IMG/VR virus record: IMGVR_UViG_3300028840_008185
Span: 254,374-318,373 of that record
Length of the DNA stretch: 64,000 nucleotides
Reading direction: 5' to 3' (one strand)
Shown: positions 1 through 64,000 of the stretch, piece after piece
Layout: each line of letters opens with the position of its first letter
Position numbering within the stretch: position 1 is the first letter of the stretch
Position numbers and translations under genes: made by a program
The notes under the pieces: model-generated
What the model was told of the DNA's origin: nothing
Seen by the model: the letters and a program-made list of their open reading frames with translations, nothing else
The model's database searches: none

Positions 1-755
1 TCAATAACAAAAGGCGGCAAATCATTTACTACAGTTCCGTTGATCCCTCTTCTATCCAAAGCTCTTTGCAGGGCTTTCTTGGCGTTGAATTCCATCTTCA
101 AGTGCTCCCTGCGCGAAGTCTGAGTTGGGTGCTGTCTATAGTGGTATGTGACAGGCTCCTTGATTCTATGAATCTTTGTAATCTCATCCACCCTCAGCGC
201 CAGATCGTAATCCTCAGACGATCTCATGGTTGTGTTGTGACCACCCACCTTCTCCATAATCTCCCGCCTAAAGAATCTTAGAGGAAAAAAACACATATAT
301 CGAAGAAGGACACTTGAATCAAACTCTCCACTGTTAGCCACATGTGGCAGAGTCCATTGTTTACCTTCATCACTGAAGCATATAAAGTTTCCACAGCAAG
401 CTCCTATTTCTGGGTGTTCATCCATATAATCCACAAAGGTCTGCAAGCAGTTCTCTGTAATTATGTCGTCCGATCCAACGTGGCAGACATACTTATGTTT
501 GTCGCTAAGCTTTGAATACGCCTCGCTTTTCGTCAAACCAATCGTTCCGCAATGCTCCCTTCTATGGAAGCTCACCCTATTGTCCGACGCCTTTACGACT
601 TTCTGCGCCGCTTCAAAAGTATCATCATCTGAACCGTCATCAAGGAATACCAGCTCCCAGTCTTCGTAGGTCTGGTTGATTATACTTGAGATGGCGGCAC
701 CTACATACTTAGCTACATTATATCCGGGCATATAGACCCCAACAGAACTTTTCAT
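1..755 (-). CDS. Family 2 glycosyltransferase (GT-A), runs off the left edge of the window
   Basis: Not in the ORF track (no stop in window). My translation from ATG 755: MKSSVGVYMPGYNVAKYVGAAISSIINQTYEDWELVFLDDGSDD...VGSDD...SSEDYDLALR...YHYRQH, with classic GT2 motifs. The ATG overlaps the upstream TGA (ATGA). Confidence 0.92.
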   Translation of the reverse strand, partial: MKSSVGVYMPGYNVAKYVGAAISSIINQTYEDWELVFLDDGSDDDTFEAAQKVVKASDNRVSFHRREHCGTIGLTKSEAYSKLSDKHKYVCHVGSDDIITENCLQTFVDYMDEHPEIGACCGNFICFSDEGKQWTLPHVANSGEFDSSVLLRYMCFFPLRFFRREIMEKVGGHNTTMRSSEDYDLALRVDEITKIHRIKEPVTYHYRQHPTQTSRREHLKMEFNAKKALQRALDRRGINGTVVNDLPPFVI

Positions 756-1336
756 AATAAACCTGCCTGCTTTGTTATTTTGTAACACAAATCGATGAAT
801 TCATTTTTGGACATTCTCGCCTTCGCGTGATTACACTTACTACAACATGGAGAACAATTTTCCAAAGTATAGCTTCTATTATTATCAATACGATCAACAC
901 CCACACGGGGAGGATCTTGAACATCTCTGTCACCGCAATAAACACAGGGTAACACTATTATAGATTCAAATTGTTCAATACTTATATTAAAAGAGATTCC
1001 TCTTATCTTGGCATTTCTTTTATATGTTGAAAAAAATCTTTTAATGGAACACTTTCTACCACAAGAATCGCAAAGCGGGGCGCCGTCATGTCTACTCACA
1101 ACTGGTTTTTCGCGGCCACAAACATAGCATACTTCTGGAAATTTTTTCTGTCGGCAAGGGCTACATAACACCAAGTCACCAATCCTGCGGGCTACTGGTT
1201 TTACTTTTCCACAGCCTGCACACATTTCAGCGTTTCTTAGATTTTGGCAGCCCTGGCATACGGGTAGTCCGTTGTCTCTGGCCCACACTTTTTTATCTTT
1301 TCCACAAACAGAGCAGGTTTCTATTTTAACTCCCAT
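752..1336 (-). CDS. HNH-like (endonuclease VII-type) protein with three N-terminal tandem Zn-ribbon repeats
   Basis: Three CxxCGxxKxVxxRxxxxxxCxxC units, then CVYCG...GVDRIDNNRSYTLENCSPCCSKCNHAK. Start moved from TTG 1363 to ATG 1336, which has GGAG 6 nt upstream. Confidence 0.75.
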   Translation of the reverse strand: MGVKIETCSVCGKDKKVWARDNGLPVCQGCQNLRNAEMCAGCGKVKPVARRIGDLVLCSPCRQKKFPEVCYVCGREKPVVSRHDGAPLCDSCGRKCSIKRFFSTYKRNAKIRGISFNISIEQFESIIVLPCVYCGDRDVQDPPRVGVDRIDNNRSYTLENCSPCCSKCNHAKARMSKNEFIDLCYKITKQAGLL

Positions 1337-1369
1337 GTCTTTCTCCACGGTGCAATTTTTCAAATCTAC

Positions 1370-2359
1370 TCATATCAAAGGCTCCGGATCTGGAGTCTGT
1401 ACTCCTAACAATTTACAATCATGATCCACCATGCGTTTCACAAGCTCTTCAAACTTCACTTTGGGCTCCCAACCTATGGCTTCTGTAGTGGCTGAGTAAT
1501 CTCCGCAAAGCTCATCAACCTCGGCTGGTCTCATGAAGAAACGATTCACTTTCACATAATCCTTCCAATTCAGCCCGACGTGACCAAAAGCAACCTCGCA
1601 GAACTCCCCAACCGTATGCATCTCGTTAGTGGCGAACACATAATCAGCAGGTTTTTCTTGCTGTAAGCACATCCAGAACCCCTCAACGAAGTCGGGCGCA
1701 TAGCCCCAATCTCTCTTAGCATCCAGATTCCCCAGCTCAAGAACATAATTGGGGTCTTGCAAACATTTTGCCACGCCCATGGAAATCTTCCTTGTTACGA
1801 AGAGGGGACCACGACGTTCAGATTCATGGTTGAATGTCACACCAGCACAGCAATACATCTTGTAAGCTTTCCTATACAGCCTGATGAAATGGTGACTGGC
1901 CACTTTGGCAATTGCATAAGGGCTCTCCGGAATAAGCAGCGTATCAAGGTTTTGTGGCGCAGGCGAAGACCCAAACATCTCAGAGGTGCTGGCGTGAAAG
2001 ATTCTAGTTTGAGGTCTTAAGCAGCGCACCACCTCTAGTATATTAATTAGCCCGCTAGTGTTAATATCGACAGTTGCAAGTGGCTGTTCAAAACTTGTAT
2101 GGACATGTGACTGAGCAGCCAGATTGTATATCTCATGTGGGCGAATATCCTCGATCAGCCTGAGCATTGACGAGGCGTCTGTAATGTCACCCTCTACAAT
2201 GTCAATAACCCCGTCGAGGTGTTTGGCGTTTCCTAGATCTCTGGTGGCGTTTCTTCGCATAACGCCAACAACATTATAGCTTTTTTCGTGAAGGAAGTCA
2301 GCCAAATGGCTCCCGTCTTGTCCGCACACACCAGTAATCAAAGCGGTTTTTCTCTTCAT
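1370..2359 (-). CDS. gmd: GDP-mannose 4,6-dehydratase
   Basis: ALITGVCGQDG, YNLAAQSHV, ASTSEMFG, SPYAIAK, FNHESERRG..FVTRKI and GNLDAKRDWG motifs. Confidence 0.97.
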   Translation of the reverse strand: MKRKTALITGVCGQDGSHLADFLHEKSYNVVGVMRRNATRDLGNAKHLDGVIDIVEGDITDASSMLRLIEDIRPHEIYNLAAQSHVHTSFEQPLATVDINTSGLINILEVVRCLRPQTRIFHASTSEMFGSSPAPQNLDTLLIPESPYAIAKVASHHFIRLYRKAYKMYCCAGVTFNHESERRGPLFVTRKISMGVAKCLQDPNYVLELGNLDAKRDWGYAPDFVEGFWMCLQQEKPADYVFATNEMHTVGEFCEVAFGHVGLNWKDYVKVNRFFMRPAEVDELCGDYSATTEAIGWEPKVKFEELVKRMVDHDCKLLGVQTPDPEPLI

Positions 2360-3342
2360 CTTAACTCTCCTTTTAGAATAGCTGCTCTATTCTTAACATA
2401 CCATTTAACCGTTTCATCGATTCCATCCTCAAAGGAAGTTTGGGCTTCAAATCCAAAATACTCTTTAGCCTTTGACACATCTAAACACCTTCTAGGTTGG
2501 CCATCCGGCATACTGGAATCCCATTCAACTTTCCCCTTGAAATCAATTCGTTTGGAAATGATATTCGCCAACTCCTTAATTGTGATCTCTTTGCCAGATC
2601 CTAAATTGACCGGCTCATCACCATCGTATTTCTCCATAGCATCGACTATAGCCGTTGCCGCATCTTTGACATACAAGAACTCCCTACTAGCACTTCCAGT
2701 GCCCCACAGCTCCACCTTATCCTCAGCCTCGTAAAACTTCCTAATCAGGGCTGGAATGACGTGGGAGTTTTGTAAATCAAAGTGATCATTTGGGCCATAT
2801 AGATTCACGGGCATGAGAAAGATGCCACGAAAACCCCACTGCTGCTTGTAGGTTTTAATCTGCATATAGAGCATTCTCTTTGTTAGGCCATAGGGAGCGT
2901 TAGTCTCTTCCGGGAAACCATCCCACAGGTTCTCTTCCTTAAATGGAACCGAACAATATTTTGGATACGAACAGACGCTTCCCAGCCCAACAAATTTGCG
3001 GAATTGGGGAGAAGGGAACGGCATCGCCTGCATTCTACTTTGGACATGCCAGGCAGCGTCCACAACGTTCGTATTCATGGCAAGATTTTCCCTCAAATAA
3101 GTAGCAGGGCTCGCTCTATTCGCGCCTATTCCACCACACTTGGCAGCAGCATGAATTATGAAATTTGGTCGAACATATCTAAACACAGATTCGGTTTCAG
3201 CCTTGTCCAGCAGATTTATATCTTTTCTGCCCAATGCTATAATATCCTCATACCCTCTGTTCCTAAGCTCTTCCTGTATGTGGGTGCCCAAGAAACCAGT
3301 CGCCCCTGTTATTAGTATTCTTCGTTCATGATAATCTGTCAT
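2356..3342 (-). CDS. fcl: GDP-L-fucose synthase (GDP-4-keto-6-deoxymannose epimerase/reductase)
   Basis: ITGATGFLG, AAKCGGIGAN, GSVCSYPK (epimerase Cys), YGLTK, PVNLYGPND..SHVIPALI (His), WGTGSASREFLYV and DGQPRR; adjacent to gmd. Confidence 0.95.
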   Translation of the reverse strand: MTDYHERRILITGATGFLGTHIQEELRNRGYEDIIALGRKDINLLDKAETESVFRYVRPNFIIHAAAKCGGIGANRASPATYLRENLAMNTNVVDAAWHVQSRMQAMPFPSPQFRKFVGLGSVCSYPKYCSVPFKEENLWDGFPEETNAPYGLTKRMLYMQIKTYKQQWGFRGIFLMPVNLYGPNDHFDLQNSHVIPALIRKFYEAEDKVELWGTGSASREFLYVKDAATAIVDAMEKYDGDEPVNLGSGKEITIKELANIISKRIDFKGKVEWDSSMPDGQPRRCLDVSKAKEYFGFEAQTSFEDGIDETVKWYVKNRAAILKGELR

Positions 3343-3350
3343 TTTTCATC

Positions 3351-4043
3351 CTATTTGTGCCAAACCTGAATGTCAGGAACTGAATTCACTAACAAATCAT
3401 TATCTATTTCACTTCTTGAGGCAACGAAAACCGCCCTTGTTACTGGATATTTCTTTTCTGCTTTCCAATCGAGGGGATATAGCTCTTCAAACTTGGGCTG
3501 CGTAATCGGCATATACACAAAATCCATATGCTTTTTCAATTGGTCAAAAACCCACCTCCTGGATGGCCGACAGGCTTCCCCACTGACGCTCTGGGTTGGG
3601 TCATATGTGAAATCTTTGCAATAGTCGATGCTTTTGCCACTATCGTATGAAACTATAGTCTCCAAAAGCAAGAGTGAATCGCACCAATTACACATACGCT
3701 CAAGAGCACCGAACGGGTCACCAAGATGATAGAGCAGACCGTAGGAATAAACTATGTCAAACTTCTCATCAAATTCCACATTTGGGGTGTCAACATCAAG
3801 CAAGAAGGCTCTGACGTGGGGAAATCTTTCCCCAAACACCGCCAGATTTTCTGGTCTCCCCTCTGTGCTGGTTACATCACAATCACGGTCAAGAAAAAAC
3901 TGCGTGTGATCTCCAATCCCTGCGCCAAGTTCTAGAACGGTTTTGTTTGTTAAATCAAGCCCCAGGCTTGCCAGGTGCTCAAAACGCACCTTGTTTACTA
4001 GCTGGTATCGTGGGGACGTAAAAGCTTCTTTAGGATCAATCAT
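3351..4043 (-). CDS. Class I SAM-dependent methyltransferase
   Basis: VLELGAGIG motif I, TEGR acidic site, FDIVYSYGLLYHL. Confidence 0.88.
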   Translation of the reverse strand: MIDPKEAFTSPRYQLVNKVRFEHLASLGLDLTNKTVLELGAGIGDHTQFFLDRDCDVTSTEGRPENLAVFGERFPHVRAFLLDVDTPNVEFDEKFDIVYSYGLLYHLGDPFGALERMCNWCDSLLLLETIVSYDSGKSIDYCKDFTYDPTQSVSGEACRPSRRWVFDQLKKHMDFVYMPITQPKFEELYPLDWKAEKKYPVTRAVFVASRSEIDNDLLVNSVPDIQVWHK

Positions 4044-4824
4044 TTAAACCTCCGTAGCCTATAATTTCGGATATGGGGCCAGCAACTCTGGCAATTTCAT
4101 TCTTTCGCGATTGTGGCGCCGCTGGCCAAGGAGGCAGTGGATCACTAACAACCGTGGGGGTCTTAGAATGTTTTATAGACGTGAGTCGTTGCACAGCCGT
4201 AGGATCTGGTGCTGGAATCTGCAAGAAAGCACAAAGCTCAGCAACTCTTTTGCCCTTTATCATGTCTTCAAACTTGTATCTAAAAATTCGCTCTTCTGGA
4301 ACATCTTCGAATAATTCAAGTATGCTGCTATTTACGAGTCTCCATGACCAAGCACACTTTTCTAGCTTGCTCATACTATCCCATTCATCGTAGTGTGGGT
4401 CACCTTTCCTGGGAGACGGCCACCACCACATATTTTTCCCCGCGAACACCTCGTAGTCGAAAATGCCAGAATTATGAATGGATCTAATTTGTGTTCTTGG
4501 ATCTCTCATCATATAAATGAATCTGGCGTCGGGAAAAACCTTAAAGAGTCCCTCCACGTAAAACGCAAGCATTCCATTTATTTCTCCAAAATCTTTGCCC
4601 GATTTCCACACTTCCTGGACAAGAGGAAGGCGCTCTTTTATAACAACCTCTTCGGCAGCCAACTCCCCTCTGTATACTTCCTGGTACTTGTCGAACATGG
4701 CCTTGGGGGAATCCTTGGTAATAATCTCATGATCGCAATACACAGAAGGCACCAAGTTCAAAATCTTGGCCAGAAGGTGCGTCCCACCATATCCATGACC
4801 GAAACCAAAAAATACCTTATTCAT
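4036..4824 (-). CDS. Sulfotransferase-like P-loop protein
   Basis: N-terminal GFGHGYGGTHLLAKIL (variant 5-prime-PSB loop), FIYMMRDPRTQIRS (3-prime-PB motif) and RYKFEDM. Confidence 0.75.
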   Translation of the reverse strand: MNKVFFGFGHGYGGTHLLAKILNLVPSVYCDHEIITKDSPKAMFDKYQEVYRGELAAEEVVIKERLPLVQEVWKSGKDFGEINGMLAFYVEGLFKVFPDARFIYMMRDPRTQIRSIHNSGIFDYEVFAGKNMWWWPSPRKGDPHYDEWDSMSKLEKCAWSWRLVNSSILELFEDVPEERIFRYKFEDMIKGKRVAELCAFLQIPAPDPTAVQRLTSIKHSKTPTVVSDPLPPWPAAPQSRKNEIARVAGPISEIIGYGGLND

Positions 4825-5701
4825 TCCTTTCTCCCTCTTTTCTCAAAACGAGCTTATCCACTATGGAATCTGGGTTCCCCCACTCGTGGAAAGTATTTAC
4901 TACAACCTTTCTCTCTTGCAGATTTTTCCGCATTATCCCTAAATTATGAGACTTCAGGACATTCCAATCAGGCGTAAACCTAACGCTATGATTGTCGGTC
5001 TTGTCCGGTATGCTGTGGTCCTGGTGTATGCCGACCATACGATGCTCAAAGACGGGCTGAACGCCAGACATTCTCATCCTGTTGGCAAAGTCATCGTCTT
5101 CTCCACATATCCCGCCCAAAAACCTTTCATCTACTCCGCGCATGCGCAGGACGTATTCCCTTTTAACAGCCATAAAGAACCAGTATGCTGGCGGGTGCGG
5201 CGGGCGCGTCAGACAGTCAACCTTCGCTCCGGGATACTCCAATATTTCAACAAAGGGCCTGCTCTTCCATTCATCATTTTTGCTCATGTGATCATTAAAC
5301 AGAGAGCTGCTTAAATACACCAAACCGTAAGCACACTGTTGTCTATTGACCATAGTTGAAGCAACAGCCAGGTTGTTTTCAGCTTGCAGGATCTCAGGTC
5401 CCGTGATGACCGCGACATCTCCAAGCGCACATCTAAAGCCAACATTATTGGTCAGGGCTGGAGTGAATGATTTAACATCGTAGAAGCTCTTGTTCTGATC
5501 CACCCAAATATACTGAAAATTAATTCCACTTTCCTCGTGATACTTTTTGCACAAATAAAGCAAATCGTCGCGCTTGGCGTCATCCACCATCACAATTTCA
5601 AAATCATCTTTGGACAAAGTTTGTTTAGCATAGGTATGAAGCGCCCTGTCGAACAGTTTTTCTCTATTATCACATGCAGATATTACCACCGAAACTTTCA
5701 T
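4817..5701 (-). CDS. Family 2 glycosyltransferase with GT7-like C-terminal motif
   Basis: VSVVIS...FEIVMVDDA, NNVGFR, and GVDERFLGGICGEDDDFANR..GIHQDH. Confidence 0.85.
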   Translation of the reverse strand: MKVSVVISACDNREKLFDRALHTYAKQTLSKDDFEIVMVDDAKRDDLLYLCKKYHEESGINFQYIWVDQNKSFYDVKSFTPALTNNVGFRCALGDVAVITGPEILQAENNLAVASTMVNRQQCAYGLVYLSSSLFNDHMSKNDEWKSRPFVEILEYPGAKVDCLTRPPHPPAYWFFMAVKREYVLRMRGVDERFLGGICGEDDDFANRMRMSGVQPVFEHRMVGIHQDHSIPDKTDNHSVRFTPDWNVLKSHNLGIMRKNLQERKVVVNTFHEWGNPDSIVDKLVLRKEGERNE

Positions 5702-6339
5702 CCATTCACCTTAGGGGCGCACACAAAGATACTTGACGTGCCGAAATGTTTTCTAAACCAATTGTTTTCACTCATAAATTTGGGCAAATACTTGAAAGAT
5801 TTGGGCATCCTTCTTCCCGTATCCTTTATAATACGGAGATTCGATTTACCTATGAGCTTTTTCCAACGCCTATGATACATAAAGCGCTCATCCCCATACT
5901 CCTTTGTCTTGTCCCACCTTCGGGCGTTTGGAATATCAAAAATGACTTTTTTGCCCACACGGGCAGACTCGTTCAAAAGTTTGATAATATCCTCATCACT
6001 GAAGTGCTCTAAGAAACCTTGGTGAAAAATACAATCTATGCTGCCATCACCATAAGGCATGTCGAATGCGTCAACTTTTTCCACCATAAGCTCTGGCATC
6101 TTTTCCTCGATGTCTTCGAGTAACTCATCCTCTATGTCCGATGCCGTTACGTTGTCTCTACCACTGTATAGCAGGACTAGTGATGTATAACCGCTCCCAG
6201 ATGCTATTTCCAGCAACGAGTCACCCTTCTTGGTGTTTTTCAAAATCTCATTGATGTAATGTTCCTGGATTAGAACAGTCCTAAAGACTGTGAACTTGTC
6301 AAAAAAGCCCTTCCACTTTCCTATTTCAGCCAATTTCAT
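5698..6339 (-). CDS. Class I SAM-dependent methyltransferase
   Basis: LLEIASGSG, VTASDI, DAFDMPYGDGSIDCIFHQGFLEH; AGGAG RBS. Confidence 0.9.
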   Translation of the reverse strand: MKLAEIGKWKGFFDKFTVFRTVLIQEHYINEILKNTKKGDSLLEIASGSGYTSLVLLYSGRDNVTASDIEDELLEDIEEKMPELMVEKVDAFDMPYGDGSIDCIFHQGFLEHFSDEDIIKLLNESARVGKKVIFDIPNARRWDKTKEYGDERFMYHRRWKKLIGKSNLRIIKDTGRRMPKSFKYLPKFMSENNWFRKHFGTSSIFVCAPKVNG

Positions 6340-6374
6340 GTCTATGCTCCTTTCATTTTTGCATTATTTTTTTC

Positions 6375-7367
6375 CTAACCTTGCGTTTTTTGGATTCCTT
6401 TTTTTGGATTCCTTTTTTTGGGACTCCTTTTTTTGGATTCTTTTTTTGGATTCTTTTTTTGGACTAGTTTTTTAATCCCGTCGCCCTTAATAAACCTTAG
6501 ACACTCTTTTAGACAAAAATCGGGGACACCTCCATTCATTATATTCCATCTAAAATCTCTGCACCTTTTGCTGTTCCAAATAGTTAATACTTCTTGGTTT
6601 AAAATGTTTCCCATTCTGCCCTTGGCATTATAATCAAAACAGCACGGACCCACAGTTCCATCGGAAAATATCACAAGGCGGTGCCGAAGCTCACAGTCCT
6701 TTATAGCGTTATGGACACTCGTAAGGTTGTCGCAACGCACCCGCTTAAACTCTGGAAGGCTAGATTCTTCTAGATTGTTACTCACGAAGATTGGAGTAAT
6801 AAGGGCGCTTTCTGCGCCAATCTCCTTGCACTTTGCTTCAAAATCTTCAATTTGATCTTGGTTGTGTTTGAAAACTATAAACTGTCCCACAATTTTTGCA
6901 TTACTTTCATATTTATCTCTAAAATGAACCAAATGCCTTAATGAATCAAAGGCTTTCTCTAAGCTACCGCCAACACGAAGTTTTTCATATACCTCCTGCG
7001 TCGTTCCGTCTATGGCTATTCTTATGTCGTCCGTCCCAGCCGCTATTATTTTTTCGGCCATGTCCGCATCAATTAAGTTGCCGTTGCTGGAAATACCCAC
7101 CTCCGCGAATTCTTTTGTGTATTTTATCATTTCTATCAAGTCTTTGTTAAGAGTTGGCTCACCCCATATGTAGACGTAAACTCTTTTCGCATAGGGTCGG
7201 AGTTTATCGGCTATTTTTTTATATGTTTCTAGGGACATATGCCCCTTTTTTCTGTCAATGAGGTCCGTACCTAGAGCACACTCAGAGCAACTGAGATTAC
7301 AGCCTAGGCTTATTTCAACGTAAAATATACTCGGAAGTATTTTTTTAAAGCGTCCTTTAGGGATCAT
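6375..7367 (-). CDS. Radical SAM enzyme with C-terminal SPASM/twitch domain and Lys-rich tail
   Basis: CNLSCSEC (CxxxCxxC), WGEPTLN, SNG, IAIDG; C-terminal DGTVGPCCFD...GNI...IWN...CLKEC. Confidence 0.92.
   Translation of the reverse strand: MIPKGRFKKILPSIFYVEISLGCNLSCSECALGTDLIDRKKGHMSLETYKKIADKLRPYAKRVYVYIWGEPTLNKDLIEMIKYTKEFAEVGISSNGNLIDADMAEKIIAAGTDDIRIAIDGTTQEVYEKLRVGGSLEKAFDSLRHLVHFRDKYESNAKIVGQFIVFKHNQDQIEDFEAKCKEIGAESALITPIFVSNNLEESSLPEFKRVRCDNLTSVHNAIKDCELRHRLVIFSDGTVGPCCFDYNAKGRMGNILNQEVLTIWNSKRCRDFRWNIMNGGVPDFCLKECLRFIKGDGIKKLVQKKNPKKESKKRSPKKRNPKKGIQKTQG
6386..6473. repeat. Array of seven T6-7 tracts separated by GGA(T/C)TC(C)-like cores (13-15 nt period)
   Basis: T-runs start at 6386, 6399, 6413, 6428, 6441, 6454 and 6468. 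Cores are ggattcc, ggattcc, gggactcc, ggattc, ggattc, ggactag. Confidence 0.9.
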
Positions 7368-7385
7368 AAATTTTGGTCCTCTCCC

Positions 7386-8345
7386 TTAGCTGTTCAAAAG
7401 TTTCTTCCCAAATTCCATCGTGATTTCACCGCCCTCGCTCGTCAATAATAATTTGCGATCAGGGCACACAACCACAACTAGATCGAACTTATTCCATGCG
7501 GCTCTGGGCGCAGCATCTATAAGATTTACGTAACTCAATTTGTCCGATATGTTTTTAGAACTTTCACTCTTAAGGACATGAAAATTCATATTTTTATAAT
7601 GCTTATGCACCGATTCAACGGCAGCAATTAGCATCTCCTCGGGAGGGTTATTAACTGGTATAAATGCCGTCACCGGATACATGTATTCAGATCTCACACC
7701 ATACCTGCGAAAGTATATGATTTGGAATTTTTGTGCGTGGCCCTGAGACCTGTAAGCTTCTACATTGCCACTTTTAAGGCTGTCCCTGCAATCCAGATGG
7801 TCTATTTTAGCGCCAGGGCAATTTACAATTTTTCCTCCAAGCCGCAAAATCCTGGCATCAAATTCATTGTCTTGGCCATAATAGGGAAAATCAGTGTTCC
7901 AGTAATTCATTGTTTTCATGGTCTCATTGAGAACACAGCCTATAAGTGGAGAGGGAAACCCTCTAATCGCACCATCTCCCTGTGTGGAAAAGCCGCCCAT
8001 ATCTTTTGGCCCAAGTTTTTGCATAAGGTCGTGCATTAGAGTGAGTGAGTTTCCAAGAGGCACGGTGTCATCGCTTAGCCAAGTGATATACTTTCCTGAA
8101 GCCTTCTTAAACCCCTCGTTGTAAGCGTGGGTAATGTTGGTCTTTTTGCCGCTAAATATGGGTACAACATTTCTGGTTTTTCGCACCTGTTCCAACCACT
8201 CAATAGTGCCATCGGTTGAGCCGGCATCATTTATAACCATTTCTATAGACATGTTCGGAGTACTCAGTACCTTTTGCACTACTTTTTGCAAAAGCTCCAG
8301 CCTATTACATGTTCCCATTACAACACTTAAATCTGAATTCGACAC
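7386..8345 (-). CDS. Family 2 glycosyltransferase
   Basis: LSVVMGTCNR, VINDAGSTDGT, AYNEGFKKASGKYITWLSDD, YYGQDNEFDAR. Confidence 0.92.
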   Translation of the reverse strand: MSNSDLSVVMGTCNRLELLQKVVQKVLSTPNMSIEMVINDAGSTDGTIEWLEQVRKTRNVVPIFSGKKTNITHAYNEGFKKASGKYITWLSDDTVPLGNSLTLMHDLMQKLGPKDMGGFSTQGDGAIRGFPSPLIGCVLNETMKTMNYWNTDFPYYGQDNEFDARILRLGGKIVNCPGAKIDHLDCRDSLKSGNVEAYRSQGHAQKFQIIYFRRYGVRSEYMYPVTAFIPVNNPPEEMLIAAVESVHKHYKNMNFHVLKSESSKNISDKLSYVNLIDAAPRAAWNKFDLVVVVCPDRKLLLTSEGGEITMEFGKKLLNS

Positions 8346-8366
8346 GATTACTCCCTTATTTGTTTA

Positions 8367-10439
8367 TCACCCAGCATTTGCTTTCTCAATTACCAATTGA
8401 ACTTCTTCTATAATGTCTCTTCTATCCTTCTTTTCTAAAAACTTATCGGCGTAGAGACGAACGACCCGCACATCATCTTCCATTTCTGGTTGCGGCTTGC
8501 GAACTATTATATAGTCAAAAAGGCCAAACTTATCTAGCGCTGCTTTGCCAAGAGCATCAGAAAAGCAAGTGAATACCATATCGGGCATTCTACGTCGCAG
8601 GGTAACAAGCCTATCATGAAGTCGTTTCACCAAGGCTGAATCAACATAAAGTAAGTCGGGTTGATACTCAGCCACTCGCTTGACTACGTGCGAGTTACAA
8701 AATATGCCTTGAAAATCTACGTTGGCGAAAGAAATTCGGTGCTCATACCTTCTGTCCGTTGATTCTTCAACAATTCCCATAACCCTATATTTTCTTTCCT
8801 TTGTGCGAAGCAGGCGGTGCTCCGCAATCTCTTCATCAGAGGCCTCCTCCACCATGCCGATCCTTATAGCAAGTTCTTTTACTCGTCTGTAATCAGAATG
8901 TTGTTCTATAACTTTTGCAGCGCCCCTCTTGCCCATTTCAGCAGCTTCAACGGGGTTATTGAGATAGTGTCCAACAAGTCTTTTACACTCACTTAAATCT
9001 TTAAACCAAGCAACATCCTTTCCATTTTCAAAATACTTTTCTAGCCCTGGTATATAGTGACAAACCACCGGAGTCCCAGACGCCATAGTGATTAGTTGTC
9101 TATCAGAAAAATACATTGGTATGTTATTAAAATGGTTTACATTAATAGCAACTTCTGCGGCATTATATACCTCGTTTTGCGTGTAGTATCCGATAGCTCC
9201 TCTGCAAGAATTAGTTCTTTTCCAGCCAGACCCGTAAAGTGCAAATCTATTCCCGAAAGTATTATAAAGTTCGCACACTATTTTTTTTCTCAGGTTGCTG
9301 TCAGGAAAATGGCTTGAGCACAAGGCACAGAACACCACATCATGATCGTATTTTGCACGAAGACTGGCTCTTTTTTCTTTGCTTAATGGTAGAAACTTTT
9401 CGGTATTTACGCCTATCTGCCAGTAATCTACATTGGGACACCCTGCATTTCTATACAGTTTTACTTGCCCCTCACTACTAAGCAACGAAAAATCCACCTG
9501 TTTGCCAATATCAATGAAATATGGGTTAACGGTTGCCCTTACATCCCCAGTCCAATTTGTTATTATTACATCGGGCAACACCCTCCTAATGTCATTTATA
9601 ACGCTCGCCGGAATCATACCAGTAAACTGAAGCTGCATATGAATCCAATCGGGCCCAAAAGTGTGACATATGTTCTTTAGAGTCTCACTTGTCTGAGCGG
9701 CGCCGTGTCTTGCAAAAAAATTACGAAAATCGAAAGTATATAAATCAAAACCATTTTTTATAAAGGCGTTTTCCATGCCTGTTTGAAATATACTTATGTT
9801 ATTGGCTGGTAAATACAGCACCTTCTTGCCACCCTCGTTGACCTTGTGATTTTTAGAAACAACGAGGCCTACTGGCGGAATTGGAAGTTTTGACTTTGAT
9901 TTTCTTCTCTTAGGGTTCCTAGGAGGTCTAGCCTTCCTATCTCTTACTCTTTTCGATCTGGGTTTCTTAGGATTCACCCTTTTGGGAGGGGGAGGAGGGG
10001 GAGCGACAGAATCAGTCGAAACCAATTTAGCTGTGGTCTGTGGCTTTACCTTCTCGCCCTTAACAAGTTCGACTTTAACCTTCCTAATCAACATCGTGCC
10101 GGTTCCTTTAGACCCTCTCCACACCCTGAAGGTCATTGGAACGGTTGGCGGAAAACGCCCGGTGACAACATCTATACTATATGTTGACCACTCACCCCTA
10201 TCACATGTTATTTCTGAGGCGGCAAAGTCGAAATTCTTGTTGCCATATATATTACAACGCACGATGCCGTTTCCACTTTCTCTGCATAGCTCTATAGTCA
10301 AGTTGTATACAGCCTTTGGAAGAACGTTGACTGGGATATACAACATTGACTTAGGGCCTATCATTGCTGTATATTTGCCGCCCCCATCCTTACGAGTCTG
10401 AATATCTCTTCCTCTCCAAGAAGGTTGTAGTATTTCCAT
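8367..10439 (-). CDS. GT-B glycosyltransferase (CgeB/Glyco_trans_1_2-like) with N-terminal beta-sandwich and Pro/basic linker
   Basis: YNAAEVAINVNH...FSDRQLITMASGTPVV..GLEKYFENGKDV is CgeB-like. The N-terminal ~130 aa are beta-rich (CBM-like, uncertain). Linker PPPPPPKRVNPKKPRSKR... Confidence 0.8.
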   Translation of the reverse strand: MEILQPSWRGRDIQTRKDGGGKYTAMIGPKSMLYIPVNVLPKAVYNLTIELCRESGNGIVRCNIYGNKNFDFAASEITCDRGEWSTYSIDVVTGRFPPTVPMTFRVWRGSKGTGTMLIRKVKVELVKGEKVKPQTTAKLVSTDSVAPPPPPPKRVNPKKPRSKRVRDRKARPPRNPKRRKSKSKLPIPPVGLVVSKNHKVNEGGKKVLYLPANNISIFQTGMENAFIKNGFDLYTFDFRNFFARHGAAQTSETLKNICHTFGPDWIHMQLQFTGMIPASVINDIRRVLPDVIITNWTGDVRATVNPYFIDIGKQVDFSLLSSEGQVKLYRNAGCPNVDYWQIGVNTEKFLPLSKEKRASLRAKYDHDVVFCALCSSHFPDSNLRKKIVCELYNTFGNRFALYGSGWKRTNSCRGAIGYYTQNEVYNAAEVAINVNHFNNIPMYFSDRQLITMASGTPVVCHYIPGLEKYFENGKDVAWFKDLSECKRLVGHYLNNPVEAAEMGKRGAAKVIEQHSDYRRVKELAIRIGMVEEASDEEIAEHRLLRTKERKYRVMGIVEESTDRRYEHRISFANVDFQGIFCNSHVVKRVAEYQPDLLYVDSALVKRLHDRLVTLRRRMPDMVFTCFSDALGKAALDKFGLFDYIIVRKPQPEMEDDVRVVRLYADKFLEKKDRRDIIEEVQLVIEKANAG

Positions 10440-10473
10440 ATTTATTTGACCTCTCTAGGTGGTATATTTGCCT

Positions 10474-11037
10474 TTATACTTTATAGCATTTTAGGTGTAT
10501 AGCTGGATAAAAATTGATATTCTCTAGTTCTTCAAAGGACGCGAAACCATGCACAAATAATAAATCCTCTAAAGTTTGACGCGTATATCCACAATAATGA
10601 TGATCCCACTTGGTTCTTTGTGTTCCGTGTATACAACGTATATACCATTCGTCATCGAATTCTGGAGATTCAATCCACTCCTTGGCAAATCCCTTCAGAT
10701 CGGGAACTGCCACATAAAGCGAGCCATGCTGTTTAAGAACTCTGTGCATCTCTTTAATATTTTTGTGTACTTCATATTGGGGGATGTGCTCCAAAACATG
10801 CAAAACTATTATCTCATCGACCTCACCATCTTCGTAAGGAAGTTTTTCAATCTCTGCTCGAACGTCGGACACGACATACGTGGGCGACTCGCCCCAGTCA
10901 TGTTTGTAATAGTTGTCCAGAGTTGTTTTATTATCCTCAAAATCCAAATTGTCGTTTGCTATAAAATCGGGAGCAGCATCTATATTTACGAACCCCTCAA
11001 GATATATAGTTCCACAACCTAGATGCAATCTTAACAT
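10474..11037 (-). CDS. SAM-dependent methyltransferase (Methyltransf_11-like, glycan-cluster type)
   Basis: LHLGCG..YLEGFVNID, EIIVLHVLEH, RVLK..G.L.VAVPD. Start moved to ATG 11037, behind a GGAGGTGA RBS. Confidence 0.88.
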   Translation of the reverse strand: MLRLHLGCGTIYLEGFVNIDAAPDFIANDNLDFEDNKTTLDNYYKHDWGESPTYVVSDVRAEIEKLPYEDGEVDEIIVLHVLEHIPQYEVHKNIKEMHRVLKQHGSLYVAVPDLKGFAKEWIESPEFDDEWYIRCIHGTQRTKWDHHYCGYTRQTLEDLLFVHGFASFEELENINFYPAIHLKCYKV

Positions 11038-11041
11038 AGAT

Positions 11042-13318
11042 TCACCTCCTAGCCCCTTTAAACATGGCATTATAGATGTGATTTATTGTAAACTCGTTGC
11101 CTTTCTTTTCCATAGCTTTTGCAAAGTTCTTGCTATTGGCAGAGAACTGTTCCCAGAGGCCCTTGTCTTCTTTCATCTTTCTGATTGCTTTGGCAAATAG
11201 AAGATAAGCATTTGGGTTCCAAACTAAAGAGCCATTAACCCCGTCGCTCACTACCTCTGATACAGCCCCAACATCTGAAGCTATTACTGGAGTGCCGCAA
11301 GTCATGGCTTCGAGAATGACGAGGGGCAATCCTTCCATATTTGATGGAAGTATTAGAGCATCAAAAGCCGCATAGAACTTCTCAACATCCTGTCTGTGCC
11401 CAACAAAGTATACATTTTTGAACTGCGCCGCTGCCTGTTTCAACGCGGCACCTTGTGGGCCATCTCCTACAAGCACGAAAGCCGCATCGGTGACTACCTG
11501 GGCGCACTTAAGTATCACTGCCAAATTCTTTTCTGGCGAAAGTCTGCCCACATAACCAACGACAAAATCTTCTTTCACGTCAAGATCTTTTAGTATTTCT
11601 TTTGAACGAGGAATCTTGAAACGATCCCAATCCACTTGTTGCGGGAGAACCGCCACGTTTTTATTTCCGTCTTTCAGGAGCTTTCTACCCATATGTCCGG
11701 AAACAGAGATGAGTGTAGCTACTAGCTTGTCTCTCGCCGCAACCTTGCACATAGAATCTTGCCACATAAGCTCGCTGTGAACAGTCTCGATTACGCGACA
11801 CCTGAAGCCTTGCTGCCATGCCTGCCGCAACACGTTGTATACTCCAAAGCTATTGTAGAAATGGACTATACTGTAATTGTAGGATTCTACGAAGCACTTT
11901 AGGGCGTATCCTTTGCCCTGTCCCGACAGATCTTGATATATAGCTCCAGTATCCTTGAATAGTTTATCTAATTCTTCACTAATGCCGGATATAAAAGCTA
12001 TATGTGGCTCATAAATGCTTTTATCTAATTTGTCAATTGTGTGCTTGATCCAAACTTCTCCTCCGCCGGCCATTTTGTATGGGACAATGTAAAGAACCTT
12101 TCTTTTGTCATTTATTCTACTACTCTTTTTGGGAATAGGTAAATCTAAAATCATCTGGGCAGCATTTTCCCAAGAGAACTCTTCAGTTGTCTTTTTCGCC
12201 GCCTCTTGGATTCTGGCCTTTTCTACGTCCGCGTTTTCATAGACCCGGCGCATCAATTCGGCACAGTGCCTCGTGTCTGGGTCGCCCACCACCGCATCTT
12301 TGTTGTGAACCCAATACTGCATGGAAGCAGGTGCTTGCATTTCACCCGTATTTATTAGTAGAGAGTTGTCATCATTGAGAAATTCAAGCTGGCCACCGTG
12401 ACGTGGCGCAATAACAAGCATCCCGCAGGCCAAAGCCTCTAATCCTGGGAGCCAGAAGCCTTCGCAGGAACTCATGCTCACGACCGCATCACAGGCAGTA
12501 TAAAGCGATCCAATGTCGGGAATATATGTGTTGATAATCTCCACTTCTGGAGGGTTCTTTCTGCCCTTAAATGCCCGTTCTAACACGCTTTCTACGTCTA
12601 CCTCAAACGGTTTGTCTGCATCGGGTTGCTTAAATTTTGTTTTCATCACAAGGCAGACATCATCATCGCCAGAAAAGGCGCTCAGATAAGCTTCTAGGAC
12701 CCTCTCATGCAGCTTTCTGTGGTGAGGTATGGCGTTGTGTAAAAATTTCACTTTCTTTTCTGTTCGCAGCTTGAACGGAGTAATTTCTGGGTTGAACATA
12801 TTGGTGTCTACGCCATGAGGCACTACCAACATCTTGCTCTCGGGTATGCCATTCTTGGCGAAAATATCATAGGAATATTGACTGGATGGAAGCACATAGT
12901 CAATTGCATGATGGTAGAGATGCCAGCCCGGAGGTAGAATAGAACTCTCAAAGTTCCATATTCCTGCGCGAGCTAGGGATTGTGGGAAAAAGCGCCTTGG
13001 AAATTGATAGAAAATTGTGTAAGCGATCTCAAGGTCATACGGAAAGTTCTTGTCCGCCACTTCTGGCAACTTGTTTTGGGGAGTGGCTTTTATCTGCTTG
13101 CCATCTTCCATTAGGTAATCCACTGGACCTTGGCTAAGTGAGCCGTGGTAACCAGGGACCAAGTATGGACGAAGATCGTCAGGAAAGTGTTCAAGATTGT
13201 TGGTGGACCTCATGTGAATTTCATGGCCCCCGATGTTCACCATCGCTCGGGCCAGATATTGCGAGACAAAGCTCCATGAGTGCTGAGTCCCTAGCATTGT
13301 ATGCCATCTAACTTTCAT
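11042..13318 (-). CDS. Tandem double GT4 (GT-B) glycosyltransferase
   Basis: Domain 1: VVPHGVD...YTACDAVVSMSSCEGFWLPGLEALACG. Domain 2: GYVGRLSPEKN...FDALILPSNMEGLPLVILEAMTCGTPVIASDVG. Confidence 0.93.
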   Translation of the reverse strand: MKVRWHTMLGTQHSWSFVSQYLARAMVNIGGHEIHMRSTNNLEHFPDDLRPYLVPGYHGSLSQGPVDYLMEDGKQIKATPQNKLPEVADKNFPYDLEIAYTIFYQFPRRFFPQSLARAGIWNFESSILPPGWHLYHHAIDYVLPSSQYSYDIFAKNGIPESKMLVVPHGVDTNMFNPEITPFKLRTEKKVKFLHNAIPHHRKLHERVLEAYLSAFSGDDDVCLVMKTKFKQPDADKPFEVDVESVLERAFKGRKNPPEVEIINTYIPDIGSLYTACDAVVSMSSCEGFWLPGLEALACGMLVIAPRHGGQLEFLNDDNSLLINTGEMQAPASMQYWVHNKDAVVGDPDTRHCAELMRRVYENADVEKARIQEAAKKTTEEFSWENAAQMILDLPIPKKSSRINDKRKVLYIVPYKMAGGGEVWIKHTIDKLDKSIYEPHIAFISGISEELDKLFKDTGAIYQDLSGQGKGYALKCFVESYNYSIVHFYNSFGVYNVLRQAWQQGFRCRVIETVHSELMWQDSMCKVAARDKLVATLISVSGHMGRKLLKDGNKNVAVLPQQVDWDRFKIPRSKEILKDLDVKEDFVVGYVGRLSPEKNLAVILKCAQVVTDAAFVLVGDGPQGAALKQAAAQFKNVYFVGHRQDVEKFYAAFDALILPSNMEGLPLVILEAMTCGTPVIASDVGAVSEVVSDGVNGSLVWNPNAYLLFAKAIRKMKEDKGLWEQFSANSKNFAKAMEKKGNEFTINHIYNAMFKGARR

Positions 13319-13319
13319 A

Positions 13320-13508
13320 TTACTCGTCTCCCTTGACTACGACTGGTGGCTGCTGTTGGCGCTGCTTATGCTCCTTGAAAAGATTGGCAATCAACTCCCT
13401 AAGAACTCCCGTCACTGTTTTGTAATTCTCTTTCGCATATTGCGACAAGAATTCATATAGTTCGGGCTCCAGACGAATATTGATTTGCCTTCGTTTTTCT
13501 GTGCTCAT
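13320..13508 (-). CDS. Ribbon-helix-helix (Arc/CopG-like) DNA-binding protein
   Basis: RRQINIRLEPELYEFLSQYAKENYKTVTGVLRELI has the alternating beta-strand plus two-helix pattern; GAGGAG RBS. Confidence 0.8.
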   Translation of the reverse strand: MSTEKRRQINIRLEPELYEFLSQYAKENYKTVTGVLRELIANLFKEHKQRQQQPPVVVKGDE

Positions 13509-13534
13509 AGTTGCTCCTCACTAGATAAATATTA

Positions 13535-13578
13535 CCTTTCAAAACTAATGATGATATATTGATAGATTTTGATAGATT
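13535..13578 (-). promoter_or_regulatory. Putative promoter/operator: AATCTATCAA x2, and CTATCAATA-N15-TGAAAGG
   Basis: 10-bp direct repeat at 13559-13578. The same bipartite motif lies upstream of the sheath gene. Confidence 0.55.
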
Positions 13579-13597
13579 TTTTCTAACTTTTTGCAAG

Positions 13598-13625
13598 AAA
13601 AAAGGGAGGCTGTGAGCCTCCCTTT
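13598..13625 (-). terminator. Intrinsic terminator after the structural module
   Basis: AAAGGGAGGC-tgtga-GCCTCCCTTT hairpin, followed by a U-run on the minus strand, 20 nt after the 735-aa gene stop. Confidence 0.85.
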
Positions 13626-13644
13626 AATTCTGTGTTTTTTCTTT

Positions 13645-15430
13645 TTATGTCCACGTATTGAAATCAAATGGCGCAAATAAAGTGCTTGGAGCCACCGTTC
13701 CATATAGATTGCCAGGAACTCCCGCACCAACATCTCCTATGGGAATGCCACCCAAAGAGTTTAACGTATTGTTAGCAACGACGCATATATTACAGCCTAT
13801 CAGCCCGACAAGTGGGCCAGTACCCCCTCCAGATATTTCATCAACCATATTGCTATTTATTGTGGCATTGGTTGCAATGATCACAAATATTATGCCCACA
13901 GTGGGGGCGATGGGGTTCAAATCATTTACAAGAAAATTATTGCCGTTTATCTGTATGTTATATATTCCAGGACCCAATGATGGAGCCGCTAATATCGCAC
14001 TGCCAATTGCCGCTACACCTTGGAACTTGAAGCTGTTATCTAACACTCGTGTTCTATGTGAATCCGACAGGGCTATTACGGCGTCCCAGTTCCCTCCGGT
14101 AAATGTGCATCCATGGATAAGAGAACCTTCTTGCACGTTACCAACCATGTATTTAGAATCTCCTGAGTTCCAGTTTGTGCTTGAAAAGCCTTGAATAGTA
14201 ACGTTTTCTAATTCCGTAATTCCAAATGGGGTGGCGGGCTCAAGAGCCCCTTGTCCTCTATCACCAACTATAACTATATTCATCGTGCCAGCAGGTGCGT
14301 AGCCGTCCGTGGGAGATGATATCATAGCATTAATCAATTTAACTCTACCCTCACTCACAGTATATGCCGGGTCAGCAGCTGGTCTACCAGAAAGCTGTAT
14401 AACTGGATAGTCTGTGCTCAGGGTAAATCCATCTCTGATAGATGTTGGGATCCAGCCGCCATACATAAAAAGCCCATCGATAACGGCGTCAGCCGAAGAG
14501 ATTAATATTGGACTATTACCATCGCCATAACCAAGAACATTCTCGTTCATATTTATGCGAAGATTTTTAATTCTGAGAATATCCATTTCAGTACGTATAA
14601 AACTAGTATTTATTATCCCAGGTCCATAAGTATACATATACAACCCATTAGCCTCAACCCTATCACCTCCAAAATCAATAACCGGAATGTTCGCTTTATA
14701 TGGCTCACATCTCACAGCGCAGTCGTGTATTTTAAGGCCCGAGCTAGCTCCAGTGCTTCTAATTGCCTGACTGCCGTAGCCATCCAAAAAGAGACAATAG
14801 TTTACTAGACACCCAAAACCACTGTGTTCTAATAAAGTTGTGCCTTCTCCAATAGGCTCAAACTGGCATTGGGAGACTTGGGTCAAAATAGCGCCGGGGC
14901 CAGTAGATAAACAATAATCTTTATTAACCGGAGCAAGTCTTGTTTGCTCCACTCTTGCTTTGATCCCAGCTTGTATGTAAATAGATCCTTCTATATCACA
15001 TTGTTTAATTAGAAGATTGTCTGCATCGCTCACAACAGCCTCATACACGCCAGCGCCAAAATTAATAATCCGTATGTTTTGCATCAAAGACCCAAACGCA
15101 TCTCCCGTAAAAGTAAACATAAAGGAACCTACCTCATTTACTATTACAGGACGCGCTTCAACTCCAATTATCCTGACAGGCTTTGCAAACTCATGGGGAA
15201 CCGTTATATTATATTCACCACCCCTCACCAGAATGGTTCCACCTGACAATGCAACATCTAGGAGGGCCCTTTCCAAAGCATCTTGACCATTATACATTCC
15301 GCCCTCGGTGGCCACACCATCAGTGCATGAAAGCACAGTTCGAGAATGGTGGTCGTTAGCCTCTATGCGTAAATCCAGGCTTGGGAAAGTGCCGCCACCA
15401 ATACCACCTATGGGGCTAAAAACATCGCTT
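13645..15430 (-). repeat. Dispersed paralogous block, copy 1 (partner at ~55369-57142)
   Basis: Long near-identical peptides (e.g. VRCEPYKANxPVIDFGGDR, NLRINMNENVLG). DNA differences are mostly at third codon positions. Confidence 0.92.
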
Positions 15431-15852
15431 GATCTTGCAACTTCAAGTTCACCAACAGCGCTGGTAGCCAAAACACGCAATATGTTAGTGTTTTTTCTTA
15501 TTGCTGCCTGCCAGCCATCAAACTCATCTGCTTCTTCGTCGGCTGGAGGGCGTATGCCCTCATCTGTCTTGACCGCCGCAAGAACCCTACCTTTAATACG
15601 CCCATCTAGAGTCAGCTGTATCAAGTAAGTTCCAGCGACATCGGGCGTAAATGAAGCTGCGTCGGTTGTGGCACCTGCCATTACTGCCGCTGATCCAGAT
15701 GGTATATATATAAACTCCCACTGAAAAGAAGTAACGCCGGTATTATCAAGATTGGTTAAGGCAACAAGAACACCGTCTACAATATCGTCCCTGCTCTCAT
15801 TGGGCCCGCCGCTTACAGCGTTTTGCGTTATAACTATTTGTATACTAGGCAT
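13645..15852 (-). CDS. Virion appendage protein: PKD/Ig-like N-terminus plus right-handed beta-helix
   Basis: N-terminal TSFQWEF...ASFTPDVAGTYLIQLT (PKD-like). ERALLDVA..GGTILVRGGEY and I..N.F repeats are typical of pectate-lyase-like beta-helices. The C-terminal ~590 aa are paralogous to 55369-57708. Confidence 0.7.
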   Translation of the reverse strand: MPSIQIVITQNAVSGGPNESRDDIVDGVLVALTNLDNTGVTSFQWEFIYIPSGSAAVMAGATTDAASFTPDVAGTYLIQLTLDGRIKGRVLAAVKTDEGIRPPADEEADEFDGWQAAIRKNTNILRVLATSAVGELEVARSSDVFSPIGGIGGGTFPSLDLRIEANDHHSRTVLSCTDGVATEGGMYNGQDALERALLDVALSGGTILVRGGEYNITVPHEFAKPVRIIGVEARPVIVNEVGSFMFTFTGDAFGSLMQNIRIINFGAGVYEAVVSDADNLLIKQCDIEGSIYIQAGIKARVEQTRLAPVNKDYCLSTGPGAILTQVSQCQFEPIGEGTTLLEHSGFGCLVNYCLFLDGYGSQAIRSTGASSGLKIHDCAVRCEPYKANIPVIDFGGDRVEANGLYMYTYGPGIINTSFIRTEMDILRIKNLRINMNENVLGYGDGNSPILISSADAVIDGLFMYGGWIPTSIRDGFTLSTDYPVIQLSGRPAADPAYTVSEGRVKLINAMISSPTDGYAPAGTMNIVIVGDRGQGALEPATPFGITELENVTIQGFSSTNWNSGDSKYMVGNVQEGSLIHGCTFTGGNWDAVIALSDSHRTRVLDNSFKFQGVAAIGSAILAAPSLGPGIYNIQINGNNFLVNDLNPIAPTVGIIFVIIATNATINSNMVDEISGGGTGPLVGLIGCNICVVANNTLNSLGGIPIGDVGAGVPGNLYGTVAPSTLFAPFDFNTWT

Positions 15853-15867
15853 TTTTCAAATCTCCTA

Positions 15868-18726
15868 TTATATTCCCAGTAAAGCTCTCATCTGGGATCT
15901 GCTTATTTCTCTGGTTGCGTTGGCGAAGCCCGCCCTCTTAAGATAAACAACAACCAATATCTTCATGCTTAGGGCTGGAAGTAAATTACCATAGCCATCG
16001 TTGTATAGATCATCAACATATATGTTGAGCAATGATGTGAGAGGATCGTAATACAACCCAACCAAATCTCTGATGGTGCTTCCAAACGTTACATTATACT
16101 CATTAGCTATTGATTGCAGCGCCGCAGAGATTTTAACCTTCCCCGAAGTGAAGTCTGAAATCTGCACGAAACTTCCATCAGCATATCTCATAGCATCTTG
16201 ACCACTAGCAGTTAAACCACTGGAAGATTCAGCCACAAAATTATCGAATAGTAGCACTCCAGAATATCCATCTAGAAACGTTGGATTTCCATATGAGTCT
16301 GTTATGGGAATGTCCAATGCTAGGTGGTTTATTTCAAGATCAACGGAGTAAAACGTTCCATCCGGATTCAAGATATTACCCGCATCAATGATCAGATTTC
16401 CCGGCACAAACCAATCATTTTGGCCAGACGGCAAATCATCTGTAATATTTTCTGTGAAGGTTGTTGGCAAAAGCCTTCTCAAATCGAACACAATTAGATT
16501 GTCTGGAATCCAGGTTGCATAATATTCGATTTCCCAAGTTATACTTGGAAATGGCGTCGTGGTAAATCTTGAGCACGTTCCCGGAATATCGACGGTGGTA
16601 GTGAGTGGATCTAACAAACTTTCCACTTGAAGTTCCATTCTTGTGAAAGTAGAACCTGCTGGGAAAGTGCTTATAACGCCATTCACAAAATCCAATATCA
16701 GGGCCGAATCAGTAGCGTTCACTATGCCGTCCGCATTAACATCTGCCCTAAAGAATTCCGCAGCCGACATATATCCATCTATAATAAACTGCTGGCCATT
16801 GACGGTTGAAATATCGATGTTAGAGGAGCCGTATAAGGTGTTAAATGCAACGATAAGATCATTAACCGTGCTAACATCTGTCAAATTTACATCTCCATCC
16901 CCATTAACGTCTCCATAGGCATCAATGACCTCCGTCTGACCAATTATCCTATACCTTTCCGAACAAGACGGTTCATCGGGGCTTAAAATAGAACCAACCC
17001 AATTATTTTGGGTCAGATCTGCATCAGGCACTAGCACATTGAATACATCTCCAACGGCCAACCCTGGATAAACGGTTGATCCCGTAATGCTACTAGCATT
17101 TCCTCTTGGATTCTGATCTCTTGCTCTGCCGAGAAGAACTGGGTCCGGATCGGAAGTCAACAAGGTGGTAAGAGAAGATTGATTGATTAAAGAAATCGCA
17201 GGAACGGTCGTCACTCTTGAGTATACCTGGTTTCCTGTTCTCTGATCCTGTTCTGGATCGGAAAACTCATTTGTGGCCTCTAGCAACACAAAATTATAGG
17301 TATCGCGAGTAACTGTGTAGTATGAAAGTGGCCCCTCTACATATGGAACCTCTGTGTTGGTCGCATCTGGAGCGATACGGGGCACCTCTAGGCCAAGGCC
17401 ATCGTCATAACCTATTCCGTCGGAAACCTTAACATAGCTGCCCTCGACACTGAACCACATATCGCTCGTGGTTACATTAATCCACTGCGAGCCGTCAAAC
17501 ACAGTCATATAGCTATTATCAGTTCTATCGCTTGCCTCTTCTAGGAGTATATCACCTATGCTGGTGTCTCCAGATCGACCAACGGTGAACACATAATAAT
17601 TTCCTGAAATTATTGGCGACCTAACCGGATCAGAGATTTCAGAACCAGTAAACACAAAATCCACTATCTGTGGAGTTCCATCTAAATGAATGCCTTGATT
17701 TATTAGATCAGCCTCATCTAATACAAGCTGAGCAATAATAGAAGGATCTGGATCAAAATCTATGGCGTCATCGGGCGTAGGAGAAACTGGGCAACTTACT
17801 TCAGTCTGGAGCGCATGCAGGGTCATAACAATTGAACCAGACCACTCGTAGCCATCGTTCCCTGGAACTGCAGCCGAAAGTGGATCATATTCGACAGAAA
17901 GCAGAACAGAAATCTTTTGGATATTGACGCCGCTGGCTTCAAACTTCTGGCCAATTCTGGTGGTTACGTCATCTTTAGGTATTTCCCGCTGTGTCACTGA
18001 AGCCAAACCAATGTTCAGATCAGAAACTGATTTGTCGGGTCCAACAGCGTCTATAAGCATTTGAGAAATGCTCAGAGCCGCAGCAGGAATAAACGATCCA
18101 AAAAACTTGCTGGGTTGCCCAACTTGAGATACGACAACAGGATCCGGCGACACTTCCATAGACATAGCCTCACTAATGACACAGCGCCCGACCAAATTGT
18201 ATCCATCCGCCGGGGAAGCAAGCTTCTCACTTCCATTAAGGTTTCCAGCAAAATTGTTGAAAAGAATACCCCTTATGCTTTTGTATCTGCCCCTGGTAAC
18301 TTGAGTTCCGTTCTCGTTGAAGGTCAGCTCATCATGAACCAAATCACCACCAAAAGTATCTCCAATGATGGCGACTCGCGTCTGAGCCGCGCCGGCTAAT
18401 CGCAAACCTGTTAGAGTGACTGCAAGCTGAACTCCCTGAACCTCATCAGAAACAGAGGTAAGGGGTGTGCCCACATATATGTTTTGACCATCAAACTGGT
18501 AACCGTCCAACAAGGTTTGCTGGGACGAGTTCAAGTCGCTACTATCAAAGATTTCTTGTCCCGTTTTAAACTCAGGAAGCACACCGCTCCCAAAGAAGTT
18601 GTTTTCGAGGGCAGCATCAATGCCTATATTTCTAGCCTGCTCGTCATCGAAGTCTTCCTTATCAACTTGTTGCCCGTCGTACCAATTGACCCTTTTAACA
18701 TCAACGGATAATAGTTTCCTAACCAT
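15868..18726 (-). CDS. Baseplate/fibre-attachment protein with dockerin-like EF-hand pair
   Basis: N-terminal RVNWYDGQQVDKEDFDDEQ resembles contractile-system baseplate/fibre N-termini. Contains GDVNGDGDVNLTD and ADVNADGIVNATD. Located directly after the wedge gene. Confidence 0.6.
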   Translation of the reverse strand: MVRKLLSVDVKRVNWYDGQQVDKEDFDDEQARNIGIDAALENNFFGSGVLPEFKTGQEIFDSSDLNSSQQTLLDGYQFDGQNIYVGTPLTSVSDEVQGVQLAVTLTGLRLAGAAQTRVAIIGDTFGGDLVHDELTFNENGTQVTRGRYKSIRGILFNNFAGNLNGSEKLASPADGYNLVGRCVISEAMSMEVSPDPVVVSQVGQPSKFFGSFIPAAALSISQMLIDAVGPDKSVSDLNIGLASVTQREIPKDDVTTRIGQKFEASGVNIQKISVLLSVEYDPLSAAVPGNDGYEWSGSIVMTLHALQTEVSCPVSPTPDDAIDFDPDPSIIAQLVLDEADLINQGIHLDGTPQIVDFVFTGSEISDPVRSPIISGNYYVFTVGRSGDTSIGDILLEEASDRTDNSYMTVFDGSQWINVTTSDMWFSVEGSYVKVSDGIGYDDGLGLEVPRIAPDATNTEVPYVEGPLSYYTVTRDTYNFVLLEATNEFSDPEQDQRTGNQVYSRVTTVPAISLINQSSLTTLLTSDPDPVLLGRARDQNPRGNASSITGSTVYPGLAVGDVFNVLVPDADLTQNNWVGSILSPDEPSCSERYRIIGQTEVIDAYGDVNGDGDVNLTDVSTVNDLIVAFNTLYGSSNIDISTVNGQQFIIDGYMSAAEFFRADVNADGIVNATDSALILDFVNGVISTFPAGSTFTRMELQVESLLDPLTTTVDIPGTCSRFTTTPFPSITWEIEYYATWIPDNLIVFDLRRLLPTTFTENITDDLPSGQNDWFVPGNLIIDAGNILNPDGTFYSVDLEINHLALDIPITDSYGNPTFLDGYSGVLLFDNFVAESSSGLTASGQDAMRYADGSFVQISDFTSGKVKISAALQSIANEYNVTFGSTIRDLVGLYYDPLTSLLNIYVDDLYNDGYGNLLPALSMKILVVVYLKRAGFANATREISRSQMRALLGI

Positions 18727-18741
18727 AGGAATATCCTCCTA

Positions 18742-21700
18742 TTATTTTATATAGCTCACAAAGGCTCTGGTGTGTCCAGGCCTCAGTCTGTTTATCAAAT
18801 CTGTCAGTAATCCTTGAGCCAATGATGTGTCTATTAGCTCAAAAGTATCAATAACTTCTACCCAGAAGTCAAATATTCCTCTTGCAAGATCTCTCACAGT
18901 GGCCAGGTGCTCAACCTCAGTTGGGGTTGTGTCAAAATCTAGCAGAAGTCTCGTAAGCGCATCGCTGATAACTGGTTGTGCCGTGTTCACATTTCCAGTG
19001 TAGAGCAAATCCTTACCAATAAGCTGTCCTGGGCCACTTCCGCCCAAATAGGTAATTGTTCTCATTTCGCTTGAGAATCTCATATTGTCGAACCTAGCCA
19101 TCGCCGTAAATTGGCCCGTGAAATCTGCGCCAATATGAACCGTATTGAATAGATCCTCTAGATTAATATCAGCGAGTATATTCCTAGCAGAGATAGTTCC
19201 AGCGGTCGCAGAACCCCATACTGTTGGTGAGCCATACAGATGGCCCTGGCCATAGAGCAAGCCTGTTCCGTAGCGAATAACGCCAGCCTCAGTTCCATCT
19301 ACCATTAGAACCAGCCTATCTTGGTTGTCTATGTTGTTCAAATCCCAACCCACCCAGACTCGATGCCACGTATTCTTTTTCCAATAAACGGGCGCTCTTA
19401 TCTGGAAGTCAGTTCCTGAAGCACTAACCGACAACGTTAGGAAGCCAGTTTCACTCTTGTAGATGCTGAATCTATCCCCTTGGGCTGTAAGCGGCACATA
19501 AATCACATTAACGACACGAGAGTTTCCAGGCAGAGCCTGCCCAAGAGTAATGGTTATGCCGTCGCTAGCCAAACTACCTCCAGTGAAGTAGTTTGTATCA
19601 CCACTGCCACCCGATATGGTCACCGATCTCACAGTTCGAGCCCGAACTGGAAGAATTACACTAACGGCAGAGACCGCTATGGTTTCCAACTGTTGTTCAG
19701 GAGCTAAATCCACATAGAACCTTCTTGTCGGATCGTTATATGTATCCAGTATTGGGCTCACCCAAAACTCAATTGTGCCCTGATCGTTGCTGAATATGGA
19801 TGCATTATCATATTGCAACGATTTTTGCTGGTTGAAGACTCCAGACTGGCCAAAACTCGAATTAACACTATTCTCACTCTGCCTAAAGGAATCGGAGAAG
19901 CTTGCGTAAAACGATGCGCTATTGGTCACAGCGTCATTGAAATGGAATAGGCCAAGCGTTTGTATGCTGTCTTCGTATTCCTGAACAACGAGGGCGTCTG
20001 TTGTAATGGATCTTCCAGAGCTGGGAGTAAGTTCTCCACGGCCAGTATCATCTGAAACTTCGTCCAAAATACGCATCTCGTCTATTACCGCATTCGCCTG
20101 ATTAGCTGAATTTAGATCAGAGCCGGTGTATAAATTATCTGGCATTTGTTCCCAAGGAACAGTCAAAAATGTTGGGAAGTCAACTTCATACCAACAGCTA
20201 TGAAGCAGGAATGGCTGCCCACCACTTCGGGCAATTTCCAAAGTAATCAAACCGTTTGCGAAACCACTGTCGCCGTGCGAGGTGGTAAGTTGTCTCCAAG
20301 CCACATTTGAATAGGAATCGGCCCAAGTTGTGTTGAGAAAAATTGTGTCAGAGTCTTTAACGGTGCCCGACGGATCTAAATCAACATTGGTAATTGTATA
20401 ACTGCTGGCTATGGAAGCCGGCGATGTAATATTGATAATCTTACCTATATCTTCGGCATCCCATCTGGAATAGGCATCTGAGAACTGGGCGGTTCCAACA
20501 AGCGTCTGGCCGTTTGCTCCAGCCTGCTCCTGAACTGACAAATGAACTTCCGCATATTCCCCATTATTCTCCTGCCAGTTTAAAGGATTGGCCTCTCTAA
20601 CTTCCAATGTCCCAGCGGACAGCGTTGTATCAACTGGAGTGAACGACGCCAGAATATCCGTTATAGAAGTAAAAAAGCGAGTTGTAGTTTGACTACCAAC
20701 AGAGGTGAAGGTCAAAGTTTCCATGCCGTAACCGTCAGTGGTATTTCCAGTTATTATAACTCTATTAAGCCCTGTGAAATCAAAATTGTCTCCGGATATA
20801 GTAGCTTTAAGCTTTCTGCCCGTTACATTATTAGATGGTTGACAGAAATCAAATGCCCCAGCGACAAGCACTGGGATTATATGGCCACCAACGACTGTAG
20901 CCACCAGAGCGAAAACTCCCGGATCCATTTCTACCTTTTCCACTATAATGCTTGTGATATTAATCTTGGAAATGTCCGTAGGCTGCGGCATTATTGTGTT
21001 TAGAATGTTGGTTTGCAGGTCTGGCCAAATATATACAAGCTGCCTACACCTAGCTGTAGTTAATCCATAAGAACGTAGAATAACACTATCACCGATACTT
21101 ACACCATTATATATGTCAACGATTTCTTGGTAGCCATCCTCACTAAAGCCATAATCAGGAGTTAAAGTGTCTGGTGAATACAGCTCAGTCTCGGTGCCGA
21201 GAGCATCTATGGAGAATACACGAACTTTTTCGAAGCTTGGGTCACTTACCGTATCAGCCTCCATGGGATTTACAGAGAATCTTATGCCGGTCAAACTAGA
21301 CACTGCTGTATAGGGAACGCCCGAGCCCGCTGGCCCAACTTCCATCCGCAGTTGATTTTCGCCAACAACAGCTCTCACAAATACGAAAGGAGATGTTTGA
21401 GTGTTGGTTCCGTCAGTCGTATCATCCAATATCATAAATTTACTTCCTACAACAACGCCCTCGGTCACAAACTGAGATCCGCCAGAGGTAAATAGATCTG
21501 AGCCAGCGACAGTTCTTCCGTCAAAGCCGCCGATGATTGGAGCGGTAGCCGAAGGTATTAGAATCTCACTAGCCTCGTCCATATATAGTGCCCCACTTGG
21601 CGGCTCCAAATATCCTCTAAATCTATATGTATTGGGAACCTCTACGCCATCCACAAACAAGTGGAGTTCGTCGCGCATCTCTATTGTGCTAATTTTCCAA

Positions 21701-24700
21701 GATACTGCAATGTGATGAGTTTCCGATCTTTCCCAATCCTGTATGTTTGTGCTCAACATTTTAAGGCGAGTGTTATCGTCATAGACCTTAAAGCGCAAAA
21801 ATCCTTTGCCATCTTTGAATAAAGACATGCGGCAACGATTTTCTGTGAAGCCAGTATCAAAGAAGTAATGTAGATTGTCAGATGTGAAATCTATCCCATC
21901 AAAACCAGCCAGGGCTCCGTTATAAGCGTCGTAGGCGTCGAAAGCCATATTCATGGAGTCATAAGCATCGACTATGAAGGCAAAGTTCACGGATTCATCA
22001 GTGGATCTCAGGGAGTCGTTTACTTCGTCAATACTATAGCCATCGTAGCCATCATAACCATCTGCGGTCGAGGCTTCAATTACATCGTAAAACTCGCCAG
22101 TCGTAGCCAAAGTTCCAGTGAATTCTCTGCTTTCGGCAATAGGTGCTCTAACACGCAATCTCCACTTATTAGAAGTGGAATCAAACCAAATGAAGTATCC
22201 AACCGCACTGTGCAGGTTGCTGGGTCTTCCCAACACGGAAGTATCAGTGCGCTCTAGCGTAAAAGGTATTTCAATTGGGTTCGCATTGTTCGAGCCGATA
22301 TACACCTTGTCCGGTTGATATGTGCCCTCAAACTTTATGTCGAAAGTTATTGCAGCATCATTGTCTATACCGTCCCACTCAGGAATTACGAAAGCTTCCC
22401 AAGTTCCCTCACTGAACCTAAGATTGGAGTTTGCTGGAAGGCTTGCACTTTGTCCGTCAGTGTCGAGCAGCAAACCATCTCCAAACTTTCCAGGAACAAA
22501 AGTGGGCAATTCAGAATCAGTATTAGCGGCCAGTTCCATTTCCATCAGGTGGAAGAAATCTCTACCCAAAATCCACTCTAAGAACACAGACTCGATTATG
22601 TTCGGATCTATTTGAGTCAAGCTGCTTACAAGCTGTTTAATAGATGGAATAGTTGGGCCCTTTGGAAACGTTTGCAGGGAGCCCTTCACCGCATTACGGT
22701 AGGTTTCTCTATCCAACAGCTCCGGAATTGTGGAAAGCTCTTCTATGCCCGTGAGCACACCAAAGTTGTCCCTAAGGCTATTTCTCAATGCGCCATAGCG
22801 ATATGTTACAAAATATGTTTCGTCTTCATCTAGCGTGCTGGAAATGCTCCAGTCAAGAACGTTGTCACCATACTCATAGTCGATCAGTATCTCGTCGGAG
22901 GTATATGTGTAATCCAAATACATACGGCCAGAAATGTAGTCAACCAATACAGCCGCTCCAGCTCTAAGCTTCGCTTTGTATACAGCCTTAGCTAAAGAGC
23001 CTGCCGTGGCGGTTGTGGTCGAGGGCAGGTAAATCCTGTTATTGACGGCATCAATATATCCGTTGGTGCCCTGCGAAAAGTAATTTATAGAGTTGTTCAA
23101 GCCGCTTACATTGCTTGCCGAAACCAAGGCAACTAGGCTGCTTGCAAACATAGAGGCTATTCTCGCAGCGTTTACATATAGGCGAGAGCCATCAGTTTGA
23201 ATGGTGAGACCCGCGCCGTCGTTGTCATCGTCTATGGAAACGCCATCGGCACTCATTACGATTGTATTGCCTGAAGTTGAAGATACAACTGCACCCTCAG
23301 AAAAATCTATTGGATCTGGTCTAACCTGCAAATCGGTCACTTGGAAGATGTGATCTACGCGAGATATATTGTCTCTCACTGTGACCGTGTTTCCATTAGT
23401 TCCTGCTACAACCACAATAACAGTGCCATCTGTCAACGTTCGCTCTCCAGCTGCTTCTAGATCTGGAGTTTCAACAGTGGTGTCAGTAACAGTTCCGACT
23501 CTAAATACTTCAGTATTGGAAACGCTAACCGACGGGCTCCTGTAAATATCATCAACTCTTATGATATGGTCGTTACGAGTTTTAATCAAACCCCTTCTAT
23601 ACGAGGCATCTCCAATGTCGGAGCTTGATCCAGAATTTCTAGCCAAATAGGCAACCCCGGATTCATAATCTACCATATAATCACCAAGCTGTTGCAACCT
23701 CTGAAGGTTGTCCGCTATGGAATCATCTGGGTCATAAAAGAACTCTCGCAGAAAAATATCAACATCAGAAAAGGTTAGGGTGGTGTTGAAACTCGAACCT
23801 ATGAAGCTTCCTATGGCCGAGCCAATGTCTGTATCTGGAAGCTCTATTCTGAATGCCACAAATGTTTTACCAGTGATCGTAATCTCTTCGGTCACGACTA
23901 TCTGCGCCTGAATTACTTGGTCGAATTCCGCAGCCTCTCGCACCACATCCACTATGTTTGGAGGAGTCACTGAAGAGAAGTATACTTGGTTCCCCGTGAT
24001 TCTGGTTGGGGTATATATCTCTCCGGTTGTTTCATTAAATATTCTGAATACTTCTTCTACCTGGTTATTCTCGGTGACCAGACCAATGGTGTCAATTAAT
24101 CTGTTCTCTACGCGCTCACCTATGACCTCAATGTGAGTTAGTAGCTCGTAATCAGTGCCTTCTGCATAGGTGTCCTCATAGTCGAACGTAACGGTTGCCG
24201 CATTGCCCCTTAAATCTCTGCCCGGCAGAGAAGCTATTTCGTTAAGATCAGAGAAGAACACATAATCTAGCCCTTCCTGGAATGTCTGTTTGAACTTATA
24301 TGTGGCCACTGGAGGAACTGTGGTTGTTCCATCAGTCCCCGAGCCATCTACACCATACACAAACGCTTTGCCAGTAGTATAGTCGATTGAATATTGACCT
24401 GGCGAACTGGGCAAGCTGGCCTGATTGTATACAATCTCAGTCACAAACGCCGGGTGTTTTTGTGTTGGGTCAAAGTTTTTAGCAGGATCCAAGAAGGTGA
24501 CTCCATTCAACCTGGGCACAGCACCAGTGGAATCAACTATGGGTGCATGGTCAAAGAAGAAAACTGTAGCAACCGCTTCTACGCTTTCTCTAACTATATC
24601 GACGGTTGTGGCCACCTCAACAGTGTCTGGGTCTATAATACGCCCAAGACGCTTATATTGATAAGAGATTACGAACTTATCATTTCCACTTGGAAATGGA

Positions 24701-25608
24701 AAAGTTGGACCAATGGCCGAGTTGGTTAATTTGATTTGATTGTCTTCTAAGGTCAGGAAGTCATATGAGTTCTCGGAGTCAAACCTGCTGTCCAGAATAC
24801 CATATTTATATAGGGCAATGTTGTAGGTATATTCGGTGGTTCCGCTGACCAGCTTAATAGATTGCACTGATATAACAGGGCCTTTGGACAGTGTGATTGT
24901 CAGGCCTGTGAAGCTATTAGCGTCGTTTGCCGTATTAGAAACTTCTTCCGCAGTTACGGATATTTGTTGCAAGCTTACTGGGTCAGACGGAAACTCATCA
25001 TAAGATAGTGTATCTTGGGTAGTGGCCCCTGTGACTGTACTTCCAACTCTAAGAACCTGGAAAACACCCTCGTTGGCGAAGCGATCAAAGGCTCCAGAGC
25101 CTCTTGTAATCTCTTCGTCCACCACATCTATAGAAACATAGCTAGCACTACCAACTTCTCCCGAGTCGTGTGCAAGATCCAAGAGATTTTTGGCGCTGGC
25201 ATCTATAGAGTCAAAAACCAAACTCTCGGACTCTTTGTTGTAAATATCTGGAATGTCTTGTAGTATTTCATCTCTAATTGCATTTTCTTCAATCTCGCCA
25301 ACAAAATATACAACGTTAGTGGCTCCATCCTCTAGGAACCTTTCTCCACGCGCCCCCTTTATTATATCTGTTGTGGTTGAGGCGAGGGTAAGTTTGTAGT
25401 AAGCCCTAGCCACCATGGGTCGGGTGGTAATAGTCAATACATTGGTGGCTACAGAAACAGACAACACATCTAAATCTGGCGTGCTGCTGTTCGCGCCCGC
25501 GATAGTAACGTTGTTTGTTGTAATGCCAGTGTCGAGAGTAGCTGTAAACTCTATATCTATTTCTGTGCTACTTTTAACTACCAGCCTTTTTATGCGAAGA
25601 TTAGCCAT
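18742..25608 (-). CDS. Very large baseplate wedge protein (gpI/gp7-like) with Ig-like and LamG-like domains
   Basis: KGPTIPSIKQLVSSLT and terminal LINRLRPGHTRAFVSY (gpI-like). LamG-like GTWEAFV..HHIAVSW..LFVDG and GTIEFWVSP..WHRVWVGWD..LMVDG. Follows the J-like gene. Confidence 0.75.
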   Translation of the reverse strand: MANLRIKRLVVKSSTEIDIEFTATLDTGITTNNVTIAGANSSTPDLDVLSVSVATNVLTITTRPMVARAYYKLTLASTTTDIIKGARGERFLEDGATNVVYFVGEIEENAIRDEILQDIPDIYNKESESLVFDSIDASAKNLLDLAHDSGEVGSASYVSIDVVDEEITRGSGAFDRFANEGVFQVLRVGSTVTGATTQDTLSYDEFPSDPVSLQQISVTAEEVSNTANDANSFTGLTITLSKGPVISVQSIKLVSGTTEYTYNIALYKYGILDSRFDSENSYDFLTLEDNQIKLTNSAIGPTFPFPSGNDKFVISYQYKRLGRIIDPDTVEVATTVDIVRESVEAVATVFFFDHAPIVDSTGAVPRLNGVTFLDPAKNFDPTQKHPAFVTEIVYNQASLPSSPGQYSIDYTTGKAFVYGVDGSGTDGTTTVPPVATYKFKQTFQEGLDYVFFSDLNEIASLPGRDLRGNAATVTFDYEDTYAEGTDYELLTHIEVIGERVENRLIDTIGLVTENNQVEEVFRIFNETTGEIYTPTRITGNQVYFSSVTPPNIVDVVREAAEFDQVIQAQIVVTEEITITGKTFVAFRIELPDTDIGSAIGSFIGSSFNTTLTFSDVDIFLREFFYDPDDSIADNLQRLQQLGDYMVDYESGVAYLARNSGSSSDIGDASYRRGLIKTRNDHIIRVDDIYRSPSVSVSNTEVFRVGTVTDTTVETPDLEAAGERTLTDGTVIVVVAGTNGNTVTVRDNISRVDHIFQVTDLQVRPDPIDFSEGAVVSSTSGNTIVMSADGVSIDDDNDGAGLTIQTDGSRLYVNAARIASMFASSLVALVSASNVSGLNNSINYFSQGTNGYIDAVNNRIYLPSTTTATAGSLAKAVYKAKLRAGAAVLVDYISGRMYLDYTYTSDEILIDYEYGDNVLDWSISSTLDEDETYFVTYRYGALRNSLRDNFGVLTGIEELSTIPELLDRETYRNAVKGSLQTFPKGPTIPSIKQLVSSLTQIDPNIIESVFLEWILGRDFFHLMEMELAANTDSELPTFVPGKFGDGLLLDTDGQSASLPANSNLRFSEGTWEAFVIPEWDGIDNDAAITFDIKFEGTYQPDKVYIGSNNANPIEIPFTLERTDTSVLGRPSNLHSAVGYFIWFDSTSNKWRLRVRAPIAESREFTGTLATTGEFYDVIEASTADGYDGYDGYSIDEVNDSLRSTDESVNFAFIVDAYDSMNMAFDAYDAYNGALAGFDGIDFTSDNLHYFFDTGFTENRCRMSLFKDGKGFLRFKVYDDNTRLKMLSTNIQDWERSETHHIAVSWKISTIEMRDELHLFVDGVEVPNTYRFRGYLEPPSGALYMDEASEILIPSATAPIIGGFDGRTVAGSDLFTSGGSQFVTEGVVVGSKFMILDDTTDGTNTQTSPFVFVRAVVGENQLRMEVGPAGSGVPYTAVSSLTGIRFSVNPMEADTVSDPSFEKVRVFSIDALGTETELYSPDTLTPDYGFSEDGYQEIVDIYNGVSIGDSVILRSYGLTTARCRQLVYIWPDLQTNILNTIMPQPTDISKINITSIIVEKVEMDPGVFALVATVVGGHIIPVLVAGAFDFCQPSNNVTGRKLKATISGDNFDFTGLNRVIITGNTTDGYGMETLTFTSVGSQTTTRFFTSITDILASFTPVDTTLSAGTLEVREANPLNWQENNGEYAEVHLSVQEQAGANGQTLVGTAQFSDAYSRWDAEDIGKIINITSPASIASSYTITNVDLDPSGTVKDSDTIFLNTTWADSYSNVAWRQLTTSHGDSGFANGLITLEIARSGGQPFLLHSCWYEVDFPTFLTVPWEQMPDNLYTGSDLNSANQANAVIDEMRILDEVSDDTGRGELTPSSGRSITTDALVVQEYEDSIQTLGLFHFNDAVTNSASFYASFSDSFRQSENSVNSSFGQSGVFNQQKSLQYDNASIFSNDQGTIEFWVSPILDTYNDPTRRFYVDLAPEQQLETIAVSAVSVILPVRARTVRSVTISGGSGDTNYFTGGSLASDGITITLGQALPGNSRVVNVIYVPLTAQGDRFSIYKSETGFLTLSVSASGTDFQIRAPVYWKKNTWHRVWVGWDLNNIDNQDRLVLMVDGTEAGVIRYGTGLLYGQGHLYGSPTVWGSATAGTISARNILADINLEDLFNTVHIGADFTGQFTAMARFDNMRFSSEMRTITYLGGSGPGQLIGKDLLYTGNVNTAQPVISDALTRLLLDFDTTPTEVEHLATVRDLARGIFDFWVEVIDTFELIDTSLAQGLLTDLINRLRPGHTRAFVSYIK

Positions 25609-25610
25609 GT

Positions 25611-28600
25611 TTATCGATCCTCAACCTCGACGGTTACGGTTCCTGGAGCGAGGAACTCGCTCTTCTGCGCTGAAATGCTCAGCTTGGTCCCGCTTACGTT
25701 TGCTTTGTTGAATCTTGAAATTGTAATTCTATCGAGACCTTCTACGTTATACGCATTGTTAATTATGTCTGAAGAATCTAGCGTTGTTCCCAAAGCACTT
25801 GCGCTCAGGGTGGCCGTAATGTTGTCTGCTACGTCTTGTCGCACCGTTGTCTCTCTATCTCTATAAGCAGTCGCTACAACAATTTTAGCATCTACATCAA
25901 GCTCAACCTTTGTAGCGCCCTTCACCAACACATCAGCGGTAATTGGCCTATTATCTTCTACGACATCTGTGGCATCCACAATTAGCTTGTTGTATTCAAA
26001 ATTTACTGTAATCCTTTCGTTTTCCTTAGGTGCAGTATAATCATAATCTGCGAAGTATGCAGCGTTTGCCTCTGGCTGATTGAAAGTATCAATCTGCATG
26101 GACCCCGAAATTGTAGCTCCAGAGTCCTGGAATCCAGATTGGCGGTTTATGGAAGATATATAGCCAAACACCTTATTGGTATAAGCGGCCCCATCTCTGG
26201 AATAAAACATATCTTCGTAGTCGTTCTCCTTGGCGTAGTAGAACGTAACTCTGAGATCAGTTCCAGTGACTATAGCATTGGTGCCGGTATTAGCAGCGGT
26301 AGCGGCCAATTGCACTTCGGTGCTAGTTAGAGTGGAAATCTCTATTGCGTCTGCACGATCCCAGCTCGAATCCTTGAGGCCATAGTTGGTCAAATCATAT
26401 GTGGTGTCCACACTTTCAACCAGACCTGCAACCGTTAACGATACTTCTTCAACCGACTCCACTCTAACTACCGAAATGGTGCTTGGAATGACCGCCGTGT
26501 TGGCGAGCCCCTCCGCTACCCTTATTGGTATAGAAAGATCTAGGCCAGCAGAAGTAGCAGTATATATAGCGGTGACCTTATTAATGGTTGTGCCGACTAT
26601 CCGTAAGGTTCCGTTTGACGGCAAGTTAGATGTAGTTAGCTTCAATATCGTAGGAGATCTGCGCTGGTTCGAAACGACAGTTGTTCCAGAGAACAGGTTT
26701 TGAACCGGCTGGTAACCATCAACTCCAACAAAAGAATTGAACCCATCTCCAGAGATGGGCAGTGATGAAATATCAGAATCAGGAACCAGATTAAAGAAGT
26801 CTGCCACATAGTTTGCTCTTACCGTTGTTCCAGAAGTAACTGCGGTAGAGGGAAGAATTGTAATAATGTTATTTATCACTCCAGCACTGCCGTATTCATC
26901 GCTGGTCGAAATGTCAACTAGATTGTATACAACCGTCACATTGTCACCAACTTGCGCCAAAGTATCCGATGGTAGGGTAATAAGCTTATTAGCGAATGTG
27001 CCGTCGGAAAGCGCAGTGTTGAATACTTCTGGGTCTCCAGTCAAAGTTGTGTCCGTGATGCTGTGGATGTTGCTTACGGCCCTAGTAACTTGAACGGTAG
27101 ATTGAGCCCCCACTACGGCGGATTCTGAAACGAAAGTATTTACCGCAAGCACACGGGTAATTGGGTATTCTGTCGTCACAAGCAAGTTGTTGTAGGCGTC
27201 CAGGTTGGCAGTGGTAATCTCATCTCTTATGTAATTTGGAAAGCCCCATTCCACTGAATCCTGAGCCGTGTTTAAAACGTCCGCAGGGTCGAAATTATCA
27301 AAATCTGTATACTGATCATACTCGCGAACCCAAATGTAATCAACCTGTAGAACGTCACTTGAAGTAGGCAAAGTTCTACCAGTTATGGTGATGCGGCCAG
27401 TTGGATTCAAATCTGCGGTGCTGTCTGGGTTCTGATCTGAAATCGTATATCTTTCGCCCGTAGTTAAGTTGAAAACACGACTCACGGTTTTTATTGGAGT
27501 GTGGTTCACAGTAACAGAACTTCTAGTGCTCCCGACTGTAGAGTTCTCATTCGTCACTTGAACATCCTGCCTAACTGCCGGAATATCAATCACATCGGTA
27601 AATGATAGGGCGTCAATTCCGTTGAAAGGCCCTTTAACAAGAGACTCATCAGTGAGTTCAATTTGAGTAGATGTCCACCTAAGCTTATCCAACCCAAACG
27701 CACTTCCACCAGCAGATCCTGTATCCTTGACCAACACATAGTTTCCCTGTAAGTTTCCAGTCTCGTCTAGGTATTGCTCAACGAAATTAGGGCCAGAAGA
27801 ACTGCCGCTTACGGAAGTAATTTCATTTACGGGCTGCGTAGGTATTTCTTCTCCATCCACAAATACACCAAGTCTGCGCGAGTTGAGCGTCAGATTTGTG
27901 TCGGGAGTTAAGCTGCTCTGACCCAAAATGAAATCATTGTCCGTATCGGTGGCCAGTTGCGTTCCGCTCTGATCGTAGTATATAAAGCTGTCTGAATCGC
28001 TTTGTAGGTTCTCACCCATCACATAGATGTCCACCCTGCCACCAGTTCCTGGTTCCGATACTATTAGGTTTCCATCACTATCAGTGGTGGTGATAGTTCC
28101 ATCTCTGATCATAAGGGGATCGCCCGGTTCAACCACCAAGGCGTCAATGGCATCAGCCAAACCTAAAACAAGGCTTCTGTAAGCCAATGAAGTTCCAACA
28201 TTGGCCCCAGCAAAAGTGGCCAAAACCCTGGTTCTGTAGGAAGGATCGTCTTCCAAATCTGTGCCGCCTGTGAAAGGAGCGACATTGGTCACAGAATTCA
28301 CACCAGAAACATTATGGTTAATCACGGAATAAGTTGAAATGTTGGCAGCAGAACCAATACTCTGCGCTTGGACCGACGCCTCAATGGCGAACTCATCGGT
28401 AATTCCAGCGGTGTCCAGCTCGTTACGCAGACGAGTTGCAGTAGCTCTCAGCGAGTTTGATTGAGTTTGTTGCACTACGATAGAAGAGACCGTAAGAAAA
28501 GGAATGCCATTTCTTGTGCGAACTACCGAGTCCTGAGGAATGGTAATGTCCGTATCTATTGACCTAAACGTAAACACCACTGTCCCGATTGCCCTGGTCC

Positions 28601-28847
28601 CAGTCCTTCTTGTGACGCCAAAGTTAGAGCCATAGTTGGTTAAATCCTGTCCAGATAGGTTCGAAACAGATTGAAGGGCAGAAATCTCCCTTAAAGCATC
28701 ATAGATGTTGGACATCTGGAATGCCTGAGCATCGACAAACAAATCCCTGGCCACAGAATTGGGTTTGGTGTCCAAACTTGGTTGGGTCAACCTTAGTCGG
28801 TCTAGTATGTCTAATACTATATCATTAAAGCTTTTAAATGTAACCAT
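25611..28847 (-). CDS. Baseplate J-like (gp6) protein with large insertions
   Basis: DLTNYGSNFGVTRRTGTRAIGTVVF, FTGGTDLEDDPSYRTRV, GRVDIYV; C-terminal LGTTLDSSDII...VEGLDRITI. Confidence 0.9.
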   Translation of the reverse strand: MVTFKSFNDIVLDILDRLRLTQPSLDTKPNSVARDLFVDAQAFQMSNIYDALREISALQSVSNLSGQDLTNYGSNFGVTRRTGTRAIGTVVFTFRSIDTDITIPQDSVVRTRNGIPFLTVSSIVVQQTQSNSLRATATRLRNELDTAGITDEFAIEASVQAQSIGSAANISTYSVINHNVSGVNSVTNVAPFTGGTDLEDDPSYRTRVLATFAGANVGTSLAYRSLVLGLADAIDALVVEPGDPLMIRDGTITTTDSDGNLIVSEPGTGGRVDIYVMGENLQSDSDSFIYYDQSGTQLATDTDNDFILGQSSLTPDTNLTLNSRRLGVFVDGEEIPTQPVNEITSVSGSSSGPNFVEQYLDETGNLQGNYVLVKDTGSAGGSAFGLDKLRWTSTQIELTDESLVKGPFNGIDALSFTDVIDIPAVRQDVQVTNENSTVGSTRSSVTVNHTPIKTVSRVFNLTTGERYTISDQNPDSTADLNPTGRITITGRTLPTSSDVLQVDYIWVREYDQYTDFDNFDPADVLNTAQDSVEWGFPNYIRDEITTANLDAYNNLLVTTEYPITRVLAVNTFVSESAVVGAQSTVQVTRAVSNIHSITDTTLTGDPEVFNTALSDGTFANKLITLPSDTLAQVGDNVTVVYNLVDISTSDEYGSAGVINNIITILPSTAVTSGTTVRANYVADFFNLVPDSDISSLPISGDGFNSFVGVDGYQPVQNLFSGTTVVSNQRRSPTILKLTTSNLPSNGTLRIVGTTINKVTAIYTATSAGLDLSIPIRVAEGLANTAVIPSTISVVRVESVEEVSLTVAGLVESVDTTYDLTNYGLKDSSWDRADAIEISTLTSTEVQLAATAANTGTNAIVTGTDLRVTFYYAKENDYEDMFYSRDGAAYTNKVFGYISSINRQSGFQDSGATISGSMQIDTFNQPEANAAYFADYDYTAPKENERITVNFEYNKLIVDATDVVEDNRPITADVLVKGATKVELDVDAKIVVATAYRDRETTVRQDVADNITATLSASALGTTLDSSDIINNAYNVEGLDRITISRFNKANVSGTKLSISAQKSEFLAPGTVTVEVEDR

Positions 28848-28856
28848 TTATCAACC

Positions 28857-29288
28857 TCATCCTACAGTGAGAGAAAACGTCTCTTCCACTATAGTTAATT
28901 TTTTCGTTAATACCGAAACAGTAATTTGGTATTGTCGCGGATCTGTCTCGTCTCTGGTAACTGAAATGTCCCTAACAGCCGCTATGGTCTCGCCAGCAGA
29001 AACATATTGAAACTGAGCTTGTGATTTCTGCAAAGCAATCAAGTTGCTAAGTGTGTTGGAGATGGCGCTTTCCGCCTCTATCTCTGCCATACTGGCGTCT
29101 AAGACCTGGCCAATCATAGCTGAAGACAGCAAGCTGCCATACCAGTTATGGAACCTATTGGAACCCAATGTTGTCAAGATTGCCTTAACAATATCTTGGA
29201 CCAATTTCTCATTGTCCCTGACCGTCTGTATGGTCCCATCGGGATTGATTTTCAAATCATTGGCTTCAATTCTCAGATCAAAAGACAT
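28857..29288 (-). CDS. gp25-like baseplate wedge/sheath initiator
   Basis: DIVKAILTTLGSNRFHNWYGS..L...DPRQYQITVSV; size and position upstream of the J-like gene. Confidence 0.88.
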   Translation of the reverse strand: MSFDLRIEANDLKINPDGTIQTVRDNEKLVQDIVKAILTTLGSNRFHNWYGSLLSSAMIGQVLDASMAEIEAESAISNTLSNLIALQKSQAQFQYVSAGETIAAVRDISVTRDETDPRQYQITVSVLTKKLTIVEETFSLTVG

Positions 29289-29302
29289 TTAGAAAGCCTC
29301 CA

Positions 29303-30940
29303 TTATTTGTTTTCGACACTTGATGCTCGTGACTTTTTCTTTTTACGAGTTCTTGCCTTTTGCTGTCGTCCCTGCTTCGTTCTGTCTTCTACAGTCTTCA
29401 CAATGCTATTCAAAGTTTTATACCAATCATTAATAGCCTCAGTCAAATCCTCAATCGCGCCCACGGCATTATCAAGGCTGGGCTCATTAATTTCCAGAGA
29501 TTCCAGTGCTGCCTTTAGCCTTTTGTCTTTCTTCATATTATCTACAGCATCGGCATCTAGCAACCCTATCAAAGCGTCCACATCAATCACAAAAAGGGCC
29601 GATATAACGGCCAGAACATCTGGGATCGAAAGACCGGTGAACTCACCGGTCATTGTGTCTATCTCGACGCGCAGCTTCTCAATCGCCCCGACCTGTTTCT
29701 TAATGAACTCCTCCTCTCTGCTTACTGCTTTTCGCAATTGCTCAGAATTAAAAGTGATCAGCTTGCTGAACTGATCGGTAAGCGCAGAAAAAGAGGTATT
29801 CTTCGTGTTGGCGGTCTTGGCATTGGTTTTGAGCAGCGTATCTTCAGTGGGCAACAAGGAAAGCAATATTTCTTCCCTGGCCAATTTATTCTGGAGATCC
29901 TTAAGTTTTCTTATGGCATTGGAATCAGATTCAAAATCAGCCTCAATCCGCTTGCCAAAAGGGCTTGCCCTTGAGGAAGAGGTCTTTATTGAGACTTTAA
30001 AATCCACCGACTTTGTAACAACCTCTTGTTTTTTCTTAATTTCCTTCCATTTTATTGCGAGCTGATAAAAAGCAGCAAGTAGCTTGTCTATTATAAAATA
30101 CTCTAGCAACCCGGCTTTCAAATTATTAAAGGACTCTATGTTTTCAGCACTCGTGACTGTTTCAACAGAATTCTGAAACTCTTGGTTTTTGGCCTGATCC
30201 GCAGCGGACTCAGCATTCGCAGCTGATATTAGTCGTATCCTCACCACCGTTTCTATAAATGGGAGTTTGAGAGTTGTTTGACTATCAACCTTTTTATCAT
30301 TTTCTTCTAGAGTAAAAGGTCTCGCAACTTCATTTCTCACAGGTAATATCACCTTATAAGAAGTCACAGGAGGTAGAAGTTTTTTAAAAGCCTGCCGCTT
30401 AAAATTGGTGTTTCCTACGGTTACAGGACCATATCTTTTGCTGTTCTTTTCAGAAACATTTGCGATCAAAGGAAGCGCATCTTTGAGGGCTTTAGTCATA
30501 TTATCATTACTATCTTCTGTGCCTACTGAGCTTTCTATTATAGATAATTCGCCTTCTCTTATGTTTAAGATAGTGCTTATTTTTCTGTTATTGCCCTCAA
30601 CCTTTATCTCCGTTTCAGAATTTTTGATCTTTTTGCCACTAAACTTACCTCCAAAGAATCCTGGGCTCAAAACCCTAGCGGCGCTCGCGCCTTCGTTGTT
30701 GGCCACTTTCTCCCCATCTTTTTTGTTCTCATCCTCTATTGTCACCAACATAGGAAGACCCACAAGCCTATAAAAAGCATTAAGACGCGACTCAGAGGGA
30801 ACTTTAAGCCCCTCCTTTGTCTTATCATCTGGAATGCGCTCATAGGCACGAATCTGATCTACTTCCGCCAACATATCTTTGGCGAACTTTATTACATCAA
30901 ATTTATCTAAAGCATTAGCATCAGGAGTATTAGAACCCAT
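29303..30940 (-). CDS. Hypothetical coiled-coil protein in the baseplate module
   Basis: 545-aa ORF, charged and helical, with a basic C-terminus (KARTRKKKKSR); no recognisable family. Confidence 0.7.
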   Translation of the reverse strand: MGSNTPDANALDKFDVIKFAKDMLAEVDQIRAYERIPDDKTKEGLKVPSESRLNAFYRLVGLPMLVTIEDENKKDGEKVANNEGASAARVLSPGFFGGKFSGKKIKNSETEIKVEGNNRKISTILNIREGELSIIESSVGTEDSNDNMTKALKDALPLIANVSEKNSKRYGPVTVGNTNFKRQAFKKLLPPVTSYKVILPVRNEVARPFTLEENDKKVDSQTTLKLPFIETVVRIRLISAANAESAADQAKNQEFQNSVETVTSAENIESFNNLKAGLLEYFIIDKLLAAFYQLAIKWKEIKKKQEVVTKSVDFKVSIKTSSSRASPFGKRIEADFESDSNAIRKLKDLQNKLAREEILLSLLPTEDTLLKTNAKTANTKNTSFSALTDQFSKLITFNSEQLRKAVSREEEFIKKQVGAIEKLRVEIDTMTGEFTGLSIPDVLAVISALFVIDVDALIGLLDADAVDNMKKDKRLKAALESLEINEPSLDNAVGAIEDLTEAINDWYKTLNSIVKTVEDRTKQGRQQKARTRKKKKSRASSVENK

Positions 30941-30943
30941 TTT

Positions 30944-32998
30944 TTATTCTCCCGCTGATGAGCCAACACCAAGTGGCTCTGGAATTCCGTCGCCAGGACG
31001 ACGCTCTAGCGCGGATGGCAAAATAAACTCGACAGTTACATAGCGAGTGCTGAAATTATATCCATCAAAGTCACTTACTTCATATCCATCTAAATCTGCT
31101 GAAATGTTAATTACGAGCGGCACATCGCTAGTTAGTGTCGCCGTATATTCTCCAGTTGGGGCTCCATATTCATCCAAAACTTCTGTGGTGGAAGAAATAG
31201 TGCCGCCATCAGCAGATATTTGTGCATTTAAGGTTCCTGCTGGAAGCCTCAGACCCATTATTCCGCCCTGCAAATCGATTGGCGTGAAATAACCATCTAT
31301 CTCTCCACCAACGATCTGGAAAAGCGGGTCGGCGCTCAACAGCGACTCCTCCTTGTCCATAATTGGAGGATAGATCTCATTGACATAATCAATCATATCG
31401 TCTTCGAAAGATTGAATGGCGTTTGTTATACAGGCAGCAACGCCAGGGGCTGCTTGGGCCATGGCGTCGTAATTATCCAAAACATATTGAGGATCCACTG
31501 TAATTGGTGCCAGCTGGGCCAAACAGGCATTGGTCTGGTTGATGACTGTATTTATATCCGGCAGTGGCGGCAAACTTGCTGGCAGTGTAAACTTCGCATT
31601 TGTCGAATCTCTTGAAGCACTAACAGCTGGATGGCATCCGACGCCAATCAAACCATACTTAAGGAGTTCCTCATGATTGATGTCCAGACTAAAGAAATAT
31701 CCGCTTCCCGCTATGGAAGAGGAAAAATAATTAGCTTGTCTCCACTCTATATATGCTGCCGGATCTGATCCGCCTGGATATGTCCAAATAGTGCTGCCAT
31801 CATTAAGCCTAACATTATAGCCATCATAGACCTGTTGAATTCTATACGTTCCGCTTTGGGCAGTATTAAAACTATCCACTATTTCCAAGTATCTTCCAAC
31901 CCAGCTACTGTCAAAAGTGTCTGTATCCGTTCCAAACCTAATGTCTTGGTTGCTTACGAGTGCCACACCACCCACTAAGTTGGAAAGGTAGCCATCAGAA
32001 AGAAACTCTCTTTGTAGTGCCTCTATTTCTAAACTTCCATTGCTCCTAACAGATGTAACCACATACGATTCATCATTTACAACACTAGGAGGAGTGCCAG
32101 TAACCTGATAGGCATCCAAAACATAAGCTATTTTATCCCTGTCCGTAATGGAACTATAATCAACGCCCGGAGGAAAGAAATCTCTAATAGTTAAAAAGTC
32201 ATTTCTACGAGCTGTTGAAGAGAACCTAAGTTCAAAATCAAGTGGCCCTGTTCCTGTGGTAAAAAAGGTTAATACGCCATCGCTTCCGTCGAGACTTCTT
32301 TGTTTTATTGCTGCTGGGCATTGATCATCACCACAGCCAAAACAGGCACCCCCAGCACCACCACAAGGAAGGCTGAAATCCTTAAGCAACTCCAATAGCG
32401 CCTTAATCATTATAAATAAGGCGGCTAGAGCGGATAAAATACCAATAACATTATACAATTCTTTCATAAGGCCAGCTATTTTAAAAGCAAGGGCAGCTTG
32501 GGCGTCAGCATTTCCACTATCAAAGGCATCCACGATTATCGACAAATTCTCTATAATATCAAGCAAAAGTGGAAGCAGAACCTCTAGTATATACTCCACA
32601 ATTGCTAGAATAATCTTGAGCAGGCAAACTATAATTGCTGGAACAGCAAGTTGCGGAAATAAAAGGATAAAATCTGGAAGACAGGTCCCAAATAATCTAA
32701 TTAGCGCCGGAATGAGAAGAAAGGGGTTGTTAATGGAGCAAAGAACCTCTATAATACACCCAATCATCTTGAGTATCGTAATAATCATGCTGTAGGCTGA
32801 TGTAAATGATGACAAAAGCCTCGATTGGTCAGCAATTACGTCGCCTATGTTCACAGTAGCGCTTGGGAGCGGCGACGGTTTTATTTTAGCCCCGCCGGGA
32901 CAAGTGCATTCAAGTTTATCAACCCACTCTGCATAGGTATTTTTAATCATGCCTTCATCTGGCAATGGAAATTGTTCTGGTTGATCTTGTGATGTCAT
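30944..32998 (-). CDS. Baseplate-associated protein with hydrophobic, Cys-rich N-terminal domain
   Basis: Residues ~60-205 are strongly hydrophobic with scattered Cys; five DGY motifs downstream; directly follows the spike gene. Confidence 0.65.
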   Translation of the reverse strand: MTSQDQPEQFPLPDEGMIKNTYAEWVDKLECTCPGGAKIKPSPLPSATVNIGDVIADQSRLLSSFTSAYSMIITILKMIGCIIEVLCSINNPFLLIPALIRLFGTCLPDFILLFPQLAVPAIIVCLLKIILAIVEYILEVLLPLLLDIIENLSIIVDAFDSGNADAQAALAFKIAGLMKELYNVIGILSALAALFIMIKALLELLKDFSLPCGGAGGACFGCGDDQCPAAIKQRSLDGSDGVLTFFTTGTGPLDFELRFSSTARRNDFLTIRDFFPPGVDYSSITDRDKIAYVLDAYQVTGTPPSVVNDESYVVTSVRSNGSLEIEALQREFLSDGYLSNLVGGVALVSNQDIRFGTDTDTFDSSWVGRYLEIVDSFNTAQSGTYRIQQVYDGYNVRLNDGSTIWTYPGGSDPAAYIEWRQANYFSSSIAGSGYFFSLDINHEELLKYGLIGVGCHPAVSASRDSTNAKFTLPASLPPLPDINTVINQTNACLAQLAPITVDPQYVLDNYDAMAQAAPGVAACITNAIQSFEDDMIDYVNEIYPPIMDKEESLLSADPLFQIVGGEIDGYFTPIDLQGGIMGLRLPAGTLNAQISADGGTISSTTEVLDEYGAPTGEYTATLTSDVPLVINISADLDGYEVSDFDGYNFSTRYVTVEFILPSALERRPGDGIPEPLGVGSSAGE

Positions 32999-33007
32999 CC
33001 TGTCTCC

Positions 33008-35581
33008 TTAAAGAACTACTCTTCCACTTCTACTTAAAAATCTGGGATTATCTTCAAAAAATTGTATAGTTTCGCCATTTAATATAATCCTGGGAGCCTT
33101 AAATACCATATCTTGGTCGCTTACAAGATTAAGCCTTGAGGCAGTTTTTATAGTTAATCCGGTTTCATCAATTACAAGAAACGTATCGTCCCCGTCCTCG
33201 TCTGGTCCATCCCTATCTTCATTTGCTCTTCTCACTCTTATGATTATTTTACCGCTTCTGAACTGCCTTTGATCTTTTGGAAGCGATACTGGACGCCCTT
33301 CTCCACGTCCAACAAATCTGGTGTCTGTTTCATCTCTGGCGCTCTCTCCCACATAATCAAAGCCGCCCACTTCTATGGCAATGTCTCCATCAGCATGAAT
33401 TATAGCGCTTCTGCCAAATCTATCGCGCCCAAGGCGACTAACAACTGCTCCAGCTGTGTCTATAACCCAAGAAACCCTGTCTATGGTGTTGGCCCCAATC
33501 GACATTTCTAAGCTTCCATCAAGATTAAGTTGGGCACTGCGCCCACCTGCATTTGGCTGTCCCTCAATCAAGCCAGTGAGTTCTTTATCTCTGACTGCTG
33601 CCGTTGTTCTAAGCGGGCTCACTTCGCTCGCTATGGCTGTTGGCCCAGCCTCTTGTGGTCTTATGGAAAACGAAATGCCTAGATTAGATTCTTCTGCATT
33701 ATAAGAATTACCAGAGCCCCGTGGGCCCTTTTCAAGCAGCAATGTCGTGTCGTCTTGAATGGTTTTTACGTATACAAAAGGGGCAATCTTAGTGTTATAA
33801 CCATCATCAGTATCGTCTAGTATCACAAATCTATCACCGACGGCAACTTCATCATCTTCAATAAACTTTGAAGAACTGGAAATGAATGTGTTGCTGCCTT
33901 TTGTGGTTCTACCGTCAAAACCACTTACGGTGGCGTTCCACTTGTCATCAAGGAATACAGTGGAGGCTCGCTTATTAACTATGTCCTCTTCCAAAAGTGT
34001 TTTGGCAGTATTCACTATGTTGTGAAATGCAGTGCCTGCTTCAATAAACTTTTCGAATCGAACTTGTTCGACATCTTCTCCATCTGAGCTTTCTTGCCAA
34101 TTTCCTTGTTTTTTGCTAAGCCTATTCTCTACTTGTTGTGGAGAAGGTCCCTTGATTGTAATACCACCGGGACCAACCTGCTCATGAAAAATATCCTTGT
34201 TCTTATCATTTCTGAAGAGAAATCGAGTATCGTCTCTAGCGCGTCCGTCTTCAGATTTTATCCTGCCCTCATCGTTTACATCCAATACACTTGAGGTTTC
34301 TTGTCTGGTAAGCAGTGGTATGTTTCCTGTCTCGGAAGTCGCCGGAATGTTAATTGTCGTCAAACCCTCTTTATCTACTCTCATAGCCCAACGGCTTCTG
34401 TCCCTAGCATTATTGGCGAACACTTTTATCTTGGGCGCAGATCTTAATAAGTCAGGTTTAACTTTCACTTCCTCATTATATCTCCAGCCCTTTCTGGTGT
34501 TTATTTCCATATGATACGCGACACTTCTGCGCGTATTTTCCATGATATTTTCCAATAGCACTCTTGAAGTGGTGCCCTTTGGAACGGGTATAACGTTCTT
34601 GTTTATATCCAAAACATTACCAAAAACATCTACGAGCGTGCCGGTCACATTCTCCATAAGCTCATTTGGATGAGTAAGCGACAGGCTCAGCACATTACTT
34701 CTTCTCTGCCTGCGCTCACTTAAATCTACAAGCGGCTTGTTTTTGTCGGTCTCAAGTCTGTCCAGTTCCTCTGTATAATCTTCTACATCCCAGAGCCTTC
34801 CATATTCAAGGATGGTCTCCCTCTTCTCAACGAACCCTGGGTTCCTTACTCTTTTATCTTCTCCAGAGTCGGTGCCACTAGCTGATGCTTCTCGGGAAAA
34901 ATATACAACATCTCGGCTTGGATCCCAACCCACTTCCTCTAGAACTGCCTCAGAATCCAAATCAATTAAGAAATCGGTGAAATCATCCTCTCCGTCCTCA
35001 ACTCTTATATCCCTTCTGATGAGACCTTCAGCACTGATTCCTGTTTGAGATACGCTATATTCGACGGGAGTGGGTTGAAAAACCGAGGCTCTGGTTGAGT
35101 CGTCGGGATCTCCACTTATCGTGAAACCCTCGCCAAGGCCGTTGTCCAAAATTACGAACCCATCACCATCCAATCTAAACTGTGCATTGTCTGCACTCTG
35201 CAAAACAACATCGCCATCATCCAGGAACGGAAAGCCAGTATCATCAAATTGTGCTTCGTCCACTGAAGCCACATCACTAGAATACATACCAGGTAATGGA
35301 ACAGTGGTGGCCATAACGTATCTTTCATGGGAAGACATAGCTACGGCAACCACGGTGCCTGGGCGAATTCCCACATAAACACCCTCACCGGCTCTCCCGG
35401 CAAAAGGATGAGGAATGGGAATGTCAGGCCCAGACTGTCCTGCCTGATCCATCCACTCGGTAGAAACAATCCCTCTGCCGTAGTCCACTTCGCTAACGCG
35501 ACATAAGCGAACTACATTTGAGACCATCCTACTGGGGCCTGTGCCATTTGTGCCACCCAAATGAACGTCAATATTAACCAT
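33008..35581 (-). CDS. Central spike (gp5/gpV-like OB fold plus beta-repeat C-terminus)
   Basis: CRVSEVDYGRGIVSTEW...PIPHPFAG..GVYVGIRPGTVVAV (OB fold); C-terminal GLTIKTASRLNLVSDQDMVFKAPRIILNG. Start moved to ATG 35581 (AAGGTG RBS). Confidence 0.75.
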   Translation of the reverse strand: MVNIDVHLGGTNGTGPSRMVSNVVRLCRVSEVDYGRGIVSTEWMDQAGQSGPDIPIPHPFAGRAGEGVYVGIRPGTVVAVAMSSHERYVMATTVPLPGMYSSDVASVDEAQFDDTGFPFLDDGDVVLQSADNAQFRLDGDGFVILDNGLGEGFTISGDPDDSTRASVFQPTPVEYSVSQTGISAEGLIRRDIRVEDGEDDFTDFLIDLDSEAVLEEVGWDPSRDVVYFSREASASGTDSGEDKRVRNPGFVEKRETILEYGRLWDVEDYTEELDRLETDKNKPLVDLSERRQRRSNVLSLSLTHPNELMENVTGTLVDVFGNVLDINKNVIPVPKGTTSRVLLENIMENTRRSVAYHMEINTRKGWRYNEEVKVKPDLLRSAPKIKVFANNARDRSRWAMRVDKEGLTTINIPATSETGNIPLLTRQETSSVLDVNDEGRIKSEDGRARDDTRFLFRNDKNKDIFHEQVGPGGITIKGPSPQQVENRLSKKQGNWQESSDGEDVEQVRFEKFIEAGTAFHNIVNTAKTLLEEDIVNKRASTVFLDDKWNATVSGFDGRTTKGSNTFISSSSKFIEDDEVAVGDRFVILDDTDDGYNTKIAPFVYVKTIQDDTTLLLEKGPRGSGNSYNAEESNLGISFSIRPQEAGPTAIASEVSPLRTTAAVRDKELTGLIEGQPNAGGRSAQLNLDGSLEMSIGANTIDRVSWVIDTAGAVVSRLGRDRFGRSAIIHADGDIAIEVGGFDYVGESARDETDTRFVGRGEGRPVSLPKDQRQFRSGKIIIRVRRANEDRDGPDEDGDDTFLVIDETGLTIKTASRLNLVSDQDMVFKAPRIILNGETIQFFEDNPRFLSRSGRVVL

Positions 35582-35592
35582 TATTTTACACC

Positions 35593-38500
35593 TTAGCTCT
35601 CGTTTTCTTTTGGCCACCCGCCAACTGGCGGCTGCCTTAGTCTTATTTCTATTACATTTTGCAATGTTGAATCCAATAAGTGCGATTCTGGCCCGGCAAC
35701 AATACCCTTACTAACCAAATCCCTTTCCGATTTGTTCAAATCCTTGAGATCTAGGCACTGACGAAGAGATAGAATTTTAACCACAGATGAACTAATTTGA
35801 TATTTTGAAATATCGTTTGGGTCGTCAGAGGCTTGCGAAGACATAGCAGACGTGGCGCCACCAAGACCATCTTTGCCAATACCCCCACTGGCAGCTCCCG
35901 GTTTGGTCGGGCTATTAAACCAGTCTGTAATATTGCTGGCCCTAGTGCTTTGGGTCGAAGAATCACCTGCAAAATATATAACATATACTCTAGAACTGTT
36001 TTGTGCATCACTTGGATCTATATCGCTTTTGGCACTAACTGCTGCGTTCTTAAGCTGCTCAAAATTCCTGACCCCATGTGAGCCGCCAAACAAATCAGTA
36101 TCGCCTTCCTCGAATTTTAGAGAGCCTAAATATGTATCTGCCCTGGCCGGCTCCCTTCTAATTCTATAGGCGCTTTGTTTGTTGCCCGAGTTGGTTAAAG
36201 CCTTTCCAATAATGTCCAGAGGAGTTGGAATATAATCTCCAGGCGGATGGCCGTATTTCAAAGTTAGAGTGGTTTTGAAATCACTTTCATATCCAATACT
36301 GTGCTGGATTCTTTCCACATAATATAGCATTTGTCTATGAGCTACATAAACAACATCACCCAATTGATAATACTCATTACCTATAACTGTAACACTTCCA
36401 GTCACAATATTTCTTCTTTGTCTGGATAGAAGCATCACAGCATATGGGGCACATTGAAGCTCTGCACTTGAAAAGTATGGGATATGAAACTCCCTATCTG
36501 CTCGCCAGCCGTATTGCCTCCATAAATCATAATCAGCACCCACGGCAACAAATTCTGGAACTCCAGCAAGATTTCCTGTGGCTCCCTCACCTATAAGTGG
36601 AAGTGTTCCTGTTACTTTAACGGTTGTTAGCTCTGGAGGTGTCTCTGTGAAGTTCGAAGTAAATATGTGCTCATCTTTGATGGTAAATCTATCCCCAGAT
36701 AAATGACCGAGATAATCTCTTGTATCATCCTCCACAAGCCTATTAAATATGTCAGAAGGGAGATTGCCTACACTTCCCAAAAGTCTTGGCTGTAGCCCGA
36801 ATTTTCCATCTGAGCTGAGCTGCCCTAGTTCAACATTTTGCTCTAGGACTCTGCCCAAAGCTTTGAGAGATTTTGCTCTCTGGCTTACCAAAGCGGATAT
36901 TTCAGAAATTTGGCTAGCTATATCGGTCGCGGGTGTTTTTTGGCCATTTTTGGAAGCCCCGACCTTCGCCTTTTCAAACTCTGGAAAGTCTCTTCTATTT
37001 TGACCTGTTAGATTCACAATTTGCTTCACCGCATTGTCATAAGCGGTTTCATCTCCAATGTTCTTATTTGTTCCACCAGCTAACAAATTGTCCTGTAAAT
37101 TCCTCTGCGCCTTGGATGAGAACAACCCTACCGAAGATTCGTCCAACTGAGTATTGATTTCTGCGCCAGCAACCAGAACCTGTAAGTTTAGGCGATCATC
37201 TGGCTCAAGCGCCGAACTTCCTTGTATGGCTTCATTAATTTGTGAGCTTACTCCGCCAGCGTCGTTAGTTAAAAATGTAACTTGATTTCCAGTAGACCCT
37301 TCTAAAAGTTGCTCAACTTGCAATACGGTGCTCTTCCCCAAGAGAGCTGCTGCCTTTCTGATTCTCCATTCGTTGAGCACAACATCTCTTAACAATGCTG
37401 TCTCACGACTCTGAAACAAAGCGCTGACGAACTTTGGAAGTAGGTCAATACCTCCCGCTTTCGATAGAGAAAGCATAGCATTCATAACCGAGGCTGGTGT
37501 TCTGTTGTATTGTGGCGGCCTAAACACAATATGGCCCTGAGTATCACAATAAAGCTCAAAGTTTAGGTTCTGGGCCACTGTTTGGCAAAGTTCCCAGACA
37601 GGAAGCCAGGATTTACCCCAAATATCAGGAGATTGCTGCATCATATTAAGAACAAAGGCTTGAATATCGTAATCTTTGTCGTATTCGTCAGAAACTATGA
37701 AATAATTGAGATCTCTGTTGGCTACTACATCCTCTCTTCTTCTAAGAGTTGAATGCGTCAGCCTATCACCAAATACTTGAAAATCATCTTCTTTTGAGAG
37801 ACTTGTTATATCAAAAGATATATCATTACCAGCTACTTGTATGATGTTAGTAGACAACTCGCTGGCGTCTTTTTGAAGTGCAGAAATTTTGCTCTCTGCC
37901 GTGCTTATTTTATCACCCAGCGCCTTGTTCTTTTTCTCCAGGGCGGCTTTCAGATTTTTATCAACAACGCTTGGTGAAGAGTTGTTTATTTTGTCAAACA
38001 AACTTGCCCTTTGGTTTCTAAGCTGAGTTAATTCAGAAGACTTACCAGAGAGTTGATACTGAATCCTAATAGCTTGTGCCAATTCAGCTGGACTCACTGT
38101 GATGCGTTTGAAGGGTGTGAAATTTCCTGTAGTTCTGATAAAGCTGCGCTGCACATCTAATAGCGAATGGAAATAATCCCGTCCACTATTTATTGTGGTG
38201 TCTGGCCTATAAGCTCCAGTATTGCTGGCTGTTTGCACAAAAGTGCTGAAGTTGTAAGGGAATCCTGTAATTAATATGCTTAAGACATTCGCGGCGTCCA
38301 AACTTTCAAATGGTTTATTAGAAGCAAAAAACCCTATTTCTCTGGTAAGTTGTCTCACGTTCACGTTGCCCTTATTTAGTGGATCGCCAAAGGACATGTT
38401 ATACACGCCGGTCATTATGCCATCTTTCCATTTATACAAAAGGCCAGGAGCGTGTTGATACTTGTTTATTGTGGTTCCACCCATCAATTGTATGTCTTGC

Positions 38501-40347
38501 TTCATAGCATCAATATTCTCAAAGGGAGATCCTACTTTTGGCCCTGAATTAAAATACAACTTGCAGTCGCCGCCAGATAGTTTGTTCTTATTCGCAGTGC
38601 TTAGATCTGGAATTCCAGTGGGCAACCCAGTAGCATCATCGGTCTTGAAATCAAATGGCGTTAGCGGATCGAAGATAAACCCAAGTGGGTTCTGCTCCAA
38701 AGAAGGCTCCTGGTTGAATCTCGTAAGTTTAAGCCACTCAAGGTTAGAACTGCAATTAACGCTTAGTGTGAACTTGCCGCTGCTTGCGTCAAAGTTGTCG
38801 CTCACGCTTTTGATGAGACCGCCAAATACGTGAGTTGCATTGTCGGTGGAGAACTGCATGGTTCTCAGTTTCTTGAAATCTTCAAACCTAAGATGCTGCC
38901 CCTCTCTTTTCCACTCCTCTTTAATCAATGCTTCGTCTGGTCTATTACCCCTCTCGCTTAGGCCAAGCAATCTACCAATATCTTTGGGAAAGTCTTTAAG
39001 CTGATCGTATTCTGGATCCTCTCCCTCGCCGCTTTTCCTTGTGCCACCACACAAAAACACATTTATGCTATCCATTGGTTGGATTATTGATTTGCCCAGA
39101 TGAAACTTGCGCATTACTTTTCTTGCATATTGCATCTGGCTCGCAAGCTCGCCCTTGGTATTCATATTGGAGAATCCACCCAACAAGTTCTTTTGCATAG
39201 CGGCCCCATAGGTTTGCAGGCTACTCAAAACAGATTTGAACAAGGCCTCTTCATTGTCATCCAGATCCTGGCCATCAGGAACGTCATCCAAATTTTCTTC
39301 GTTAATCTCAAGACCTATGGCGTCTATGATGGCCGTTACGCCGCTGCTTCCGCCCACACCAAGCGTAAAGCTAATCTCACTTCTGCCCCGACTAAGCCTG
39401 GCTTGAGACAGCCGTTGATCGTTCTTCTGAGCAGTAGACAGGGCCAAGGAAGCAGCAGAACTCAAAGCATCGACAAGACCAGACAGAGCCGTATCTCTAA
39501 GTGACGCCTCAATATCTTCCTCGGTTACTATTAGAATTCTATAAGGATCTTCGATGTTGAAATTGCAAGTTCCATCCCCACTCAGGCTTAGATCTGTGCT
39601 CAAAGAGCTGATGGCCGTAATCTCAAACACTCCTTGACCAATCCCAAGCTCTTCCAAAATCGGTAGTGAGGGATCTGAAAAGTAGGTAGTAACTTTGACT
39701 GGCTGCCTGTCTCTAAGCGCCTTTTCAAAAGCTGCTGCCTGGGTAAAAGCATCAACGAATTCTCCTTCTGCTCCTGTGCCTCCACTTAAAATTCCATCTT
39801 CGGCAGCGTTAGTTATTAGGCTACTAAGAATTGCCGCTGGGCTCGCTCCCAACTGGGCAAGCCTGTCTATTTTTGTAAGCCTCTCATAGTCGGCCATAAC
39901 CGCACATTTGCGTGCAAGCAGCCGCTTGGTGGCTCTAAAGAGCCATTTTTCAGCGGGATCCATCCACTTAGGATCATATAAGTGTTGCAACGAAGAGAAA
40001 GTTCTTTTCTTTATTAGGACAGTAATGTTCGGTGTTTGTGTGTAGATTTGACGAACGTTGGCCTCTTCAAGTGGGGGGACTTTACCACCTTGTATGCCGC
40101 CACCTATGATTGTCCGCTTGCCGCTCTCGACGTAGTTTGGATCAAACTTGGAACCTGAAGACCTTCCCAAAACACTATTCAACACATCATTCATTTTTCC
40201 TTGCAAGGCTTTTATGTCAGAAGTGATTTTGCTGGTTCCACCTGGTTGTGGAAAGCCCGGAATACCGAGAGCATCGCCAAACTCACCGAGGATGCTTTGC
40301 GTAGTTGGATTGGATAGGTCAGCTTGCGTGGATAAAATAATCGCCAT
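35593..40347 (-). CDS. Baseplate hub (gp27/gpD-like) with large insertions
   Basis: FELYCDTQGHIVFRPPQYN and GSVTVIGNEYYQLGDVVYV...YYVERIQHSI...FKTTLTLKYG are gpD-like. Lies between the tube initiator and the spike. Confidence 0.75.
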   Translation of the reverse strand: MAIILSTQADLSNPTTQSILGEFGDALGIPGFPQPGGTSKITSDIKALQGKMNDVLNSVLGRSSGSKFDPNYVESGKRTIIGGGIQGGKVPPLEEANVRQIYTQTPNITVLIKKRTFSSLQHLYDPKWMDPAEKWLFRATKRLLARKCAVMADYERLTKIDRLAQLGASPAAILSSLITNAAEDGILSGGTGAEGEFVDAFTQAAAFEKALRDRQPVKVTTYFSDPSLPILEELGIGQGVFEITAISSLSTDLSLSGDGTCNFNIEDPYRILIVTEEDIEASLRDTALSGLVDALSSAASLALSTAQKNDQRLSQARLSRGRSEISFTLGVGGSSGVTAIIDAIGLEINEENLDDVPDGQDLDDNEEALFKSVLSSLQTYGAAMQKNLLGGFSNMNTKGELASQMQYARKVMRKFHLGKSIIQPMDSINVFLCGGTRKSGEGEDPEYDQLKDFPKDIGRLLGLSERGNRPDEALIKEEWKREGQHLRFEDFKKLRTMQFSTDNATHVFGGLIKSVSDNFDASSGKFTLSVNCSSNLEWLKLTRFNQEPSLEQNPLGFIFDPLTPFDFKTDDATGLPTGIPDLSTANKNKLSGGDCKLYFNSGPKVGSPFENIDAMKQDIQLMGGTTINKYQHAPGLLYKWKDGIMTGVYNMSFGDPLNKGNVNVRQLTREIGFFASNKPFESLDAANVLSILITGFPYNFSTFVQTASNTGAYRPDTTINSGRDYFHSLLDVQRSFIRTTGNFTPFKRITVSPAELAQAIRIQYQLSGKSSELTQLRNQRASLFDKINNSSPSVVDKNLKAALEKKNKALGDKISTAESKISALQKDASELSTNIIQVAGNDISFDITSLSKEDDFQVFGDRLTHSTLRRREDVVANRDLNYFIVSDEYDKDYDIQAFVLNMMQQSPDIWGKSWLPVWELCQTVAQNLNFELYCDTQGHIVFRPPQYNRTPASVMNAMLSLSKAGGIDLLPKFVSALFQSRETALLRDVVLNEWRIRKAAALLGKSTVLQVEQLLEGSTGNQVTFLTNDAGGVSSQINEAIQGSSALEPDDRLNLQVLVAGAEINTQLDESSVGLFSSKAQRNLQDNLLAGGTNKNIGDETAYDNAVKQIVNLTGQNRRDFPEFEKAKVGASKNGQKTPATDIASQISEISALVSQRAKSLKALGRVLEQNVELGQLSSDGKFGLQPRLLGSVGNLPSDIFNRLVEDDTRDYLGHLSGDRFTIKDEHIFTSNFTETPPELTTVKVTGTLPLIGEGATGNLAGVPEFVAVGADYDLWRQYGWRADREFHIPYFSSAELQCAPYAVMLLSRQRRNIVTGSVTVIGNEYYQLGDVVYVAHRQMLYYVERIQHSIGYESDFKTTLTLKYGHPPGDYIPTPLDIIGKALTNSGNKQSAYRIRREPARADTYLGSLKFEEGDTDLFGGSHGVRNFEQLKNAAVSAKSDIDPSDAQNSSRVYVIYFAGDSSTQSTRASNITDWFNSPTKPGAASGGIGKDGLGGATSAMSSQASDDPNDISKYQISSSVVKILSLRQCLDLKDLNKSERDLVSKGIVAGPESHLLDSTLQNVIEIRLRQPPVGGWPKENES

Positions 40348-40349
40348 TT

Positions 40350-41186
40350 TTATTCTTTTTCCCCTTTAAAATTGAGCGGCGTGCTTGCGGTGTCTGCCTT
40401 ATTATAACCAGTTGGATTTCCAGAGGCTGCATCGAAAGTGGCCGGTGAACGGTGCCATGGCATGAAGTTGCTTCTGACTCCTCTTCTGTCAGTTACTATA
40501 AATTCCATAGTGTAGTTAAACACTCCCACTCCATTTGAAACTTCCTCTCTAACTTCAAATGATTGAAAATATCCCTTAAATATCCAGCCCTGAAAATATA
40601 GCTCCACGGCGACAGCCAGGGAGCCAAGTGTGGGAAGCAGTGGTGGATTTGCTGAACCACCGGTCAGAGTGCTTAGTAAAGTGCTTCCTACAGCGCCTAT
40701 GCTCCCTTGGTTGGCATCCTGAATAAGACCACTGATAAAACCTCCGGTAGTGACTTCGTTAAGCCTATCAGCTAGAGTTTTTTCTACTTGTTGGAAAGCA
40801 TCTTGTTCAGCCCTATATACTTTGCGCAGAACATTAATGCCTTCGATTCCAGAGGCCCCAGTGCTCCCACCAATAGAAACAGTAATAAGTTCCTCTCCCC
40901 AATACTGTATGACGTAGCCACCCTTTGTTCTCTGCTTTTGAATTACCTTGGCTTCTCTAATATTCATATTCTGCGGGTTGATATACATATCCACAAAGCC
41001 CAGACCAGGCACTCGCCAACGAATAAGTTGCCGATTTCTTCTACCCAAAGGGGTTAGTGGGTTGGAGCTGATAATATCTGGAACTCTTGCTGGCCCCTCT
41101 CTAGATACGGGGTCTCTAAGCTCTTTGTTGTTTAGTGGGTCGGCTGACGGATCATTTTGAACCTTGTTGAAAATATCCCTTACCAT
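40350..41186 (-). CDS. Tail tube initiator-like baseplate protein
   Basis: MYINPQNMNI...QRTKGGYVIQYWGEELITVSIGGSTG...FKGYFQSFEVRE..FNYTMEF; directly after the tape measure. Confidence 0.78.
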   Translation of the reverse strand: MVRDIFNKVQNDPSADPLNNKELRDPVSREGPARVPDIISSNPLTPLGRRNRQLIRWRVPGLGFVDMYINPQNMNIREAKVIQKQRTKGGYVIQYWGEELITVSIGGSTGASGIEGINVLRKVYRAEQDAFQQVEKTLADRLNEVTTGGFISGLIQDANQGSIGAVGSTLLSTLTGGSANPPLLPTLGSLAVAVELYFQGWIFKGYFQSFEVREEVSNGVGVFNYTMEFIVTDRRGVRSNFMPWHRSPATFDAASGNPTGYNKADTASTPLNFKGEKE

Positions 41187-43289
41187 TTACTCCTGCCTCC
41201 CTAAAGTCATTTTGTAGGACTGTTCTTGAATCTGCTGCGCTCCCTCACCACCAATAATTCTAATAAGGAGAGTATTGGTAGTTCCTCCAGCTTCCTCGGT
41301 TGTAGGAGGTGTTGCACTTGGGCCGCCACGAGCAGCTGCGCCAGTAGGACGTGTCTGCACCTCCAGCCAGTTTTCAAATGAAATATCTTTAATTTGCTGG
41401 AGCAGCCGAATTTTTCTCGCATCGCCAGAGCGAACCGTGGTTGTTAATGCTCTAAATGTAGGTGCTGCTGGGGCTCTTCCCGCAACTCTGGCTCTTAATG
41501 TTGGTCTTCTTGGGGCTCTTTGAGCTGCTCTGGCTCTTAATGTAGGTCTTGCTGGGGCTCTTTGAGCCGCTCTTCTTGTGGCTCCTGGCACTCCTGGGCC
41601 TTCTCTTATGCCTCTCATAACTCTTCTAAACGAATCAGTTATGCTCTCTCGTGGTCTAGCCACTCGTGTAGGAAGCGCCCTTCTAGGAAAAGCTGGAACA
41701 TCACGACCAATCAATCTTGTCAGTCCAGACATCCACATGCCAGTTTGTCTTAAGCTCCTGCCAGTCTCCGTTTCTGCTGCACCTCGGGCTATTTGTCCCA
41801 TGCCTGTTACTCTGTCAGGTTGCTCACGAAGCGCCTCATCTATTTTTTCGATACCCTCGTCCATGCCCTCTCCGCCAACCATAGCTCTTAGATGCTGCTC
41901 CATGCGTTGTAGGGTTGTAAGCGACCTTTCCTGAATGCTTTTGCCAGTATCAAATGCTCTTTTCATAGCGTCAGTGCCTTCCACTTGAGACATGCCGCCA
42001 CTCTGCACTTTGTTCAATACTTCAAGTATTCTATTTTGCTGCTCAGCAGTTCCCTGAATTCCAAGCTTACCAAGCATCTGCCTCTGCAAAAGGAACTGTT
42101 GCTCCATGCCAGGCTGCCTTACTGCTTGCTCCAGAGTAATAATTCTACCTCCACCAAACCTAGAAAGAGTTCGCGTCAGGTCTTGAAGCTGCCTATTCAT
42201 TCCACCAGGCTGCCTCATCTCAAGCTCCATCCTTAATGCACCGGCCAAGGCTCCTCGTCCACCACCTCTGCCGCCCATCATTGAAACAAACGCACGTTGC
42301 TGGACGCTCATTTTTGCTATTCCGCTGGTTACTTGGTTTACTATACCACCGATTTCTTTGATTGGAACACCACCACTTCTCAAAGCAGTCGTGAAGGTTC
42401 GCCATACAGTAGCCGCGCTTGCAGCACCTCTGCCAAAAATAGCTAGGCTGTTGCTAGCTCGCATTATCTGTTCAGTGGCTGTCTTCGTATCCACTCCAGT
42501 ATCTTCCGCCGCAGCAGCCATTTTCCCCATTGCTCTAACAGTTTCGGGGATTCTTTGACCAAAATTTGTCCAGGATCTTGCGGCCATACGACCAGCTTCG
42601 CTAGAACTGAAGCCCATGCCTCTCATAGCAGTTGCTAGAACTGCTGTAGGTTGAACTGATGCTGTAGCTATACTTCCAAGCTCTTTAAACTCGCCTCTAG
42701 TCGCTATTAGAGCCCCTGGAACTATCCTGGCTTGTTTGTTCATATCGTCTAGCTGTTTGGTGGTAATCCCAAAAGCCGAGGCCATTCTACGCAGAGTTTG
42801 AGGATATGGGGTCGCTGCCGCCATGGTGTCTTTCACAGTTCCACCAAACAAGGCTGAAGCCTCACGGGCAGTCATCTGGGCTGTGCGCAGAGCCAATATA
42901 GCTTGGTTTGCTGGACCCAACACTTTTCCATAATTACCAAGTGTTCCCAATGGATCAGCTAATCGTCGGCCAAGCTGAGTAGTCATTCCGAGGACGGGAA
43001 CGATATTGCCAACCAACCTCTTGAACATACCTCCAACAGCATCGCCCACACCCTGCAAAGGACCAAGACTTGTAGTGAGACTGGAGGCGACTCTATTACT
43101 CGCCGCCAAAGCCTGGTTTGTCCCAGCAGCGGCTTGGGCAGTCCCACCAAAAGCAGTGCTCAAGCCACCAAAGGCTATTCCCAACTCGGCAGCTTTGGCC
43201 TTCAGATCGTCCATGGTAATCAAACCACTTTGAAGATCTGTAAGCGCCTGCTTCATTTCAGCTATTTTGGTGGGATCAATTTCAGCCAT
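41187..43289 (-). CDS. Tape measure protein (short, 700 aa)
   Basis: Ala/Gly/Met-rich helical protein immediately after the frameshifting chaperone pair. Confidence 0.8.
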   Translation of the reverse strand: MAEIDPTKIAEMKQALTDLQSGLITMDDLKAKAAELGIAFGGLSTAFGGTAQAAAGTNQALAASNRVASSLTTSLGPLQGVGDAVGGMFKRLVGNIVPVLGMTTQLGRRLADPLGTLGNYGKVLGPANQAILALRTAQMTAREASALFGGTVKDTMAAATPYPQTLRRMASAFGITTKQLDDMNKQARIVPGALIATRGEFKELGSIATASVQPTAVLATAMRGMGFSSSEAGRMAARSWTNFGQRIPETVRAMGKMAAAAEDTGVDTKTATEQIMRASNSLAIFGRGAASAATVWRTFTTALRSGGVPIKEIGGIVNQVTSGIAKMSVQQRAFVSMMGGRGGGRGALAGALRMELEMRQPGGMNRQLQDLTRTLSRFGGGRIITLEQAVRQPGMEQQFLLQRQMLGKLGIQGTAEQQNRILEVLNKVQSGGMSQVEGTDAMKRAFDTGKSIQERSLTTLQRMEQHLRAMVGGEGMDEGIEKIDEALREQPDRVTGMGQIARGAAETETGRSLRQTGMWMSGLTRLIGRDVPAFPRRALPTRVARPRESITDSFRRVMRGIREGPGVPGATRRAAQRAPARPTLRARAAQRAPRRPTLRARVAGRAPAAPTFRALTTTVRSGDARKIRLLQQIKDISFENWLEVQTRPTGAAARGGPSATPPTTEEAGGTTNTLLIRIIGGEGAQQIQEQSYKMTLGRQE
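41448..41573 (-). repeat. 3 x 42-nt coding tandem repeat in the tape measure C-terminus
   Basis: RAAQRAPARPTLRA / RAAQRAPRRPTLRA / RVAGRAPAAPTFRA. Confidence 0.9.
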
Positions 43290-43301
43290 TTACTAGAAAC
43301 C

Positions 43302-43715
43302 TCACATAGGAGTAAATTTAATATCGTCCAAATCCATATTCAAATAAGGATTAAGCTTCAATCTTTCCTGTTCTTTCAGCAATTCCACAGGATCCATTTC
43401 CTGTCTATCTTCTTCTCCGGGAAGTTCTCTGCCAAACATTTGCTTAACTATGTGGCCGAAGTCTTCGTCTCCTGTCTTGTATGTATTATCTCTTGCGTCC
43501 CTTACTTCTTGGACACCTTCAGGATTGGAGAACATAGCGTTATATTCAGCAACGTCCCTCATAAACTCGTGCTTTTCTTTTTGGTCTTCAATAACCTGAG
43601 CCTGATACCAAGCCCATTGACTTTCGTTAATGTCTCTAAACATTTCGTGATCTACAGGCACCCGAAACGTTTTGCACAGTTGCCACCGGAGCCGGTGCCA
43701 TTGCTCCGTGGCTAG
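43302..43715 (-). CDS. Tail assembly chaperone, frameshifted (T) portion
   Basis: The -1 frame is open from 43715 (LATEQWHRLRWQLCKTFRVPVDHEMF...) and in frame with track ORF 43302-43661, which has only a GTG start and no evident RBS. Confidence 0.8.
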   Translation of the reverse strand, partial: LATEQWHRLRWQLCKTFRVPVDHEMFRDINESQWAWYQAQVIEDQKEKHEFMRDVAEYNAMFSNPEGVQEVRDARDNTYKTGDEDFGHIVKQMFGRELPGEEDRQEMDPVELLKEQERLKLNPYLNMDLDDIKFTPM

Positions 43716-43721
43716 TTTTTT
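43682..43721 (-). promoter_or_regulatory. Programmed -1 frameshift signal (A_AAA_AAC at 43721-43715 plus downstream hairpin)
   Basis: Canonical X_XXY_YYZ heptamer in frame just before the stop. Stem GCCAC-GGAGC/GCTCC-G-GTGGC at 43712-43682. Confidence 0.85.
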
Positions 43722-44170
43722 ACTTCTTCCGCAGCATATTGTTCATCGCACCGTTTGGTAATTTCATCATAAAATTCGATCAATTTTCCAAGAACGGGAC
43801 TCTGCATGCTAGCGAGTATCTCCATTTTCTTAGTGATGGGATCCCCTTCTGGCTCGGGATGCATGGTTTCCAAAGAAACACCATTAGCAGATATTATTGA
43901 GCTTGCCAACACCCTAATGTTAAACTCAAATAGTTCTTTAGCGTCTGGAGTTTCTTTATTCAATAGAATCTGAGAAATATCCAGTTTCTCTTTCTCACCA
44001 AGACTCCTCATAACAAAGGTCGTCCCGGCAATCTCTACCGAATCTTTTACACACCCCAGCTCAATAAGAGATCTGAGGTCAGCCACTCTGGGCTCCTCTT
44101 TTGGTTCTTCTTTCTTTTGTGCTTGGCTTGGATTGGAATTTCCAAAGACATTGTGCTTCAAATCTGTCAT
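43712..44170 (-). CDS. Tail assembly chaperone (G-like)
   Basis: Lies between tube and tape measure; ends GTA AAA AAC TAG; GAGGTG RBS. Confidence 0.82.
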   Translation of the reverse strand: MTDLKHNVFGNSNPSQAQKKEEPKEEPRVADLRSLIELGCVKDSVEIAGTTFVMRSLGEKEKLDISQILLNKETPDAKELFEFNIRVLASSIISANGVSLETMHPEPEGDPITKKMEILASMQSPVLGKLIEFYDEITKRCDEQYAAEEVKN

Positions 44171-44266
44171 TACACACCTCTTCTAGTATTTGCCGAACGG
44201 CAGGTTATATTGTGAATCAAATAACATAAAGGTAGGATAGTTTTCATCTTAGGTTTAAAGGGAGGG

Positions 44267-44296
44267 AAAACGGCGGGGAGAAAAATCTCCCCGCCG
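44267..44296 (-). terminator. Intrinsic terminator after the tube genes
   Basis: Perfect 10-bp stem CGGCGGGGAG/CTCCCCGCCG with 6-nt loop, followed by TTTT on the minus strand. Confidence 0.85.
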
Positions 44297-44311
44297 GATA
44301 CTAACACATTC

Positions 44312-44947
44312 TTACGCGTTTTCTGTAAATGTCTGGTTAATCAGGTCGGCAACATCCAGAGTTCCTCTGAATCCGCCACCACCACCGGAACCACCGGAGC
44401 CACGGTCAGTAGCACGCTCACGTTCGTTAATCTGGAAGTTAATCCCACGAGCGCCGCCCTGAGCAGCGTTGGCCTCACTGCCACCAACGGTAGAGATAAT
44501 GTCTTCACAGTATATAGTGGCCTCTTCTTGAATGATGTAGTTCTCAGATCTATAAGCTGGGTTGTAACTGTTAAACCAGCAGTTGACCAACTTATGTGTT
44601 ACAGCTCCCTCATTTTCACCATTCGTTCTGTCGATGATTTCAATATCGAACGGAACGAGCTGAGATTTAATGTTGATGAAACCCCTGGCAAAAGCCTCAG
44701 GTAGCCTTAGTCTATCGAACACAATACGAGTCACTCTAACCTCATATGTAGTGGCCTGGTTGGGGACAAGTTCCAAGACGCCATCGAGTCCAACTTCTCT
44801 AACTCTCTCTATGTTTCTAGTTTGAGTGATAGCTAGATTTTGGATTGCTCCAACAGTCTCAGTCCCAACCTTTACGATTATTTGAGTGCTCAGGCCTGTG
44901 CTAATGCTACTGGTTAGCGTTGAACCTGAAGTTGGGTAGGTAGCCAT
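44312..44947 (-). CDS. Tail tube protein, paralog 2
   Basis: IIVKVGTETVGAIQNL..Q.R.I.RVREVG...VTRIVFD...KLVNCWF..Y; follows the sheath gene. Confidence 0.85.
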   Translation of the reverse strand: MATYPTSGSTLTSSISTGLSTQIIVKVGTETVGAIQNLAITQTRNIERVREVGLDGVLELVPNQATTYEVRVTRIVFDRLRLPEAFARGFINIKSQLVPFDIEIIDRTNGENEGAVTHKLVNCWFNSYNPAYRSENYIIQEEATIYCEDIISTVGGSEANAAQGGARGINFQINERERATDRGSGGSGGGGGFRGTLDVADLINQTFTENA

Positions 44948-44974
44948 ATTATTTGTTCCTCCAAAGAGTTTTTA

Positions 44975-45601
44975 TTATGATAAACTTCCACCGAGTCCAG
45001 AATTGATCATATCGGTAAACGACATACCGGCAGAGTCAAGCCTTCCTCTTATGCCCTTAACGTCTGTATTTCTTTCAATTGTATCTAGATCAAATGCTAT
45101 GCCGCGCTTTCCACCTTGAGCTGCGCTTATAGCACCTCTCATTGTCGTAATATATTCACAAGCTAAATCAGACTGTTCCATGATGAGAAAGTTTTCTGAT
45201 CTAAATGTGGGGTTATAGGTTTTGAACCAACAGTTATTTAGCGTGTGGACAATGGCATCACCAATCCCTAGACTATCGCTTCTGTCTATAATATCGATAT
45301 TGAAAGGTATTCTTTGAGATTGAATATTGATAAACCCTCTGGCAAAAGCTTCTGTTATTCTTAGACCATCAAACACAAGTCTTTGTACTTGAACACTAAT
45401 CTTAGCCGCTCCCTTGGGGTGAATCTCAATAACACCATCCGTCCCAATTTCCTCCCAGGTGTGCATTTCCCTATTTTGCTGAATGCTCAGGGATTGAACT
45501 GCGCCCACCGTGGTCGTGCCCACCTTTATTGTTATTTGGGTGGACAGACCACTTTGGATCTCCGGGACTAAGAAACTTCCAGAATTGGGATAAGTCGCCA
45601 T
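44975..45601 (-). CDS. Tail tube protein, paralog 1
   Basis: Aligns end to end with 44312-44947 (MATYPxSGS, EAFARGFINIxSQxxPF, NCWF, AAQGGxRGI). Confidence 0.85.
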   Translation of the reverse strand: MATYPNSGSFLVPEIQSGLSTQITIKVGTTTVGAVQSLSIQQNREMHTWEEIGTDGVIEIHPKGAAKISVQVQRLVFDGLRITEAFARGFINIQSQRIPFNIDIIDRSDSLGIGDAIVHTLNNCWFKTYNPTFRSENFLIMEQSDLACEYITTMRGAISAAQGGKRGIAFDLDTIERNTDVKGIRGRLDSAGMSFTDMINSGLGGSLS

Positions 45602-45615
45602 ACACTATTACTCCA

Positions 45616-48162
45616 TTAGAACAGGCCCACCGAGATGTCGATGAAGATCCAGTTTACTGGGTAGTTAGGCTGCACTTCAACCACGATGTTCCATTGTCTT
45701 GGTTCCACCTCATCCCGACCAACGGAAAGGTTCCTATAAGCCGTGATGTAGTTCTGTGAAACGAAGGCGTTAAGCAATCCCAGAGCCCTTGAAGTAAGAG
45801 ATGGAATAAGCGTTGGATCTTCGGGCTGGCCAATGAACGCCTGGAAGCTACGACGCATCGTGCGAGCGATCTGGTCACGAATGAAGACAATCGACATTTC
45901 CTCTTCTTCCGGGAATCCGCTCTGCGTAGTAGTCTTAGCGTGTTGCACTCTTGCGCCGCCAGCGACTGGCTGAAGCACTGCAATACCAGCATCGCCTAGC
46001 TTGTTAAGTTGATTTTCTGTAAATAGTTTGTCATTAAGAATTGTAAAGCCTACAAGTGTCTTGTAGGTTAGTGGCATAGCTATGTTAGGCTCACCAGCAA
46101 CTCTACCACCTGCGGCAGCAGCGATGTAATAACCAGGCAACGTAGTGCGTGAACCACTGATTACCTTGACAATTTCATCGGGATAGAAATACATTACCCT
46201 AAATGAATCTCCAAATGCATCAGCTACGCCGTAGTTTGCAAGGTCTTCAATGTTGGAATCCAAGATTTCCTCTGGATCATCTCCCTGAATCCCCTCAAGA
46301 ATTCCAATATCCTCAGGCGCGGCAAGTTCGTTTCCAAGCACTTGCTCGACAGTTAGGGTTTCTAAAGATCCCGTAAACAACAGCCTCTCCCTTCTGTAAT
46401 AGGTTGAAGACATGCGGTCTACGTGAACTCTAAATGCCTGTGTGATTGCAGAGAAAGTCTGTGCTGGAAGTGGAACAAGAATCTGTGCATCAACGGTTTC
46501 CAGAGTTTCCAACAATTCTGACCAATTGGCATCAAAGAAATCAGCATCTTCTACGTCGATGTAAGTAATTCTTAAGCCTCGTCCTGCTGCTAGAGCCAAG
46601 TCAGTCGTGAACAGAACTCTCTGTGAAGTGTCGCTTGGTGTGATAAGCTGCCATTTCAGATTGCTTTCCGTAGCAAAAGAACCTGCAGTTCTTTGAATCA
46701 CTACAGTTGTGGTGTCCGTAACAGAAATAATATCGAATCTTCCGGTGTTTGCCGCGAGCGCATTCACCAAGTCGATCTGTCTGTTGTTGGTTACATCTGC
46801 CTGAGTGAAGTTCCCAGACAAGCTAGTGAAAGTGGCTGTGGATCCGACTCCGATAGGAGCAAGAGCACCATCGGTAGAGGTCTGAATAATTCTATCGTCG
46901 GAAACTACCGTGTAGCTAAATGGATTACCACTTTGACCAGGATCCATGAACCGCGCCATTAGAAGCGTTGAGCTTCCCGTTTCCTCATAGTTCGAGAAAG
47001 CCGCTGTAATATCAGCGTCATAGAAAGTAACCTTGTTTGGGAAGATCTGATCTTCACTTCCGTCAGTGTTAATCATGAAGAAGTGAACTTCTGTATCTGT
47101 GTCTGGAAATCCAGGAGCCGTGATTGCGAAAATCAAATCCTCCGCATTGGCATTACCAGTTGCCCCACCCTGGCCAGTAACACTATTAAGTGCTGGGAGA
47201 ACAATTTCGGAGGTTCTCCTTGGGAGCGGAGGTTTGGCTTGCACAGCTAAAACTTCTGTTGCTCCATTCTCAAAGGCCATTTGGGCACCTAAGGATAAGG
47301 CATTATCCTCACTTGGATTTCCGTGTTTTTCAAATAGTTTCTGTGGATCGGTGAAAGTTTCGGGGTCATTGATGTCTAGAGTCGCAATGTAGCGAGCTTC
47401 TAGCTGATCTCCCACTTGTAAAACACGACTCTGTACTTGGATGGTGAATTTATCTCCAACATCAAATGGCTGGCCCGGAGCCGGGTTAAAAATAGCGAAG
47501 GAAATTATGCCGTTGCTTACGGCTGTGCCATCGCTTTTCCACAGATAGGGCTGGCCATATTCATCAAGAATTTGACCGCTTGTGGTTCCACTGACTGAGA
47601 AAGTGGCTTGGCCGCGTCTTGGAGCGCCGTAGCTGTCCCTGAGGACGCTAGAGCAGCGAACCGTCCAAGTTTCACCAGGGGCATTACTGTCTATTAGGGT
47701 TGGGGTGGAAAGATAACCATCACCAACATTAGTAGATGCCGCTGAATAGTACTGGCCTCCAAGGTCTACCAACGAAGCGCTTTGAAGCTCAATCTCTCCT
47801 GTGGTTGGATCAAGTTTAGCATCATACATGGTTGAGAAGCTCGATCCATCAATTGTTCCTTCAATGATTCTCAATTCAGCGCTGTTTAGAAGCAGAGTAG
47901 ATCTATTTTCAACCAAGGGGTAGGTCGCAGTACGGAAGAACCGCCCGTAACCTTCGGTAGGCGTGGTGCTGAAAGTTGGATCAAACCCGTCAGTTCCATC
48001 ACCAACGGCAGAATCAACAATCACTTCCTCACGTCTTCCTTCACCTTGTATGCTCAATATTCTAAGCCCGCCTGGGATAGAAACAGCACGAGTTAGAGTT
48101 CTCACTCTTGTTCTAACAGAAGGCTGAACATAGCCAACAATTCCGGGGATATTAGGACTCAT
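45616..48162 (-). CDS. Contractile tail sheath protein
   Basis: C-terminal QLNKLGDAGIAVL...EMSIVFIRDQI...FIGQP...NIVVEVQPNYPVNWIFI. Start moved to ATG 48162 (GGAGG RBS). Confidence 0.93.
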   Translation of the reverse strand: MSPNIPGIVGYVQPSVRTRVRTLTRAVSIPGGLRILSIQGEGRREEVIVDSAVGDGTDGFDPTFSTTPTEGYGRFFRTATYPLVENRSTLLLNSAELRIIEGTIDGSSFSTMYDAKLDPTTGEIELQSASLVDLGGQYYSAASTNVGDGYLSTPTLIDSNAPGETWTVRCSSVLRDSYGAPRRGQATFSVSGTTSGQILDEYGQPYLWKSDGTAVSNGIISFAIFNPAPGQPFDVGDKFTIQVQSRVLQVGDQLEARYIATLDINDPETFTDPQKLFEKHGNPSEDNALSLGAQMAFENGATEVLAVQAKPPLPRRTSEIVLPALNSVTGQGGATGNANAEDLIFAITAPGFPDTDTEVHFFMINTDGSEDQIFPNKVTFYDADITAAFSNYEETGSSTLLMARFMDPGQSGNPFSYTVVSDDRIIQTSTDGALAPIGVGSTATFTSLSGNFTQADVTNNRQIDLVNALAANTGRFDIISVTDTTTVVIQRTAGSFATESNLKWQLITPSDTSQRVLFTTDLALAAGRGLRITYIDVEDADFFDANWSELLETLETVDAQILVPLPAQTFSAITQAFRVHVDRMSSTYYRRERLLFTGSLETLTVEQVLGNELAAPEDIGILEGIQGDDPEEILDSNIEDLANYGVADAFGDSFRVMYFYPDEIVKVISGSRTTLPGYYIAAAAGGRVAGEPNIAMPLTYKTLVGFTILNDKLFTENQLNKLGDAGIAVLQPVAGGARVQHAKTTTQSGFPEEEEMSIVFIRDQIARTMRRSFQAFIGQPEDPTLIPSLTSRALGLLNAFVSQNYITAYRNLSVGRDEVEPRQWNIVVEVQPNYPVNWIFIDISVGLF

Positions 48163-48190
48163 TATACAATCCTCCAAAGATATTATATAT

Positions 48191-48222
48191 CCTTTCAGGA
48201 ATATGTTTGATTATTGATAGAT
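48191..48222 (-). promoter_or_regulatory. Putative promoter ATCTATCAATA-N14-TGAAAGG upstream of the sheath gene
   Basis: 11-nt identity with 13557-13567, with matching spacing to TGAAAGG and to the ATG (50 vs 49 nt). Confidence 0.55.
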
Positions 48223-48275
48223 ATTGGAATATCAACCGCTTATGGTATATCGGGCAATAAAAGAATTGTTGTTTA

Positions 48276-48286
48276 CTATCAATATA
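48276..48286 (+). promoter_or_regulatory. CTATCAATATA copy oriented toward the plus-strand HNH-like gene
   Basis: Identical to the reverse complement of 13555-13565; ends 24 nt before ATG 48311. Confidence 0.45.
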
Positions 48287-48310
48287 AATTCATTTTGTTG
48301 GAGGTGAAAG

Positions 48311-48811
48311 ATGCCGGTGTGTAAAAATTGTGATGAGAAATTTCCTAATAAAATCAAAGAGAATGGGCATACATACAGCCTGGCAGGCAGGAAGTTCTGC
48401 CCCAAATGTAGCCCAATAGGTGGTAGAAACACACGTACTTACATAATTGAAGTTGAGGAGGGAAAGGCATTTTGTGCGCGATGCCAAGACATCAAGAGCA
48501 TAAAGGAGTTCTATATCCGCAAAGAAAACGGCAAACCTTTCTCATACTGCCGAAAATGCCAAAAAGAAATTAAAGACTTGAAATTACAAGAGAAACTTGA
48601 TAGAATAATAGAAGAAAGAAGCGGCGCGTGCTGCGATTGCGGCACCATGCTGCCTCCACCCATTTATGAGTTCTACAAAGATGGAAAGACATATCATATC
48701 AGTAGGGCGAAAAATATGTCTCTACAAAAGCTTAAGGAAGAATTAAGAGATCACTTGATGCTCTGTAAGAACTGTTGTGCGCTTAGAAAATGGGAATTAG
48801 GGAATGGGTAA
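48311..48811 (+). CDS. Multi-Zn-finger, degenerate HNH-like protein; the only plus-strand gene
   Basis: Six CxxC-type pairs; GGAGGTGA RBS. C-terminal CCDCG...YEFYK...LKEEL...LMLCKNCC resembles phage HNH (FHH...LLCANCH) but lacks the His residues. Confidence 0.7.
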   Translation: MPVCKNCDEKFPNKIKENGHTYSLAGRKFCPKCSPIGGRNTRTYIIEVEEGKAFCARCQDIKSIKEFYIRKENGKPFSYCRKCQKEIKDLKLQEKLDRIIEERSGACCDCGTMLPPPIYEFYKDGKTYHISRAKNMSLQKLKEELRDHLMLCKNCCALRKWELGNG

Positions 48812-49579
48812 GGTAAGCACGCCATCCTCAAACATAAGAACCGTCACATCCGTAGAAAATCTTGTCCCACCCAACAAGCCGTAATTGAAACAGAAATTGA
48901 TTGTATCCGCTATGGCATTTGCGTCTACTGGAATCTCACGACGCCATTCGCTATATGTATCAACTGTGATGCTCTGTAGATAGACCTTTTCATTGCCCCA
49001 ATCCTCTTCTCTTTCGCCACCCATACTCACTTTGTTGATGTGCAAGCCTGCCTCGTAAAGTGGCTGGCGTGCTGCTCCAATAAGGAAAGAAGAGACAATA
49101 TCGGTAAGTTCTTCTCTATCGGGCGTGCTTTCCGCAGCTATTTGAACCTCAAAGCTTTGATTCCAAGCGCCCGCTATAACCTTATGAGTGGGAACTCTTA
49201 CGAAAGAACGATTCCCATAACCATCCAAAACCAGATCTAACCTATATTTGTTTGTGAAGTTTTGGTTGAAGCTCACAGGATTGTATGTTCCAGATGAATG
49301 GCGAACCGTGACTGCTGGCCAAAATCTCTTGTCCAGGCGATAGATGTCCCCGATATACATGCGTGTGGTGCATTCGTTCTGAATATCTGGAGGTAAATCG
49401 GTGACGTTGGGCGTAAGCGGAAAGCCAAAGCCGTCTGATGTATAGCGATACAGCGTGTCCTGCTTGAAGTGCTCGCGCAAGACATCTATGAGCAGATTCT
49501 TACCCTGAGAAACTGCTACTTGCCTTACAAAGTCTTCAAGAGCAAATAAATCGCTATAGACGCGATGACTAGTTGCCAT
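48797..49579 (-). CDS. Tail terminator / neck-tail completion protein (putative)
   Basis: IYIGD-like MYIGDIY..WPAVTV, then SFEVQIAAESTPDREELTD; sits just upstream of the sheath gene. Confidence 0.65.
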   Translation of the reverse strand: MATSHRVYSDLFALEDFVRQVAVSQGKNLLIDVLREHFKQDTLYRYTSDGFGFPLTPNVTDLPPDIQNECTTRMYIGDIYRLDKRFWPAVTVRHSSGTYNPVSFNQNFTNKYRLDLVLDGYGNRSFVRVPTHKVIAGAWNQSFEVQIAAESTPDREELTDIVSSFLIGAARQPLYEAGLHINKVSMGGEREEDWGNEKVYLQSITVDTYSEWRREIPVDANAIADTINFCFNYGLLGGTRFSTDVTVLMFEDGVLTLPIP

Positions 49580-49590
49580 TTAGGATCTCC

Positions 49591-50100
49591 TTATATTTCA
49601 GGCTGAGAAACTCTGGTTATTGTCCCTGCCTGAACTGTGAAAGTGACATTGGCGTGTATCTCATCTTTCAAGTAATATTCCGCCGAGTATCTGCCCATTG
49701 GTAGAAAGGCCATCCACTCTCCCGCCCGATTCGTCTTCGTCTTCTTAACCACTTGATTCTTATCATCATATACGGTGATGTTCACCCCACCACGCATGCG
49801 CCCACTCTGGTCTTTGATTTTGCCTACAGCTTTGTGAGTCGTCTTCTTGCTTACTTCCTCCCCAAATTGTTGCTGGGGTTTGATCTGTGGTTGTGCTTTT
49901 GGAGTCACTCGTGGCTTTAGCGATGGGAGAGCCACTTGTGGCTGGGGTTCAGGCTTCGCCTCGCCGCTTGGCGGCGCGAAGCCGTTGGCCCTGTTAAGTA
50001 GCTCCTTCATCATCTGCTCTATGATTACATATCTTCTGTCAAGCAACTCAACTTTCTCAAGCAGCTCTTCTATCATTTCTATTCCTGATCTTTCTGTCAT
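49591..50100 (-). CDS. Hypothetical protein: N-terminal coiled coil, Pro/Gln linker, C-terminal carboxypeptidase-regulatory-like beta-sandwich
   Basis: GKIKDQSG..GVNITVYD..TKTNRAGEW...GRYSAEY; AGGAG RBS. Confidence 0.65.
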   Translation of the reverse strand: MTERSGIEMIEELLEKVELLDRRYVIIEQMMKELLNRANGFAPPSGEAKPEPQPQVALPSLKPRVTPKAQPQIKPQQQFGEEVSKKTTHKAVGKIKDQSGRMRGGVNITVYDDKNQVVKKTKTNRAGEWMAFLPMGRYSAEYYLKDEIHANVTFTVQAGTITRVSQPEI

Positions 50101-50110
50101 TATTTCTCCT

Positions 50111-53100
50111 TTATAGGGTGTAGTTAACTCTTCCCTGCAAAACTGATATCGTATATGGGCCAGCAGTGTTTTGTGGCTCTAGTGATATGCCATGATGATC
50201 TTCGTATTGCATTATATTAGTTCCTGCCGGGCCGGCAGGTAATATCGTTTCATATTGATTGCCTGTGCCCTGTGCATTTTGTGCAGCCCTAAGGGTATAA
50301 TAAGCTACCGATGGGCCAAATCCTCGCGACATGGACCAACCTAGTTGAAAATCACCCACTACACCGACTAAGTTATACCATATTTCAACATTGTTGATAG
50401 TAGCTCCCACAGGGACAGTTTCTGTTCCAAAACTAAAAGCCAAAAGATTAAAGGTGCTGTCATATATAGTTTTGGTGGCTATCCATCCCCCACCAAACAC
50501 CAACCAACTGCATGCACCGCCGTTAACGTCCATATCCACAACAGCTGAATGTGTAGGAAAAACAACCGAATAAGTCTGCCCCTTGTTATTTATGTCCGTA
50601 TTGCCAGTTCCAGTCAAGTTTATCATGGTGGTGGCGGAAACGAAAAAGTAATTGTGTGCTACAAGGCAATCCGCCGCTCCCACTCCATTAATAACACCAT
50701 CGCCACTGAACGCAGCCGCTCCTCTAAACCAATTGTTACATATTATGTGATTGCTGGTATCCGTTACTTCTAATATTGCTCCAATCGTAGCACCAGCGTT
50801 GTGCCTGAACACATTGTCACTTATGAGATATCCCCAAGCACCACCAGGACCAGATGCTGTAATATATACGATATCCTGTCCAGTATTGCCCTCACCAGTT
50901 ACATAGTTGCCAGTGAAGATCACATTGCTCCCAGAACCTAGAGAGATATGATCCAGGCGTACCACATTTATATTCTCTGCTCCTTCAAAAAAGTTATCCG
51001 CAATCAATACATCATTAATGCCCCCACTAATTGATAAGCAAAAACGACCGTCACGAACAAAGTTGTTGGATATAATAGATTCATTTAGGCCCTGCGAGAA
51101 AAACATGCCGTGCGATGCAGCATTACCATAAAAGCCTGTAATAAGATTGCCAGAAATTAAAAAGTTGGTAGGCCCATCGTCAACCTGTATACCTGTCCCT
51201 ATACCTTGGTCCGAGCCACCTGGATTCACCAGAGTATTATTCGTTATCGTGAATCCATCATCTTGATTACCAGCATTTACCTCTGCACTAATCATTCTTC
51301 CATCAGCACCGGAAGTGTCTGTGCATTCTATATGATTTTTATCTATAGTTATTCTAGTTCCATCCTCAACTCTAATAAGTCTAGTTGCTGCCCCAGGAGC
51401 AGAGGATTTTAAAATGTAATTATTATGTATCAATACATCAGTCGGGTCTGTTGTAAGCACGATGGCATTATCTGAAATGCCAGTCATGGTATTATCATTT
51501 ATGGTTAAGTTAGTTACAGAAGTAATTGACACGACAGTTGGAGCATCAAAAATATTGCCACTTATTTCCATGTTTGTAACATTGTTAAGAACCACAGCGA
51601 TATCAACCACTCCTGTGAAAGCAGAGTTTTTAACAACAGAATTGGCCACACTGTTGTCACAATAAATAGCGCGGCCAGGATTGGTAAACAAACAGTTAGA
51701 AATCTTTATAACGTTCACGTCATCAGCCGCAATTGCAAAATTGCTTGCATTCGGATTGTCGAAAACAAATCTACAGCGTTCTATGCGTATGCCAGTTATG
51801 TCACTACCCAAGCCACCGATGAAGGCGCCTGTTAAAGTTGTTGAACCGGTTTGAAAACCCAGGTCTCTAATAGTACAGCCGTTACCAGGAATTATGGTGC
51901 TGAAGGGAGTGCTATTGGTAACGTAAATAATTGAGTCTATTAGACTGTCACCCTCAAGTGTTGTCCCAGCAGGCAGTATAATAGTGTCAGCTGAGGCGGT
52001 TATTTCAAGATCAATTGTTCCCCTAACGCGAATTCTCATTGGAACTGGCAAATCGGCATAAGCATTGATATAATTTACGGCAGCTTGTAACGAGGCAAAA
52101 GAGCCATGAGTTATGTCATTTTCCTCAACGATCAGATCAATCTTGTTATCCAGCTTGTTGACAAATCTTCTCAAATCTCGTATAGCGTCCACAGTATTGC
52201 CAGCGTTAATATCCACCTGTGCTATGATAGTCTTGTCATCACTGCTGAGAATTTCAGCAAGCGTAGGTGTGGTTAGAACACCAGACGCATAAAATCCGTC
52301 CTCAAGCATCTGAAACGCACCATCAGCATCCACGAACACATTGTAGGTAACAGCAGCCCCGTTTTCTGGTATGGCTATGTTCTTACCACCTATAGAAAAC
52401 ACAGTGCCGTTTACCAGGATTTCACCGCCAGCGACACTAACCGTAGTAGTTCCGGCCACCCCAAAACCACGAATTATCCCGGCGCCGCGCAGCAAAGAGC
52501 GAGGGTATGTTATGTTGTCTCTAGTAAAGTCATCGCGCACATCTTGCCTTCCCACATTTCCAAACAGACGCAAATCTTCCAGATGTTTGAAGCTGGTCGT
52601 ATTGTGAAGCACGGTGCCCACCTGCACATATAGCTCCTCACTAATTCTATCGAATATTTCTAAATCGATGTAGTTTATGTTGTTAGTTCCAGGATCGGCC
52701 GCAACTTCTATTTCCACATAATCTATTCCATTTACATCGTATAGCTTGAACCTAAAACCTTCAGAGTCCGAACTGGGTATTGTAACGCTCACACCAGGAT
52801 TTATTATAGTCGCGCCCGATCTGTCTCCCAGGGTCACAACTCTACTTTCATACTGAATTCTCTTGTTGGGATTGGTTCTAAATGTTCTTGAGACGGCCAC
52901 AATATCAAACCAGGATTCTGGATTGTTTGGCGTGCCCGCCGCATTTTGGTAGGTTAAACGTCTAGTTCCTCTCAATTGGCTGGTAACAAACTGATATCCA
53001 TCCACAAACAGCTCATAAAGAGTGCGGTCGGTCGGAGTAGTGATGCCGAAGTAGTCAGCATATATGTCTATAGTTACATTCTCGTTGGTGCTAAAGTTAT

Positions 53101-54733
53101 GTAGCACATTAAGGTTAGTGCTCAACACCTGGTCAAATATCCAGGTGCCGTCGTCAGCTGTTGAGTTTTTCACCCTTACAATTCCATTCTCTTTAATGCC
53201 CAAATCATCCAGATTTACAGCAGCAACGATTGTGTCAGAGCCATTTACTATTGCTCCCGTCGTGCTAACGATCTTTCTAACAGCAGCAATCTCATATCCA
53301 TCGATATAAAATTTGCGCTCCTCAAGACTTTGTGCTATTTCTCCTTCATTAAAGCCTAGTGCCTCCCAAGCTGTAGACCCTCCAGACGGAGCGAGAGCAG
53401 TCAGAGTCCCCTCAGGCTCGTCAAATGCCAGTCCCATCTCCCCTTTATAATGGAAAGCAATCAGCGGGCTGCCAGCAGTCGTAAAAGTATCGTTCAACAC
53501 TTGCGTTAGATTTTCTGGAGTCCAATTGCTTGGGTTAGCTGAAAATGCTGTCATCGCTGCCAACACATCAATGTCTCCAGTATTTCCTGAGGCCCAACCA
53601 ACTCTGATGTTCTGAACTCCAGCCGTTAAGGCTCGCACATCTAACCCACTACTTACAAGGAAAGGTGCAGCAGGTTGCACCAACTGAAGAACTTCGCCAG
53701 AAAAATCCGCTTTTTTAGTTGCAACTATAAGATTGGCCGGCTCGGATGTTTCTTCAGAAGTTCTGTATACAGCCGCAGTGCCAGTGCCGCTAGCTGGAGA
53801 AGGATTGATAGTATTAACTAATGTGTTTGAGATTACTTCATCAATGCGCAACTTATAGGTGTTTGAACCCAAAGTTACATCAATCACATCTCCCCTGGCA
53901 GCAATCGCCAAGTTGGCTTGTGCGGCGCTGAATGTTACTCTGTTAACACCCTCCACCACTGTTGCGGCGGCAGAAGCAACAATACCAACATTGCGGTTGG
54001 TGCCAGGCAGAAAAGTTTCCTGTGTTCTTAGGATGCCATTGCTGTGTTGTCTGTCTTGGTGCTGCACCAAAGCCCTTACGCCAAGCTCATCAAGCTCTTC
54101 AAAAGCAGTCTGGCCGTCGGTTGCATTAATGAATAGGAAGTTTGAATTATCAACAGAGATTGCACTGGCGTCGTGGGCGTCTGTAGGATCCGCAATGTGA
54201 TCGTCAATTCTACCTCTTATGTCCGTCACAATCCCTTGGAGGTTTTGGGAAGCATATGGGGCCACATACCCATCAATATCACTGGTGTAGTGGCGCCCAT
54301 ATGTGCTTGGATGCGCAACATGCTGCGTTAGATTGTTTATATCGACAGCGACTTTGTTCTCCAAAGAGATGATGCGGACTCGATTCTCATCAATCCAAGT
54401 TTTGAGCTGGACAGTGCTATAATCCAAGTCTAGCTTGGACTCCTCTATTCCAGCAGTGGCAGCTATCATGCTATTGGTTATTGGCAATGCTACCAAACCG
54501 ATAGTGGTGAGCGCCGAGGCTTTAATCGAGCCATCGGGGGCCAGCGACTGATCAAGTCGCGCAGCGACATCGGCAGCAGTTCCCTGCGGATCCAAACCAA
54601 GAGTTTCCTCAATCTGGAATACCGCACTGCGCAAGCCGTTTATAGCATCGCCGCCAATTTCCGTTATGTTGTCGTCAACTCGCGGTAGTTCTTTATCAGT
54701 GTCGAGTTCGCCAGGATATTTGCTATCAGGCAT
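50111..54733 (-). CDS. Large tail fibre/tailspike with C-terminal right-handed beta-helix
   Basis: Fibre-like HDASAIS repeat, FASLQAAV, and many I.I.NN.I repeats. The N-terminal anchor is shared with 55369-57708. Confidence 0.78.
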   Translation of the reverse strand: MPDSKYPGELDTDKELPRVDDNITEIGGDAINGLRSAVFQIEETLGLDPQGTAADVAARLDQSLAPDGSIKASALTTIGLVALPITNSMIAATAGIEESKLDLDYSTVQLKTWIDENRVRIISLENKVAVDINNLTQHVAHPSTYGRHYTSDIDGYVAPYASQNLQGIVTDIRGRIDDHIADPTDAHDASAISVDNSNFLFINATDGQTAFEELDELGVRALVQHQDRQHSNGILRTQETFLPGTNRNVGIVASAAATVVEGVNRVTFSAAQANLAIAARGDVIDVTLGSNTYKLRIDEVISNTLVNTINPSPASGTGTAAVYRTSEETSEPANLIVATKKADFSGEVLQLVQPAAPFLVSSGLDVRALTAGVQNIRVGWASGNTGDIDVLAAMTAFSANPSNWTPENLTQVLNDTFTTAGSPLIAFHYKGEMGLAFDEPEGTLTALAPSGGSTAWEALGFNEGEIAQSLEERKFYIDGYEIAAVRKIVSTTGAIVNGSDTIVAAVNLDDLGIKENGIVRVKNSTADDGTWIFDQVLSTNLNVLHNFSTNENVTIDIYADYFGITTPTDRTLYELFVDGYQFVTSQLRGTRRLTYQNAAGTPNNPESWFDIVAVSRTFRTNPNKRIQYESRVVTLGDRSGATIINPGVSVTIPSSDSEGFRFKLYDVNGIDYVEIEVAADPGTNNINYIDLEIFDRISEELYVQVGTVLHNTTSFKHLEDLRLFGNVGRQDVRDDFTRDNITYPRSLLRGAGIIRGFGVAGTTTVSVAGGEILVNGTVFSIGGKNIAIPENGAAVTYNVFVDADGAFQMLEDGFYASGVLTTPTLAEILSSDDKTIIAQVDINAGNTVDAIRDLRRFVNKLDNKIDLIVEENDITHGSFASLQAAVNYINAYADLPVPMRIRVRGTIDLEITASADTIILPAGTTLEGDSLIDSIIYVTNSTPFSTIIPGNGCTIRDLGFQTGSTTLTGAFIGGLGSDITGIRIERCRFVFDNPNASNFAIAADDVNVIKISNCLFTNPGRAIYCDNSVANSVVKNSAFTGVVDIAVVLNNVTNMEISGNIFDAPTVVSITSVTNLTINDNTMTGISDNAIVLTTDPTDVLIHNNYILKSSAPGAATRLIRVEDGTRITIDKNHIECTDTSGADGRMISAEVNAGNQDDGFTITNNTLVNPGGSDQGIGTGIQVDDGPTNFLISGNLITGFYGNAASHGMFFSQGLNESIISNNFVRDGRFCLSISGGINDVLIADNFFEGAENINVVRLDHISLGSGSNVIFTGNYVTGEGNTGQDIVYITASGPGGAWGYLISDNVFRHNAGATIGAILEVTDTSNHIICNNWFRGAAAFSGDGVINGVGAADCLVAHNYFFVSATTMINLTGTGNTDINNKGQTYSVVFPTHSAVVDMDVNGGACSWLVFGGGWIATKTIYDSTFNLLAFSFGTETVPVGATINNVEIWYNLVGVVGDFQLGWSMSRGFGPSVAYYTLRAAQNAQGTGNQYETILPAGPAGTNIMQYEDHHGISLEPQNTAGPYTISVLQGRVNYTL

Positions 54734-54751
54734 CTATTTGATCCTCCAAAG

Positions 54752-55132
54752 TTATGCTTCCCCTTCCTCGTTCGCCTTTATAGTAGAAGTAGTTGTTTTC
54801 GTTTTCTTTTTCTTCTTGTCATCTTGCGATTCTGTAGTAGATGTGCTCACTTCAGCATTGATTCCAGCACTAAAAGTAAGGCCGCCGTTCTGCTCAATTT
54901 TCTTCTGCCAGACATTTGCGCCAAAGTATGCGGAGACTACCAGGGTAATTACCGAGACCCATTCAGTCCCGCTTAATAGGAATAGAGCAGACTTTGCCTT
55001 GAACACCCACGCACTAAGGAGTGGCGGAACAAAAGCGCCTAAAGTGGCCAAGATTATTACTAGCATAACTAACTGCCATTTTCTTGACTGATATTTTTTG
55101 TATTCTTTTCCGTTATATTTACCATTAGGCAT
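54752..55132 (-). CDS. Holin-like small membrane protein
   Basis: Two hydrophobic segments ending AYFGANV, with a charged Lys-rich C-terminus. Start moved to ATG 55132 (AGGAG RBS). Confidence 0.55.
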   Translation of the reverse strand: MPNGKYNGKEYKKYQSRKWQLVMLVIILATLGAFVPPLLSAWVFKAKSALFLLSGTEWVSVITLVVSAYFGANVWQKKIEQNGGLTFSAGINAEVSTSTTESQDDKKKKKTKTTTSTIKANEEGEA

Positions 55133-55355
55133 CTTTTTTCTTGCTCCTGTTAATCGGTGCGTTTCTTGGCGCGGCATCCACCTGGGCCATTATTTCTTTC
55201 CTCTTTGCCTCTATCATATCTTTTACTGAGTTTTTTCTGGTAATGCTTGTTCTTTCGCCCTTTCTCATGGCTTTAAGTTCAAGTAGCCTACTACTAATAA
55301 TTCCCAGCATTCTTTCATAGTCTTCTATGAGTTCTTCTAGCAGTCTATCATCCAT
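55125..55355 (-). CDS. Small coiled-coil hypothetical protein
   Basis: 76-aa ORF with AAGGAGG RBS, tightly packed with its neighbours. Confidence 0.7.
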   Translation of the reverse strand: MDDRLLEELIEDYERMLGIISSRLLELKAMRKGERTSITRKNSVKDMIEAKRKEIMAQVDAAPRNAPINRSKKKDA

Positions 55356-55368
55356 TTTTTATCCTCCT

Positions 55369-57142
55369 TTATGTCCACTTGTTGAGATCGAGCGGACCTA
55401 ACACTCCATGCGTATATAGATTTCCTATTGGACCAGGAGCAGCATCAACGAACGAAGGAAAACCAATGCGGGCATCTAAAACATTACTAAGTACGGTACT
55501 ATAATCACAGGCAGTAAGCGAAACCATTGGGCCAGTGCCGCCGCCACTTACATCGACTATAACATTGCTATTTATTGTAGCCCCATTAGCACCAAAAGCA
55601 AATATTGTGGCTACAGTGGGAGCAAGGGAATTCAGATCGTTTATAAGAATATTATTGTCGCTTATTTGCACATGCTCCACTACAGGGGCCAACGATGGGG
55701 CTACCAACACTGCACTCCCAATCGCCCCCACACCTGTGAACTTGAAGTAGTTGTTCTGCACTCGTGTTCTATGTGAGTCCGACAGAGCTATTACTGCATC
55801 CCAATTTCCCCCAGTAAACGTACATCCTTGAATAAGCGATCCTTCTTGCACATTCCCAACCATGTATTTAGAATCTCCTAGATTCCAGTTTGTGCTTGAA
55901 AAGCCCTGAATGGTAACATTCTCTAGTTCCATAATTCCAAATGGAGTCGCAGGTTCAAGGCCCCCTTGCCCACTGTCTCCAAGTATCACTATTGTCATAT
56001 TTCCAGCGGGCGCACCACCATCCGTGGGAGATGATATCATAGCATTAATCAATTTAACTCTACCCTCACTCATAGTATATGTCGGGTCAGCAGCTGGTCT
56101 ACCACTCAATTGTATCACTGGATGGTCTGTGCTTAGGGTAAATCCATCTCTAATGGTCATTGGTATCCACCCACCATACATGAAAAATCCGTCTATTACG
56201 AGATCGGCGCATGATAGTGATATAGGGTTGTTACTAGAATCACTATGACCAAGAACATTCTCGTTCATATTTATGCGAAGGTTTTGAATCTTAAGTATAT
56301 CTGCCTCAGAACGTATGAAGCTAGTGCTTATTATTCCAGGGCCGTAGGTATACATATATAGTCCGTTAACTTCTGTTCTATCTCCTCCAAAGTCAATAAC
56401 AGGGGTGTTTGCTTTGTATGGTTCACATCTCACGGCACAATCGTGTATTTTAAGACCCGAGGTGCCACCTGCCCCTATAATTGCCTGAGCGCCGTAGCCA
56501 TCTATAAAAAAAGTATTGCTTACAACACAACCAAAACCATTATGATTAAGCAGTGTTACTTCTCCAACAGGTGCAAGTTCACACTGAGAAATTTCTGCTA
56601 ATATGCAGCCAGGCCCCGTGCTTATGCAATCCACACCAACTGGGGTCACTCTTGTTTGCTCCACCCTTGGCCTGCGCCCGGATTGTAGGTATATTGTTCC
56701 TTCAATCTCGCACTGCTTTACCAAGAAGTCATCACAATCGCTCACGAAAGCCTGGTATGCACCAGCACCGAAGTTGATGATTTCTATGTTTTGTATTGTA
56801 GATCCATACGCATCATGCTCAAAAGTAAGCATAAATGTTCCAACTTCATTTACCACTGTAGGTCTTTGTTCCACGCCAATGATTTTTACAGGTCTTGGGA
56901 GTATATGAGGCACGGTTATATGATATTCGCCCCCTCTTACCAAGATAGTTCCACCTGTAGCAGCTACATCTAAAAGAGCCCTTTCCAACGCGTCCATGCC
57001 ATTATACATGCCGCCTTCGGTGGTTACACCATCAGTGCATGAAATCACAGTCCGCGCATGATGATCGCCAGCCTCTATACGCTCATCCAAGCTTGGGAAA
57101 ATGCCTCCACCAATACCCCCAGTGGGACTAAATATATCACTA
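55369..57142 (-). repeat. Dispersed paralogous block, copy 2 (partner at ~13645-15430)
   Basis: See copy 1. Confidence 0.92.
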
Positions 57143-57708
57143 GCAGAGGCAGCATTCTGGCTGGCCAATAGAGTTGAAACATGATCCCTGACAGCACCGG
57201 CTGGCAAGCTAAGTGGGATTCCAGGCACGAGTCCCGTCCCAATCTTTTCATATCCACCGGGACTGCCCAATTGTTCAACTATGTCATCTGGAGTGATGCG
57301 GAAATTCTGCACTCCTAGGCCTGCACCGTCAGCAAAGGTGGAGAAACTACCAGGATAGTCAAACAAAAGTAGTAGTTCTTCTAACTGGATATCCAGAGTT
57401 GGTCCAACCAAACCATTAAATACAGCGACTTTCGGAGCCGTATCTATGTGATTATCGTTGTGTCTGAAAGCAACACCATTGACGTGCTCATCAAAGTTGG
57501 TTTCATTCACATTGATCCTAGAGCCGTAATCGTTCAGGCGAGCCACAACGGTTCCGTAAGCTCCATGTGGATTTACACCTAGCGTTTGCTCAAGTGCCAA
57601 GACAGCGCTTCTCAGATCATTGTGGTCTCCAGCTATGATCTCATCTATGCCATCGCGTGCCAGCCTTATTTGAGCATATCCGTCTATAGCGCCTGGATAT
57701 TGGGTCAT
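55369..57708 (-). CDS. Fibre/tailspike-like beta-helix protein (anchor shared with the 1540-aa fibre; body shared with the 735-aa protein)
   Basis: YPG.ID...LRSAV..EQTLG.NP.G...V.ARL N-terminus; the C-terminal ~590 aa are paralogous to 13645-15430. Confidence 0.75.
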   Translation of the reverse strand: MTQYPGAIDGYAQIRLARDGIDEIIAGDHNDLRSAVLALEQTLGVNPHGAYGTVVARLNDYGSRINVNETNFDEHVNGVAFRHNDNHIDTAPKVAVFNGLVGPTLDIQLEELLLLFDYPGSFSTFADGAGLGVQNFRITPDDIVEQLGSPGGYEKIGTGLVPGIPLSLPAGAVRDHVSTLLASQNAASASDIFSPTGGIGGGIFPSLDERIEAGDHHARTVISCTDGVTTEGGMYNGMDALERALLDVAATGGTILVRGGEYHITVPHILPRPVKIIGVEQRPTVVNEVGTFMLTFEHDAYGSTIQNIEIINFGAGAYQAFVSDCDDFLVKQCEIEGTIYLQSGRRPRVEQTRVTPVGVDCISTGPGCILAEISQCELAPVGEVTLLNHNGFGCVVSNTFFIDGYGAQAIIGAGGTSGLKIHDCAVRCEPYKANTPVIDFGGDRTEVNGLYMYTYGPGIISTSFIRSEADILKIQNLRINMNENVLGHSDSSNNPISLSCADLVIDGFFMYGGWIPMTIRDGFTLSTDHPVIQLSGRPAADPTYTMSEGRVKLINAMISSPTDGGAPAGNMTIVILGDSGQGGLEPATPFGIMELENVTIQGFSSTNWNLGDSKYMVGNVQEGSLIQGCTFTGGNWDAVIALSDSHRTRVQNNYFKFTGVGAIGSAVLVAPSLAPVVEHVQISDNNILINDLNSLAPTVATIFAFGANGATINSNVIVDVSGGGTGPMVSLTACDYSTVLSNVLDARIGFPSFVDAAPGPIGNLYTHGVLGPLDLNKWT

Positions 57709-57720
57709 TGTTTATTCACC

Positions 57721-59739
57721 TCAGGTAATTATAGTATGCGTATGGTTTAATACTTCTTGGATAATACCATTAAATATTACATGGTTGTGCCCCTGTGACT
57801 CCAGCGTGGCGGTCTTCAATGTAGCAATAGACGTGCCCTGCGGTATAATAATCTGATGTTGGTGTGCTGGAACCGCAGGTGCAGCATTCACCGTGGTAGT
57901 GCCTGTCACAGGATTTGGGCTTGCATCCCTAGTTACAGGGAATTGATAGATTATGTCGGTCTTCGGCACCCTCTTTAACGCTAATTTCTGGGCGCCTGTC
58001 TGAGTGAAGAAAGCTTTGTTTCTGGTCACATTTAACACAAAATATCGCCAAGCTTCAGTATTATCAGGATTAAACCTTATTAATATATCTCTATCCTTAA
58101 TAGCTGGGAACGGTAATGTCCAACCGTTAGGTTCATAGGCTGGCTCCAGTCCGCCACGATCCACTATATTCAAATCATCCGTGGCTGGATCTATTCTCAC
58201 CAATATTCTTCTATCTGGTCTTCTTGGGTTGAAGAACTGAGTGTAGCCCTGTGTGAATCCAGTTCCATAACAAATTGGGCATCTCTTATCTGGATGCTCT
58301 CTTCTCTGCATGAAACAAGGACATCTGGCTCCTGTCCACATCCTCCTAGCCAATACGAAAGGCTCACCAGTTGTTTCCAAAAGCAACTCTTCCCTTTGAA
58401 GCATATGGGTCCTAACGTCCGGAACTCTTACTTTTACATTCTTAGAAGGATCAGTTGGGTCTTTTATCATCTGAACGCCGCCCCAATAGGATCCAGAGCA
58501 TTGTCCCTCCATAAAACTTATTGGAGAGCGTGTTCTATATGAACCGCAATAGTCGAATCTTGGGAAATCTCCCGAGTTGTCATTGTTCGTCCCATCTGTA
58601 GTTAATGAATCTACAGTCTCTTGCCTAAATCTCAAATAGCCATCAGCGTAGCCATCGGTGTAACCATAGGCATACCCATCATACCCGTCTCTATATCCGC
58701 TTAATGCACAATCGTCGCTGTGCAGAACATTTGTAATCGCATAATTGGGCTTTTGGAAAGTCGGCTCAGCCTGGGCTATGATGGTATTGCCATCTTGTCT
58801 TCCTGGATACAGGAATATATTTTGTCCAGCTACGTGGGCTTCTCCTCTCGTTCCTTCATATCCGCGACCATCTGGACGAACTATAAATCTCGGAGGAACC
58901 TGGCTCTTTGCACTATAGGTTATAAGCTCGTCACCAATTCTCAATATTCCAAAGTCAGGGAACCCACTAACGGATGAAGCTGGAATAATCAAGGCTGTGG
59001 AACTAACTGATCCACTAACATAGGCATCAGGATAGAAGAACATATTGGTTCCAGCTTGCCTGAGCCCTGTTGTCGTAAATAGGTTTGGATCAAACTCACC
59101 AGCCCTAACACCAAAGAACAATTGATCACCAGGAGCGATTCCTCCAATTGTAGTCGTAGTGTCCTCTACTATAAACTCTGGGTAGCCGTCAAAAACGTCG
59201 GCTCTCTTATGCGCGATATAGACATTGTAGAACACCACATTATCTTCATCATAGGGATAAGCTTGTTTCCAGTTAAGCTCAACTTCAGTTCCAACTCCCT
59301 CATCTAGGGCCGCTACCAGTCCCAAATCTGTTGGCGGGAAGAACGGCCTATTAACTATGCAGGGTCTAGTTGGATTCGACGGAATGGGCTCTGGAGGTGG
59401 AGGGTTATAACCTGCCGTAAAGAATACGTAATCATATGCGTCTAAATTATTATACCCATCGCGCACGTCCATGTGGACTGCAATTTGAGCAGCCGCTCTA
59501 ATAAAATCTGGAGCCTTTGGATATATTCCAACAACCCATTTCCCTGTGCTAGGGAAAATCTTGCCCGTATAACCATTAACAAACGCACCAGCAAGAATAG
59601 CCTGGTAGCCATCAATGGAAGCCGCCAGGGTATTTATCTGAGCGCCGTTGGGCTGCTCCAAAACCGTAAAGCCCACAAGGGTGGTTCTTGGAACATCTGT
59701 TTGGTTAGGCGTTGGAATAAAGCCGGTAAACTGAGCCAT
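57721..59739 (-). CDS. Neck/head-closure-like protein with Ig/FN3 extension, DGY array, Zn-binding motif and His-rich tail
   Basis: FN3-like VELNW...FYNVY...GVRA; ARCPC...RCPICYGTGF; C-terminal HQH/HNH/HTH. Located among head-tail joining genes. Confidence 0.55.
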   Translation of the reverse strand: MAQFTGFIPTPNQTDVPRTTLVGFTVLEQPNGAQINTLAASIDGYQAILAGAFVNGYTGKIFPSTGKWVVGIYPKAPDFIRAAAQIAVHMDVRDGYNNLDAYDYVFFTAGYNPPPPEPIPSNPTRPCIVNRPFFPPTDLGLVAALDEGVGTEVELNWKQAYPYDEDNVVFYNVYIAHKRADVFDGYPEFIVEDTTTTIGGIAPGDQLFFGVRAGEFDPNLFTTTGLRQAGTNMFFYPDAYVSGSVSSTALIIPASSVSGFPDFGILRIGDELITYSAKSQVPPRFIVRPDGRGYEGTRGEAHVAGQNIFLYPGRQDGNTIIAQAEPTFQKPNYAITNVLHSDDCALSGYRDGYDGYAYGYTDGYADGYLRFRQETVDSLTTDGTNNDNSGDFPRFDYCGSYRTRSPISFMEGQCSGSYWGGVQMIKDPTDPSKNVKVRVPDVRTHMLQREELLLETTGEPFVLARRMWTGARCPCFMQRREHPDKRCPICYGTGFTQGYTQFFNPRRPDRRILVRIDPATDDLNIVDRGGLEPAYEPNGWTLPFPAIKDRDILIRFNPDNTEAWRYFVLNVTRNKAFFTQTGAQKLALKRVPKTDIIYQFPVTRDASPNPVTGTTTVNAAPAVPAHQHQIIIPQGTSIATLKTATLESQGHNHVIFNGIIQEVLNHTHTIIT

Positions 59740-59756
59740 TTAGAAACACCACCTAT

Positions 59757-60284
59757 TTATGAGTCGTCCGTGAGCTTTTCTTTTTTCTCTTCCCTTTCTT
59801 CCCCTTTTATGTTATGATGATCCAAAAGATTCTCTATATACTCTTGAACCTCCTGTTCTGGTTCGTGTTCTCTCATATATGAAATCTGTGCCTCGAAAGC
59901 TTCTTGTTCATTGGGATCGTTCAAGTAATCTTTTTTCTTTGTTTTTCCATTCACTTTGCCCGCTTCCTGCTGCATAACATGTACAATCTCATGAACCACA
60001 TAGCGCATCTTATCTTTCCACGGGCTATCAAGCAACTTCTCATTAAGCTGTATGTGCTCGTTAGTGGTCTTTGCAGAAACGTCTAGGGGCTCGAATGTGA
60101 TCTTCACAGAATCAACAAAGTTGGGATCCTTGTCATATTCTTCGCACTTCTCTAGATACTCCTCCTCGTCTTTGAGGTCGGCTTTTAGTTTCTCAACTAT
60201 CTTTTCCAGGTGCTCCTTGCTCCTCTGTTTCTTCTCTTCCCGCGCTTTTTTGAGCCTCTGGATCACTCTCCGTTTGTGATGCAT
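59757..60284 (-). CDS. HExxH zinc metallopeptidase-like protein
   Basis: YVVHEIVHVMQQ plus downstream YL.DP.EQEAFE. Start moved to ATG 60284 (GAGGAG/GAGG upstream). Confidence 0.7.
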   Translation of the reverse strand: MHHKRRVIQRLKKAREEKKQRSKEHLEKIVEKLKADLKDEEEYLEKCEEYDKDPNFVDSVKITFEPLDVSAKTTNEHIQLNEKLLDSPWKDKMRYVVHEIVHVMQQEAGKVNGKTKKKDYLNDPNEQEAFEAQISYMREHEPEQEVQEYIENLLDHHNIKGEEREEKKEKLTDDS

Positions 60285-60471
60285 GCTGCTGCCTCTCCTC
60301 ATTTTTAAGTACTGAAATAGCAAACACTTGCTCATACCTGCTCATCTGTTCTTCCGCTTGCTTCATAGCATTTTTAAGTCCAAGTATTTCCACTTTTATC
60401 TCTGCCGCACTTCTTGGATTTTCTACACCAGCATATATTATATGCTTCTTGACCAATCTTTCTACTACCAT
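60193..60471 (-). CDS. Hypothetical coiled-coil protein
   Basis: AAGGAG RBS 7 nt before the ATG; overlaps the peptidase gene by ~92 nt. Confidence 0.6.
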   Translation of the reverse strand: MVVERLVKKHIIYAGVENPRSAAEIKVEILGLKNAMKQAEEQMSRYEQVFAISVLKNEERQQHASQTESDPEAQKSAGREETEEQGAPGKDS

Positions 60472-60480
60472 AATTTCTCC

Positions 60481-61365
60481 TTATATGATTCTTCTCTGTC
60501 TAAGGTGTCGCAGCCTCATAAAGTTTGGATTATTAGCCAGAACTCTGAAACTTCCGAACCCGATTGGTTGTGGCTTAATACTCCACTTGATATGCTTCAA
60601 TTGCTCAACGTGCTTACTAACGAAAGTACTGAGTTGGTTGTTCAGCGTAGTAGACAGCGGTGGTGGCTGCATTGTAATTCCGTTGTCTGTAATTGTGAAT
60701 TCCCTGCCAGCTTCAATAAGCATTTGTGCAGCAGCCGCCAATATGTATGCGCCTTCCACAATCACATAAGCATAGCGATCATAAATCACAGGCATCGCGA
60801 ATGTAAAATCTGTAAAGTGAGGCGTCTGGTTAAACTCACTTAAACTTGCCCTTAAAAACCAAACCAACTCATCGTTAGTAAATATTGGACAATCAACCAA
60901 TTCAATATTTCCATATGCATCGAGCGCCTCTTTTTTGACATCATTTTTAAGTCTAGCCTTTAGCATAGCTAAAAGAATATTGATTCCGATAATTTCATCT
61001 TGTGAGTAACTAACACGAGCAGGATCACCTATCTGATCTCCAGATACCTCAATATCAGCACCTTGGCTTAAAACAATGAAGTTCAAATCTTCTTTGGTTT
61101 CAAAACCATTAACAACCACTCTCCAGCGATCAATCCAAATTCCAGTCTCTGCCGAAGATGGCACTTTATAGTTGAACCTAAATCTACCCACCTCGGTGCG
61201 AACCACATCGGTAGATGAAAGCCCTCTTCTCAAAAAGTCACGATTATCTATAATAGCGACTTCTGGTGGAGAGTCAGGATCTACTTGTGCTCCTCTAGCA
61301 TCTAGAACATCAACCTCTAGAACTATGGTATGTCCAATAATTACTTGTCTGTTGGTAGTTGCCAT
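60481..61365 (-). CDS. Head-tail adaptor-like protein with N-terminal Ig-like domain
   Basis: N-terminal beta-sandwich (GRFRFNYKVP...GIWIDRW) and helical C-terminal FTNDELVWFLRASLSEFN; located in the neck cluster. Confidence 0.55.
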   Translation of the reverse strand: MATTNRQVIIGHTIVLEVDVLDARGAQVDPDSPPEVAIIDNRDFLRRGLSSTDVVRTEVGRFRFNYKVPSSAETGIWIDRWRVVVNGFETKEDLNFIVLSQGADIEVSGDQIGDPARVSYSQDEIIGINILLAMLKARLKNDVKKEALDAYGNIELVDCPIFTNDELVWFLRASLSEFNQTPHFTDFTFAMPVIYDRYAYVIVEGAYILAAAAQMLIEAGREFTITDNGITMQPPPLSTTLNNQLSTFVSKHVEQLKHIKWSIKPQPIGFGSFRVLANNPNFMRLRHLRQRRII

Positions 61366-61368
61366 CTA

Positions 61369-61701
61369 TTAGCAGTCCTCCTCATCCGTAGCTACTCGTA
61401 TTCTTGGAAAGCCAAACGGTTTTTGTATTATAAAAGGCTCTATCTCTTCAATAGTATCTCCACCAACTTCCGCCTGGATTATGGCCGTGTAATTACCTAT
61501 TGTTGAAAATTCTGTCGTTTCAAATATATATGTGCCGTCTTTGAGCCTTATCATTGGCCTGGGAAAACCTGCCGCATTGGCTTTGCTCGGCAAAACTATT
61601 CTCTGTATACGCGCATTTGATACGGGTATGGGTTTTCCATTAAGCAAAACCTCCAGCGGTATGCGGACTTTTTCTCCTGGTTGATACGGGCCAATTCCCA
61701 T
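61369..61701 (-). CDS. Small Ig-like virion protein
   Basis: Beta-strand pattern (DGTYIF...GNYTAII); GAGG RBS. Confidence 0.6.
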   Translation of the reverse strand: MGIGPYQPGEKVRIPLEVLLNGKPIPVSNARIQRIVLPSKANAAGFPRPMIRLKDGTYIFETTEFSTIGNYTAIIQAEVGGDTIEEIEPFIIQKPFGFPRIRVATDEEDC

Positions 61702-61713
61702 TTATTTTTTACC

Positions 61714-62001
61714 TCATATTGGTGGTAATACTCTTCTATATCTTATATATAGTGGACAATCTACCTCTGGAGGAAACGGATCGTCGTTTACAAGAGTAAA
61801 TTCTTGCGAGCCAGTTTCTGTAAAATCATTATTTTTCGTGTAGGTTATGCCCACATACACAACTTCTAATGTTCCTGGGATATACTCAAAGGAAGTGGTA
61901 AATATTAGTTTATAGCCATCAGCTTGATCGGTTATATCTTCTAAAATATGCTGATGATCATACAGCCCAGTTCCTCCAGTAATTAGATTGATAGTGGCCA
62001 T
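61714..62001 (-). CDS. Small virion decoration-type beta domain
   Basis: DGYKLIFTTSFEYIPGTLEVVYVG...DFTETG...FTL...P...LYIRY, a pattern common in phage structural appendages. Confidence 0.6.
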   Translation of the reverse strand: MATINLITGGTGLYDHQHILEDITDQADGYKLIFTTSFEYIPGTLEVVYVGITYTKNNDFTETGSQEFTLVNDDPFPPEVDCPLYIRYRRVLPPI

Positions 62002-62023
62002 TTACACATTAACCCTCGCTTTT

Positions 62024-62365
62024 TCACATAGAATCTAACCATTTCTTTTTATTCTTTTCATCACTTTTGTCTTGTGATTCTATCTCACCAGAAACTTCTG
62101 TGTTTTCATTTGAAGCTACCACTTCGTCGTTTACAACTTCCTCCTTTTCATCTTCTATCGGATTTTCTGCCAGTTGCTTCAAAGCCGCTGCTCTATTCAC
62201 GATTGCTTTAAGCATATGTTCGGCACACTCCACAAAGCCCGTCCATCTTGCTCTTTGATCCATTGCTTGATCTCTAATGGGTTCTAAATTCATCTGCAAA
62301 TCTTCCAAAACACTAGCAACTCCTTTCATAATTTCTGGGGACATACTCTTCAACTTTTCTTCCAT
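62024..62365 (-). CDS. Hypothetical helical/acidic protein
   Basis: 113-aa ORF with AAGGAG RBS. Confidence 0.7.
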   Translation of the reverse strand: MEEKLKSMSPEIMKGVASVLEDLQMNLEPIRDQAMDQRARWTGFVECAEHMLKAIVNRAAALKQLAENPIEDEKEEVVNDEVVASNENTEVSGEIESQDKSDEKNKKKWLDSM

Positions 62366-62389
62366 CTTTTTTTCTCCTTTACCTTGATT

Positions 62390-62421
62390 AAAAAAGGGCG
62401 GCGGTTCTACCGCCGCCCTTT
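62390..62421 (-). terminator. Intrinsic terminator after the 518-aa gene
   Basis: 13-bp stem AAAGGGCGGCGGT/ACCGCCGCCCTTT with a U-run on the minus strand. Confidence 0.88.
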
Positions 62422-62443
62422 GTGAGCCTTAAAAGCTATTCAG

Positions 62444-64000
62444 TTATGTCATATCGACAATCTGCACAATTGCATTCTTATTTAGGTTTCCGCCAAAAAT
62501 CAGGTTGTTCAAACTTCCTGTCTGTCTGGCCACGTCATTTACCACAGCCGCCTTATTTGCACGAGACACTGCATCATTGTATAGAAGCTGGCCATTTCTA
62601 TAGACAAAAATGCCATCTCTGAACTGTGCATCTGTGTAGCCACCAACAGTAGTTTGATCGCCTTGATCAACAGCACGAGAACTATCCAATGTGTCAATTG
62701 CCGCTTCGGCGGCTGTAATCTCATACACACCACGAGGTGGATCCAAGGTGACATTAACCAGAGCATTATCGATGCCCTTTAAATGTCCTTCTAGGCTATT
62801 GTTACTTCCAATAGGTGTGTAGTTGGTTGGAGTAAACAGGCAGAAATATCCATCAAGCCACCTGTGAGTGTCGTCACCAAGCTGGTGCGTGCAATCTTCT
62901 GGATTAAGATCGCTGTAGATGGTTGAATTCACAATCAAATGATCATCGGAGCTGTCGCCAATTGTAGCATATCCATCTACGTACAAATCATTTTGAACAA
63001 CAACATCACCAGTTGCAAAAATGTGCTCACTTTCAGTGGAGTATATAAGATCTCCAGTTCCATCTGCATGTAATTCTGCCTGATAGGCAGTTCCACCATC
63101 GCCAGTGTTAAAAATTAAGTATGCATCAAGGTCTGTTGTGTCTCCAAGACCGCCAAGGTGAACAGCCGTGTCTTCAAGAGATCCATCAGAATACAACCTA
63201 AAACGGAATCTGTCTCCATTAGTATCATCAGTAATGGTGCATAGGTAACCATCTACAAGTCTGGTGCCACTTCCACCAGACATTATAAGGCAAGGATCCT
63301 CATCAACACCAGCAGTTGCATCCTGATTTACATGCCAAGTAATATTATCTGTTCCCTCAAGATCAGCATTTCCTGCAACTATATTCTCAAGAACTTCTTG
63401 TACATCGTCACCTACTACTCCAGTGATCGGTGACACACCAATTTTGCCTGCGCCAGAATTACCTGCTGCTGTAGATGACAAATCTCCATATGAGTCCCCA
63501 GCACCAATGTAGGCAATTGCCCTATCGGGAACTGCATCGGAGTTTGCATCAAATGACGTGGACAAACCCCAATATCCATCAAATAACCATCCAATTCTGT
63601 TATACCCATCAGCATCTCTAGCCGTTATTCCAGTCCAATCAGAAAGAGCTTCTGTACCATCATTATTGATTGTAAAGATTGGATCTGTAAGAATCGTTTC
63701 TTGAGTATTTATGTATGTGGTGGTTCCATTTACCGTGAAGTCTCCTTGGACAACGGCATTTGAAAGCATTTCGACATCACCTGTGAAAGTAACGTCACCT
63801 GATCCTATCTGATTAATTTCGCCATTATCAGCATGGAGTTCTAATGTAGTGGCACCACCATCCCCGTTTGTCAACACGAGTCCAGTCACGTAGCCATCAT
63901 TAATGTCTCCACCCGAATATCCATCTATTGTTACCTGCGCAAAACTCCAACTATCGTTGGAATCCAATTGATCTGCGCGTAATACTGAACGGTGAGCCAT
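62444..64000 (-). CDS. Fibre/decoration-like structural protein, Asp/Gly-rich, with seven DGY motifs
   Basis: GDFTVNGTTTYINT..TDPIFTIN and LYVDG.ATIGD..DHLIVNS fibre-like beta-repeats. The ATG is at the very last bases, so the true start could lie upstream. Confidence 0.65.
   Translation of the reverse strand: MAHRSVLRADQLDSNDSWSFAQVTIDGYSGGDINDGYVTGLVLTNGDGGATTLELHADNGEINQIGSGDVTFTGDVEMLSNAVVQGDFTVNGTTTYINTQETILTDPIFTINNDGTEALSDWTGITARDADGYNRIGWLFDGYWGLSTSFDANSDAVPDRAIAYIGAGDSYGDLSSTAAGNSGAGKIGVSPITGVVGDDVQEVLENIVAGNADLEGTDNITWHVNQDATAGVDEDPCLIMSGGSGTRLVDGYLCTITDDTNGDRFRFRLYSDGSLEDTAVHLGGLGDTTDLDAYLIFNTGDGGTAYQAELHADGTGDLIYSTESEHIFATGDVVVQNDLYVDGYATIGDSSDDHLIVNSTIYSDLNPEDCTHQLGDDTHRWLDGYFCLFTPTNYTPIGSNNSLEGHLKGIDNALVNVTLDPPRGVYEITAAEAAIDTLDSSRAVDQGDQTTVGGYTDAQFRDGIFVYRNGQLLYNDAVSRANKAAVVNDVARQTGSLNNLIFGGNLNKNAIVQIVDMT

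Follow-up and report, generated by a model that had tools for sequence, protein, structure and literature searches.

The locus examined here lies at the start of a 64,000-nucleotide stretch (positions 254,374 to 318,373 of IMG/VR record IMGVR_UViG_3300028840_008185; hereafter the window) of an uncultivated, contractile-tailed huge phage with a genome of about 452.6 kb, found in sediment and seawater metagenomes. It was analysed by open reading frame calling, by profile searches (Pfam, NCBIfam, PHROGs and the PDB) and by structural comparison. Its features, all on the minus strand, are as follows.

13645..15852 (-): flanking gene for a 735-aa probable beta-helix tailspike/receptor-binding protein, of which only the N-terminal 120-160 aa or so are conserved in relatives; atlas matches to Beta_helix/pectate-lyase-like phage proteins scored 0.84-0.85 and count as a lead only.
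13601..13625 (-): terminator-like hairpin (11-bp stem, 6 GC pairs, followed by TTTTCTTGC) between the last tail-fibre gene and the island.
13561..13580 (-): tandem direct repeat, AAAATCTATC x2, upstream of the RBS (GAGGAG) of the RHH gene; a candidate operator by inference only.
13320..13508 (-): 62-aa ribbon-helix-helix (RHH; Arc/CopG-like) protein, the first gene of the unit; no Pfam hit, but PHROG Arc-like repressor families at E 4.5e-6 to 1e-3 and the RHH protein AvtR in the PDB at E 0.02; conserved in all relatives (47-77% identity).
11042..13318 (-): tandem GT4-GT4 glycosyltransferase (758 aa; PF00534 in 2 stretches, E 2.7e-44), both halves of which keep E-x7-E (E285..E293 and E662..E670).
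10474..11037 (-): SAM-dependent methyltransferase (187 aa as called in public assemblies; 198 aa from the upstream ATG at 11070), 85% identical in the nearest relative, L032.
10050..10439 (-): N-terminal CBM-like beta-sandwich domain, predicted from an AF2 model (aa 1-130 of a 690-aa protein encoded at 8367-10439).
8367..10049 (-): remainder of the 690-aa protein, with a Pro/Lys/Arg-rich linker (about aa 131-200), a CgeB-type GT domain (PF13524, E 2.9e-23, aa 385-523 matched) and a C-terminal region of about 150 aa without an assignment.
7386..8345 (-): GT2 glycosyltransferase (319 aa; Pfam E 1.2e-18).
6375..7367 (-): radical SAM/SPASM-twitch enzyme (330 aa), whose closest solved relative is the carbohydrate dehydrogenase BtrN (E 2e-11); phrog_21308 is a GT-rSAM fusion family.
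5698..6339 (-): SAM-dependent methyltransferase (213 aa).
4817..5701 (-): GT2 glycosyltransferase (294 aa), 91% identical in L032.
4036..4824 (-): sulfotransferase (262 aa; PF13469, E 1.8e-10; whole-chain fold match to sulfotransferase clusters, TM 0.80-0.86), with an RDPRTQIRS 3'-phosphate-binding-type motif and a GHGYGGTHLL N-terminal loop; 93% identical in L032.
3351..4043 (-): SAM-dependent methyltransferase (230 aa), overlapping the sulfotransferase gene by 8 bp; bacterial methyltransferase-sulfotransferase fusions exist.
2356..3342 (-): GDP-L-fucose synthase-like epimerase/reductase (fcl; 328 aa); the top 18 PDB hits are all GDP-L-fucose synthases (best E 4e-59), with the S-x-C and Y-x3-K motifs aligned.
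1370..2359 (-): GDP-mannose 4,6-dehydratase (gmd; 329 aa; PF16363, E 8e-109).
752..1363 (-): HNH/endonuclease VII-like zinc-ribbon endonuclease (194-203 aa; PHROG E 4e-14 and 2e-10), with four CxxC pairs and a DRIDN...CCxxCN motif; a selfish insert, not part of the pathway, with extra copies in relatives.
1..755 (-): GT2 glycosyltransferase, cut by the window edge; the full gene runs 42 nt further and is followed outside the window by a 288-aa NAD-dependent sugar epimerase/dehydratase-like gene and then by tubulin (GT2 and epimerase-like gene at L001:18331-19161 and L001:17483-18349, in the coordinates of sequence L001; 56-57% and 38% identity in relatives L013/L014).

All 14 genes listed by an earlier sequence-only reading are present with the domains it named, including six GT domains, and its observation therefore holds. 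Intergenic gaps are -37 to +35 bp. Three points need correction. First, the unit runs about 890 bp past the window start, ending with the complete GT2 and one more sugar epimerase, and so comprises 16 genes over 14.4 kb. Second, although the earlier description of the operon as lying directly downstream of the tail genes is true in position, the unit is not simply coupled to them, as the strong terminator-like hairpin and a 137-bp spacer lie between the last tail-fibre gene and the RHH gene, and this hairpin and the dedicated RHH gene mark a separate unit. An equivalent hairpin with the same stem ends sits before the RHH gene of relative L020, while none was found in relatives L028 or L033. 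Third, gmd and fcl score below the NCBIfam equivalog cut-offs (339 vs 415 bits and 284 vs 500 bits, respectively), such that the family is secure but the exact product (L-fucose or another 6-deoxyhexose) is inferred. In addition, both genes are frameshifted in one public assembly, and hence either the fucose branch may be dispensable or that assembly may be faulty.

The island is phage-encoded. It lies between baseplate/tail-fibre genes (with baseplate J, sheath initiator and sheath upstream) and tubulin/UvsW/DnaB genes. The same order was assembled independently in at least three samples: the same 22-kb order occurs in ENA ERZ27256783 (452,619 bp) and JGI 3300017963 (452,599 bp), and JGI 3300017971 (a 186,528-bp contig) holds the first 15 kb of it, with the ENA copy being identical and the two JGI copies 99.96-99.97% identical. 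The k-mer depth is about 175 in two runs. Furthermore, the same frame, consisting of tail genes, RHH, tandem GT4, a GT with a CBM-like domain, a variable cassette, GT2, epimerase, and tubulin, recurs in at least 10 related huge-phage contigs, as assessed by gene tables and by tblastn over 10 related loci. In a distant member, a minimal version (one GT4, two GNATs, and an epimerase) sits between the same tail genes and TubZ.

Within this frame, the tandem GT4 is a clade-specific core gene, with about 85 homologue clusters at 41-79% identity followed by an abrupt drop to 37% or less. Of 83 homologues, 17 carry an intein at one site inside the first E-x7-E motif. The next GT carries the conserved CBM-like N-domain (56-68% identity), which in relatives is fused to different catalytic domains, either GT2 or CgeB-like. 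An AF2 model of this domain (pLDDT 88.7) matched CBM4/6/16/35 folds by Foldseek (TM 0.6-0.68, E 1e-5 to 1e-6), and only 64 representatives were found among 1.84 billion proteins. The middle of the island is mosaic, in that cassette genes are 85-93% identical to those of L032 while the core GT4 is 79% and the CBM-GT 52% identical.

We also looked beyond the island for the sugar-donor, sulfation, DNA-modification, and membrane genes that would bear on its role. The phage encodes an APS kinase (E 4e-63), which backs sulfation, and a second sulfotransferase lying 17 bp upstream of a PHROG "tail protein" that has a ConA-like lectin domain, which offers a link to the virion. The APS kinase co-occurs with sulfotransferase-like genes in two of the records compared (G000 and G002) and both are absent in the third (G001), although this rests on n=3 only. 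No manC and no ThyA-family dCMP/dUMP hydroxymethylase were found in the 318 kb of the genome searched, which leaves out about 134 kb outside the IMG/VR record. Within the same limits, no flippase, polymerase, or priming transferase is present there or in three relatives: Wzx, WecA/MraY-type, and Bac_transf families (PF01943, PF00953, and PF02397) are absent from all four phage records, with positive controls, and a hydrophobicity scan of all 406 ORFs followed by Pfam analysis of the polytopic ones revealed no membrane protein of that kind.

In light of these findings, what might the island do? We propose that it is a self-contained, cytoplasmic glycan-assembly island, forming a separate transcription unit that opens with a small RHH regulator. 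In this view, the phage makes part of its own sugar donors, with GMD and the Fcl-like enzyme converting GDP-mannose (supplied by the host, as no manC is present in the part searched) to GDP-L-fucose or a close 6-deoxyhexose, and with the APS kinase boosting PAPS. The tandem GT4 would lay down a conserved two-sugar primer, or a repeating disaccharide, on a conserved acceptor. The next GT would be delivered by its CBM-like domain, on a long basic linker, which would recognise the primer or the acceptor while the catalytic domain differs from phage to phage. Three GT2s would then extend or branch the chain, to be tailored by three O- or N-methyltransferases, one sulfotransferase, and the BtrN-like radical SAM enzyme. 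As none of the island's products has a membrane span and no flippase, polymerase, ABC exporter, or priming transferase is encoded in the part searched, the chain would be finished in the cytoplasm. What the sequence analysis shows is the enzyme families, the APS kinase itself, the fusion architecture of the CBM-GT, the exchange of the middle of the island between phages in the manner of a serotype locus, and, within the 318 kb, the absence of manC and of membrane machinery; the sugar product, the link of the APS kinase to the island, the activity of the tandem GT4, the role of the CBM-like domain, the order and positions of extension and tailoring, and the acceptor are all inferred.

The most likely acceptor, in our opinion, is a surface protein of the phage particle (fibres, tail, or head), giving each lineage its own methylated, sulfated, deoxyhexose-containing coat. 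We are highly confident that this is a real phage-encoded glycan island with a conserved frame and a variable middle, and moderately so that its product is methylated and sulfated and contains a 6-deoxyhexose, but virion glycosylation, while the best reading, remains tentative. No acceptor was identified: no Ser/Thr-rich tract stands out in the real (minus-strand) proteins, and the CBM-like domain has no paralogue in virion proteins. In addition, co-expression with virion genes is not shown, given the terminator-like hairpin and the island's own regulator, and the island borders replication genes on its other side.

The sequence-only reading is thus only partly supported in its interpretation. 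It was right that the operon is virus-encoded and that no transporter or priming transferase accompanies it, within the scope of our searches. However, its step from this absence to soluble acceptors, such as virion proteins, is weaker than stated, because soluble phage GTs can act on host lipid-linked intermediates and use host exporters. Its alternative of DNA as the acceptor has no support in the 318 kb searched, and its view that the glycan would be unusually elaborate for a tailed virus is overstated, as a cyanomyovirus with 13 GTs has been reported (PMC12801897).

The strongest alternative, which we consider unlikely but do not exclude, is remodelling of the host envelope for receptor conversion or superinfection exclusion. 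Here, the soluble phage GTs would work at the inner face of the membrane on lipid-linked intermediates started by the host's own priming enzyme, and the altered glycan would be exported by host Wzx/Wzy, ABC, or teichoic-acid transporters, changing the surface that the phage's own tailspike recognises. The island does sit beside a variable beta-helix tailspike-like gene, and a variable receptor-binding protein next to a variable glycan cassette is what receptor conversion would predict. GT2/GT4 families and tandem GT4 architecture are typical of O-antigen and capsule loci, and the nearest solved relatives of the GT4 second half (PglA, BshA, TarM, WaaG, and WbnH) include enzymes that act on undecaprenyl-linked acceptors (PglA, WbnH, WaaG, and TarM). 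There is also a parallel in the prophage-encoded soluble GT TarP, which modifies wall teichoic acid using the host exporter. On the other hand, no membrane-bound component (Gtr-type, Wzy, acyltransferase, or flippase) appears in the island of any of about 10 loci examined, or in four phage records, and a six-GT foreign chain would have to be accepted by host exporters. Moreover, the core GT4 is conserved across phages that presumably infect different hosts, the second sulfotransferase is embedded among tail-protein genes, and frequent inteins and homing endonucleases imply that co-infection by relatives is common, which argues weakly against efficient exclusion.

Less likely still is a soluble or released product found neither on virions nor on the host envelope, such as a cytoplasmic methylated polysaccharide, a glycosylated small molecule, or a matrix released at lysis. 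All enzymes are soluble, methyltransferases are abundant, no acceptor protein was identified, and a CBM-like domain could bind a free growing polymer; mycobacterial methylmannose and methylglucose polysaccharides, for example, are made in the cytoplasm without lipid carriers. However, it is hard to see why such a product would come from a hypervariable, clade-wide locus with a conserved primer enzyme placed at the tail-gene junction, and no hydrolase, export, or carrier gene is present in the island.

Glycosylation of phage DNA, with hypermodified bases carrying a glycan, to evade restriction is very unlikely. Phage GTs put one or several sugars on hydroxymethylated bases (cited in PMC12619734), the island borders replication genes, and the strongly basic linker of the CBM-GT could bind DNA. 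Nevertheless, in addition to the lack of a ThyA-family hydroxymethylase in the 318 kb, a search for Tet/JBP gave no hit (a weak result, as the control genomes were also silent), the GT families are polysaccharide-type, and GDP-fucose, three methyltransferases, sulfotransferases, and six GT domains are far beyond any known DNA glycan. Finally, host chromosome misjoined to a phage contig, or a host island wrongly kept in a record that IMG/VR labels "provirus", is effectively refuted, despite an island GC (43.4%) in the lowest 4% of same-size windows of the genome, by the phage genes on both sides, the independent assemblies, the recurrence of the frame, and a gmd that is 65-73% identical to phage relatives but only about 50% to any cellular genome.

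Glycan synthesis by viruses has been observed previously. Comparable GT clusters of large (jumbo) cyanophages have been interpreted as modifying the host surface (PMC7824862; PMC12801897). As a precedent in favour of virion glycosylation, soluble viral GTs in PBCV-1 build a conserved core plus variable, methylated, fucose-containing capsid glycans, and a giant-virus glycan cluster with sulfate-metabolism genes has been described (PMC9614988). To this known theme, the present island adds a clade-specific tandem GT4 with an intein in some homologues, a conserved CBM-like domain fused to different catalytic domains, a mosaic middle within a frame shared by related huge phages, and a phage-encoded APS kinase along with a second sulfotransferase next to a tail protein.

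The gene content proposed in the sequence-only reading of this region was confirmed gene by gene by profile searches against Pfam, NCBIfam and PHROGs, and all long ORFs of window 1-16,000 lie on the minus strand. The genes identified are as follows.

13320-13508, minus strand: 62-aa predicted ribbon-helix-helix (RHH) protein
11042-13318, minus strand: 758-aa protein with two GT4 halves (tandem GT4)
minus strand: three class-I methyltransferases
minus strand: 690-aa protein with a CgeB-type GT domain (PF13524), its linker (aa about 131-200) at 9840-10049
minus strand: three GT2 enzymes, one of them cut by the window edge
6375-7367, minus strand: radical SAM/SPASM enzyme
minus strand: sulfotransferase
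minus strand: GDP-L-fucose-synthase-like enzyme (fcl)
minus strand: GDP-mannose 4,6-dehydratase (gmd)
minus strand: zinc-ribbon HNH/endonuclease VII-like protein (E 4e-14)

Gaps between the genes range from -37 to +35 bp. The 62-aa protein has the sequence match expected of Arc/CopG-type regulators, whose fold is an N-terminal beta-strand followed by two helices: it matches Arc-like repressor families in PHROGs (E 4.5e-6 to 1e-3), as a profile it matches the RHH protein AvtR in the PDB (E 0.02), and a conserved QINIRLE..L..F motif appears in its alignment; its DNA binding is inferred from sequence alone. The closest solved relative of the radical SAM enzyme is BtrN (E 2e-11), a radical SAM dehydrogenase acting on an aminocyclitol (2-deoxy-scyllo-inosamine) in butirosin biosynthesis. 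A single 735-position PHROG family, phrog_21308, aligns its first part to the GT4 domain and its second part to the radical SAM enzyme; GT-radical SAM fusions therefore exist in other phages, and NCBIfam also has a GT family defined by radical SAM linkage (TIGR04157).

The two enzymes of the predicted GDP-L-fucose pathway are secure at the family level. The gmd product matches PF16363 over residues 7-310 (E 8e-109), although its TIGR01472 score of 339 bits is below the 415-bit equivalog cut-off. The 18 best PDB hits of the fcl product are all GDP-L-fucose synthases, and alignment to 8du0 (E 4e-59) places the catalytic Ser-x-Cys (GSvCsYP) and Tyr-x3-Lys (YgltK) motifs in register, while the position of Escherichia coli His179 is Asn, as in 8du0; the NCBIfam score of 284 bits is again below the cut-off (500 bits). 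In the JGI 3300017963 assembly, which is 99.96% identical over 22.3 kb, the only two indels are a 2-nt deletion in gmd (window 2181-2182) and a 1-nt deletion in fcl (about 2837), each of which frameshifts its gene. This is either a real variant that lost the fucose branch or an assembly error, and the assembled ENA/Logan contigs carry the intact form. The sulfotransferase matches PF13469/PF17784, its whole chain (residues 1-259) matches sulfotransferase folds at TM 0.80-0.86, and an RDPRTQIRS PAPS-binding-type motif is visible, although the N-terminal 5'-phosphosulfate loop is atypical (GHGYGGTHLL). Sequence-level PDB searches with the sulfotransferase (weak CurM/TPST hits only), with the 690-aa protein and with each of the two GT4 halves did not indicate the acceptor class.

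The window is the last 64 kb of a 318,373-bp IMG/VR record, numbering in which is given here as genome positions. In the adjoining DNA the cut GT2 is complete and is followed by a 288-aa NAD-dependent sugar epimerase-like gene, and then (genome 238,488-253,386) by a tubulin/TubZ-like protein, a UvsW-type helicase, DnaB, an IstB-like AAA protein, PrkA kinase, SpoVR, a YpsA/SLOG protein, a sigma-70-family factor and a class I/II-type ribonucleotide reductase. The unit thus has 16 genes and spans 14.4 kb, about 890 bp more than could be seen from the sequence alone.

The locus is phage DNA and not host DNA. Upstream of the island lie a probable beta-helix tailspike (a lead only), a 952-aa and a 2,288-aa protein, baseplate J, a sheath initiator and the sheath. 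The 952-aa tail-region protein (window 15868-18726) is conserved and has a Dockerin_1 match (E 5e-7, aa 604-677) that recurs in relatives. The same 22-kb order is present in independent public assemblies, namely ENA ERZ27256783 (contig k141_1691178, 452,619 bp) and JGI 3300017963 (contig Ga0180437_10000007, 452,599 bp), while the JGI 3300017971 contig (186,528 bp) ends inside the 690-aa GT gene and so contains only the first 15 kb; the ENA copy is identical to the window and the two JGI copies are 99.96-99.97% identical. The phage reaches about 175x k-mer depth in two sediment/seawater runs. The true genome is therefore about 452.6 kb, assembled at least twice independently, and the IMG/VR record (labelled 'provirus', CheckV 79%) is a trimmed part of it, lacking about 34 kb beyond the window end and about 100 kb beyond the record start, such that every absence reported below applies to the 318 kb examined and not to the remaining 134 kb or so. 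The gmd gene is 65-73% identical to the copies in related phages but only about 50% identical to any of 185,579 species genomes, and these best cellular hits are spread over many phyla and so give no host signal. Island GC (43.4%) is somewhat below the genome mean (45.8%), in the lowest 4% of same-size windows, which fits cassette exchange, not host origin.

The island is a hallmark of a clade of huge phages. The tandem GT4 has about 85 homologue clusters at 41-79% identity, after which similarity drops abruptly to 37% or less, and the contigs carrying it reach 460 kb, with one of them being an NCBI assembly (GCA_902730225.1, 305,730 bp) that presumably, from its accession series, belongs to the huge-phage set of Al-Shayeb 2020. 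In every context examined the order is the same: a protein of about 2,300 aa, a protein of about 940 aa (often with a weak dockerin-type match), zero to two variable receptor-binding proteins, the RHH gene, the tandem GT4, a GT carrying a conserved N-terminal domain, and a variable cassette. In the two relatives whose sequence reaches the far end (loci L013 and L014), the order closes with the GT2, the epimerase and tubulin. Cassette contents differ widely and include CgeB-GT2 fusions of 884-1,197 aa, GT47/exostosin-type GTs, DegT aminotransferases, FdtA isomerases, radical SAM-methyltransferase pairs, one to three sulfotransferases, and gmd/fcl. A distant member has a minimal version between the same flanks, consisting of one GT4, two GNAT acetyltransferases, two unknown genes and the epimerase, followed by TubZ and UvsW. 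In the nearest relative (core GT4 79% identical) the sulfotransferase is shared at 93%, one GT2 at 91% and one methyltransferase at 85%, but the GT with the conserved N-terminal domain is only 52% identical, and within the 10 kb examined downstream of its GT4 there is no gmd, fcl or radical SAM gene. Cassette genes more similar than the backbone show recent exchange between phages. Mobile elements are also frequent: gmd carries an intein in the relative L033 (20081-22234; 717-aa product with PF14890) and is interrupted by insertions of about 1.1-1.2 kb at two different positions in L013 (17795-19936) and L014 (6442-8616), while homing endonucleases (LAGLIDADG_2, GIY-YIG, HNH) are scattered through the islands and tail genes of relatives. 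A megablast search of the 13.5 kb against 50,697 phage records found nothing, and the closest cultured relative by baseplate J, Bacillus phage G, is only 31% identical and has no such island after its baseplate genes.

Both halves of the tandem GT4 keep the E-x7-E motif of retaining GT4 enzymes (E285..E293 and E662..E670), with the first half being the more conserved (130 against 79 positions conserved in at least 90% of sequences). Of 83 full-length homologues, 17 carry an intein of about 340-350 aa with a LAGLIDADG-type endonuclease, all at one site inside the first E-x7-E motif. Inteins typically occupy conserved active-site motifs of indispensable genes, and we infer from this that the enzyme is under strong constraint in the clade. 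The first 130 residues of the 690-aa protein form a domain that is 56-68% identical across relatives while its fusion partner changes, being a CgeB-type domain here, GT2 domains in proteins of about 500 aa, and both in longer fusions. An AlphaFold model built on that alignment is confident (pLDDT 88.7) and matches CBM4, CBM6, CBM16 and CBM35 beta-sandwiches (TM 0.60-0.68, E 1e-5 to 1e-6). The family is tiny, with 64 representatives among 1.84 billion proteins, nearly always at the N-terminus of proteins of 200-1,200 aa, and the domain has no paralogue in this phage, including among its virion proteins. It is followed by a 60-90-residue proline-rich, mostly strongly basic linker whose composition, but not sequence, is kept in most relatives; here (window 9840-10049) it is extremely basic, with 27 K/R and 16 P in 105 residues, and could bind an anionic partner such as DNA, membrane or sulfated glycan.

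The donors would come partly from the host and partly from the phage. GDP-mannose must come from the host, as no NTP_transferase-family gene (PF00483) is present in the 318 kb examined. For sulfation, the phage encodes a 182-aa APS kinase at genome 52,292-52,840 (209.7 bits), whereas ATP sulfurylase was not found in the 318 kb examined, with PF01747 matching only below threshold in a cytidylyltransferase-like protein and the CysD type being absent. The APS kinase sits (genome 50,580-54,849) with adenylosuccinate synthetase, an ankyrin-repeat protein, an HNH endonuclease, an M50 peptidase and, two genes away, a 308-aa DHH phosphoesterase, which, at a guess, could remove the PAP by-product, as NrnA-type enzymes do. 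A second sulfotransferase (283 aa, 58.9 bits), not detectably related to the first by BLASTP, lies between a Kelch-repeat protein and a 773-aa protein (genome 216,962-221,119), 17 bp upstream of the latter, which matches a PHROG 'tail protein' family (E 1e-19) and has a ConA-like lectin domain. Among three records, APS kinase and sulfotransferase-like genes occur together in two and are both absent in one, which is suggestive at this sample size and nothing more.

In light of these findings, where might the glycan be put? No island protein has a membrane span, and a hydrophobicity scan of 406 ORFs found as polytopic proteins only two M50 peptidases, a tape-measure-like protein and a 286-aa EamA/DMT-family transporter with about 10 membrane spans (genome 123,566-124,426), which is the only transporter-like protein seen and lies 130 kb from the island. 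Initiating phosphoglycosyl transferases (Bac_transf, PF02397, and the WecA/MraY type, PF00953) gave no match in this record or three related phage records, with positive controls in 10-12 of 14 reference genomes, and the Wzx family (PF01943) was likewise absent (10-13 of 14 controls positive across the three families). The chain is therefore completed in the cytoplasm by enzymes predicted to be soluble, which fits virion glycosylation. The virion reading is further favoured by the absence of any membrane component in about 10 islands, by the conservation of the primer enzyme and targeting domain across many phages, by the minimal one-GT island occupying the same place, and by the sulfotransferase embedded among tail-protein genes. 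Virion proteins are thus the acceptor we favour, but only tentatively, and a composition scan for Ser/Thr-rich tracts returned spurious plus-strand ORFs as its top scorers and nothing convincing in real proteins. Nor is the position of the island decisive: it is on the same strand as the tail genes and adjacent to them, but a terminator-like hairpin (window 13625-13601), a tandem AAAATCTATC repeat preceding the RHH gene, and the dedicated RHH gene itself intervene, and no RNA run containing the region was found. An equivalent hairpin occurs in one of three relatives scanned (2 of 4 loci in all), so separate transcription is not established for the clade, although the island looks like its own regulated unit at the border between tail and replication genes.

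The main rival, modification of the host envelope, is held to be somewhat less likely but is not excluded, as soluble GTs can decorate host lipid-linked intermediates and rely on host primers and exporters, and the polymorphic GT clusters of large cyanophages have been interpreted as host-surface modification against superinfection (PMC7824862; PMC12801897). In its favour, the gene next to the island is a variable tailspike-like protein, so that a variable receptor-binding protein sits beside a variable glycan cassette, and the nearest solved relatives of the GT4 second half include enzymes that act on undecaprenyl-linked acceptors. A free or other product is improbable. Glycosylation of DNA has no support and is very unlikely, since there is no ThyA-family hydroxymethylase (PF00303) in the 318 kb examined, no Tet/JBP hit (PF12851, for which the control was also silent), and the predicted chemistry is far beyond known DNA glycans.

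Thus, the observation made from the sequence alone holds, with the extensions described here. Its interpretation, that the operon builds a methylated, sulfated and fucosylated glycan on soluble acceptors such as virion proteins or DNA, is supported only in part: the glycan chemistry is plausible and the locus is certainly viral, but the acceptor is unproven. The gene families, the conserved frame, the mosaic middle and the absence of membrane machinery from the sequence examined are shown by the analysis, while the enzymatic activities and the exact product, DNA binding by the RHH protein, the link between APS kinase and the island, the constraint on the GT4, the roles of the GT4 and CBM-like domain, and the acceptor are inferred.

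A conserved recognition module on a tether, with exchangeable catalytic domains, placed right after a conserved primer enzyme, suggests (but does not show) a two-tier scheme in which the GT4 makes a common primer and the CBM-like domain brings variable extension enzymes to it. Taken furthest, a whole clade of 300-460-kb phages would carry a serotype-like locus that coats the virion with a lineage-specific, methylated and often sulfated glycan, by a logic not described for any virus: a conserved, intein-invaded tandem GT4 would lay a universal primer on a conserved particle protein, a conserved CBM-like module on a basic tether would recruit interchangeable GT domains to that primer, and the rest of the cassette would be swapped between co-infecting phages. 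We regard this as possible, though less likely than not. If true, tailed phages would have an exchangeable glycan 'antigen' system comparable to bacterial O-antigens and giant-virus fibril glycans.

Virus-encoded glycosylation is well documented for giant eukaryotic viruses and a few mycobacteriophages, whereas for large phages it is usually dismissed as 'host surface modification' without evidence. The island offers a defined, clade-wide test case, with a conserved primer enzyme important enough to host an intein in its active-site motif, a conserved targeting domain fused to interchangeable catalytic domains, and a mosaic cassette with predicted chemistry that is rare for phages, namely sulfation backed by a phage APS kinase, radical-SAM sugar tailoring, and amino- and deoxy-sugars; the core GT4 and the CBM-like domain are, moreover, small, predicted to be soluble, and expressible. 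If the acceptor is the virion, huge phages carry variable glycan coats, which would bear on adsorption, particle stability in sediments, grazing and recognition by defence systems. If it is the host envelope, lytic huge phages rewrite their host's serotype on a large scale. We found no paper describing this island, and none that brings together jumbo phages, sulfotransferases and glycosyltransferases; the huge-phage paper (Al-Shayeb 2020) makes no mention of glycosyl, glycan, polysaccharide or intein, and the phage G study mentions glycosylation only as a possible DNA modification. Large GT sets in tailed phages are, however, already reported (13 GTs; PMC12801897), so the size alone is not unprecedented. 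What is new is the conserved frame (RHH, intein-prone tandem GT4, CBM-tethered GT, terminal GT2 and epimerase), the serotype-like mosaic middle, and the phage-backed sulfation.

How does the island compare with known systems? It shares with Wzx/Wzy- or ABC-dependent surface-polysaccharide clusters the clustering of GT2/GT4 transferases with nucleotide-sugar synthesis and tailoring genes, but it is not a member of that class, because the defining primer and export genes were looked for and not found in the sequence examined. ABC-transporter-dependent O-antigen assembly (E. coli O9a WbdA, WbdD, Wzt) likewise has a tandem GT4 polymerase, a methyl-type terminal modification and a carbohydrate-binding module that reads the finished chain; there, the CBM sits on the exporter (Wzt) and the chain grows on undecaprenyl pyrophosphate, while here no exporter, primer or chain-length regulator is encoded in the sequence examined and the CBM-like domain sits on a GT. 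The clusters of large cyanomyoviruses (P-SSM2, S-SCSM1, S-SCSM2R) also combine many GTs (up to 13) with sugar epimerases, are polymorphic between relatives and are of unproven function (PMC7824862; PMC12801897), but they are read as LPS or cell-wall modification, include KDO/LPS-type genes and, as far as those papers describe, are not framed by a conserved tandem GT4, RHH and CBM-GT and are not placed at the tail-fibre junction. Mycobacteriophages of the Che8 type are tailed phages whose own GTs reportedly glycosylate capsid and tail-tube subunits in the cytoplasm (Freeman et al. 2023, as cited in PMC12619734 and PMC11256854); they reportedly have about two GTs in genomes of 50-60 kb, with no nucleotide-sugar synthesis, sulfation or variable cassette of this size reported for them. 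By analogy only, and at the level of logic, the island resembles the glycosylation of the Bacillus spore crust and exosporium (CgeB, SpsA, CotSA, BclA glycans), where a large protein particle assembled inside a cell is coated with methylated or deoxy-sugar glycans by soluble GTs without lipid carriers and then released by lysis. The 690-aa protein carries the same Pfam family as CgeB (PF13524), which is only a family-level resemblance, the spore system being a cellular developmental programme and there being no evidence that this phage infects a spore-former.

The island works most like the chlorovirus and Megavirinae glycosylation systems, with GTs and sugar-nucleotide enzymes that are encoded by the virus and predicted to be soluble. 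The fibril glycosylation clusters of mimivirus and moumouvirus are likewise clustered and clade-specific and combine nucleotide-sugar synthesis, multidomain GTs and tailoring enzymes, and the 12-gene cluster of Moumouvirus australiensis contains two sulfate-metabolism genes, which suggests sulfated sugars (PMC9614988). Those systems, however, use different sugars (viosamine, bacillosamine, rhamnose) in a different host domain, their acceptor is known to be fibril proteins, and no conserved primer GT plus targeting-domain logic has been described for them. In chlorovirus PBCV-1 (A064R, A061L, A075L, A111/114R, viral GMD and GMER), virus-encoded soluble cytoplasmic GTs, some of them multidomain, together with viral GDP-fucose synthesis and separate methyltransferases, build a conserved core glycan with lineage-specific extensions on the capsid protein without lipid-carrier or flippase genes (PMC9614988). 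PBCV-1 is a eukaryotic virus with an icosahedral capsid, N-linked glycans on one major capsid protein and scattered genes, whereas here the host is prokaryotic, the genes form one tight operon with an RHH regulator, and a tandem GT4 core, a CBM-tethered GT and sulfotransferases are added. At the family level, relatives of this phage even carry Exostosin/GT47-type GTs, and PBCV-1 A075L was originally annotated as an exostosin.

What the first reader, a model, noticed from the sequence alone, without database searches (positions are those of the whole stretch)
16680..16925. Dockerin-like Ca2+-binding pair in a baseplate protein
GDVNGDGDVNLTDVSTV and ADVNADGIVNATDSALI match the two F-hand repeats of type I dockerins, with a longer than usual spacer. 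Dockerins bind cohesins on cellulosome scaffoldins and on some archaeal and anaerobe surface proteins (established). Inference: the virus could dock onto host cohesins or recruit cohesin-bearing partners as an adsorption mechanism.
Basis: partly seen in the sequence, partly recalled or inferred. Interest (0 to 1): 0.6.

Follow-up and report, generated by a model that had tools for sequence, protein, structure and literature searches.

The report
Dockerin module in huge-phage baseplate protein
A conserved outer baseplate protein of a group of very large (about 400-460 kb) environmental phages carries a genuine two-calcium "dockerin" module in its middle; no cohesin partner was found, so whether it docks onto anything is still open.

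Summary
Both 12-residue Ca2+-loop motifs lie in one 952-aa ORF (window 15868-18726, minus strand; aa 606-617 and 662-673). Pfam Dockerin_1 scores 30.2 bits against a cut-off of 22.9. The motif occurs only twice in all six frames of the 318-kb record, where 0.05 is expected by chance. An AlphaFold2 model superposes on solved dockerins (Z 9-11, rmsd about 2 A, 62-73 residues).

The protein follows the gp25-like and Baseplate_J genes and a 2288-aa protein. It has a lectin-like domain resembling the phage 812 tripod leg domain. About 100 protein clusters and 154 IMG/VR loci carry homologues, on contigs up to 491 kb. The Ca2+ ligand positions are kept in nearly all of the 99 aligned.

The module is atypical. 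It is internal, and its inter-repeat linker is 34-52 aa. In a distant subgroup the linker is 127-150 aa and holds a nested beta domain, around which the dockerin fold is still predicted.

No Pfam cohesin was found in this record or in nine relatives. The host is bacterial but unidentified. The variable gene is the downstream, tailspike-like one. I read the module as a Ca2+-dependent structural hub of the baseplate periphery. Host-cohesin docking is possible but unsupported (about 0.15).

The parts
15868..18726 (-). P0001, a 952-aa conserved peripheral baseplate protein (tripod/gp10-like) that carries the dockerin module
   Evidence: ORF and translation. 106 homologous protein clusters and 154 IMG/VR relatives. 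AF2 model with pLDDT 88.3 and pTM 0.78.
16651..16926 (-). Dockerin-fold module, aa 601-692: loop 1, helix 615-632, extra helix 642-649, helix 655-661, loop 2, helix 671-681
   Evidence: Pfam PF00404 at 30.2 bits against a cut-off of 22.9. pLDDT 94-97. Superposes on solved dockerins at Z 9-11, rmsd 1.7-2.3 A, 62-73 residues, 24-35% identity.
16876..16911 (-). Ca2+-binding loop 1 (F-hand 1), aa 606-617, DVNGDGDVNLTD
   Evidence: Asp at loop positions 1 and 12 is invariant in 99/99 homologues. Position 3 is N/D in 93/99 and position 5 is D/N in 97/99.
16744..16875 (-). Extended inter-repeat segment (aa 618-661, 44 residues), about 19-22 residues longer than canonical. It holds an extra helix and a conserved QQxIxDGY stretch.
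   Evidence: Pfam alignment places 74 residues on 52 profile positions. Loop offset is 56 against 37 in 4uyp_B. The family range is 34-52 aa, or 127-150 aa in the distant subgroup.
16708..16743 (-). Ca2+-binding loop 2 (F-hand 2), aa 662-673, DVNADGIVNATD
   Evidence: Asp at positions 1 and 12 in 98/99 homologues. Position 3 is N/D in 95/99 and position 5 is D/N in 98/99.
17437..18141 (-). Lectin/CBM-like beta-sandwich domain of P0001 (aa 196-430)
   Evidence: VIA-align: phage 812 baseplate chains (tripod protein region 569-941) at Z 14-15.6, Cwp84 lectin-like domain at Z 12, CBM15 at Z 9.1. The tripod leg domain is described as Cwp84-like in PMC13433997.
18742..25608 (-). 2288-aa protein, always directly upstream of P0001 homologues. 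Presumed baseplate arm/scaffold protein (inferred).
   Evidence: Synteny in the great majority of about 70 related loci, where the upstream ORF is 2160-2383 aa. No Pfam or PHROG match.
25611..28847 (-). Baseplate wedge protein (Baseplate_J / gp6-like), 1078 aa
   Evidence: PF04865 at E 1.3e-25. phrog_6 baseplate wedge subunit at E 2.7e-37. Best GenBank phage match is Bacillus phage G gp188.
28857..29288 (-). gp25-like sheath initiator / baseplate wedge protein, 143 aa
   Evidence: phrog_2669 baseplate protein at E 2.6e-13. PF10934 at 29.5 bits, below its cut-off of 32.9.
13645..15852 (-). 735-aa downstream protein, a probable modular receptor-binding or tailspike-like protein. Only the N-terminal anchor of about 120 aa (window about 15493-15852) is conserved.
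   Evidence: Only aa 1-120/160 are shared (35-47% identity) with the downstream genes of 10 close loci, and the rest is unrelated. The downstream gene length varies from 154 to 1202 aa. Weak PKD-like hit at aa 36-82. Beta-helix look-alikes in the ESM Atlas are a lead only.

Best explanation
P0001 is a conserved peripheral baseplate protein of a clade of very large (about 390-460 kb) contractile-tailed phages of bacteria, found in sediment and aquatic metagenomes. It resembles a tripod or gp10-type protein. A genuine dockerin-fold module is nested in its C-terminal half, between two long beta strands. The module consists of two F-hand loop-helix motifs, each expected to hold one Ca2+. I propose that it works mainly as a Ca2+-dependent structural hub. 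Calcium would lock the two helices together and so fix the geometry of this part of the baseplate periphery. The long inter-repeat linker is displayed from this rigid platform, and in one subgroup it has grown into a whole nested domain. Any binding partner is more likely another virion component than a host cohesin. Host specificity is carried mainly by the variable protein encoded immediately downstream. What is shown: the motifs, the HMM match, the family-wide conservation of ligand positions, the predicted fold, the synteny, and the lack of Pfam cohesins in the phage records. What is inferred: Ca2+ binding, the structural-hub role, the tripod-like position in the virion, and the receptor-binding role of the downstream protein.
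For: Dockerin identity rests on PF00404 above its cut-off, phmmer hits to solved dockerins at E 1e-5, and a predicted fold matching dockerins at Z 9-11 and rmsd about 2 A over nearly the whole dockerin chains. Chance is excluded. Conservation: the Ca2+ ligand positions 1, 3, 5 and 12 of both loops are kept in 93-99 of 99 homologues, down to 31% overall identity. Embedded rather than tethered: the module is internal (aa 601-692 of 952) and flanked directly by strands 592-603 and 693-703. It has pLDDT 94-97 in a model with pTM 0.78. Hub role: the linker length varies from 34-52 aa up to 127-150 aa. In the long-linker subgroup the model still brings the two halves together. An unbiased search of 48,161 PDB chains returns dockerins as top hits across the roughly 130-aa insert (2ccl_B: Z 8.6, rmsd 1.8 A, 59 of 62 residues). 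Not the specificity element: P0001 has uniform conservation (entropy 1.46-1.92 across regions, 1.68 for the dockerin). The downstream gene keeps only a roughly 120-aa N-terminal anchor and varies otherwise. Baseplate context: the gp25-like gene, Baseplate_J, the 2288-aa protein and the sheath lie in one block. The lectin-like domain resembles the phage 812 tripod leg. No Pfam cohesin in 10 phage records.
Against: The only experimentally established function of dockerins is cohesin binding (established knowledge), and nothing here shows the module has lost it. The residues at the classical cohesin-contact positions (10, 11, 17, 18, 22) are small or polar and moderately variable, as in working dockerins, so the face may be exposed and functional. 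I could not inspect model coordinates, so I do not know whether that face is buried. A cohesin-like beta-sandwich too divergent for Pfam could be hidden in the unannotated 2288-aa protein or in other virion proteins. Ca2+ binding itself is untested. A 'structural hub' is hard to distinguish from a 'docking site for an unknown partner' by sequence alone.
Confidence: 0.45

Rival explanations
1. Host docking. The baseplate dockerin binds a cohesin domain displayed on the host cell surface and serves as a primary or secondary adsorption contact.
For: The fold and sequence are those of cohesin-binding type I dockerins. The module sits on a peripheral baseplate protein that also has a lectin-like domain. 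Cohesin/dockerin proteins occur on cell surfaces of non-cellulolytic microbes, including sediment organisms (PMC9012536, listed). Adhesion roles have been proposed for a dockerin on another sediment viral contig (PMC13452462).
Against: The host is unknown, so no cohesin target could be named. P0001 shows no hypervariable region, and the dockerin evolves like the rest of the protein. The typical receptor-binding signature lies in the downstream gene. The module is internal and rigidly embedded rather than on a flexible linker. The family spans many habitats and 31-83% identity while keeping the module, which would need a similarly conserved host cohesin.
Confidence: 0.15
2. Intra-virion docking. 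The dockerin is the socket by which another virion protein, carrying a cohesin-like beta-sandwich not recognisable by Pfam, is attached to the baseplate. Candidates are the downstream tailspike-like protein through its conserved N-terminal anchor, or the 2288-aa scaffold.
For: The downstream protein has a conserved roughly 120-aa beta-rich N-terminal anchor that must bind some conserved baseplate component. The anchor family changes between P0001 subgroups. Tripod/gp10-type proteins are attachment platforms for fibres in T4 and phage 812 (established knowledge; PMC13433997).
Against: No Pfam cohesin in 10 phage records, and none at E up to 10 in six tail-module proteins. The anchor looks PKD/Ig-like rather than cohesin-like. 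The co-fold of anchor plus dockerin gave no answer, which is not evidence either way. The change of anchor family with subgroup may simply reflect shared descent.
Confidence: 0.2
3. Non-cohesin ligand. The module, or the domain nested in its linker, binds a host envelope component such as a polysaccharide. Ca2+ acts as a cofactor or conformational switch during adsorption, as in Ca2+-activated lactococcal phage baseplates.
For: Ca2+-dependent adsorption and baseplate activation are well known in phages (established knowledge). The linker is the most plastic part and acquires a whole domain in one subgroup. It is also the most variable stretch of the module (entropy 2.01 for aa 631-660).
Against: No known carbohydrate-binding fold was recognised in the nested domain, only weak matches to tail-tube or neck-protein barrels at Z 5-6.3. 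No dockerin is known to bind glycans directly (my knowledge).
Confidence: 0.15
4. Chance resemblance or a functionless relic of a captured bacterial gene fragment.
For: Asp/Asn/Gly-rich Ca2+ loops occur in many unrelated repeats. A few family members have degenerate loops (P0070 loop 1, P0084 loop 2).
Against: Two hits against 0.05 expected. Score above the Pfam cut-off. The full fold is recovered. The ligand positions are conserved in about 95-100% of 99 homologues across deep divergence.
Confidence: 0.03

Closest known systems
Type I dockerins of cellulosomal enzymes and scaffoldins (Pfam PF00404), e.g. Clostridium thermocellum Xyn10B/Cel48S and Acetivibrio cellulolyticus ScaB dockerins (PDB 2ccl, 4fl4, 4uyp)
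   Same: Two tandem 12-residue Ca2+ loops, DxNxDGxIxxxD, each followed by a helix. The aromatic/Pro motif after helix 3 (FP) is also present. 24-35% identity and rmsd about 2 A over 62-73 residues.
   Different: The module is internal in a 952-aa phage virion protein instead of C-terminal on a secreted enzyme. It has no Pro/Thr linker. Its inter-repeat linker is 19-22 residues longer, with an extra helix, and reaches 127-150 aa with a nested domain in relatives. No cohesin is found in the same genome.
Non-cellulosomal dockerin-like modules of bacteria and archaea (survey by Peer et al. 2009, recalled from memory; ANME archaeal dockerin/cohesin proteins, PMC9012536)
   Same: A single dockerin in a non-cellulolytic context, often with no cohesin in the same genome, and of unknown function, with adhesion proposed.
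   Different: Those are cellular, mostly secreted or surface proteins. This one is part of a phage baseplate gene block and is conserved as a core gene of a huge-phage clade.
Tripod protein (gp119) of Staphylococcus phage 812 / Listeria phage A511 gp106-type and T4 gp10-type peripheral baseplate proteins
   Same: Gene position after the wedge and arm-scaffold genes. The lectin-like beta-sandwich matches the tripod leg domain at Z 14-15.6. Similar size, about 950-1150 aa.
   Different: Only one domain matches. Global TM is 0.13 and there is no sequence similarity. The tripod protein has no dockerin. A trimeric state was not tested.
UniProt A0A6J5RS54, 'Dockerin domain-containing protein' from an uncultured Caudovirales phage (BFVD)
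   Same: A member of the same family (Foldseek E 7.5e-83, TM 0.70 by query, 26% identity). It already carries an automatic dockerin label.
   Different: 1332 aa, which fits the long-linker subgroup. It has only an automatic name, and I found no study of it.

Membership tests
Dockerin type I (Pfam PF00404) | HMM score above the curated gathering threshold | tested here: met
   30.2 bits against 22.9 on the protein and 31.9 bits in the six-frame search. Homologues in five relatives score 34.5-43.1 bits.
Dockerin type I (Pfam PF00404) | Two tandem F-hand segments: a 12-residue Ca2+ loop with Asp/Asn at positions 1, 3, 5, 9 and 12, followed by a helix | tested here: met
   Loops at aa 606-617 and 662-673. 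Helices at 615-632 and 671-681. Ligand positions conserved in 93-99 of 99 homologues.
Dockerin type I (Pfam PF00404) | Three-dimensional dockerin fold, with antiparallel helices 1 and 3 held by two Ca2+ loops | tested here: met
   Prediction only. Z 9-11 and rmsd 1.7-2.3 A over 62-73 residues against many solved dockerins. The long-linker relative gives Z 8.6.
Dockerin type I (Pfam PF00404) | Compact module of about 60-70 residues with a short inter-repeat linker | tested here: not met
   The module spans about 90 residues. The loop offset is 56 against 37 in 4uyp_B. The linker is 34-52 aa across the family and 127-150 aa in one subgroup.
Dockerin type I (Pfam PF00404) | Ca2+-dependent folding and Ca2+ binding | not testable with these tools
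   Needs ITC, DSF or crystallography with and without Ca2+ or EDTA.
Cohesin-dockerin system | A cognate cohesin (PF00963) in the same genome or in the partner organism | tested here: not met
   No hit at E <= 0.001 in the phage's own record and none at E <= 0.01 in nine related records of 321-459 kb. The host genome is unknown, so a host cohesin could not be tested.
Cohesin-dockerin system | Demonstrated binding of the dockerin to a cohesin | not testable with these tools
   No candidate cohesin was available. The one co-fold tried, with the downstream protein's anchor, gave no answer.
Myophage peripheral baseplate protein (tripod / gp10-like) | Gene lies in the baseplate block, downstream of the gp25-like, gp6/J-like and large scaffold genes | tested here: met
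   for this window. The order 2200-2380-aa protein, then P0001 homologue, then a variable gene is conserved across most of about 70 loci.
Myophage peripheral baseplate protein (tripod / gp10-like) | Overall structural similarity to a solved tripod or gp10 protein | tested here: inconclusive
   Only the lectin-like domain (aa 196-430) matches the phage 812 tripod (Z 14-15.6 over about 150 residues). Global TM is 0.13.
Myophage peripheral baseplate protein (tripod / gp10-like) | Presence in virions, and trimeric assembly on the baseplate | not testable with these tools
   Needs virion proteomics or cryo-EM. The phage is uncultured.

The most novel reading that the evidence does not exclude
A whole clade of huge phages uses a cohesin-dockerin-type, Ca2+-dependent protein lock as part of its adsorption apparatus. 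It would either clip the virion onto a cohesin-bearing host surface protein or clip exchangeable receptor-binding proteins onto the baseplate. The dockerin would also have evolved into a split platform that can carry a nested domain in its linker.
Probability: 0.3. Interest if true: 0.8.

Novelty: new variant of a known kind. Interest (0 to 1): 0.5.

Why it matters
Dockerins are the standard example of a high-affinity, Ca2+-dependent protein plug, studied almost only in cellulosomes. Here a dockerin is a conserved core feature of the baseplate of a widespread clade of 400-460 kb phages. It has an expanded linker that can host a whole nested domain. If it binds a partner, that would be a new way for phages to attach to cells or to assemble exchangeable receptor-binding proteins. 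It would also be a natural example of a split dockerin scaffold, of interest for protein engineering. If it is only a Ca2+ clamp, it would show that the dockerin fold has been reused as a structural element outside any cohesin system. That bears on the many orphan dockerins in non-cellulolytic genomes. Either answer can be tested with a roughly 120-residue recombinant fragment.

Tried and rejected
1. A co-fold of the dockerin segment (alignment A4) with the conserved N-terminal anchor of the downstream 735-aa protein (alignment A3) and two Ca2+ scored 0.00. The verdict was 'no answer', so it counts neither for nor against binding.

2. Host identification failed.
- tblastn of P0001 against 50,697 GenBank phages found nothing.
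- The scan of 185,579 species genomes found only an unrelated Lachnospiraceae dockerin.
- The NCBI names of family members gave only one, probably mis-binned, Patescibacteria MAG label.
- 'Relatives' are not defined for virus records.
- Sequencing runs say only sediment or seawater.
- A Sigma70_r2 gene shows only that the host is bacterial.

3. Searching the original 452-kb ENA contig for cohesin was not possible because the record is not held.

4. Foldseek did not recognise the split dockerin in the long-linker model. The alignment-independent VIA search did.

5. The nested domain gave only weak matches to tail-tube or neck-protein barrels (Z 5-6.3). I do not name a fold for it.

6. Four literature searches found no study of a dockerin in a phage tail or baseplate protein. 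They turned up only incidental mentions and one sediment viral contig with a dockerin beside a NosD-like protein.

7. I considered the 'moraphage/ERM' lineage (PMC12619734) as the clade's identity and could not link it.

8. I did not use the large representative-protein search, because no claim here rests on the absence of relatives.

9. I could not inspect model coordinates, so whether the cohesin-binding face is exposed remains unknown.
Full report
**1. The observation**

The finding lies inside a single 952-aa ORF on the minus strand, window 15868-18726, called P0001 here. Both quoted peptides are present.
- Loop 1 is aa 606-617 (window 16876-16911).
- Loop 2 is aa 662-673 (window 16708-16743).

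Pfam Dockerin_1 (PF00404) matches aa 604-677 at 30.2 bits, above the curated cut-off of 22.9 (E 5e-7). It covers profile positions 1-52 of 57. That puts 74 residues on 52 profile positions, so about 22 residues are extra. A six-frame scan of the whole 318-kb record finds this one place only, at 31.9 bits.

The motif D.[ND].[DN]G.[IVL]...D occurs exactly twice in all six frames of the record. Both hits are in this ORF, 56 residues apart. Shuffled residues give 0.05. phmmer against PDB sequences returns 18 dockerin chains, the best at E 1e-5 (4uyq_B, with 4uyp_B next). In that dockerin the two repeats are offset by 37 residues. The observation, including the 'longer than usual spacer', is confirmed.

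**2. The fold**

I ran AlphaFold2 on the whole protein with an alignment of 99 homologues. The model has mean pLDDT 88.3 and pTM 0.78, with pLDDT 94-97 over aa 600-700.
- Helices lie at 615-632, 642-649, 655-661 and 671-681.
- Strands at 592-603 and 693-703 flank the module directly.

Foldseek and VIA-align both place aa 601-692 on many solved dockerins. The scores are Z 9-11, rmsd 1.7-2.3 A, 62-73 aligned residues and 24-35% identity, covering almost the entire target chains. An unbiased scan of 48,161 PDB representatives gives the same result. In silico, then, the two repeats do fold together as a dockerin, with one extra helix in the linker. Ca2+ binding itself is inferred from conserved ligand positions, not shown.

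**3. The protein and the genome**

The window is the last 64 kb of a 318,373-bp IMG/VR virus record. The same gene lies on a 452,619-bp ENA contig. The record has 45.8% GC, 40 tRNA genes and a sigma-70-family gene. It is therefore a huge phage of a bacterium.

On the minus strand the gene order is:
- tail sheath (45616-48177);
- a weak tape-measure match (41187-43289, PF20155 below its cut-off) and several large ORFs without any family match;
- gp25-like sheath initiator (28857-29288);
- Baseplate_J wedge protein (25611-28847);
- a 2288-aa protein (18742-25608);
- P0001;
- a 735-aa protein (13645-15852);
- glycosyltransferases.

The tail genes resemble those of Bacillus phage G, SPO1-like phages and cluster C mycobacteriophages only remotely.

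P0001 aa 196-430 is a lectin/CBM-like beta-sandwich. Its best structural match is the phage 812 baseplate chain, residues 569-941 (Z 14-15.6). The Cwp84 lectin-like domain follows at Z 12. The phage 812 paper describes the 'leg' domain of its tripod protein as Cwp84-like and possibly receptor-binding (PMC13433997). By position and this partial fold match, P0001 is best described as a tripod/gp10-like peripheral baseplate protein. This is an inference.

**4. The family**

The word-indexed protein search found 106 homologous clusters, most about 940 aa, on contigs up to 491 kb. Most carry a precomputed Dockerin_1 hit, even at 32% identity. IMG/VR holds 154 relatives on records up to 459 kb. Five relatives that are 91-100% complete (392-459 kb) each contain exactly one Dockerin_1, in the P0001 homologue. 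No full-length homologue exists in 50,697 GenBank phage records or in 185,579 species genomes.

Across 99 aligned homologues the Ca2+ ligand positions are nearly invariant.
- Loop 1: Asp1 and Asp12 in 99/99, N/D3 in 93/99, D/N5 in 97/99.
- Loop 2: Asp1 and Asp12 in 98/99, N/D3 in 95/99, D/N5 in 98/99.

The positions that contact cohesin in type I dockerins (10, 11, 17, 18, 22) are small or polar and variable. A few members have a degenerate loop, such as P0070 and P0084.

One family member is already in UniProt/BFVD with the automatic name 'Dockerin domain-containing protein' (A0A6J5RS54; Foldseek E 7.5e-83). Four literature searches found no study of it.

**5. An unusual dockerin architecture**

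No family member has a canonical linker. The segment between the two loops is 34-52 aa in the roughly 940-aa group. It is 127-150 aa in a distant group of 1060-1340-aa proteins.

I modelled that segment from P0087 (aa 560-830, 21-sequence alignment; pLDDT 83.5). The order is helix 1, then a beta-rich domain of about 110 residues at pLDDT 90-96, then a helix, loop 2 and helix 3.
- Foldseek missed the relationship.
- The alignment-independent scan of 48,161 PDB chains put dockerins at the top, spanning model residues 32-215. The best was 2ccl_B at Z 8.6, rmsd 1.8 A, 59 of 62 residues and 37% identity.

So the two halves are predicted to re-form a dockerin around a nested domain. The nested domain has only weak resemblance to tail-tube or neck-protein barrels (Z 5-6.3), and I do not name it. 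A shape search of the ESM Atlas found only ordinary dockerins, none with this nested layout.

**6. Partner and host**

Pfam Cohesin (PF00963) has no hit at E <= 0.001 in the phage's own record and none at E <= 0.01 in nine related records. The control genomes do respond. Six tail-module proteins show no cohesin even at E up to 10. The 452-kb contig itself could not be searched. The habitat is sediment and seawater or marine-sediment metagenomes.

**7. Where the variability lies**

In most of about 70 related loci the upstream protein (2160-2383 aa) is conserved, while the downstream gene ranges from 154 to 1202 aa. The 735-aa downstream protein shares only its first 120-160 residues (35-47% identity) with the downstream genes of ten close relatives, and the remainder is unrelated. 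That shared region is a PKD-like sandwich plus a conserved R[LI]PA..E..EF.GGW stretch. This pattern is the usual signature of a modular receptor-binding protein or tailspike with a conserved baseplate anchor. Beta-helix look-alikes in the ESM Atlas are a lead only.

P0001 itself is evenly conserved. Mean column entropy is 1.46-1.92 in all regions and 1.68 in the dockerin. The linker (aa 631-660, entropy 2.01) is the most variable piece of the module.

I tested one specific idea, that the anchor plugs into the dockerin, by co-folding. The job returned 'no answer' (score 0.00), which is not evidence either way.

**8. Interpretation**

- *Shown:* a bona fide dockerin-type sequence and predicted fold, conserved as a core feature of a peripheral baseplate protein in a widespread clade of huge phages. 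It is internal, rigidly embedded, and has an expandable linker.
- *Not shown:* Ca2+ binding, any partner, or the host.

I commit, at 0.45, to a Ca2+-dependent structural hub that fixes the local baseplate geometry and displays the linker or insert. The rivals are:
- intra-virion docking of a cohesin-like domain not recognisable by Pfam (0.20);
- a non-cohesin host ligand or Ca2+ switch (0.15);
- chance or relic (0.03).

**9. Novelty and score**

The dockerin fold is well known. Orphan non-cellulosomal dockerins are known too (my knowledge; PMC9012536). One family member already bears an automatic dockerin label. What appears new:
- the context, a conserved baseplate protein of a huge-phage clade;
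- the architecture, an internal module with a long linker and a nested domain;
- the question it opens about phage adsorption or assembly.

I rate it a new variant of a known kind, with interest 0.5. 

Noticed in passing
Relatives P0086-P0106 (e.g. P0087 aa 581-808); loci L064-L079: In a distant subgroup (1060-1340 aa) the two dockerin repeats are separated by 127-150 residues that form a nested beta-rich domain. The dockerin fold is still predicted to close around it. No similar nested dockerin was found among ESM Atlas clusters.
   Followed up: yes
window 13645-15852 (-): The 735-aa gene after P0001 keeps only a roughly 120-aa N-terminal anchor (PKD-like sandwich plus an R[LI]PA..E..EF.GGW stretch) in common with the downstream genes of ten related phages. 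The rest differs completely. This is a modular receptor-binding or tailspike-like cassette.
   Followed up: partly
window 1-13318 (-): Directly after the tail block lies a run of glycosyltransferases (GT4, GT2, Glyco_trans_1_2), SAM methyltransferases and a radical SAM/SPASM enzyme. This could be a glycan or peptide modification cluster acting on the virion or the host surface.
   Followed up: no
window 50111-54733 (-): A 1540-aa protein with a right-handed beta-helix region (PF13229, aa 969-1107) lies in the block upstream of the sheath gene. It may be a second giant tailspike or depolymerase-like virion protein.
   Followed up: no
whole record G000 (318,373 bp) versus ENA contig k141_1691178 (452,619 bp): IMG/VR labels the record a 'provirus', 79% complete. 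The same gene sits on a 452.6-kb contig, and complete relatives are 392-459 kb. The provirus call is therefore probably an over-trimming of a free huge-phage genome.
   Followed up: partly
G000:C1:471-49481 (outside the window): 35 of the record's 40 tRNA genes are packed, all on one strand, into the first 50 kb.
   Followed up: no
G000:C1:241161-241346 (-), locus L086 (outside the window): The phage encodes a sigma-70-family factor (Sigma70_r2, 37.9 bits) in a 233-aa ORF, which is consistent with a bacterial host.
   Followed up: no
window 18742-25608 (-): The 2288-aa protein is always found just upstream of P0001 homologues (2160-2383 aa in relatives). It has no Pfam or PHROG match at all. 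It is presumably the baseplate arm or scaffold, but is entirely uncharacterised.
   Followed up: partly
P0070 and P0084 (family members): A few homologues have one degenerate Ca2+ loop (P0070 loop 1 reads DVVTSNKIDISD; P0084 loop 2 carries an insertion). Full two-site Ca2+ binding may therefore not be indispensable in every lineage.
   Followed up: no

What the first reader, a model, noticed from the sequence alone, without database searches (positions are those of the whole stretch)
58636..58698. Densest tyrosine array: SGYRDGYDGYAYGYTDGYADGY in the neck protein
Seven Tyr in ~22 residues with four DGY, in a linker between the Ig/FN3 region and the Zn-binding neck domain. It is the best single substrate candidate for testing the DGY hypothesis.
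Basis: partly seen in the sequence, partly recalled or inferred. Interest (0 to 1): 0.6.

Follow-up and report, generated by a model that had tools for sequence, protein, structure and literature searches.

The report
Conserved Asp-Gly-Tyr array in phage neck
The tyrosine cluster is real: it is this phage's copy of a strongly conserved Asp-Gly-Tyr repeat in the neck (stopper) protein of an uncultured huge-phage lineage, whose outer virion proteins all carry the same three-residue motif far above chance, for a purpose not yet known.

Summary
Confirmed. Residues 347-368 of a 672-aa minus-strand protein (window 57721-59739) hold seven Tyr and four DGY, the densest Tyr 22-mer in the 318-kb virus record.

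**The protein.** It is a stopper (head-closure) neck protein of the Staphylococcus phage 812 gp97 type. It has the beta-barrel fold and the same CPC-(X)n-CxxC zinc loop. It also carries N-terminal Ig-like, FN3 and beta domains and a C-terminal tail with three invariant HxH motifs.

**The array.** It is not a casual linker. In 87 long-form homologues each D, G and Y of DGY-G-x-DGY-R-DGY-DGY is at least 90% conserved. The last DGY is kept even in distant relatives.

**The motif.** D-[GA]-Y is a lineage-wide feature of neck, fibre and baseplate-periphery proteins. DGY occurs 77 times against 6 expected. It is in-frame only, independent of GC content, and absent from head, tube and non-structural proteins.

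**The enzymes.** The sulfotransferase, the radical-SAM enzyme and two methyltransferases are missing from relatives that keep the array. Only the glycosyltransferase and GDP-6-deoxyhexose core is conserved.

**Reading.** Most likely (0.4) the array is an assembly-ordered docking tether. Tyrosine glycosylation (0.25), glycan binding and metal binding remain open. Function is untested.

The parts
57721..59739 (-). CDS of the 672-aa stopper-type neck protein (P0001)
   Evidence: ORF and translation. 118 homologues, all metagenomic, on contigs up to 460 kb. 560 cluster representatives found with the C-terminal profile.
59410..59739 (-). N-terminal Ig-like beta-sandwich domain (residues 1-110); absent from the ~530-aa short-form homologues
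   Evidence: AF2 model: all-beta, pLDDT about 90. Foldseek hits to Ig/FN3 tandems. Short forms align only from about residue 127-140.
59080..59346 (-). FN3 domain (residues 132-220), preceded by a Pro-rich linker (111-131, window 59347-59409)
   Evidence: The profile matches FN3 domains of titin and ephrin receptors at residues 146-213. Homologues P0061 and P0086 carry PF00041. The linker has pLDDT below 50 at 116-126.
58720..59079 (-). Third beta domain (residues 221-340)
   Evidence: AF2 pLDDT about 90-95. Weak PHROG 4406 'virion structural protein' match at 230-308.
58636..58719 (-). Four DGY plus three further GY/AY tyrosines; the last DGY (366-368) is the ancestral anchor.
   Evidence: Sequence. 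pLDDT below 50 at 341-365. Each D, G and Y of the core is at least 90% conserved in 87 long-form homologues, which carry 3-8 D[GA]Y units with a mode of 5 (one outlier has 1); short forms have 1. The anchor DGY is kept in distant subfamilies, and extra DGY units were gained independently.
58417..58635 (-). Pre-stopper region (residues 369-441): short helices and loops with conserved Cys, Gly and Tyr
   Evidence: AF2 models. Conserved columns Y418, G420, G421 and C414.
57928..58416 (-). Stopper / head-closure beta-barrel domain (residues 442-604)
   Evidence: VIA-align: phage 812 neck 8q01_S, Z 10.8, rmsd 2.9 over 136 residues; further neck proteins of FCWL1, phiCD508, Pam3, T4 gp13/14 and phiKZ. 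Foldseek PDB 8qkh_A, E 4.8e-6. BFVD Bacillus phage G gp175, E 4e-10.
58270..58323 (-). Tetra-cysteine loop C473-P-C475 ... C487-P-I-C490 (probable Zn site)
   Evidence: The four Cys are at least 90% conserved. [quoted passage not shown] Twelve homologues carry an intein inserted exactly before C490.
57724..57927 (-). C-terminal beta extension (residues 605-672) with three invariant HxH motifs (H626/628, H651/653, H666/668)
   Evidence: Invariant columns in 58 sequences. pLDDT about 90. One subfamily lacks this extension.
22036..22062 (-). Second tandem array, (DGY)3, in the 2288-aa baseplate-periphery or fibre protein (residues 1183-1191 of CDS 18742-25608)
   Evidence: The orthologue in G005 has a 7-unit array nearby. 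About half of the 44 (DGY)3 sites in IMG/VR lie in homologues of this protein or of the 1540-aa protein.
3..13318 (-). Glycan operon: three GT2, a Zn-ribbon protein, GDP-mannose 4,6-dehydratase, an epimerase/reductase, three methyltransferases, a sulfotransferase, a BtrN-like radical-SAM/SPASM enzyme, a GT1_2 protein and a double GT4.
   Evidence: Pfam. Conserved in relatives: GT2 (3-788), GMD, the reductase, GT2 (4817-5701), GT1_2, the methyltransferase at 10474-11070 (three of the four close relatives) and the double GT4. Not conserved: the sulfotransferase, the methyltransferases at 3351 and 5698, and the radical-SAM enzyme. The GT4 N-domain is present in 19 of 19 further lineage records.

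Best explanation
The array is the local, slightly degenerate copy of a conserved (DGY)n module. It sits at the N-terminal boundary of a phage-812-type stopper (head-closure) neck protein. I read it as a non-enzymatic docking tether.

**Proposed mechanism (inferred).** The segment is floppy in the free subunit. In the assembled hexameric neck it becomes ordered. Its Asp-Gly turns, stacked tyrosines and the invariant Arg350 then pack against neighbouring neck subunits or partner proteins. This fixes the outward Ig-like/FN3/beta-domain arms (a built-in collar) to the stopper ring.

**Origin.** The array arose by multiplication of one ancestral DGY at the domain boundary.

**Wider context.** It uses the same D-[GA]-Y unit that this phage lineage has spread over all its outer virion proteins. 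The motif is therefore probably a general surface or interaction motif of the lineage.

**Shown:** the protein's identity, the conservation of the array, the motif statistics and the gene order.

**Inferred:** ordering on assembly, and what the array docks to.
For: - **Identity.** Stopper fold plus a CPC...CxxC loop. The gene lies between the head module and the tail module: the major head protein is upstream in G004, and the tube paralogues, tape measure, gp25-like and J-like genes are downstream.
- **Conservation.** 15 array positions, including Gly and Arg350, are at least 90% conserved in 87 homologues, while the family's mean column identity is 39%. Only one internal point varies in length. 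That is the behaviour of a structured or partner-bound element, not of a spacer or a mucin-like acceptor tract.
- **Low model confidence.** The monomer model has pLDDT below 50 at the array, as expected for an assembly-dependent segment.
- **Precedent.** In phage 812 the stopper's N- and C-termini are resolved only in the virion, where they interact with decoration proteins (PMC12886913).
- **Ancestral anchor.** The anchor DGY is kept in distant subfamilies, and extra units were gained independently near it.
- **Scattered sites.** DGY sites elsewhere usually follow I, L or V. In the P0001 model they sit at hairpin turns or loops, so the unit is compatible with folded beta structure.
- **Enzymes.** Four of the proposed modifying enzymes are not conserved with the array.
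Against: - No structure of the assembled neck exists, and the trimer prediction gave no answer. Ordering and the docking partner are therefore pure inference.
- A structural turn motif should tolerate Phe, Trp or Asn, yet DGF and NGY are at expectation while DGY is 13.8-fold over.
- Scattered DGY sites turn over between orthologues while their density is kept, which is sequon-like behaviour.
- Arrays appear in unrelated proteins of the lineage.
- A conserved glycosyltransferase cluster adjoins the structural genes.
Confidence: 0.4

Rival explanations
1. D-[GA]-Y is an acceptor motif for a covalent modification of tyrosine on outer virion proteins. The most plausible form is O-glycosylation with a (methylated) 6-deoxyhexose glycan made by the conserved phage GDP-sugar and glycosyltransferase genes. 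The neck array would then be a multi-site cluster.
For: - The motif is a specific three-residue unit with a small middle residue: DGY 77 against 6.1 +/- 2.5 in shuffles, DAY 23 against 4.7, and all other DxY at expectation.
- It is confined to neck, fibre and baseplate-periphery proteins and sits at chance level in 328 non-structural ORFs.
- Sites turn over while density is kept: 34 of 74 aligned DGY columns are singletons.
- Arrays lie in low-confidence linkers and are portable between proteins.
- GMD, the reductase, two GT2, GT1_2 and the double GT4 are conserved next to the fibre genes in all close relatives. The GT4 N-domain is present in 19 of 19 further records.
- Phage-encoded virion glycosylation has a precedent in mycobacteriophages (Freeman et al. 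2023, as cited in PMC12619734).
Against: - My searches found no described tyrosine O-glycosylation of a phage protein and no D-G-Y acceptor motif.
- The glycosyltransferases are generic and most resemble lipid- or polysaccharide-acting enzymes.
- The near-invariance of the neck array is unlike known acceptor tracts.
- The major head protein, the usual target of virion glycosylation, has no motif.
- Every genome examined has both the motif and the glycosyltransferases, so no co-variation test was possible.
Confidence: 0.25
2. D-[GA]-Y is a minimal glycan-binding unit: Tyr stacks on a sugar ring and Asp hydrogen-bonds its hydroxyls. Displayed many times on fibres, baseplate and neck arms, it would give weak multivalent adhesion to host capsule, exopolysaccharide or mucus. 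The neck array would be a high-avidity patch.
For: - The motif is restricted to the host-facing outer parts of the virion and absent from the tube, tape measure, hub and head.
- The requirement for Asp and for Tyr (not Phe) fits sugar-binding chemistry. This is established knowledge of lectin sites, not tested here.
- Motif-rich proteins carry ConA-like, BNR-like and Ig-like domains.
Against: - No known lectin uses an unstructured D-G-Y repeat.
- A neck-proximal adhesion patch has no obvious role in adsorption.
- Nothing here tests binding.
Confidence: 0.12
3. The array binds metal ions through Asp carboxylates and Tyr phenolates. These are hard oxygen ligands suited to Fe(III) or Ca(II). It would add to the Zn loop and the three HxH motifs of the same protein.
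For: - The same protein has a conserved tetra-Cys loop of the pattern that binds Zn in phage 812 gp97, and three invariant HxH motifs.
- Asp plus Tyr is the ligand set of transferrin-type Fe(III) sites (established knowledge).
- The i / i+2 spacing mirrors HxH.
Against: - There is no regular spacing resembling EF-hand, RTX or DxDxDG calcium motifs (read directly from the sequence).
- The scattered motifs sit in monomeric Ig and FN3 domains, where no symmetric ligand cage can form.
- The invariant Arg inside the array argues against a cation site.
Confidence: 0.08
4. Tyrosine O-sulfation of the acidic array by the operon's sulfotransferase, or cross-linking by its radical-SAM/SPASM enzyme.
For: - The tyrosines are flanked by acidic residues.
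- The sulfotransferase matches PF13469 (E 1.8e-10).
- A radical-SAM/SPASM gene lies in the same operon.
Against: - No PF13469 hit in 5 relatives, four of which keep the array, and no BLAST homologue in any of them.
- The radical-SAM enzyme has only one 35%-identical match in five relatives, and its best solved relative is BtrN, a sugar or aminocyclitol dehydrogenase.
- The sulfotransferase matches TPST1 only at E = 1.
- The gene context is glycan tailoring.
Confidence: 0.04

Closest known systems
Stopper protein gp97 of Staphylococcus phage 812 (Herelleviridae); PDB 8q01, 8qkh, 8qgr; PMC12886913
   Same: - Beta-barrel core: Z 10.8, rmsd 2.9 over 136 residues.
[quoted passage not shown]
- An extra external beta domain.
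- A place in the head-to-tail junction.
- Termini that need partners to become ordered.
   Different: - No sequence-level match.
- P0001 is about 2.5 times longer, with fused Ig-like, FN3 and beta-domain arms, a C-terminal triple-HxH extension and the DGY array. None of these is described for gp97.
- The paper states that the tetra-Cys pattern is not found outside Herelleviridae. Here it occurs in an uncultured huge-phage lineage.
Bacillus phage G gp175 and other neck or head-closure proteins (T4 gp13/14, phiKZ neck, cyanophage Pam3, SPP1 gp16 class)
   Same: The same stopper or head-completion fold. G gp175 is the best viral match (E 4e-10, 23% identity). The others score Z 7.6-9.7.
   Different: Most of them are 100-280 aa single-domain proteins. 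I did not examine their sequences for DGY arrays.
Virion glycosylation of mycobacteriophages (Che8, Corndog, Myrna type) and chlorovirus capsid glycosylation using virus-encoded GDP-mannose dehydratase
   Same: Virus-encoded glycosyltransferases next to structural genes, and a virus-encoded GDP-6-deoxyhexose pathway.
   Different: - In mycobacteriophages the reported glycans sit at the C-termini of capsid and tail-tube subunits. Chlorovirus capsid glycans are N-linked (my own knowledge, not tested here). Neither involves tyrosines in a D-G-Y motif.
- Here the head and tube proteins lack the motif.
- No modification has been shown.
Tyrosine O-glycosylated S-layer proteins (Paenibacillus alvei SpaA, Thermoanaerobacter) and tyrosine-sulfated acidic peptides (TPST or RaxST substrates)
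   Same: Tyrosine is the modified residue, and for sulfation there are acidic neighbours.
   Different: - S-layer tyrosine glycosylation uses a membrane oligosaccharyltransferase outside the cytoplasm. No such gene was found here.
- Sulfation sites typically have Asp directly before the Tyr.
- The sulfotransferase is not conserved with the array.

Membership tests
Stopper / head-closure neck protein (phage 812 gp97, SPP1 gp16 class) | Beta-barrel core fold | tested here: met
   Model residues 442-604 against 8q01_S: Z 10.8, rmsd 2.9, 136 aligned. Ten chains score Z of 8 or more; all ten, and most rows below them down to about Z 6, are phage neck or connector proteins. Foldseek E 4.8e-6.
Stopper / head-closure neck protein (phage 812 gp97, SPP1 gp16 class) | [quoted passage not shown] | tested here: met
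   C473-P-C475-(X)11-C487-P-I-C490; each Cys is at least 90% conserved. The pattern is as described in PMC12886913. Metal occupancy itself cannot be tested here.
Stopper / head-closure neck protein (phage 812 gp97, SPP1 gp16 class) | Gene lies between the head and tail modules | tested here: met
   Downstream: two tube-sized paralogues, tape measure, gp25-like and J-like genes. In the complete relative G004 the major head protein lies about 11 kb upstream.
Stopper / head-closure neck protein (phage 812 gp97, SPP1 gp16 class) | Forms a hexameric ring under the adaptor | tested here: inconclusive
   The homo-trimer prediction of residues 338-670 gave no answer (score 0.00).
Stopper / head-closure neck protein (phage 812 gp97, SPP1 gp16 class) | Detectable sequence homology to a solved stopper | tested here: not met
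   The A2 profile against PDB sequences gave no relevant hit. tblastn against 50,697 phage records gave no match. Membership therefore rests on fold, motif and gene order.
Phage virion glycosylation system | Phage-encoded glycosyltransferases adjoining the structural genes and conserved in the lineage | tested here: met
Phage virion glycosylation system | Glycan covalently attached to a virion protein at the proposed site | not testable with these tools
   This needs mass spectrometry or glycan staining of virions or of co-expressed protein.
Phage virion glycosylation system | Presence of the motif co-varies with presence of the enzymes | tested here: inconclusive
   All 19 genomes tested for both show both: the window's record and five relatives and 13 further records. 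Six more records carry the GT4 homologue but were not tested for the motif. There is no negative case to compare.
Tyrosine sulfation substrate (TPST or RaxST type) | A cognate sulfotransferase conserved together with the substrate | tested here: not met
   PF13469 is absent from 5 of 5 relatives, four of which keep the array. There is no BLAST homologue either.
RiPP-like radical-SAM/SPASM peptide modification | A peptide-maturase-type radical-SAM enzyme conserved with the substrate | tested here: not met
   The best solved relative is BtrN, E 2.2e-11. Among the five relatives there is only a 35%-identical match in G004.
Collagen-like Gly-X-Y repeat | Gly at every third residue over the whole tract | tested here: not met
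   Gly sits at residues 348, 352, 355, 359, 363 and 367, giving spacings of 4, 3, 4, 4, 4.

The most novel reading that the evidence does not exclude
D-[GA]-Y is a previously unrecognised acceptor motif for tyrosine O-glycosylation. A widespread lineage of huge phages would use its own cytoplasmic glycosyltransferases and GDP-6-deoxyhexose pathway to coat its neck collar, fibres and baseplate periphery with glycan. The neck array would be a conserved multi-site cluster.
Probability: 0.2. Interest if true: 0.85.

Novelty: new variant of a known kind. Interest (0 to 1): 0.6.

Why it matters
**The protein.** It extends the phage-812-type stopper, with its zinc tetra-cysteine loop, from Herelleviridae to an uncultured lineage of 200-480-kb phages. 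It also shows a stopper with a built-in collar of Ig-like and FN3 arms.

**The motif.** This is the more interesting part. One tripeptide, D-G-Y, with D-A-Y as a minor form, is the most over-represented tripeptide in the outer virion proteins. The excess holds in all 19 genomes examined, whose GC content ranges from 30% to 56% in the six fetched whole. The literature I could search gives no described function for it.

Whatever it does (docking, glycan acceptor, adhesion or metal binding), it is a compact and easily testable handle on how huge phages build or decorate their surface. The conserved neck array gives a defined 15-25-residue peptide to test it with.

Tried and rejected
- **Homo-trimer prediction** of residues 338-670: no answer, score 0.00. 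It counts neither for nor against binding.
- **Sequence searches for named relatives.** Pfam gave nothing for P0001 and PHROGs only two weak 'virion structural protein' hits. tblastn against 50,697 phages gave no match. PDB profile searches gave only FN3 domains and chance antibody CDR matches.
- **Whole-protein Foldseek** was swamped by Ig and FN3 hits. The C-terminal part had to be folded alone.
- **DNA-level explanation** rejected. The pattern GAYGGNTAY occurs 83 times in frame, 2-3 times in each other frame and 6 times antisense, using 14 different 9-mers.
- **General property of phage tails** rejected for now. The annotated T4 structural proteins checked hold only 5 DGY. That is one control phage only.
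- **Scan of bacterial and archaeal genomes for (DGY)3**. The 120 or more hits are mostly 9-bp microsatellites or low-complexity tracts in unrelated contexts and give no functional lead.
- **Collagen-like, EF-hand or RTX-like readings** rejected on spacing.
- **Moraphage lineage** (PMC12619734) considered. That paper reports heat-shock genes in all its genomes, but G000, which is 79% complete, has no HSP70, so I make no assignment.
- **Glycosyltransferase comparisons with solved structures** are generic and do not point to protein-acting enzymes.
- **Not used or not met.** No alternative genetic code was used.
Full report
**Observation**

The window is the last 64 kb of a 318,373-bp IMG/VR virus record, with nearly all genes on the minus strand. 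ORF 57721-59739 (minus strand, 672 aa, P0001) contains the quoted string at residues 347-368. It holds seven Tyr and four DGY.

This is the densest Tyr 22-mer in the record: 7 Tyr, against 6 for the next best. Composition alone would give about 0.6 such windows genome-wide, so Tyr density is not the strong point. The strong points are these:
- P0001 has seven in-frame DGY where 0.10 are expected.
- The repeat units use different codons.
- The array is conserved in homologues.

**What the protein is**

Pfam finds nothing and PHROGs only weak 'virion structural protein' hits. A search of 5.8 billion proteins gave 118 homologues. All are metagenomic and lie on contigs up to 460 kb. Twelve are interrupted by an intein.

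An AF2 model (pLDDT 81) shows this domain order:
- an Ig-like domain (1-110)
- a Pro-rich linker
- an FN3 domain (132-220)
- a third beta domain (221-340)
- a stretch with pLDDT below 50 (341-365), which is the array
- a confident C-terminal half

Folded alone (pLDDT 84), residues 442-604 match stopper and head-closure neck proteins:
- Phage 812 neck 8q01_S, Z 10.8 (rmsd 2.9, 136 residues).
- Neck proteins of FCWL1, phiCD508, Pam3, lambda, T4 gp13/14 and phiKZ.
- Bacillus phage G gp175 in BFVD, E 4e-10.

The phage 812 paper describes its stopper as a beta-barrel core, a gating loop, an external beta-sandwich and a tetra-cysteine loop. [quoted passage not shown] The paper says the pattern is confined to Herelleviridae (PMC12886913). 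P0001 has C473-P-C475-(X)11-C487-P-I-C490, each Cys at least 90% conserved. The inteins sit exactly before C490.

Gene order agrees. Downstream lie beta-helix proteins, an 853-aa protein at the position of a sheath gene (no family match), two tube-sized paralogues, the tape measure, a gp25-like sheath initiator and a Baseplate-J protein. In the complete relative G004 the major head protein lies about 11 kb upstream.

No sequence-level match to a solved stopper exists.

**The array in the family**

I examined 87 long-form homologues, which are about 50-80% identical overall. Each D, G and Y of the core DGY-G-x-DGY-R-DGY-DGY, and the central Arg, is conserved in at least 90% of them. A single internal point accepts 0-20 extra residues, which often hold more DGY units. 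A final DGY opens the next strand. Arrays hold 3-8 D[GA]Y units, with a mode of 5.

The window's copy is degenerate. Its first unit reads DDC, its second lacks the Asp, and an extra A-Y-G-Y-T-DGY insert makes up the number.

The roughly 530-aa short forms lack the Ig-like domain and keep only the final DGY. Most also carry a DGYDGY pair about 45 residues upstream, inside the third beta domain.

A profile search of 1.84 billion representatives found 560 relatives. The final DGY (often DGYR or DGYH) is kept in distant subfamilies. Several of those have independently gained extra DGY units just upstream. The array is therefore a repeated expansion around an ancestral boundary motif.

**The motif in the virion**

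DGY is not special to this protein.
- *Abundance.* In the record's virion-module ORFs (43 ORFs, 23,236 aa) DGY occurs 77 times, against 6.1 +/- 2.5 in within-protein shuffles (maximum 16 of 2000). It is the most over-represented tripeptide at 13.8-fold. Seventy of the 77 contexts are non-redundant.
- *Specificity.* DAY is also enriched (23 against 4.7). Every other DxY, and DGF, DGW and NGY, is at expectation.
- *Restriction.* The 328 non-structural ORFs have 6 DGY, which is the chance level.
- *Protein-level signal.* The DNA pattern occurs 83 times in frame, 2-3 times in each other frame and 6 times antisense, using 14 different 9-mers.
- *Location.* Motif-rich proteins are the neck protein, a 518-aa protein upstream, beta-helix and fibre-like proteins, the 952-aa and 2288-aa proteins next to Baseplate-J, and a fibre cluster upstream of the window with ConA-like, Big_5 and BNR-like domains. 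The tube-sized paralogues, tape measure, the 1584-aa protein and the gp25-like protein have none; the 853-aa protein has one. The head-module ORFs of G004 have almost none, and its major head protein has none.
- *Context.* The residue before the motif is mostly I, L or V. In the P0001 model the three scattered DGY sit at hairpin turns or loops.

**Relatives**

I fetched five relatives whole. Their GC content ranges from 30% to 56%, and all show a 4.1-7.5-fold DGY excess with no DGF or NGY excess. Thirteen further lineage genomes show a strand-biased 3-5-fold excess of the DNA pattern over a reversed control.

Alignments of orthologues give 74 DGY columns. Of these, 34 are singletons and about a dozen are kept in all or all but one genome. 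Swaps between DGY and DAY or DSY are frequent.

Arrays are portable. G005 has a short-form neck protein, yet it carries a seven-unit array in its orthologue of the 2288-aa protein. G000 has (DGY)3 plus DAY units in the same region.

Of 44 IMG/VR sites encoding (DGY)3, about half lie in homologues of this lineage's giant virion proteins.

The annotated T4 structural proteins checked hold only 5 DGY.

**The enzymes**

Window 3-13318 encodes:
- three GT2
- a Zn-ribbon protein
- GDP-mannose 4,6-dehydratase
- an epimerase/reductase
- three methyltransferases
- a sulfotransferase
- a radical-SAM/SPASM enzyme
- a GT1_2 protein
- a double GT4

Relatives whose neck proteins keep the array do not share all of these.
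- *Conserved:* the dehydratase, the reductase, two GT2, GT1_2 and the double GT4 in all four, and one methyltransferase in three of them.
- *Not conserved:* the sulfotransferase, two methyltransferases and the radical-SAM enzyme.

The GT4 N-domain is present in 19 of 19 further records. The radical-SAM enzyme is closest to BtrN, which acts on an aminocyclitol. The sulfotransferase has no informative solved relative.

The operon reads as a glycan synthesis and tailoring pathway whose target is unknown. If the array is modified by a conserved enzyme, only glycosylation remains as a candidate.

**Interpretation**

Two patterns pull in different directions.
- The neck array's near-invariance (including Gly and Arg), its fixed architecture, the 812 precedent of stopper termini that order only against partners and the turn-compatible context of scattered sites all favour a docking tether. 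I give this 0.40. In this reading the array anchors the fused collar arms to the stopper ring once the neck is assembled.
- The strict Asp and Tyr requirement, the small middle residue, the restriction to outer virion proteins, the positional turnover at constant density, the portable arrays and the conserved adjacent glycosyltransferases all favour an acceptor motif for tyrosine modification. I give this 0.25.

Glycan binding (0.12) and metal binding (0.08) are not excluded. Sulfation or radical-SAM chemistry is disfavoured (0.04).

None of these was tested functionally, and the one complex prediction gave no answer. Searches of the paper library found no described D-G-Y motif in phages and no tyrosine glycosylation of a phage protein.

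**Verdict**

The annotation as a neck protein with a Zn loop and a linker is largely right. The substrate hypothesis is unproven and is narrowed to the conserved glycosyltransferases.

The protein is a new variant of a known kind: a decorated phage-812-type stopper. The lineage-wide D-[GA]-Y motif is an unexplained and, as far as I could find, undescribed feature that is worth an experiment.

Noticed in passing
window 58270-58272 (codon of C490 of P0001); homologues P0009, P0021, P0030, P0035 and eight others: Twelve homologues (about 1075-1090 aa) carry an intein with a homing-endonuclease domain. It is inserted exactly before the fourth Cys of the CPC...CxxC zinc loop (...CPx | C...; the intein ends in HN).
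   Followed up: partly
window 57724-57927 (residues 605-672 of P0001): Three invariant HxH motifs (H626/628, H651/653, H666/668) lie in a confident C-terminal beta extension. HxH motifs bind iron in trimeric T4 and P2-type fibres and spikes (my own knowledge). Their role on a hexameric stopper is unexplained. One distant subfamily lacks the extension.
   Followed up: partly
window 22036-22062 (residues 1183-1191 of CDS 18742-25608, minus strand): A perfect (DGY)3 in the 2288-aa protein next to Baseplate-J, followed by several DAY units. Orthologues vary from 1 to 7 units at this spot, and IMG/VR homologues reach 6 tandem units.
   Followed up: yes
window 3-13318, minus strand: A 13-kb glycan operon directly after the last fibre or baseplate genes. 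It encodes the GDP-6-deoxyhexose pathway, six glycosyltransferase genes, three methyltransferases, a sulfotransferase and a BtrN-like radical-SAM/SPASM dehydrogenase. The core is conserved across the lineage and the tailoring genes are strain-specific. The target of the glycan is unknown.
   Followed up: partly
window 59757-60335, minus strand (192 aa): A small Lys/Glu-rich protein just upstream of the neck gene. It has an HExxH-like motif (H-E-I-V-H) and sub-threshold matches to the eCIS core domain and SprT-like families. It is conserved in all five relatives.
   Followed up: no
G000:C1:225909-230816 (L172:11909-16816, minus strand), upstream of the window: A 1635-aa fibre-like protein with 22 D-[GA]-Y motifs. 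Its N-terminus repeats a roughly 24-aa unit three times, each unit ending in G-F-DGY-(A/S)-D-P-R. It has Big_5 and BNR-like matches.
   Followed up: partly
G000:C1:240849-253386 (L173), upstream of the window: The same record encodes a sigma-70-type factor, the PrkA / DUF444 / SpoVR trio, DnaB-like and UvsW-like helicases, and a tubulin/FtsZ-family protein. None of them contains DGY.
   Followed up: no
G008:C1:327544-328728 and G010:C1:159945-161084 (relatives): The GT4 homologue is read through in-frame stops in some relatives: 2 TGA in G008; 1 TGA and 1 TAA in G010 and in G022. This could mean pseudogenes, sequencing errors or recoding. I did not examine it.
   Followed up: no
window 55369-57708, minus strand (779 aa): The beta-helix protein after the neck gene starts with a Y-P-G-A-I-DGY motif. 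In other phages I recall a D-S-F or D-T-F type sequence at the equivalent N-terminal anchor of tail fibres (from memory, not tested). This suggests the lineage has converted ordinary D-x-aromatic positions to DGY.
   Followed up: no
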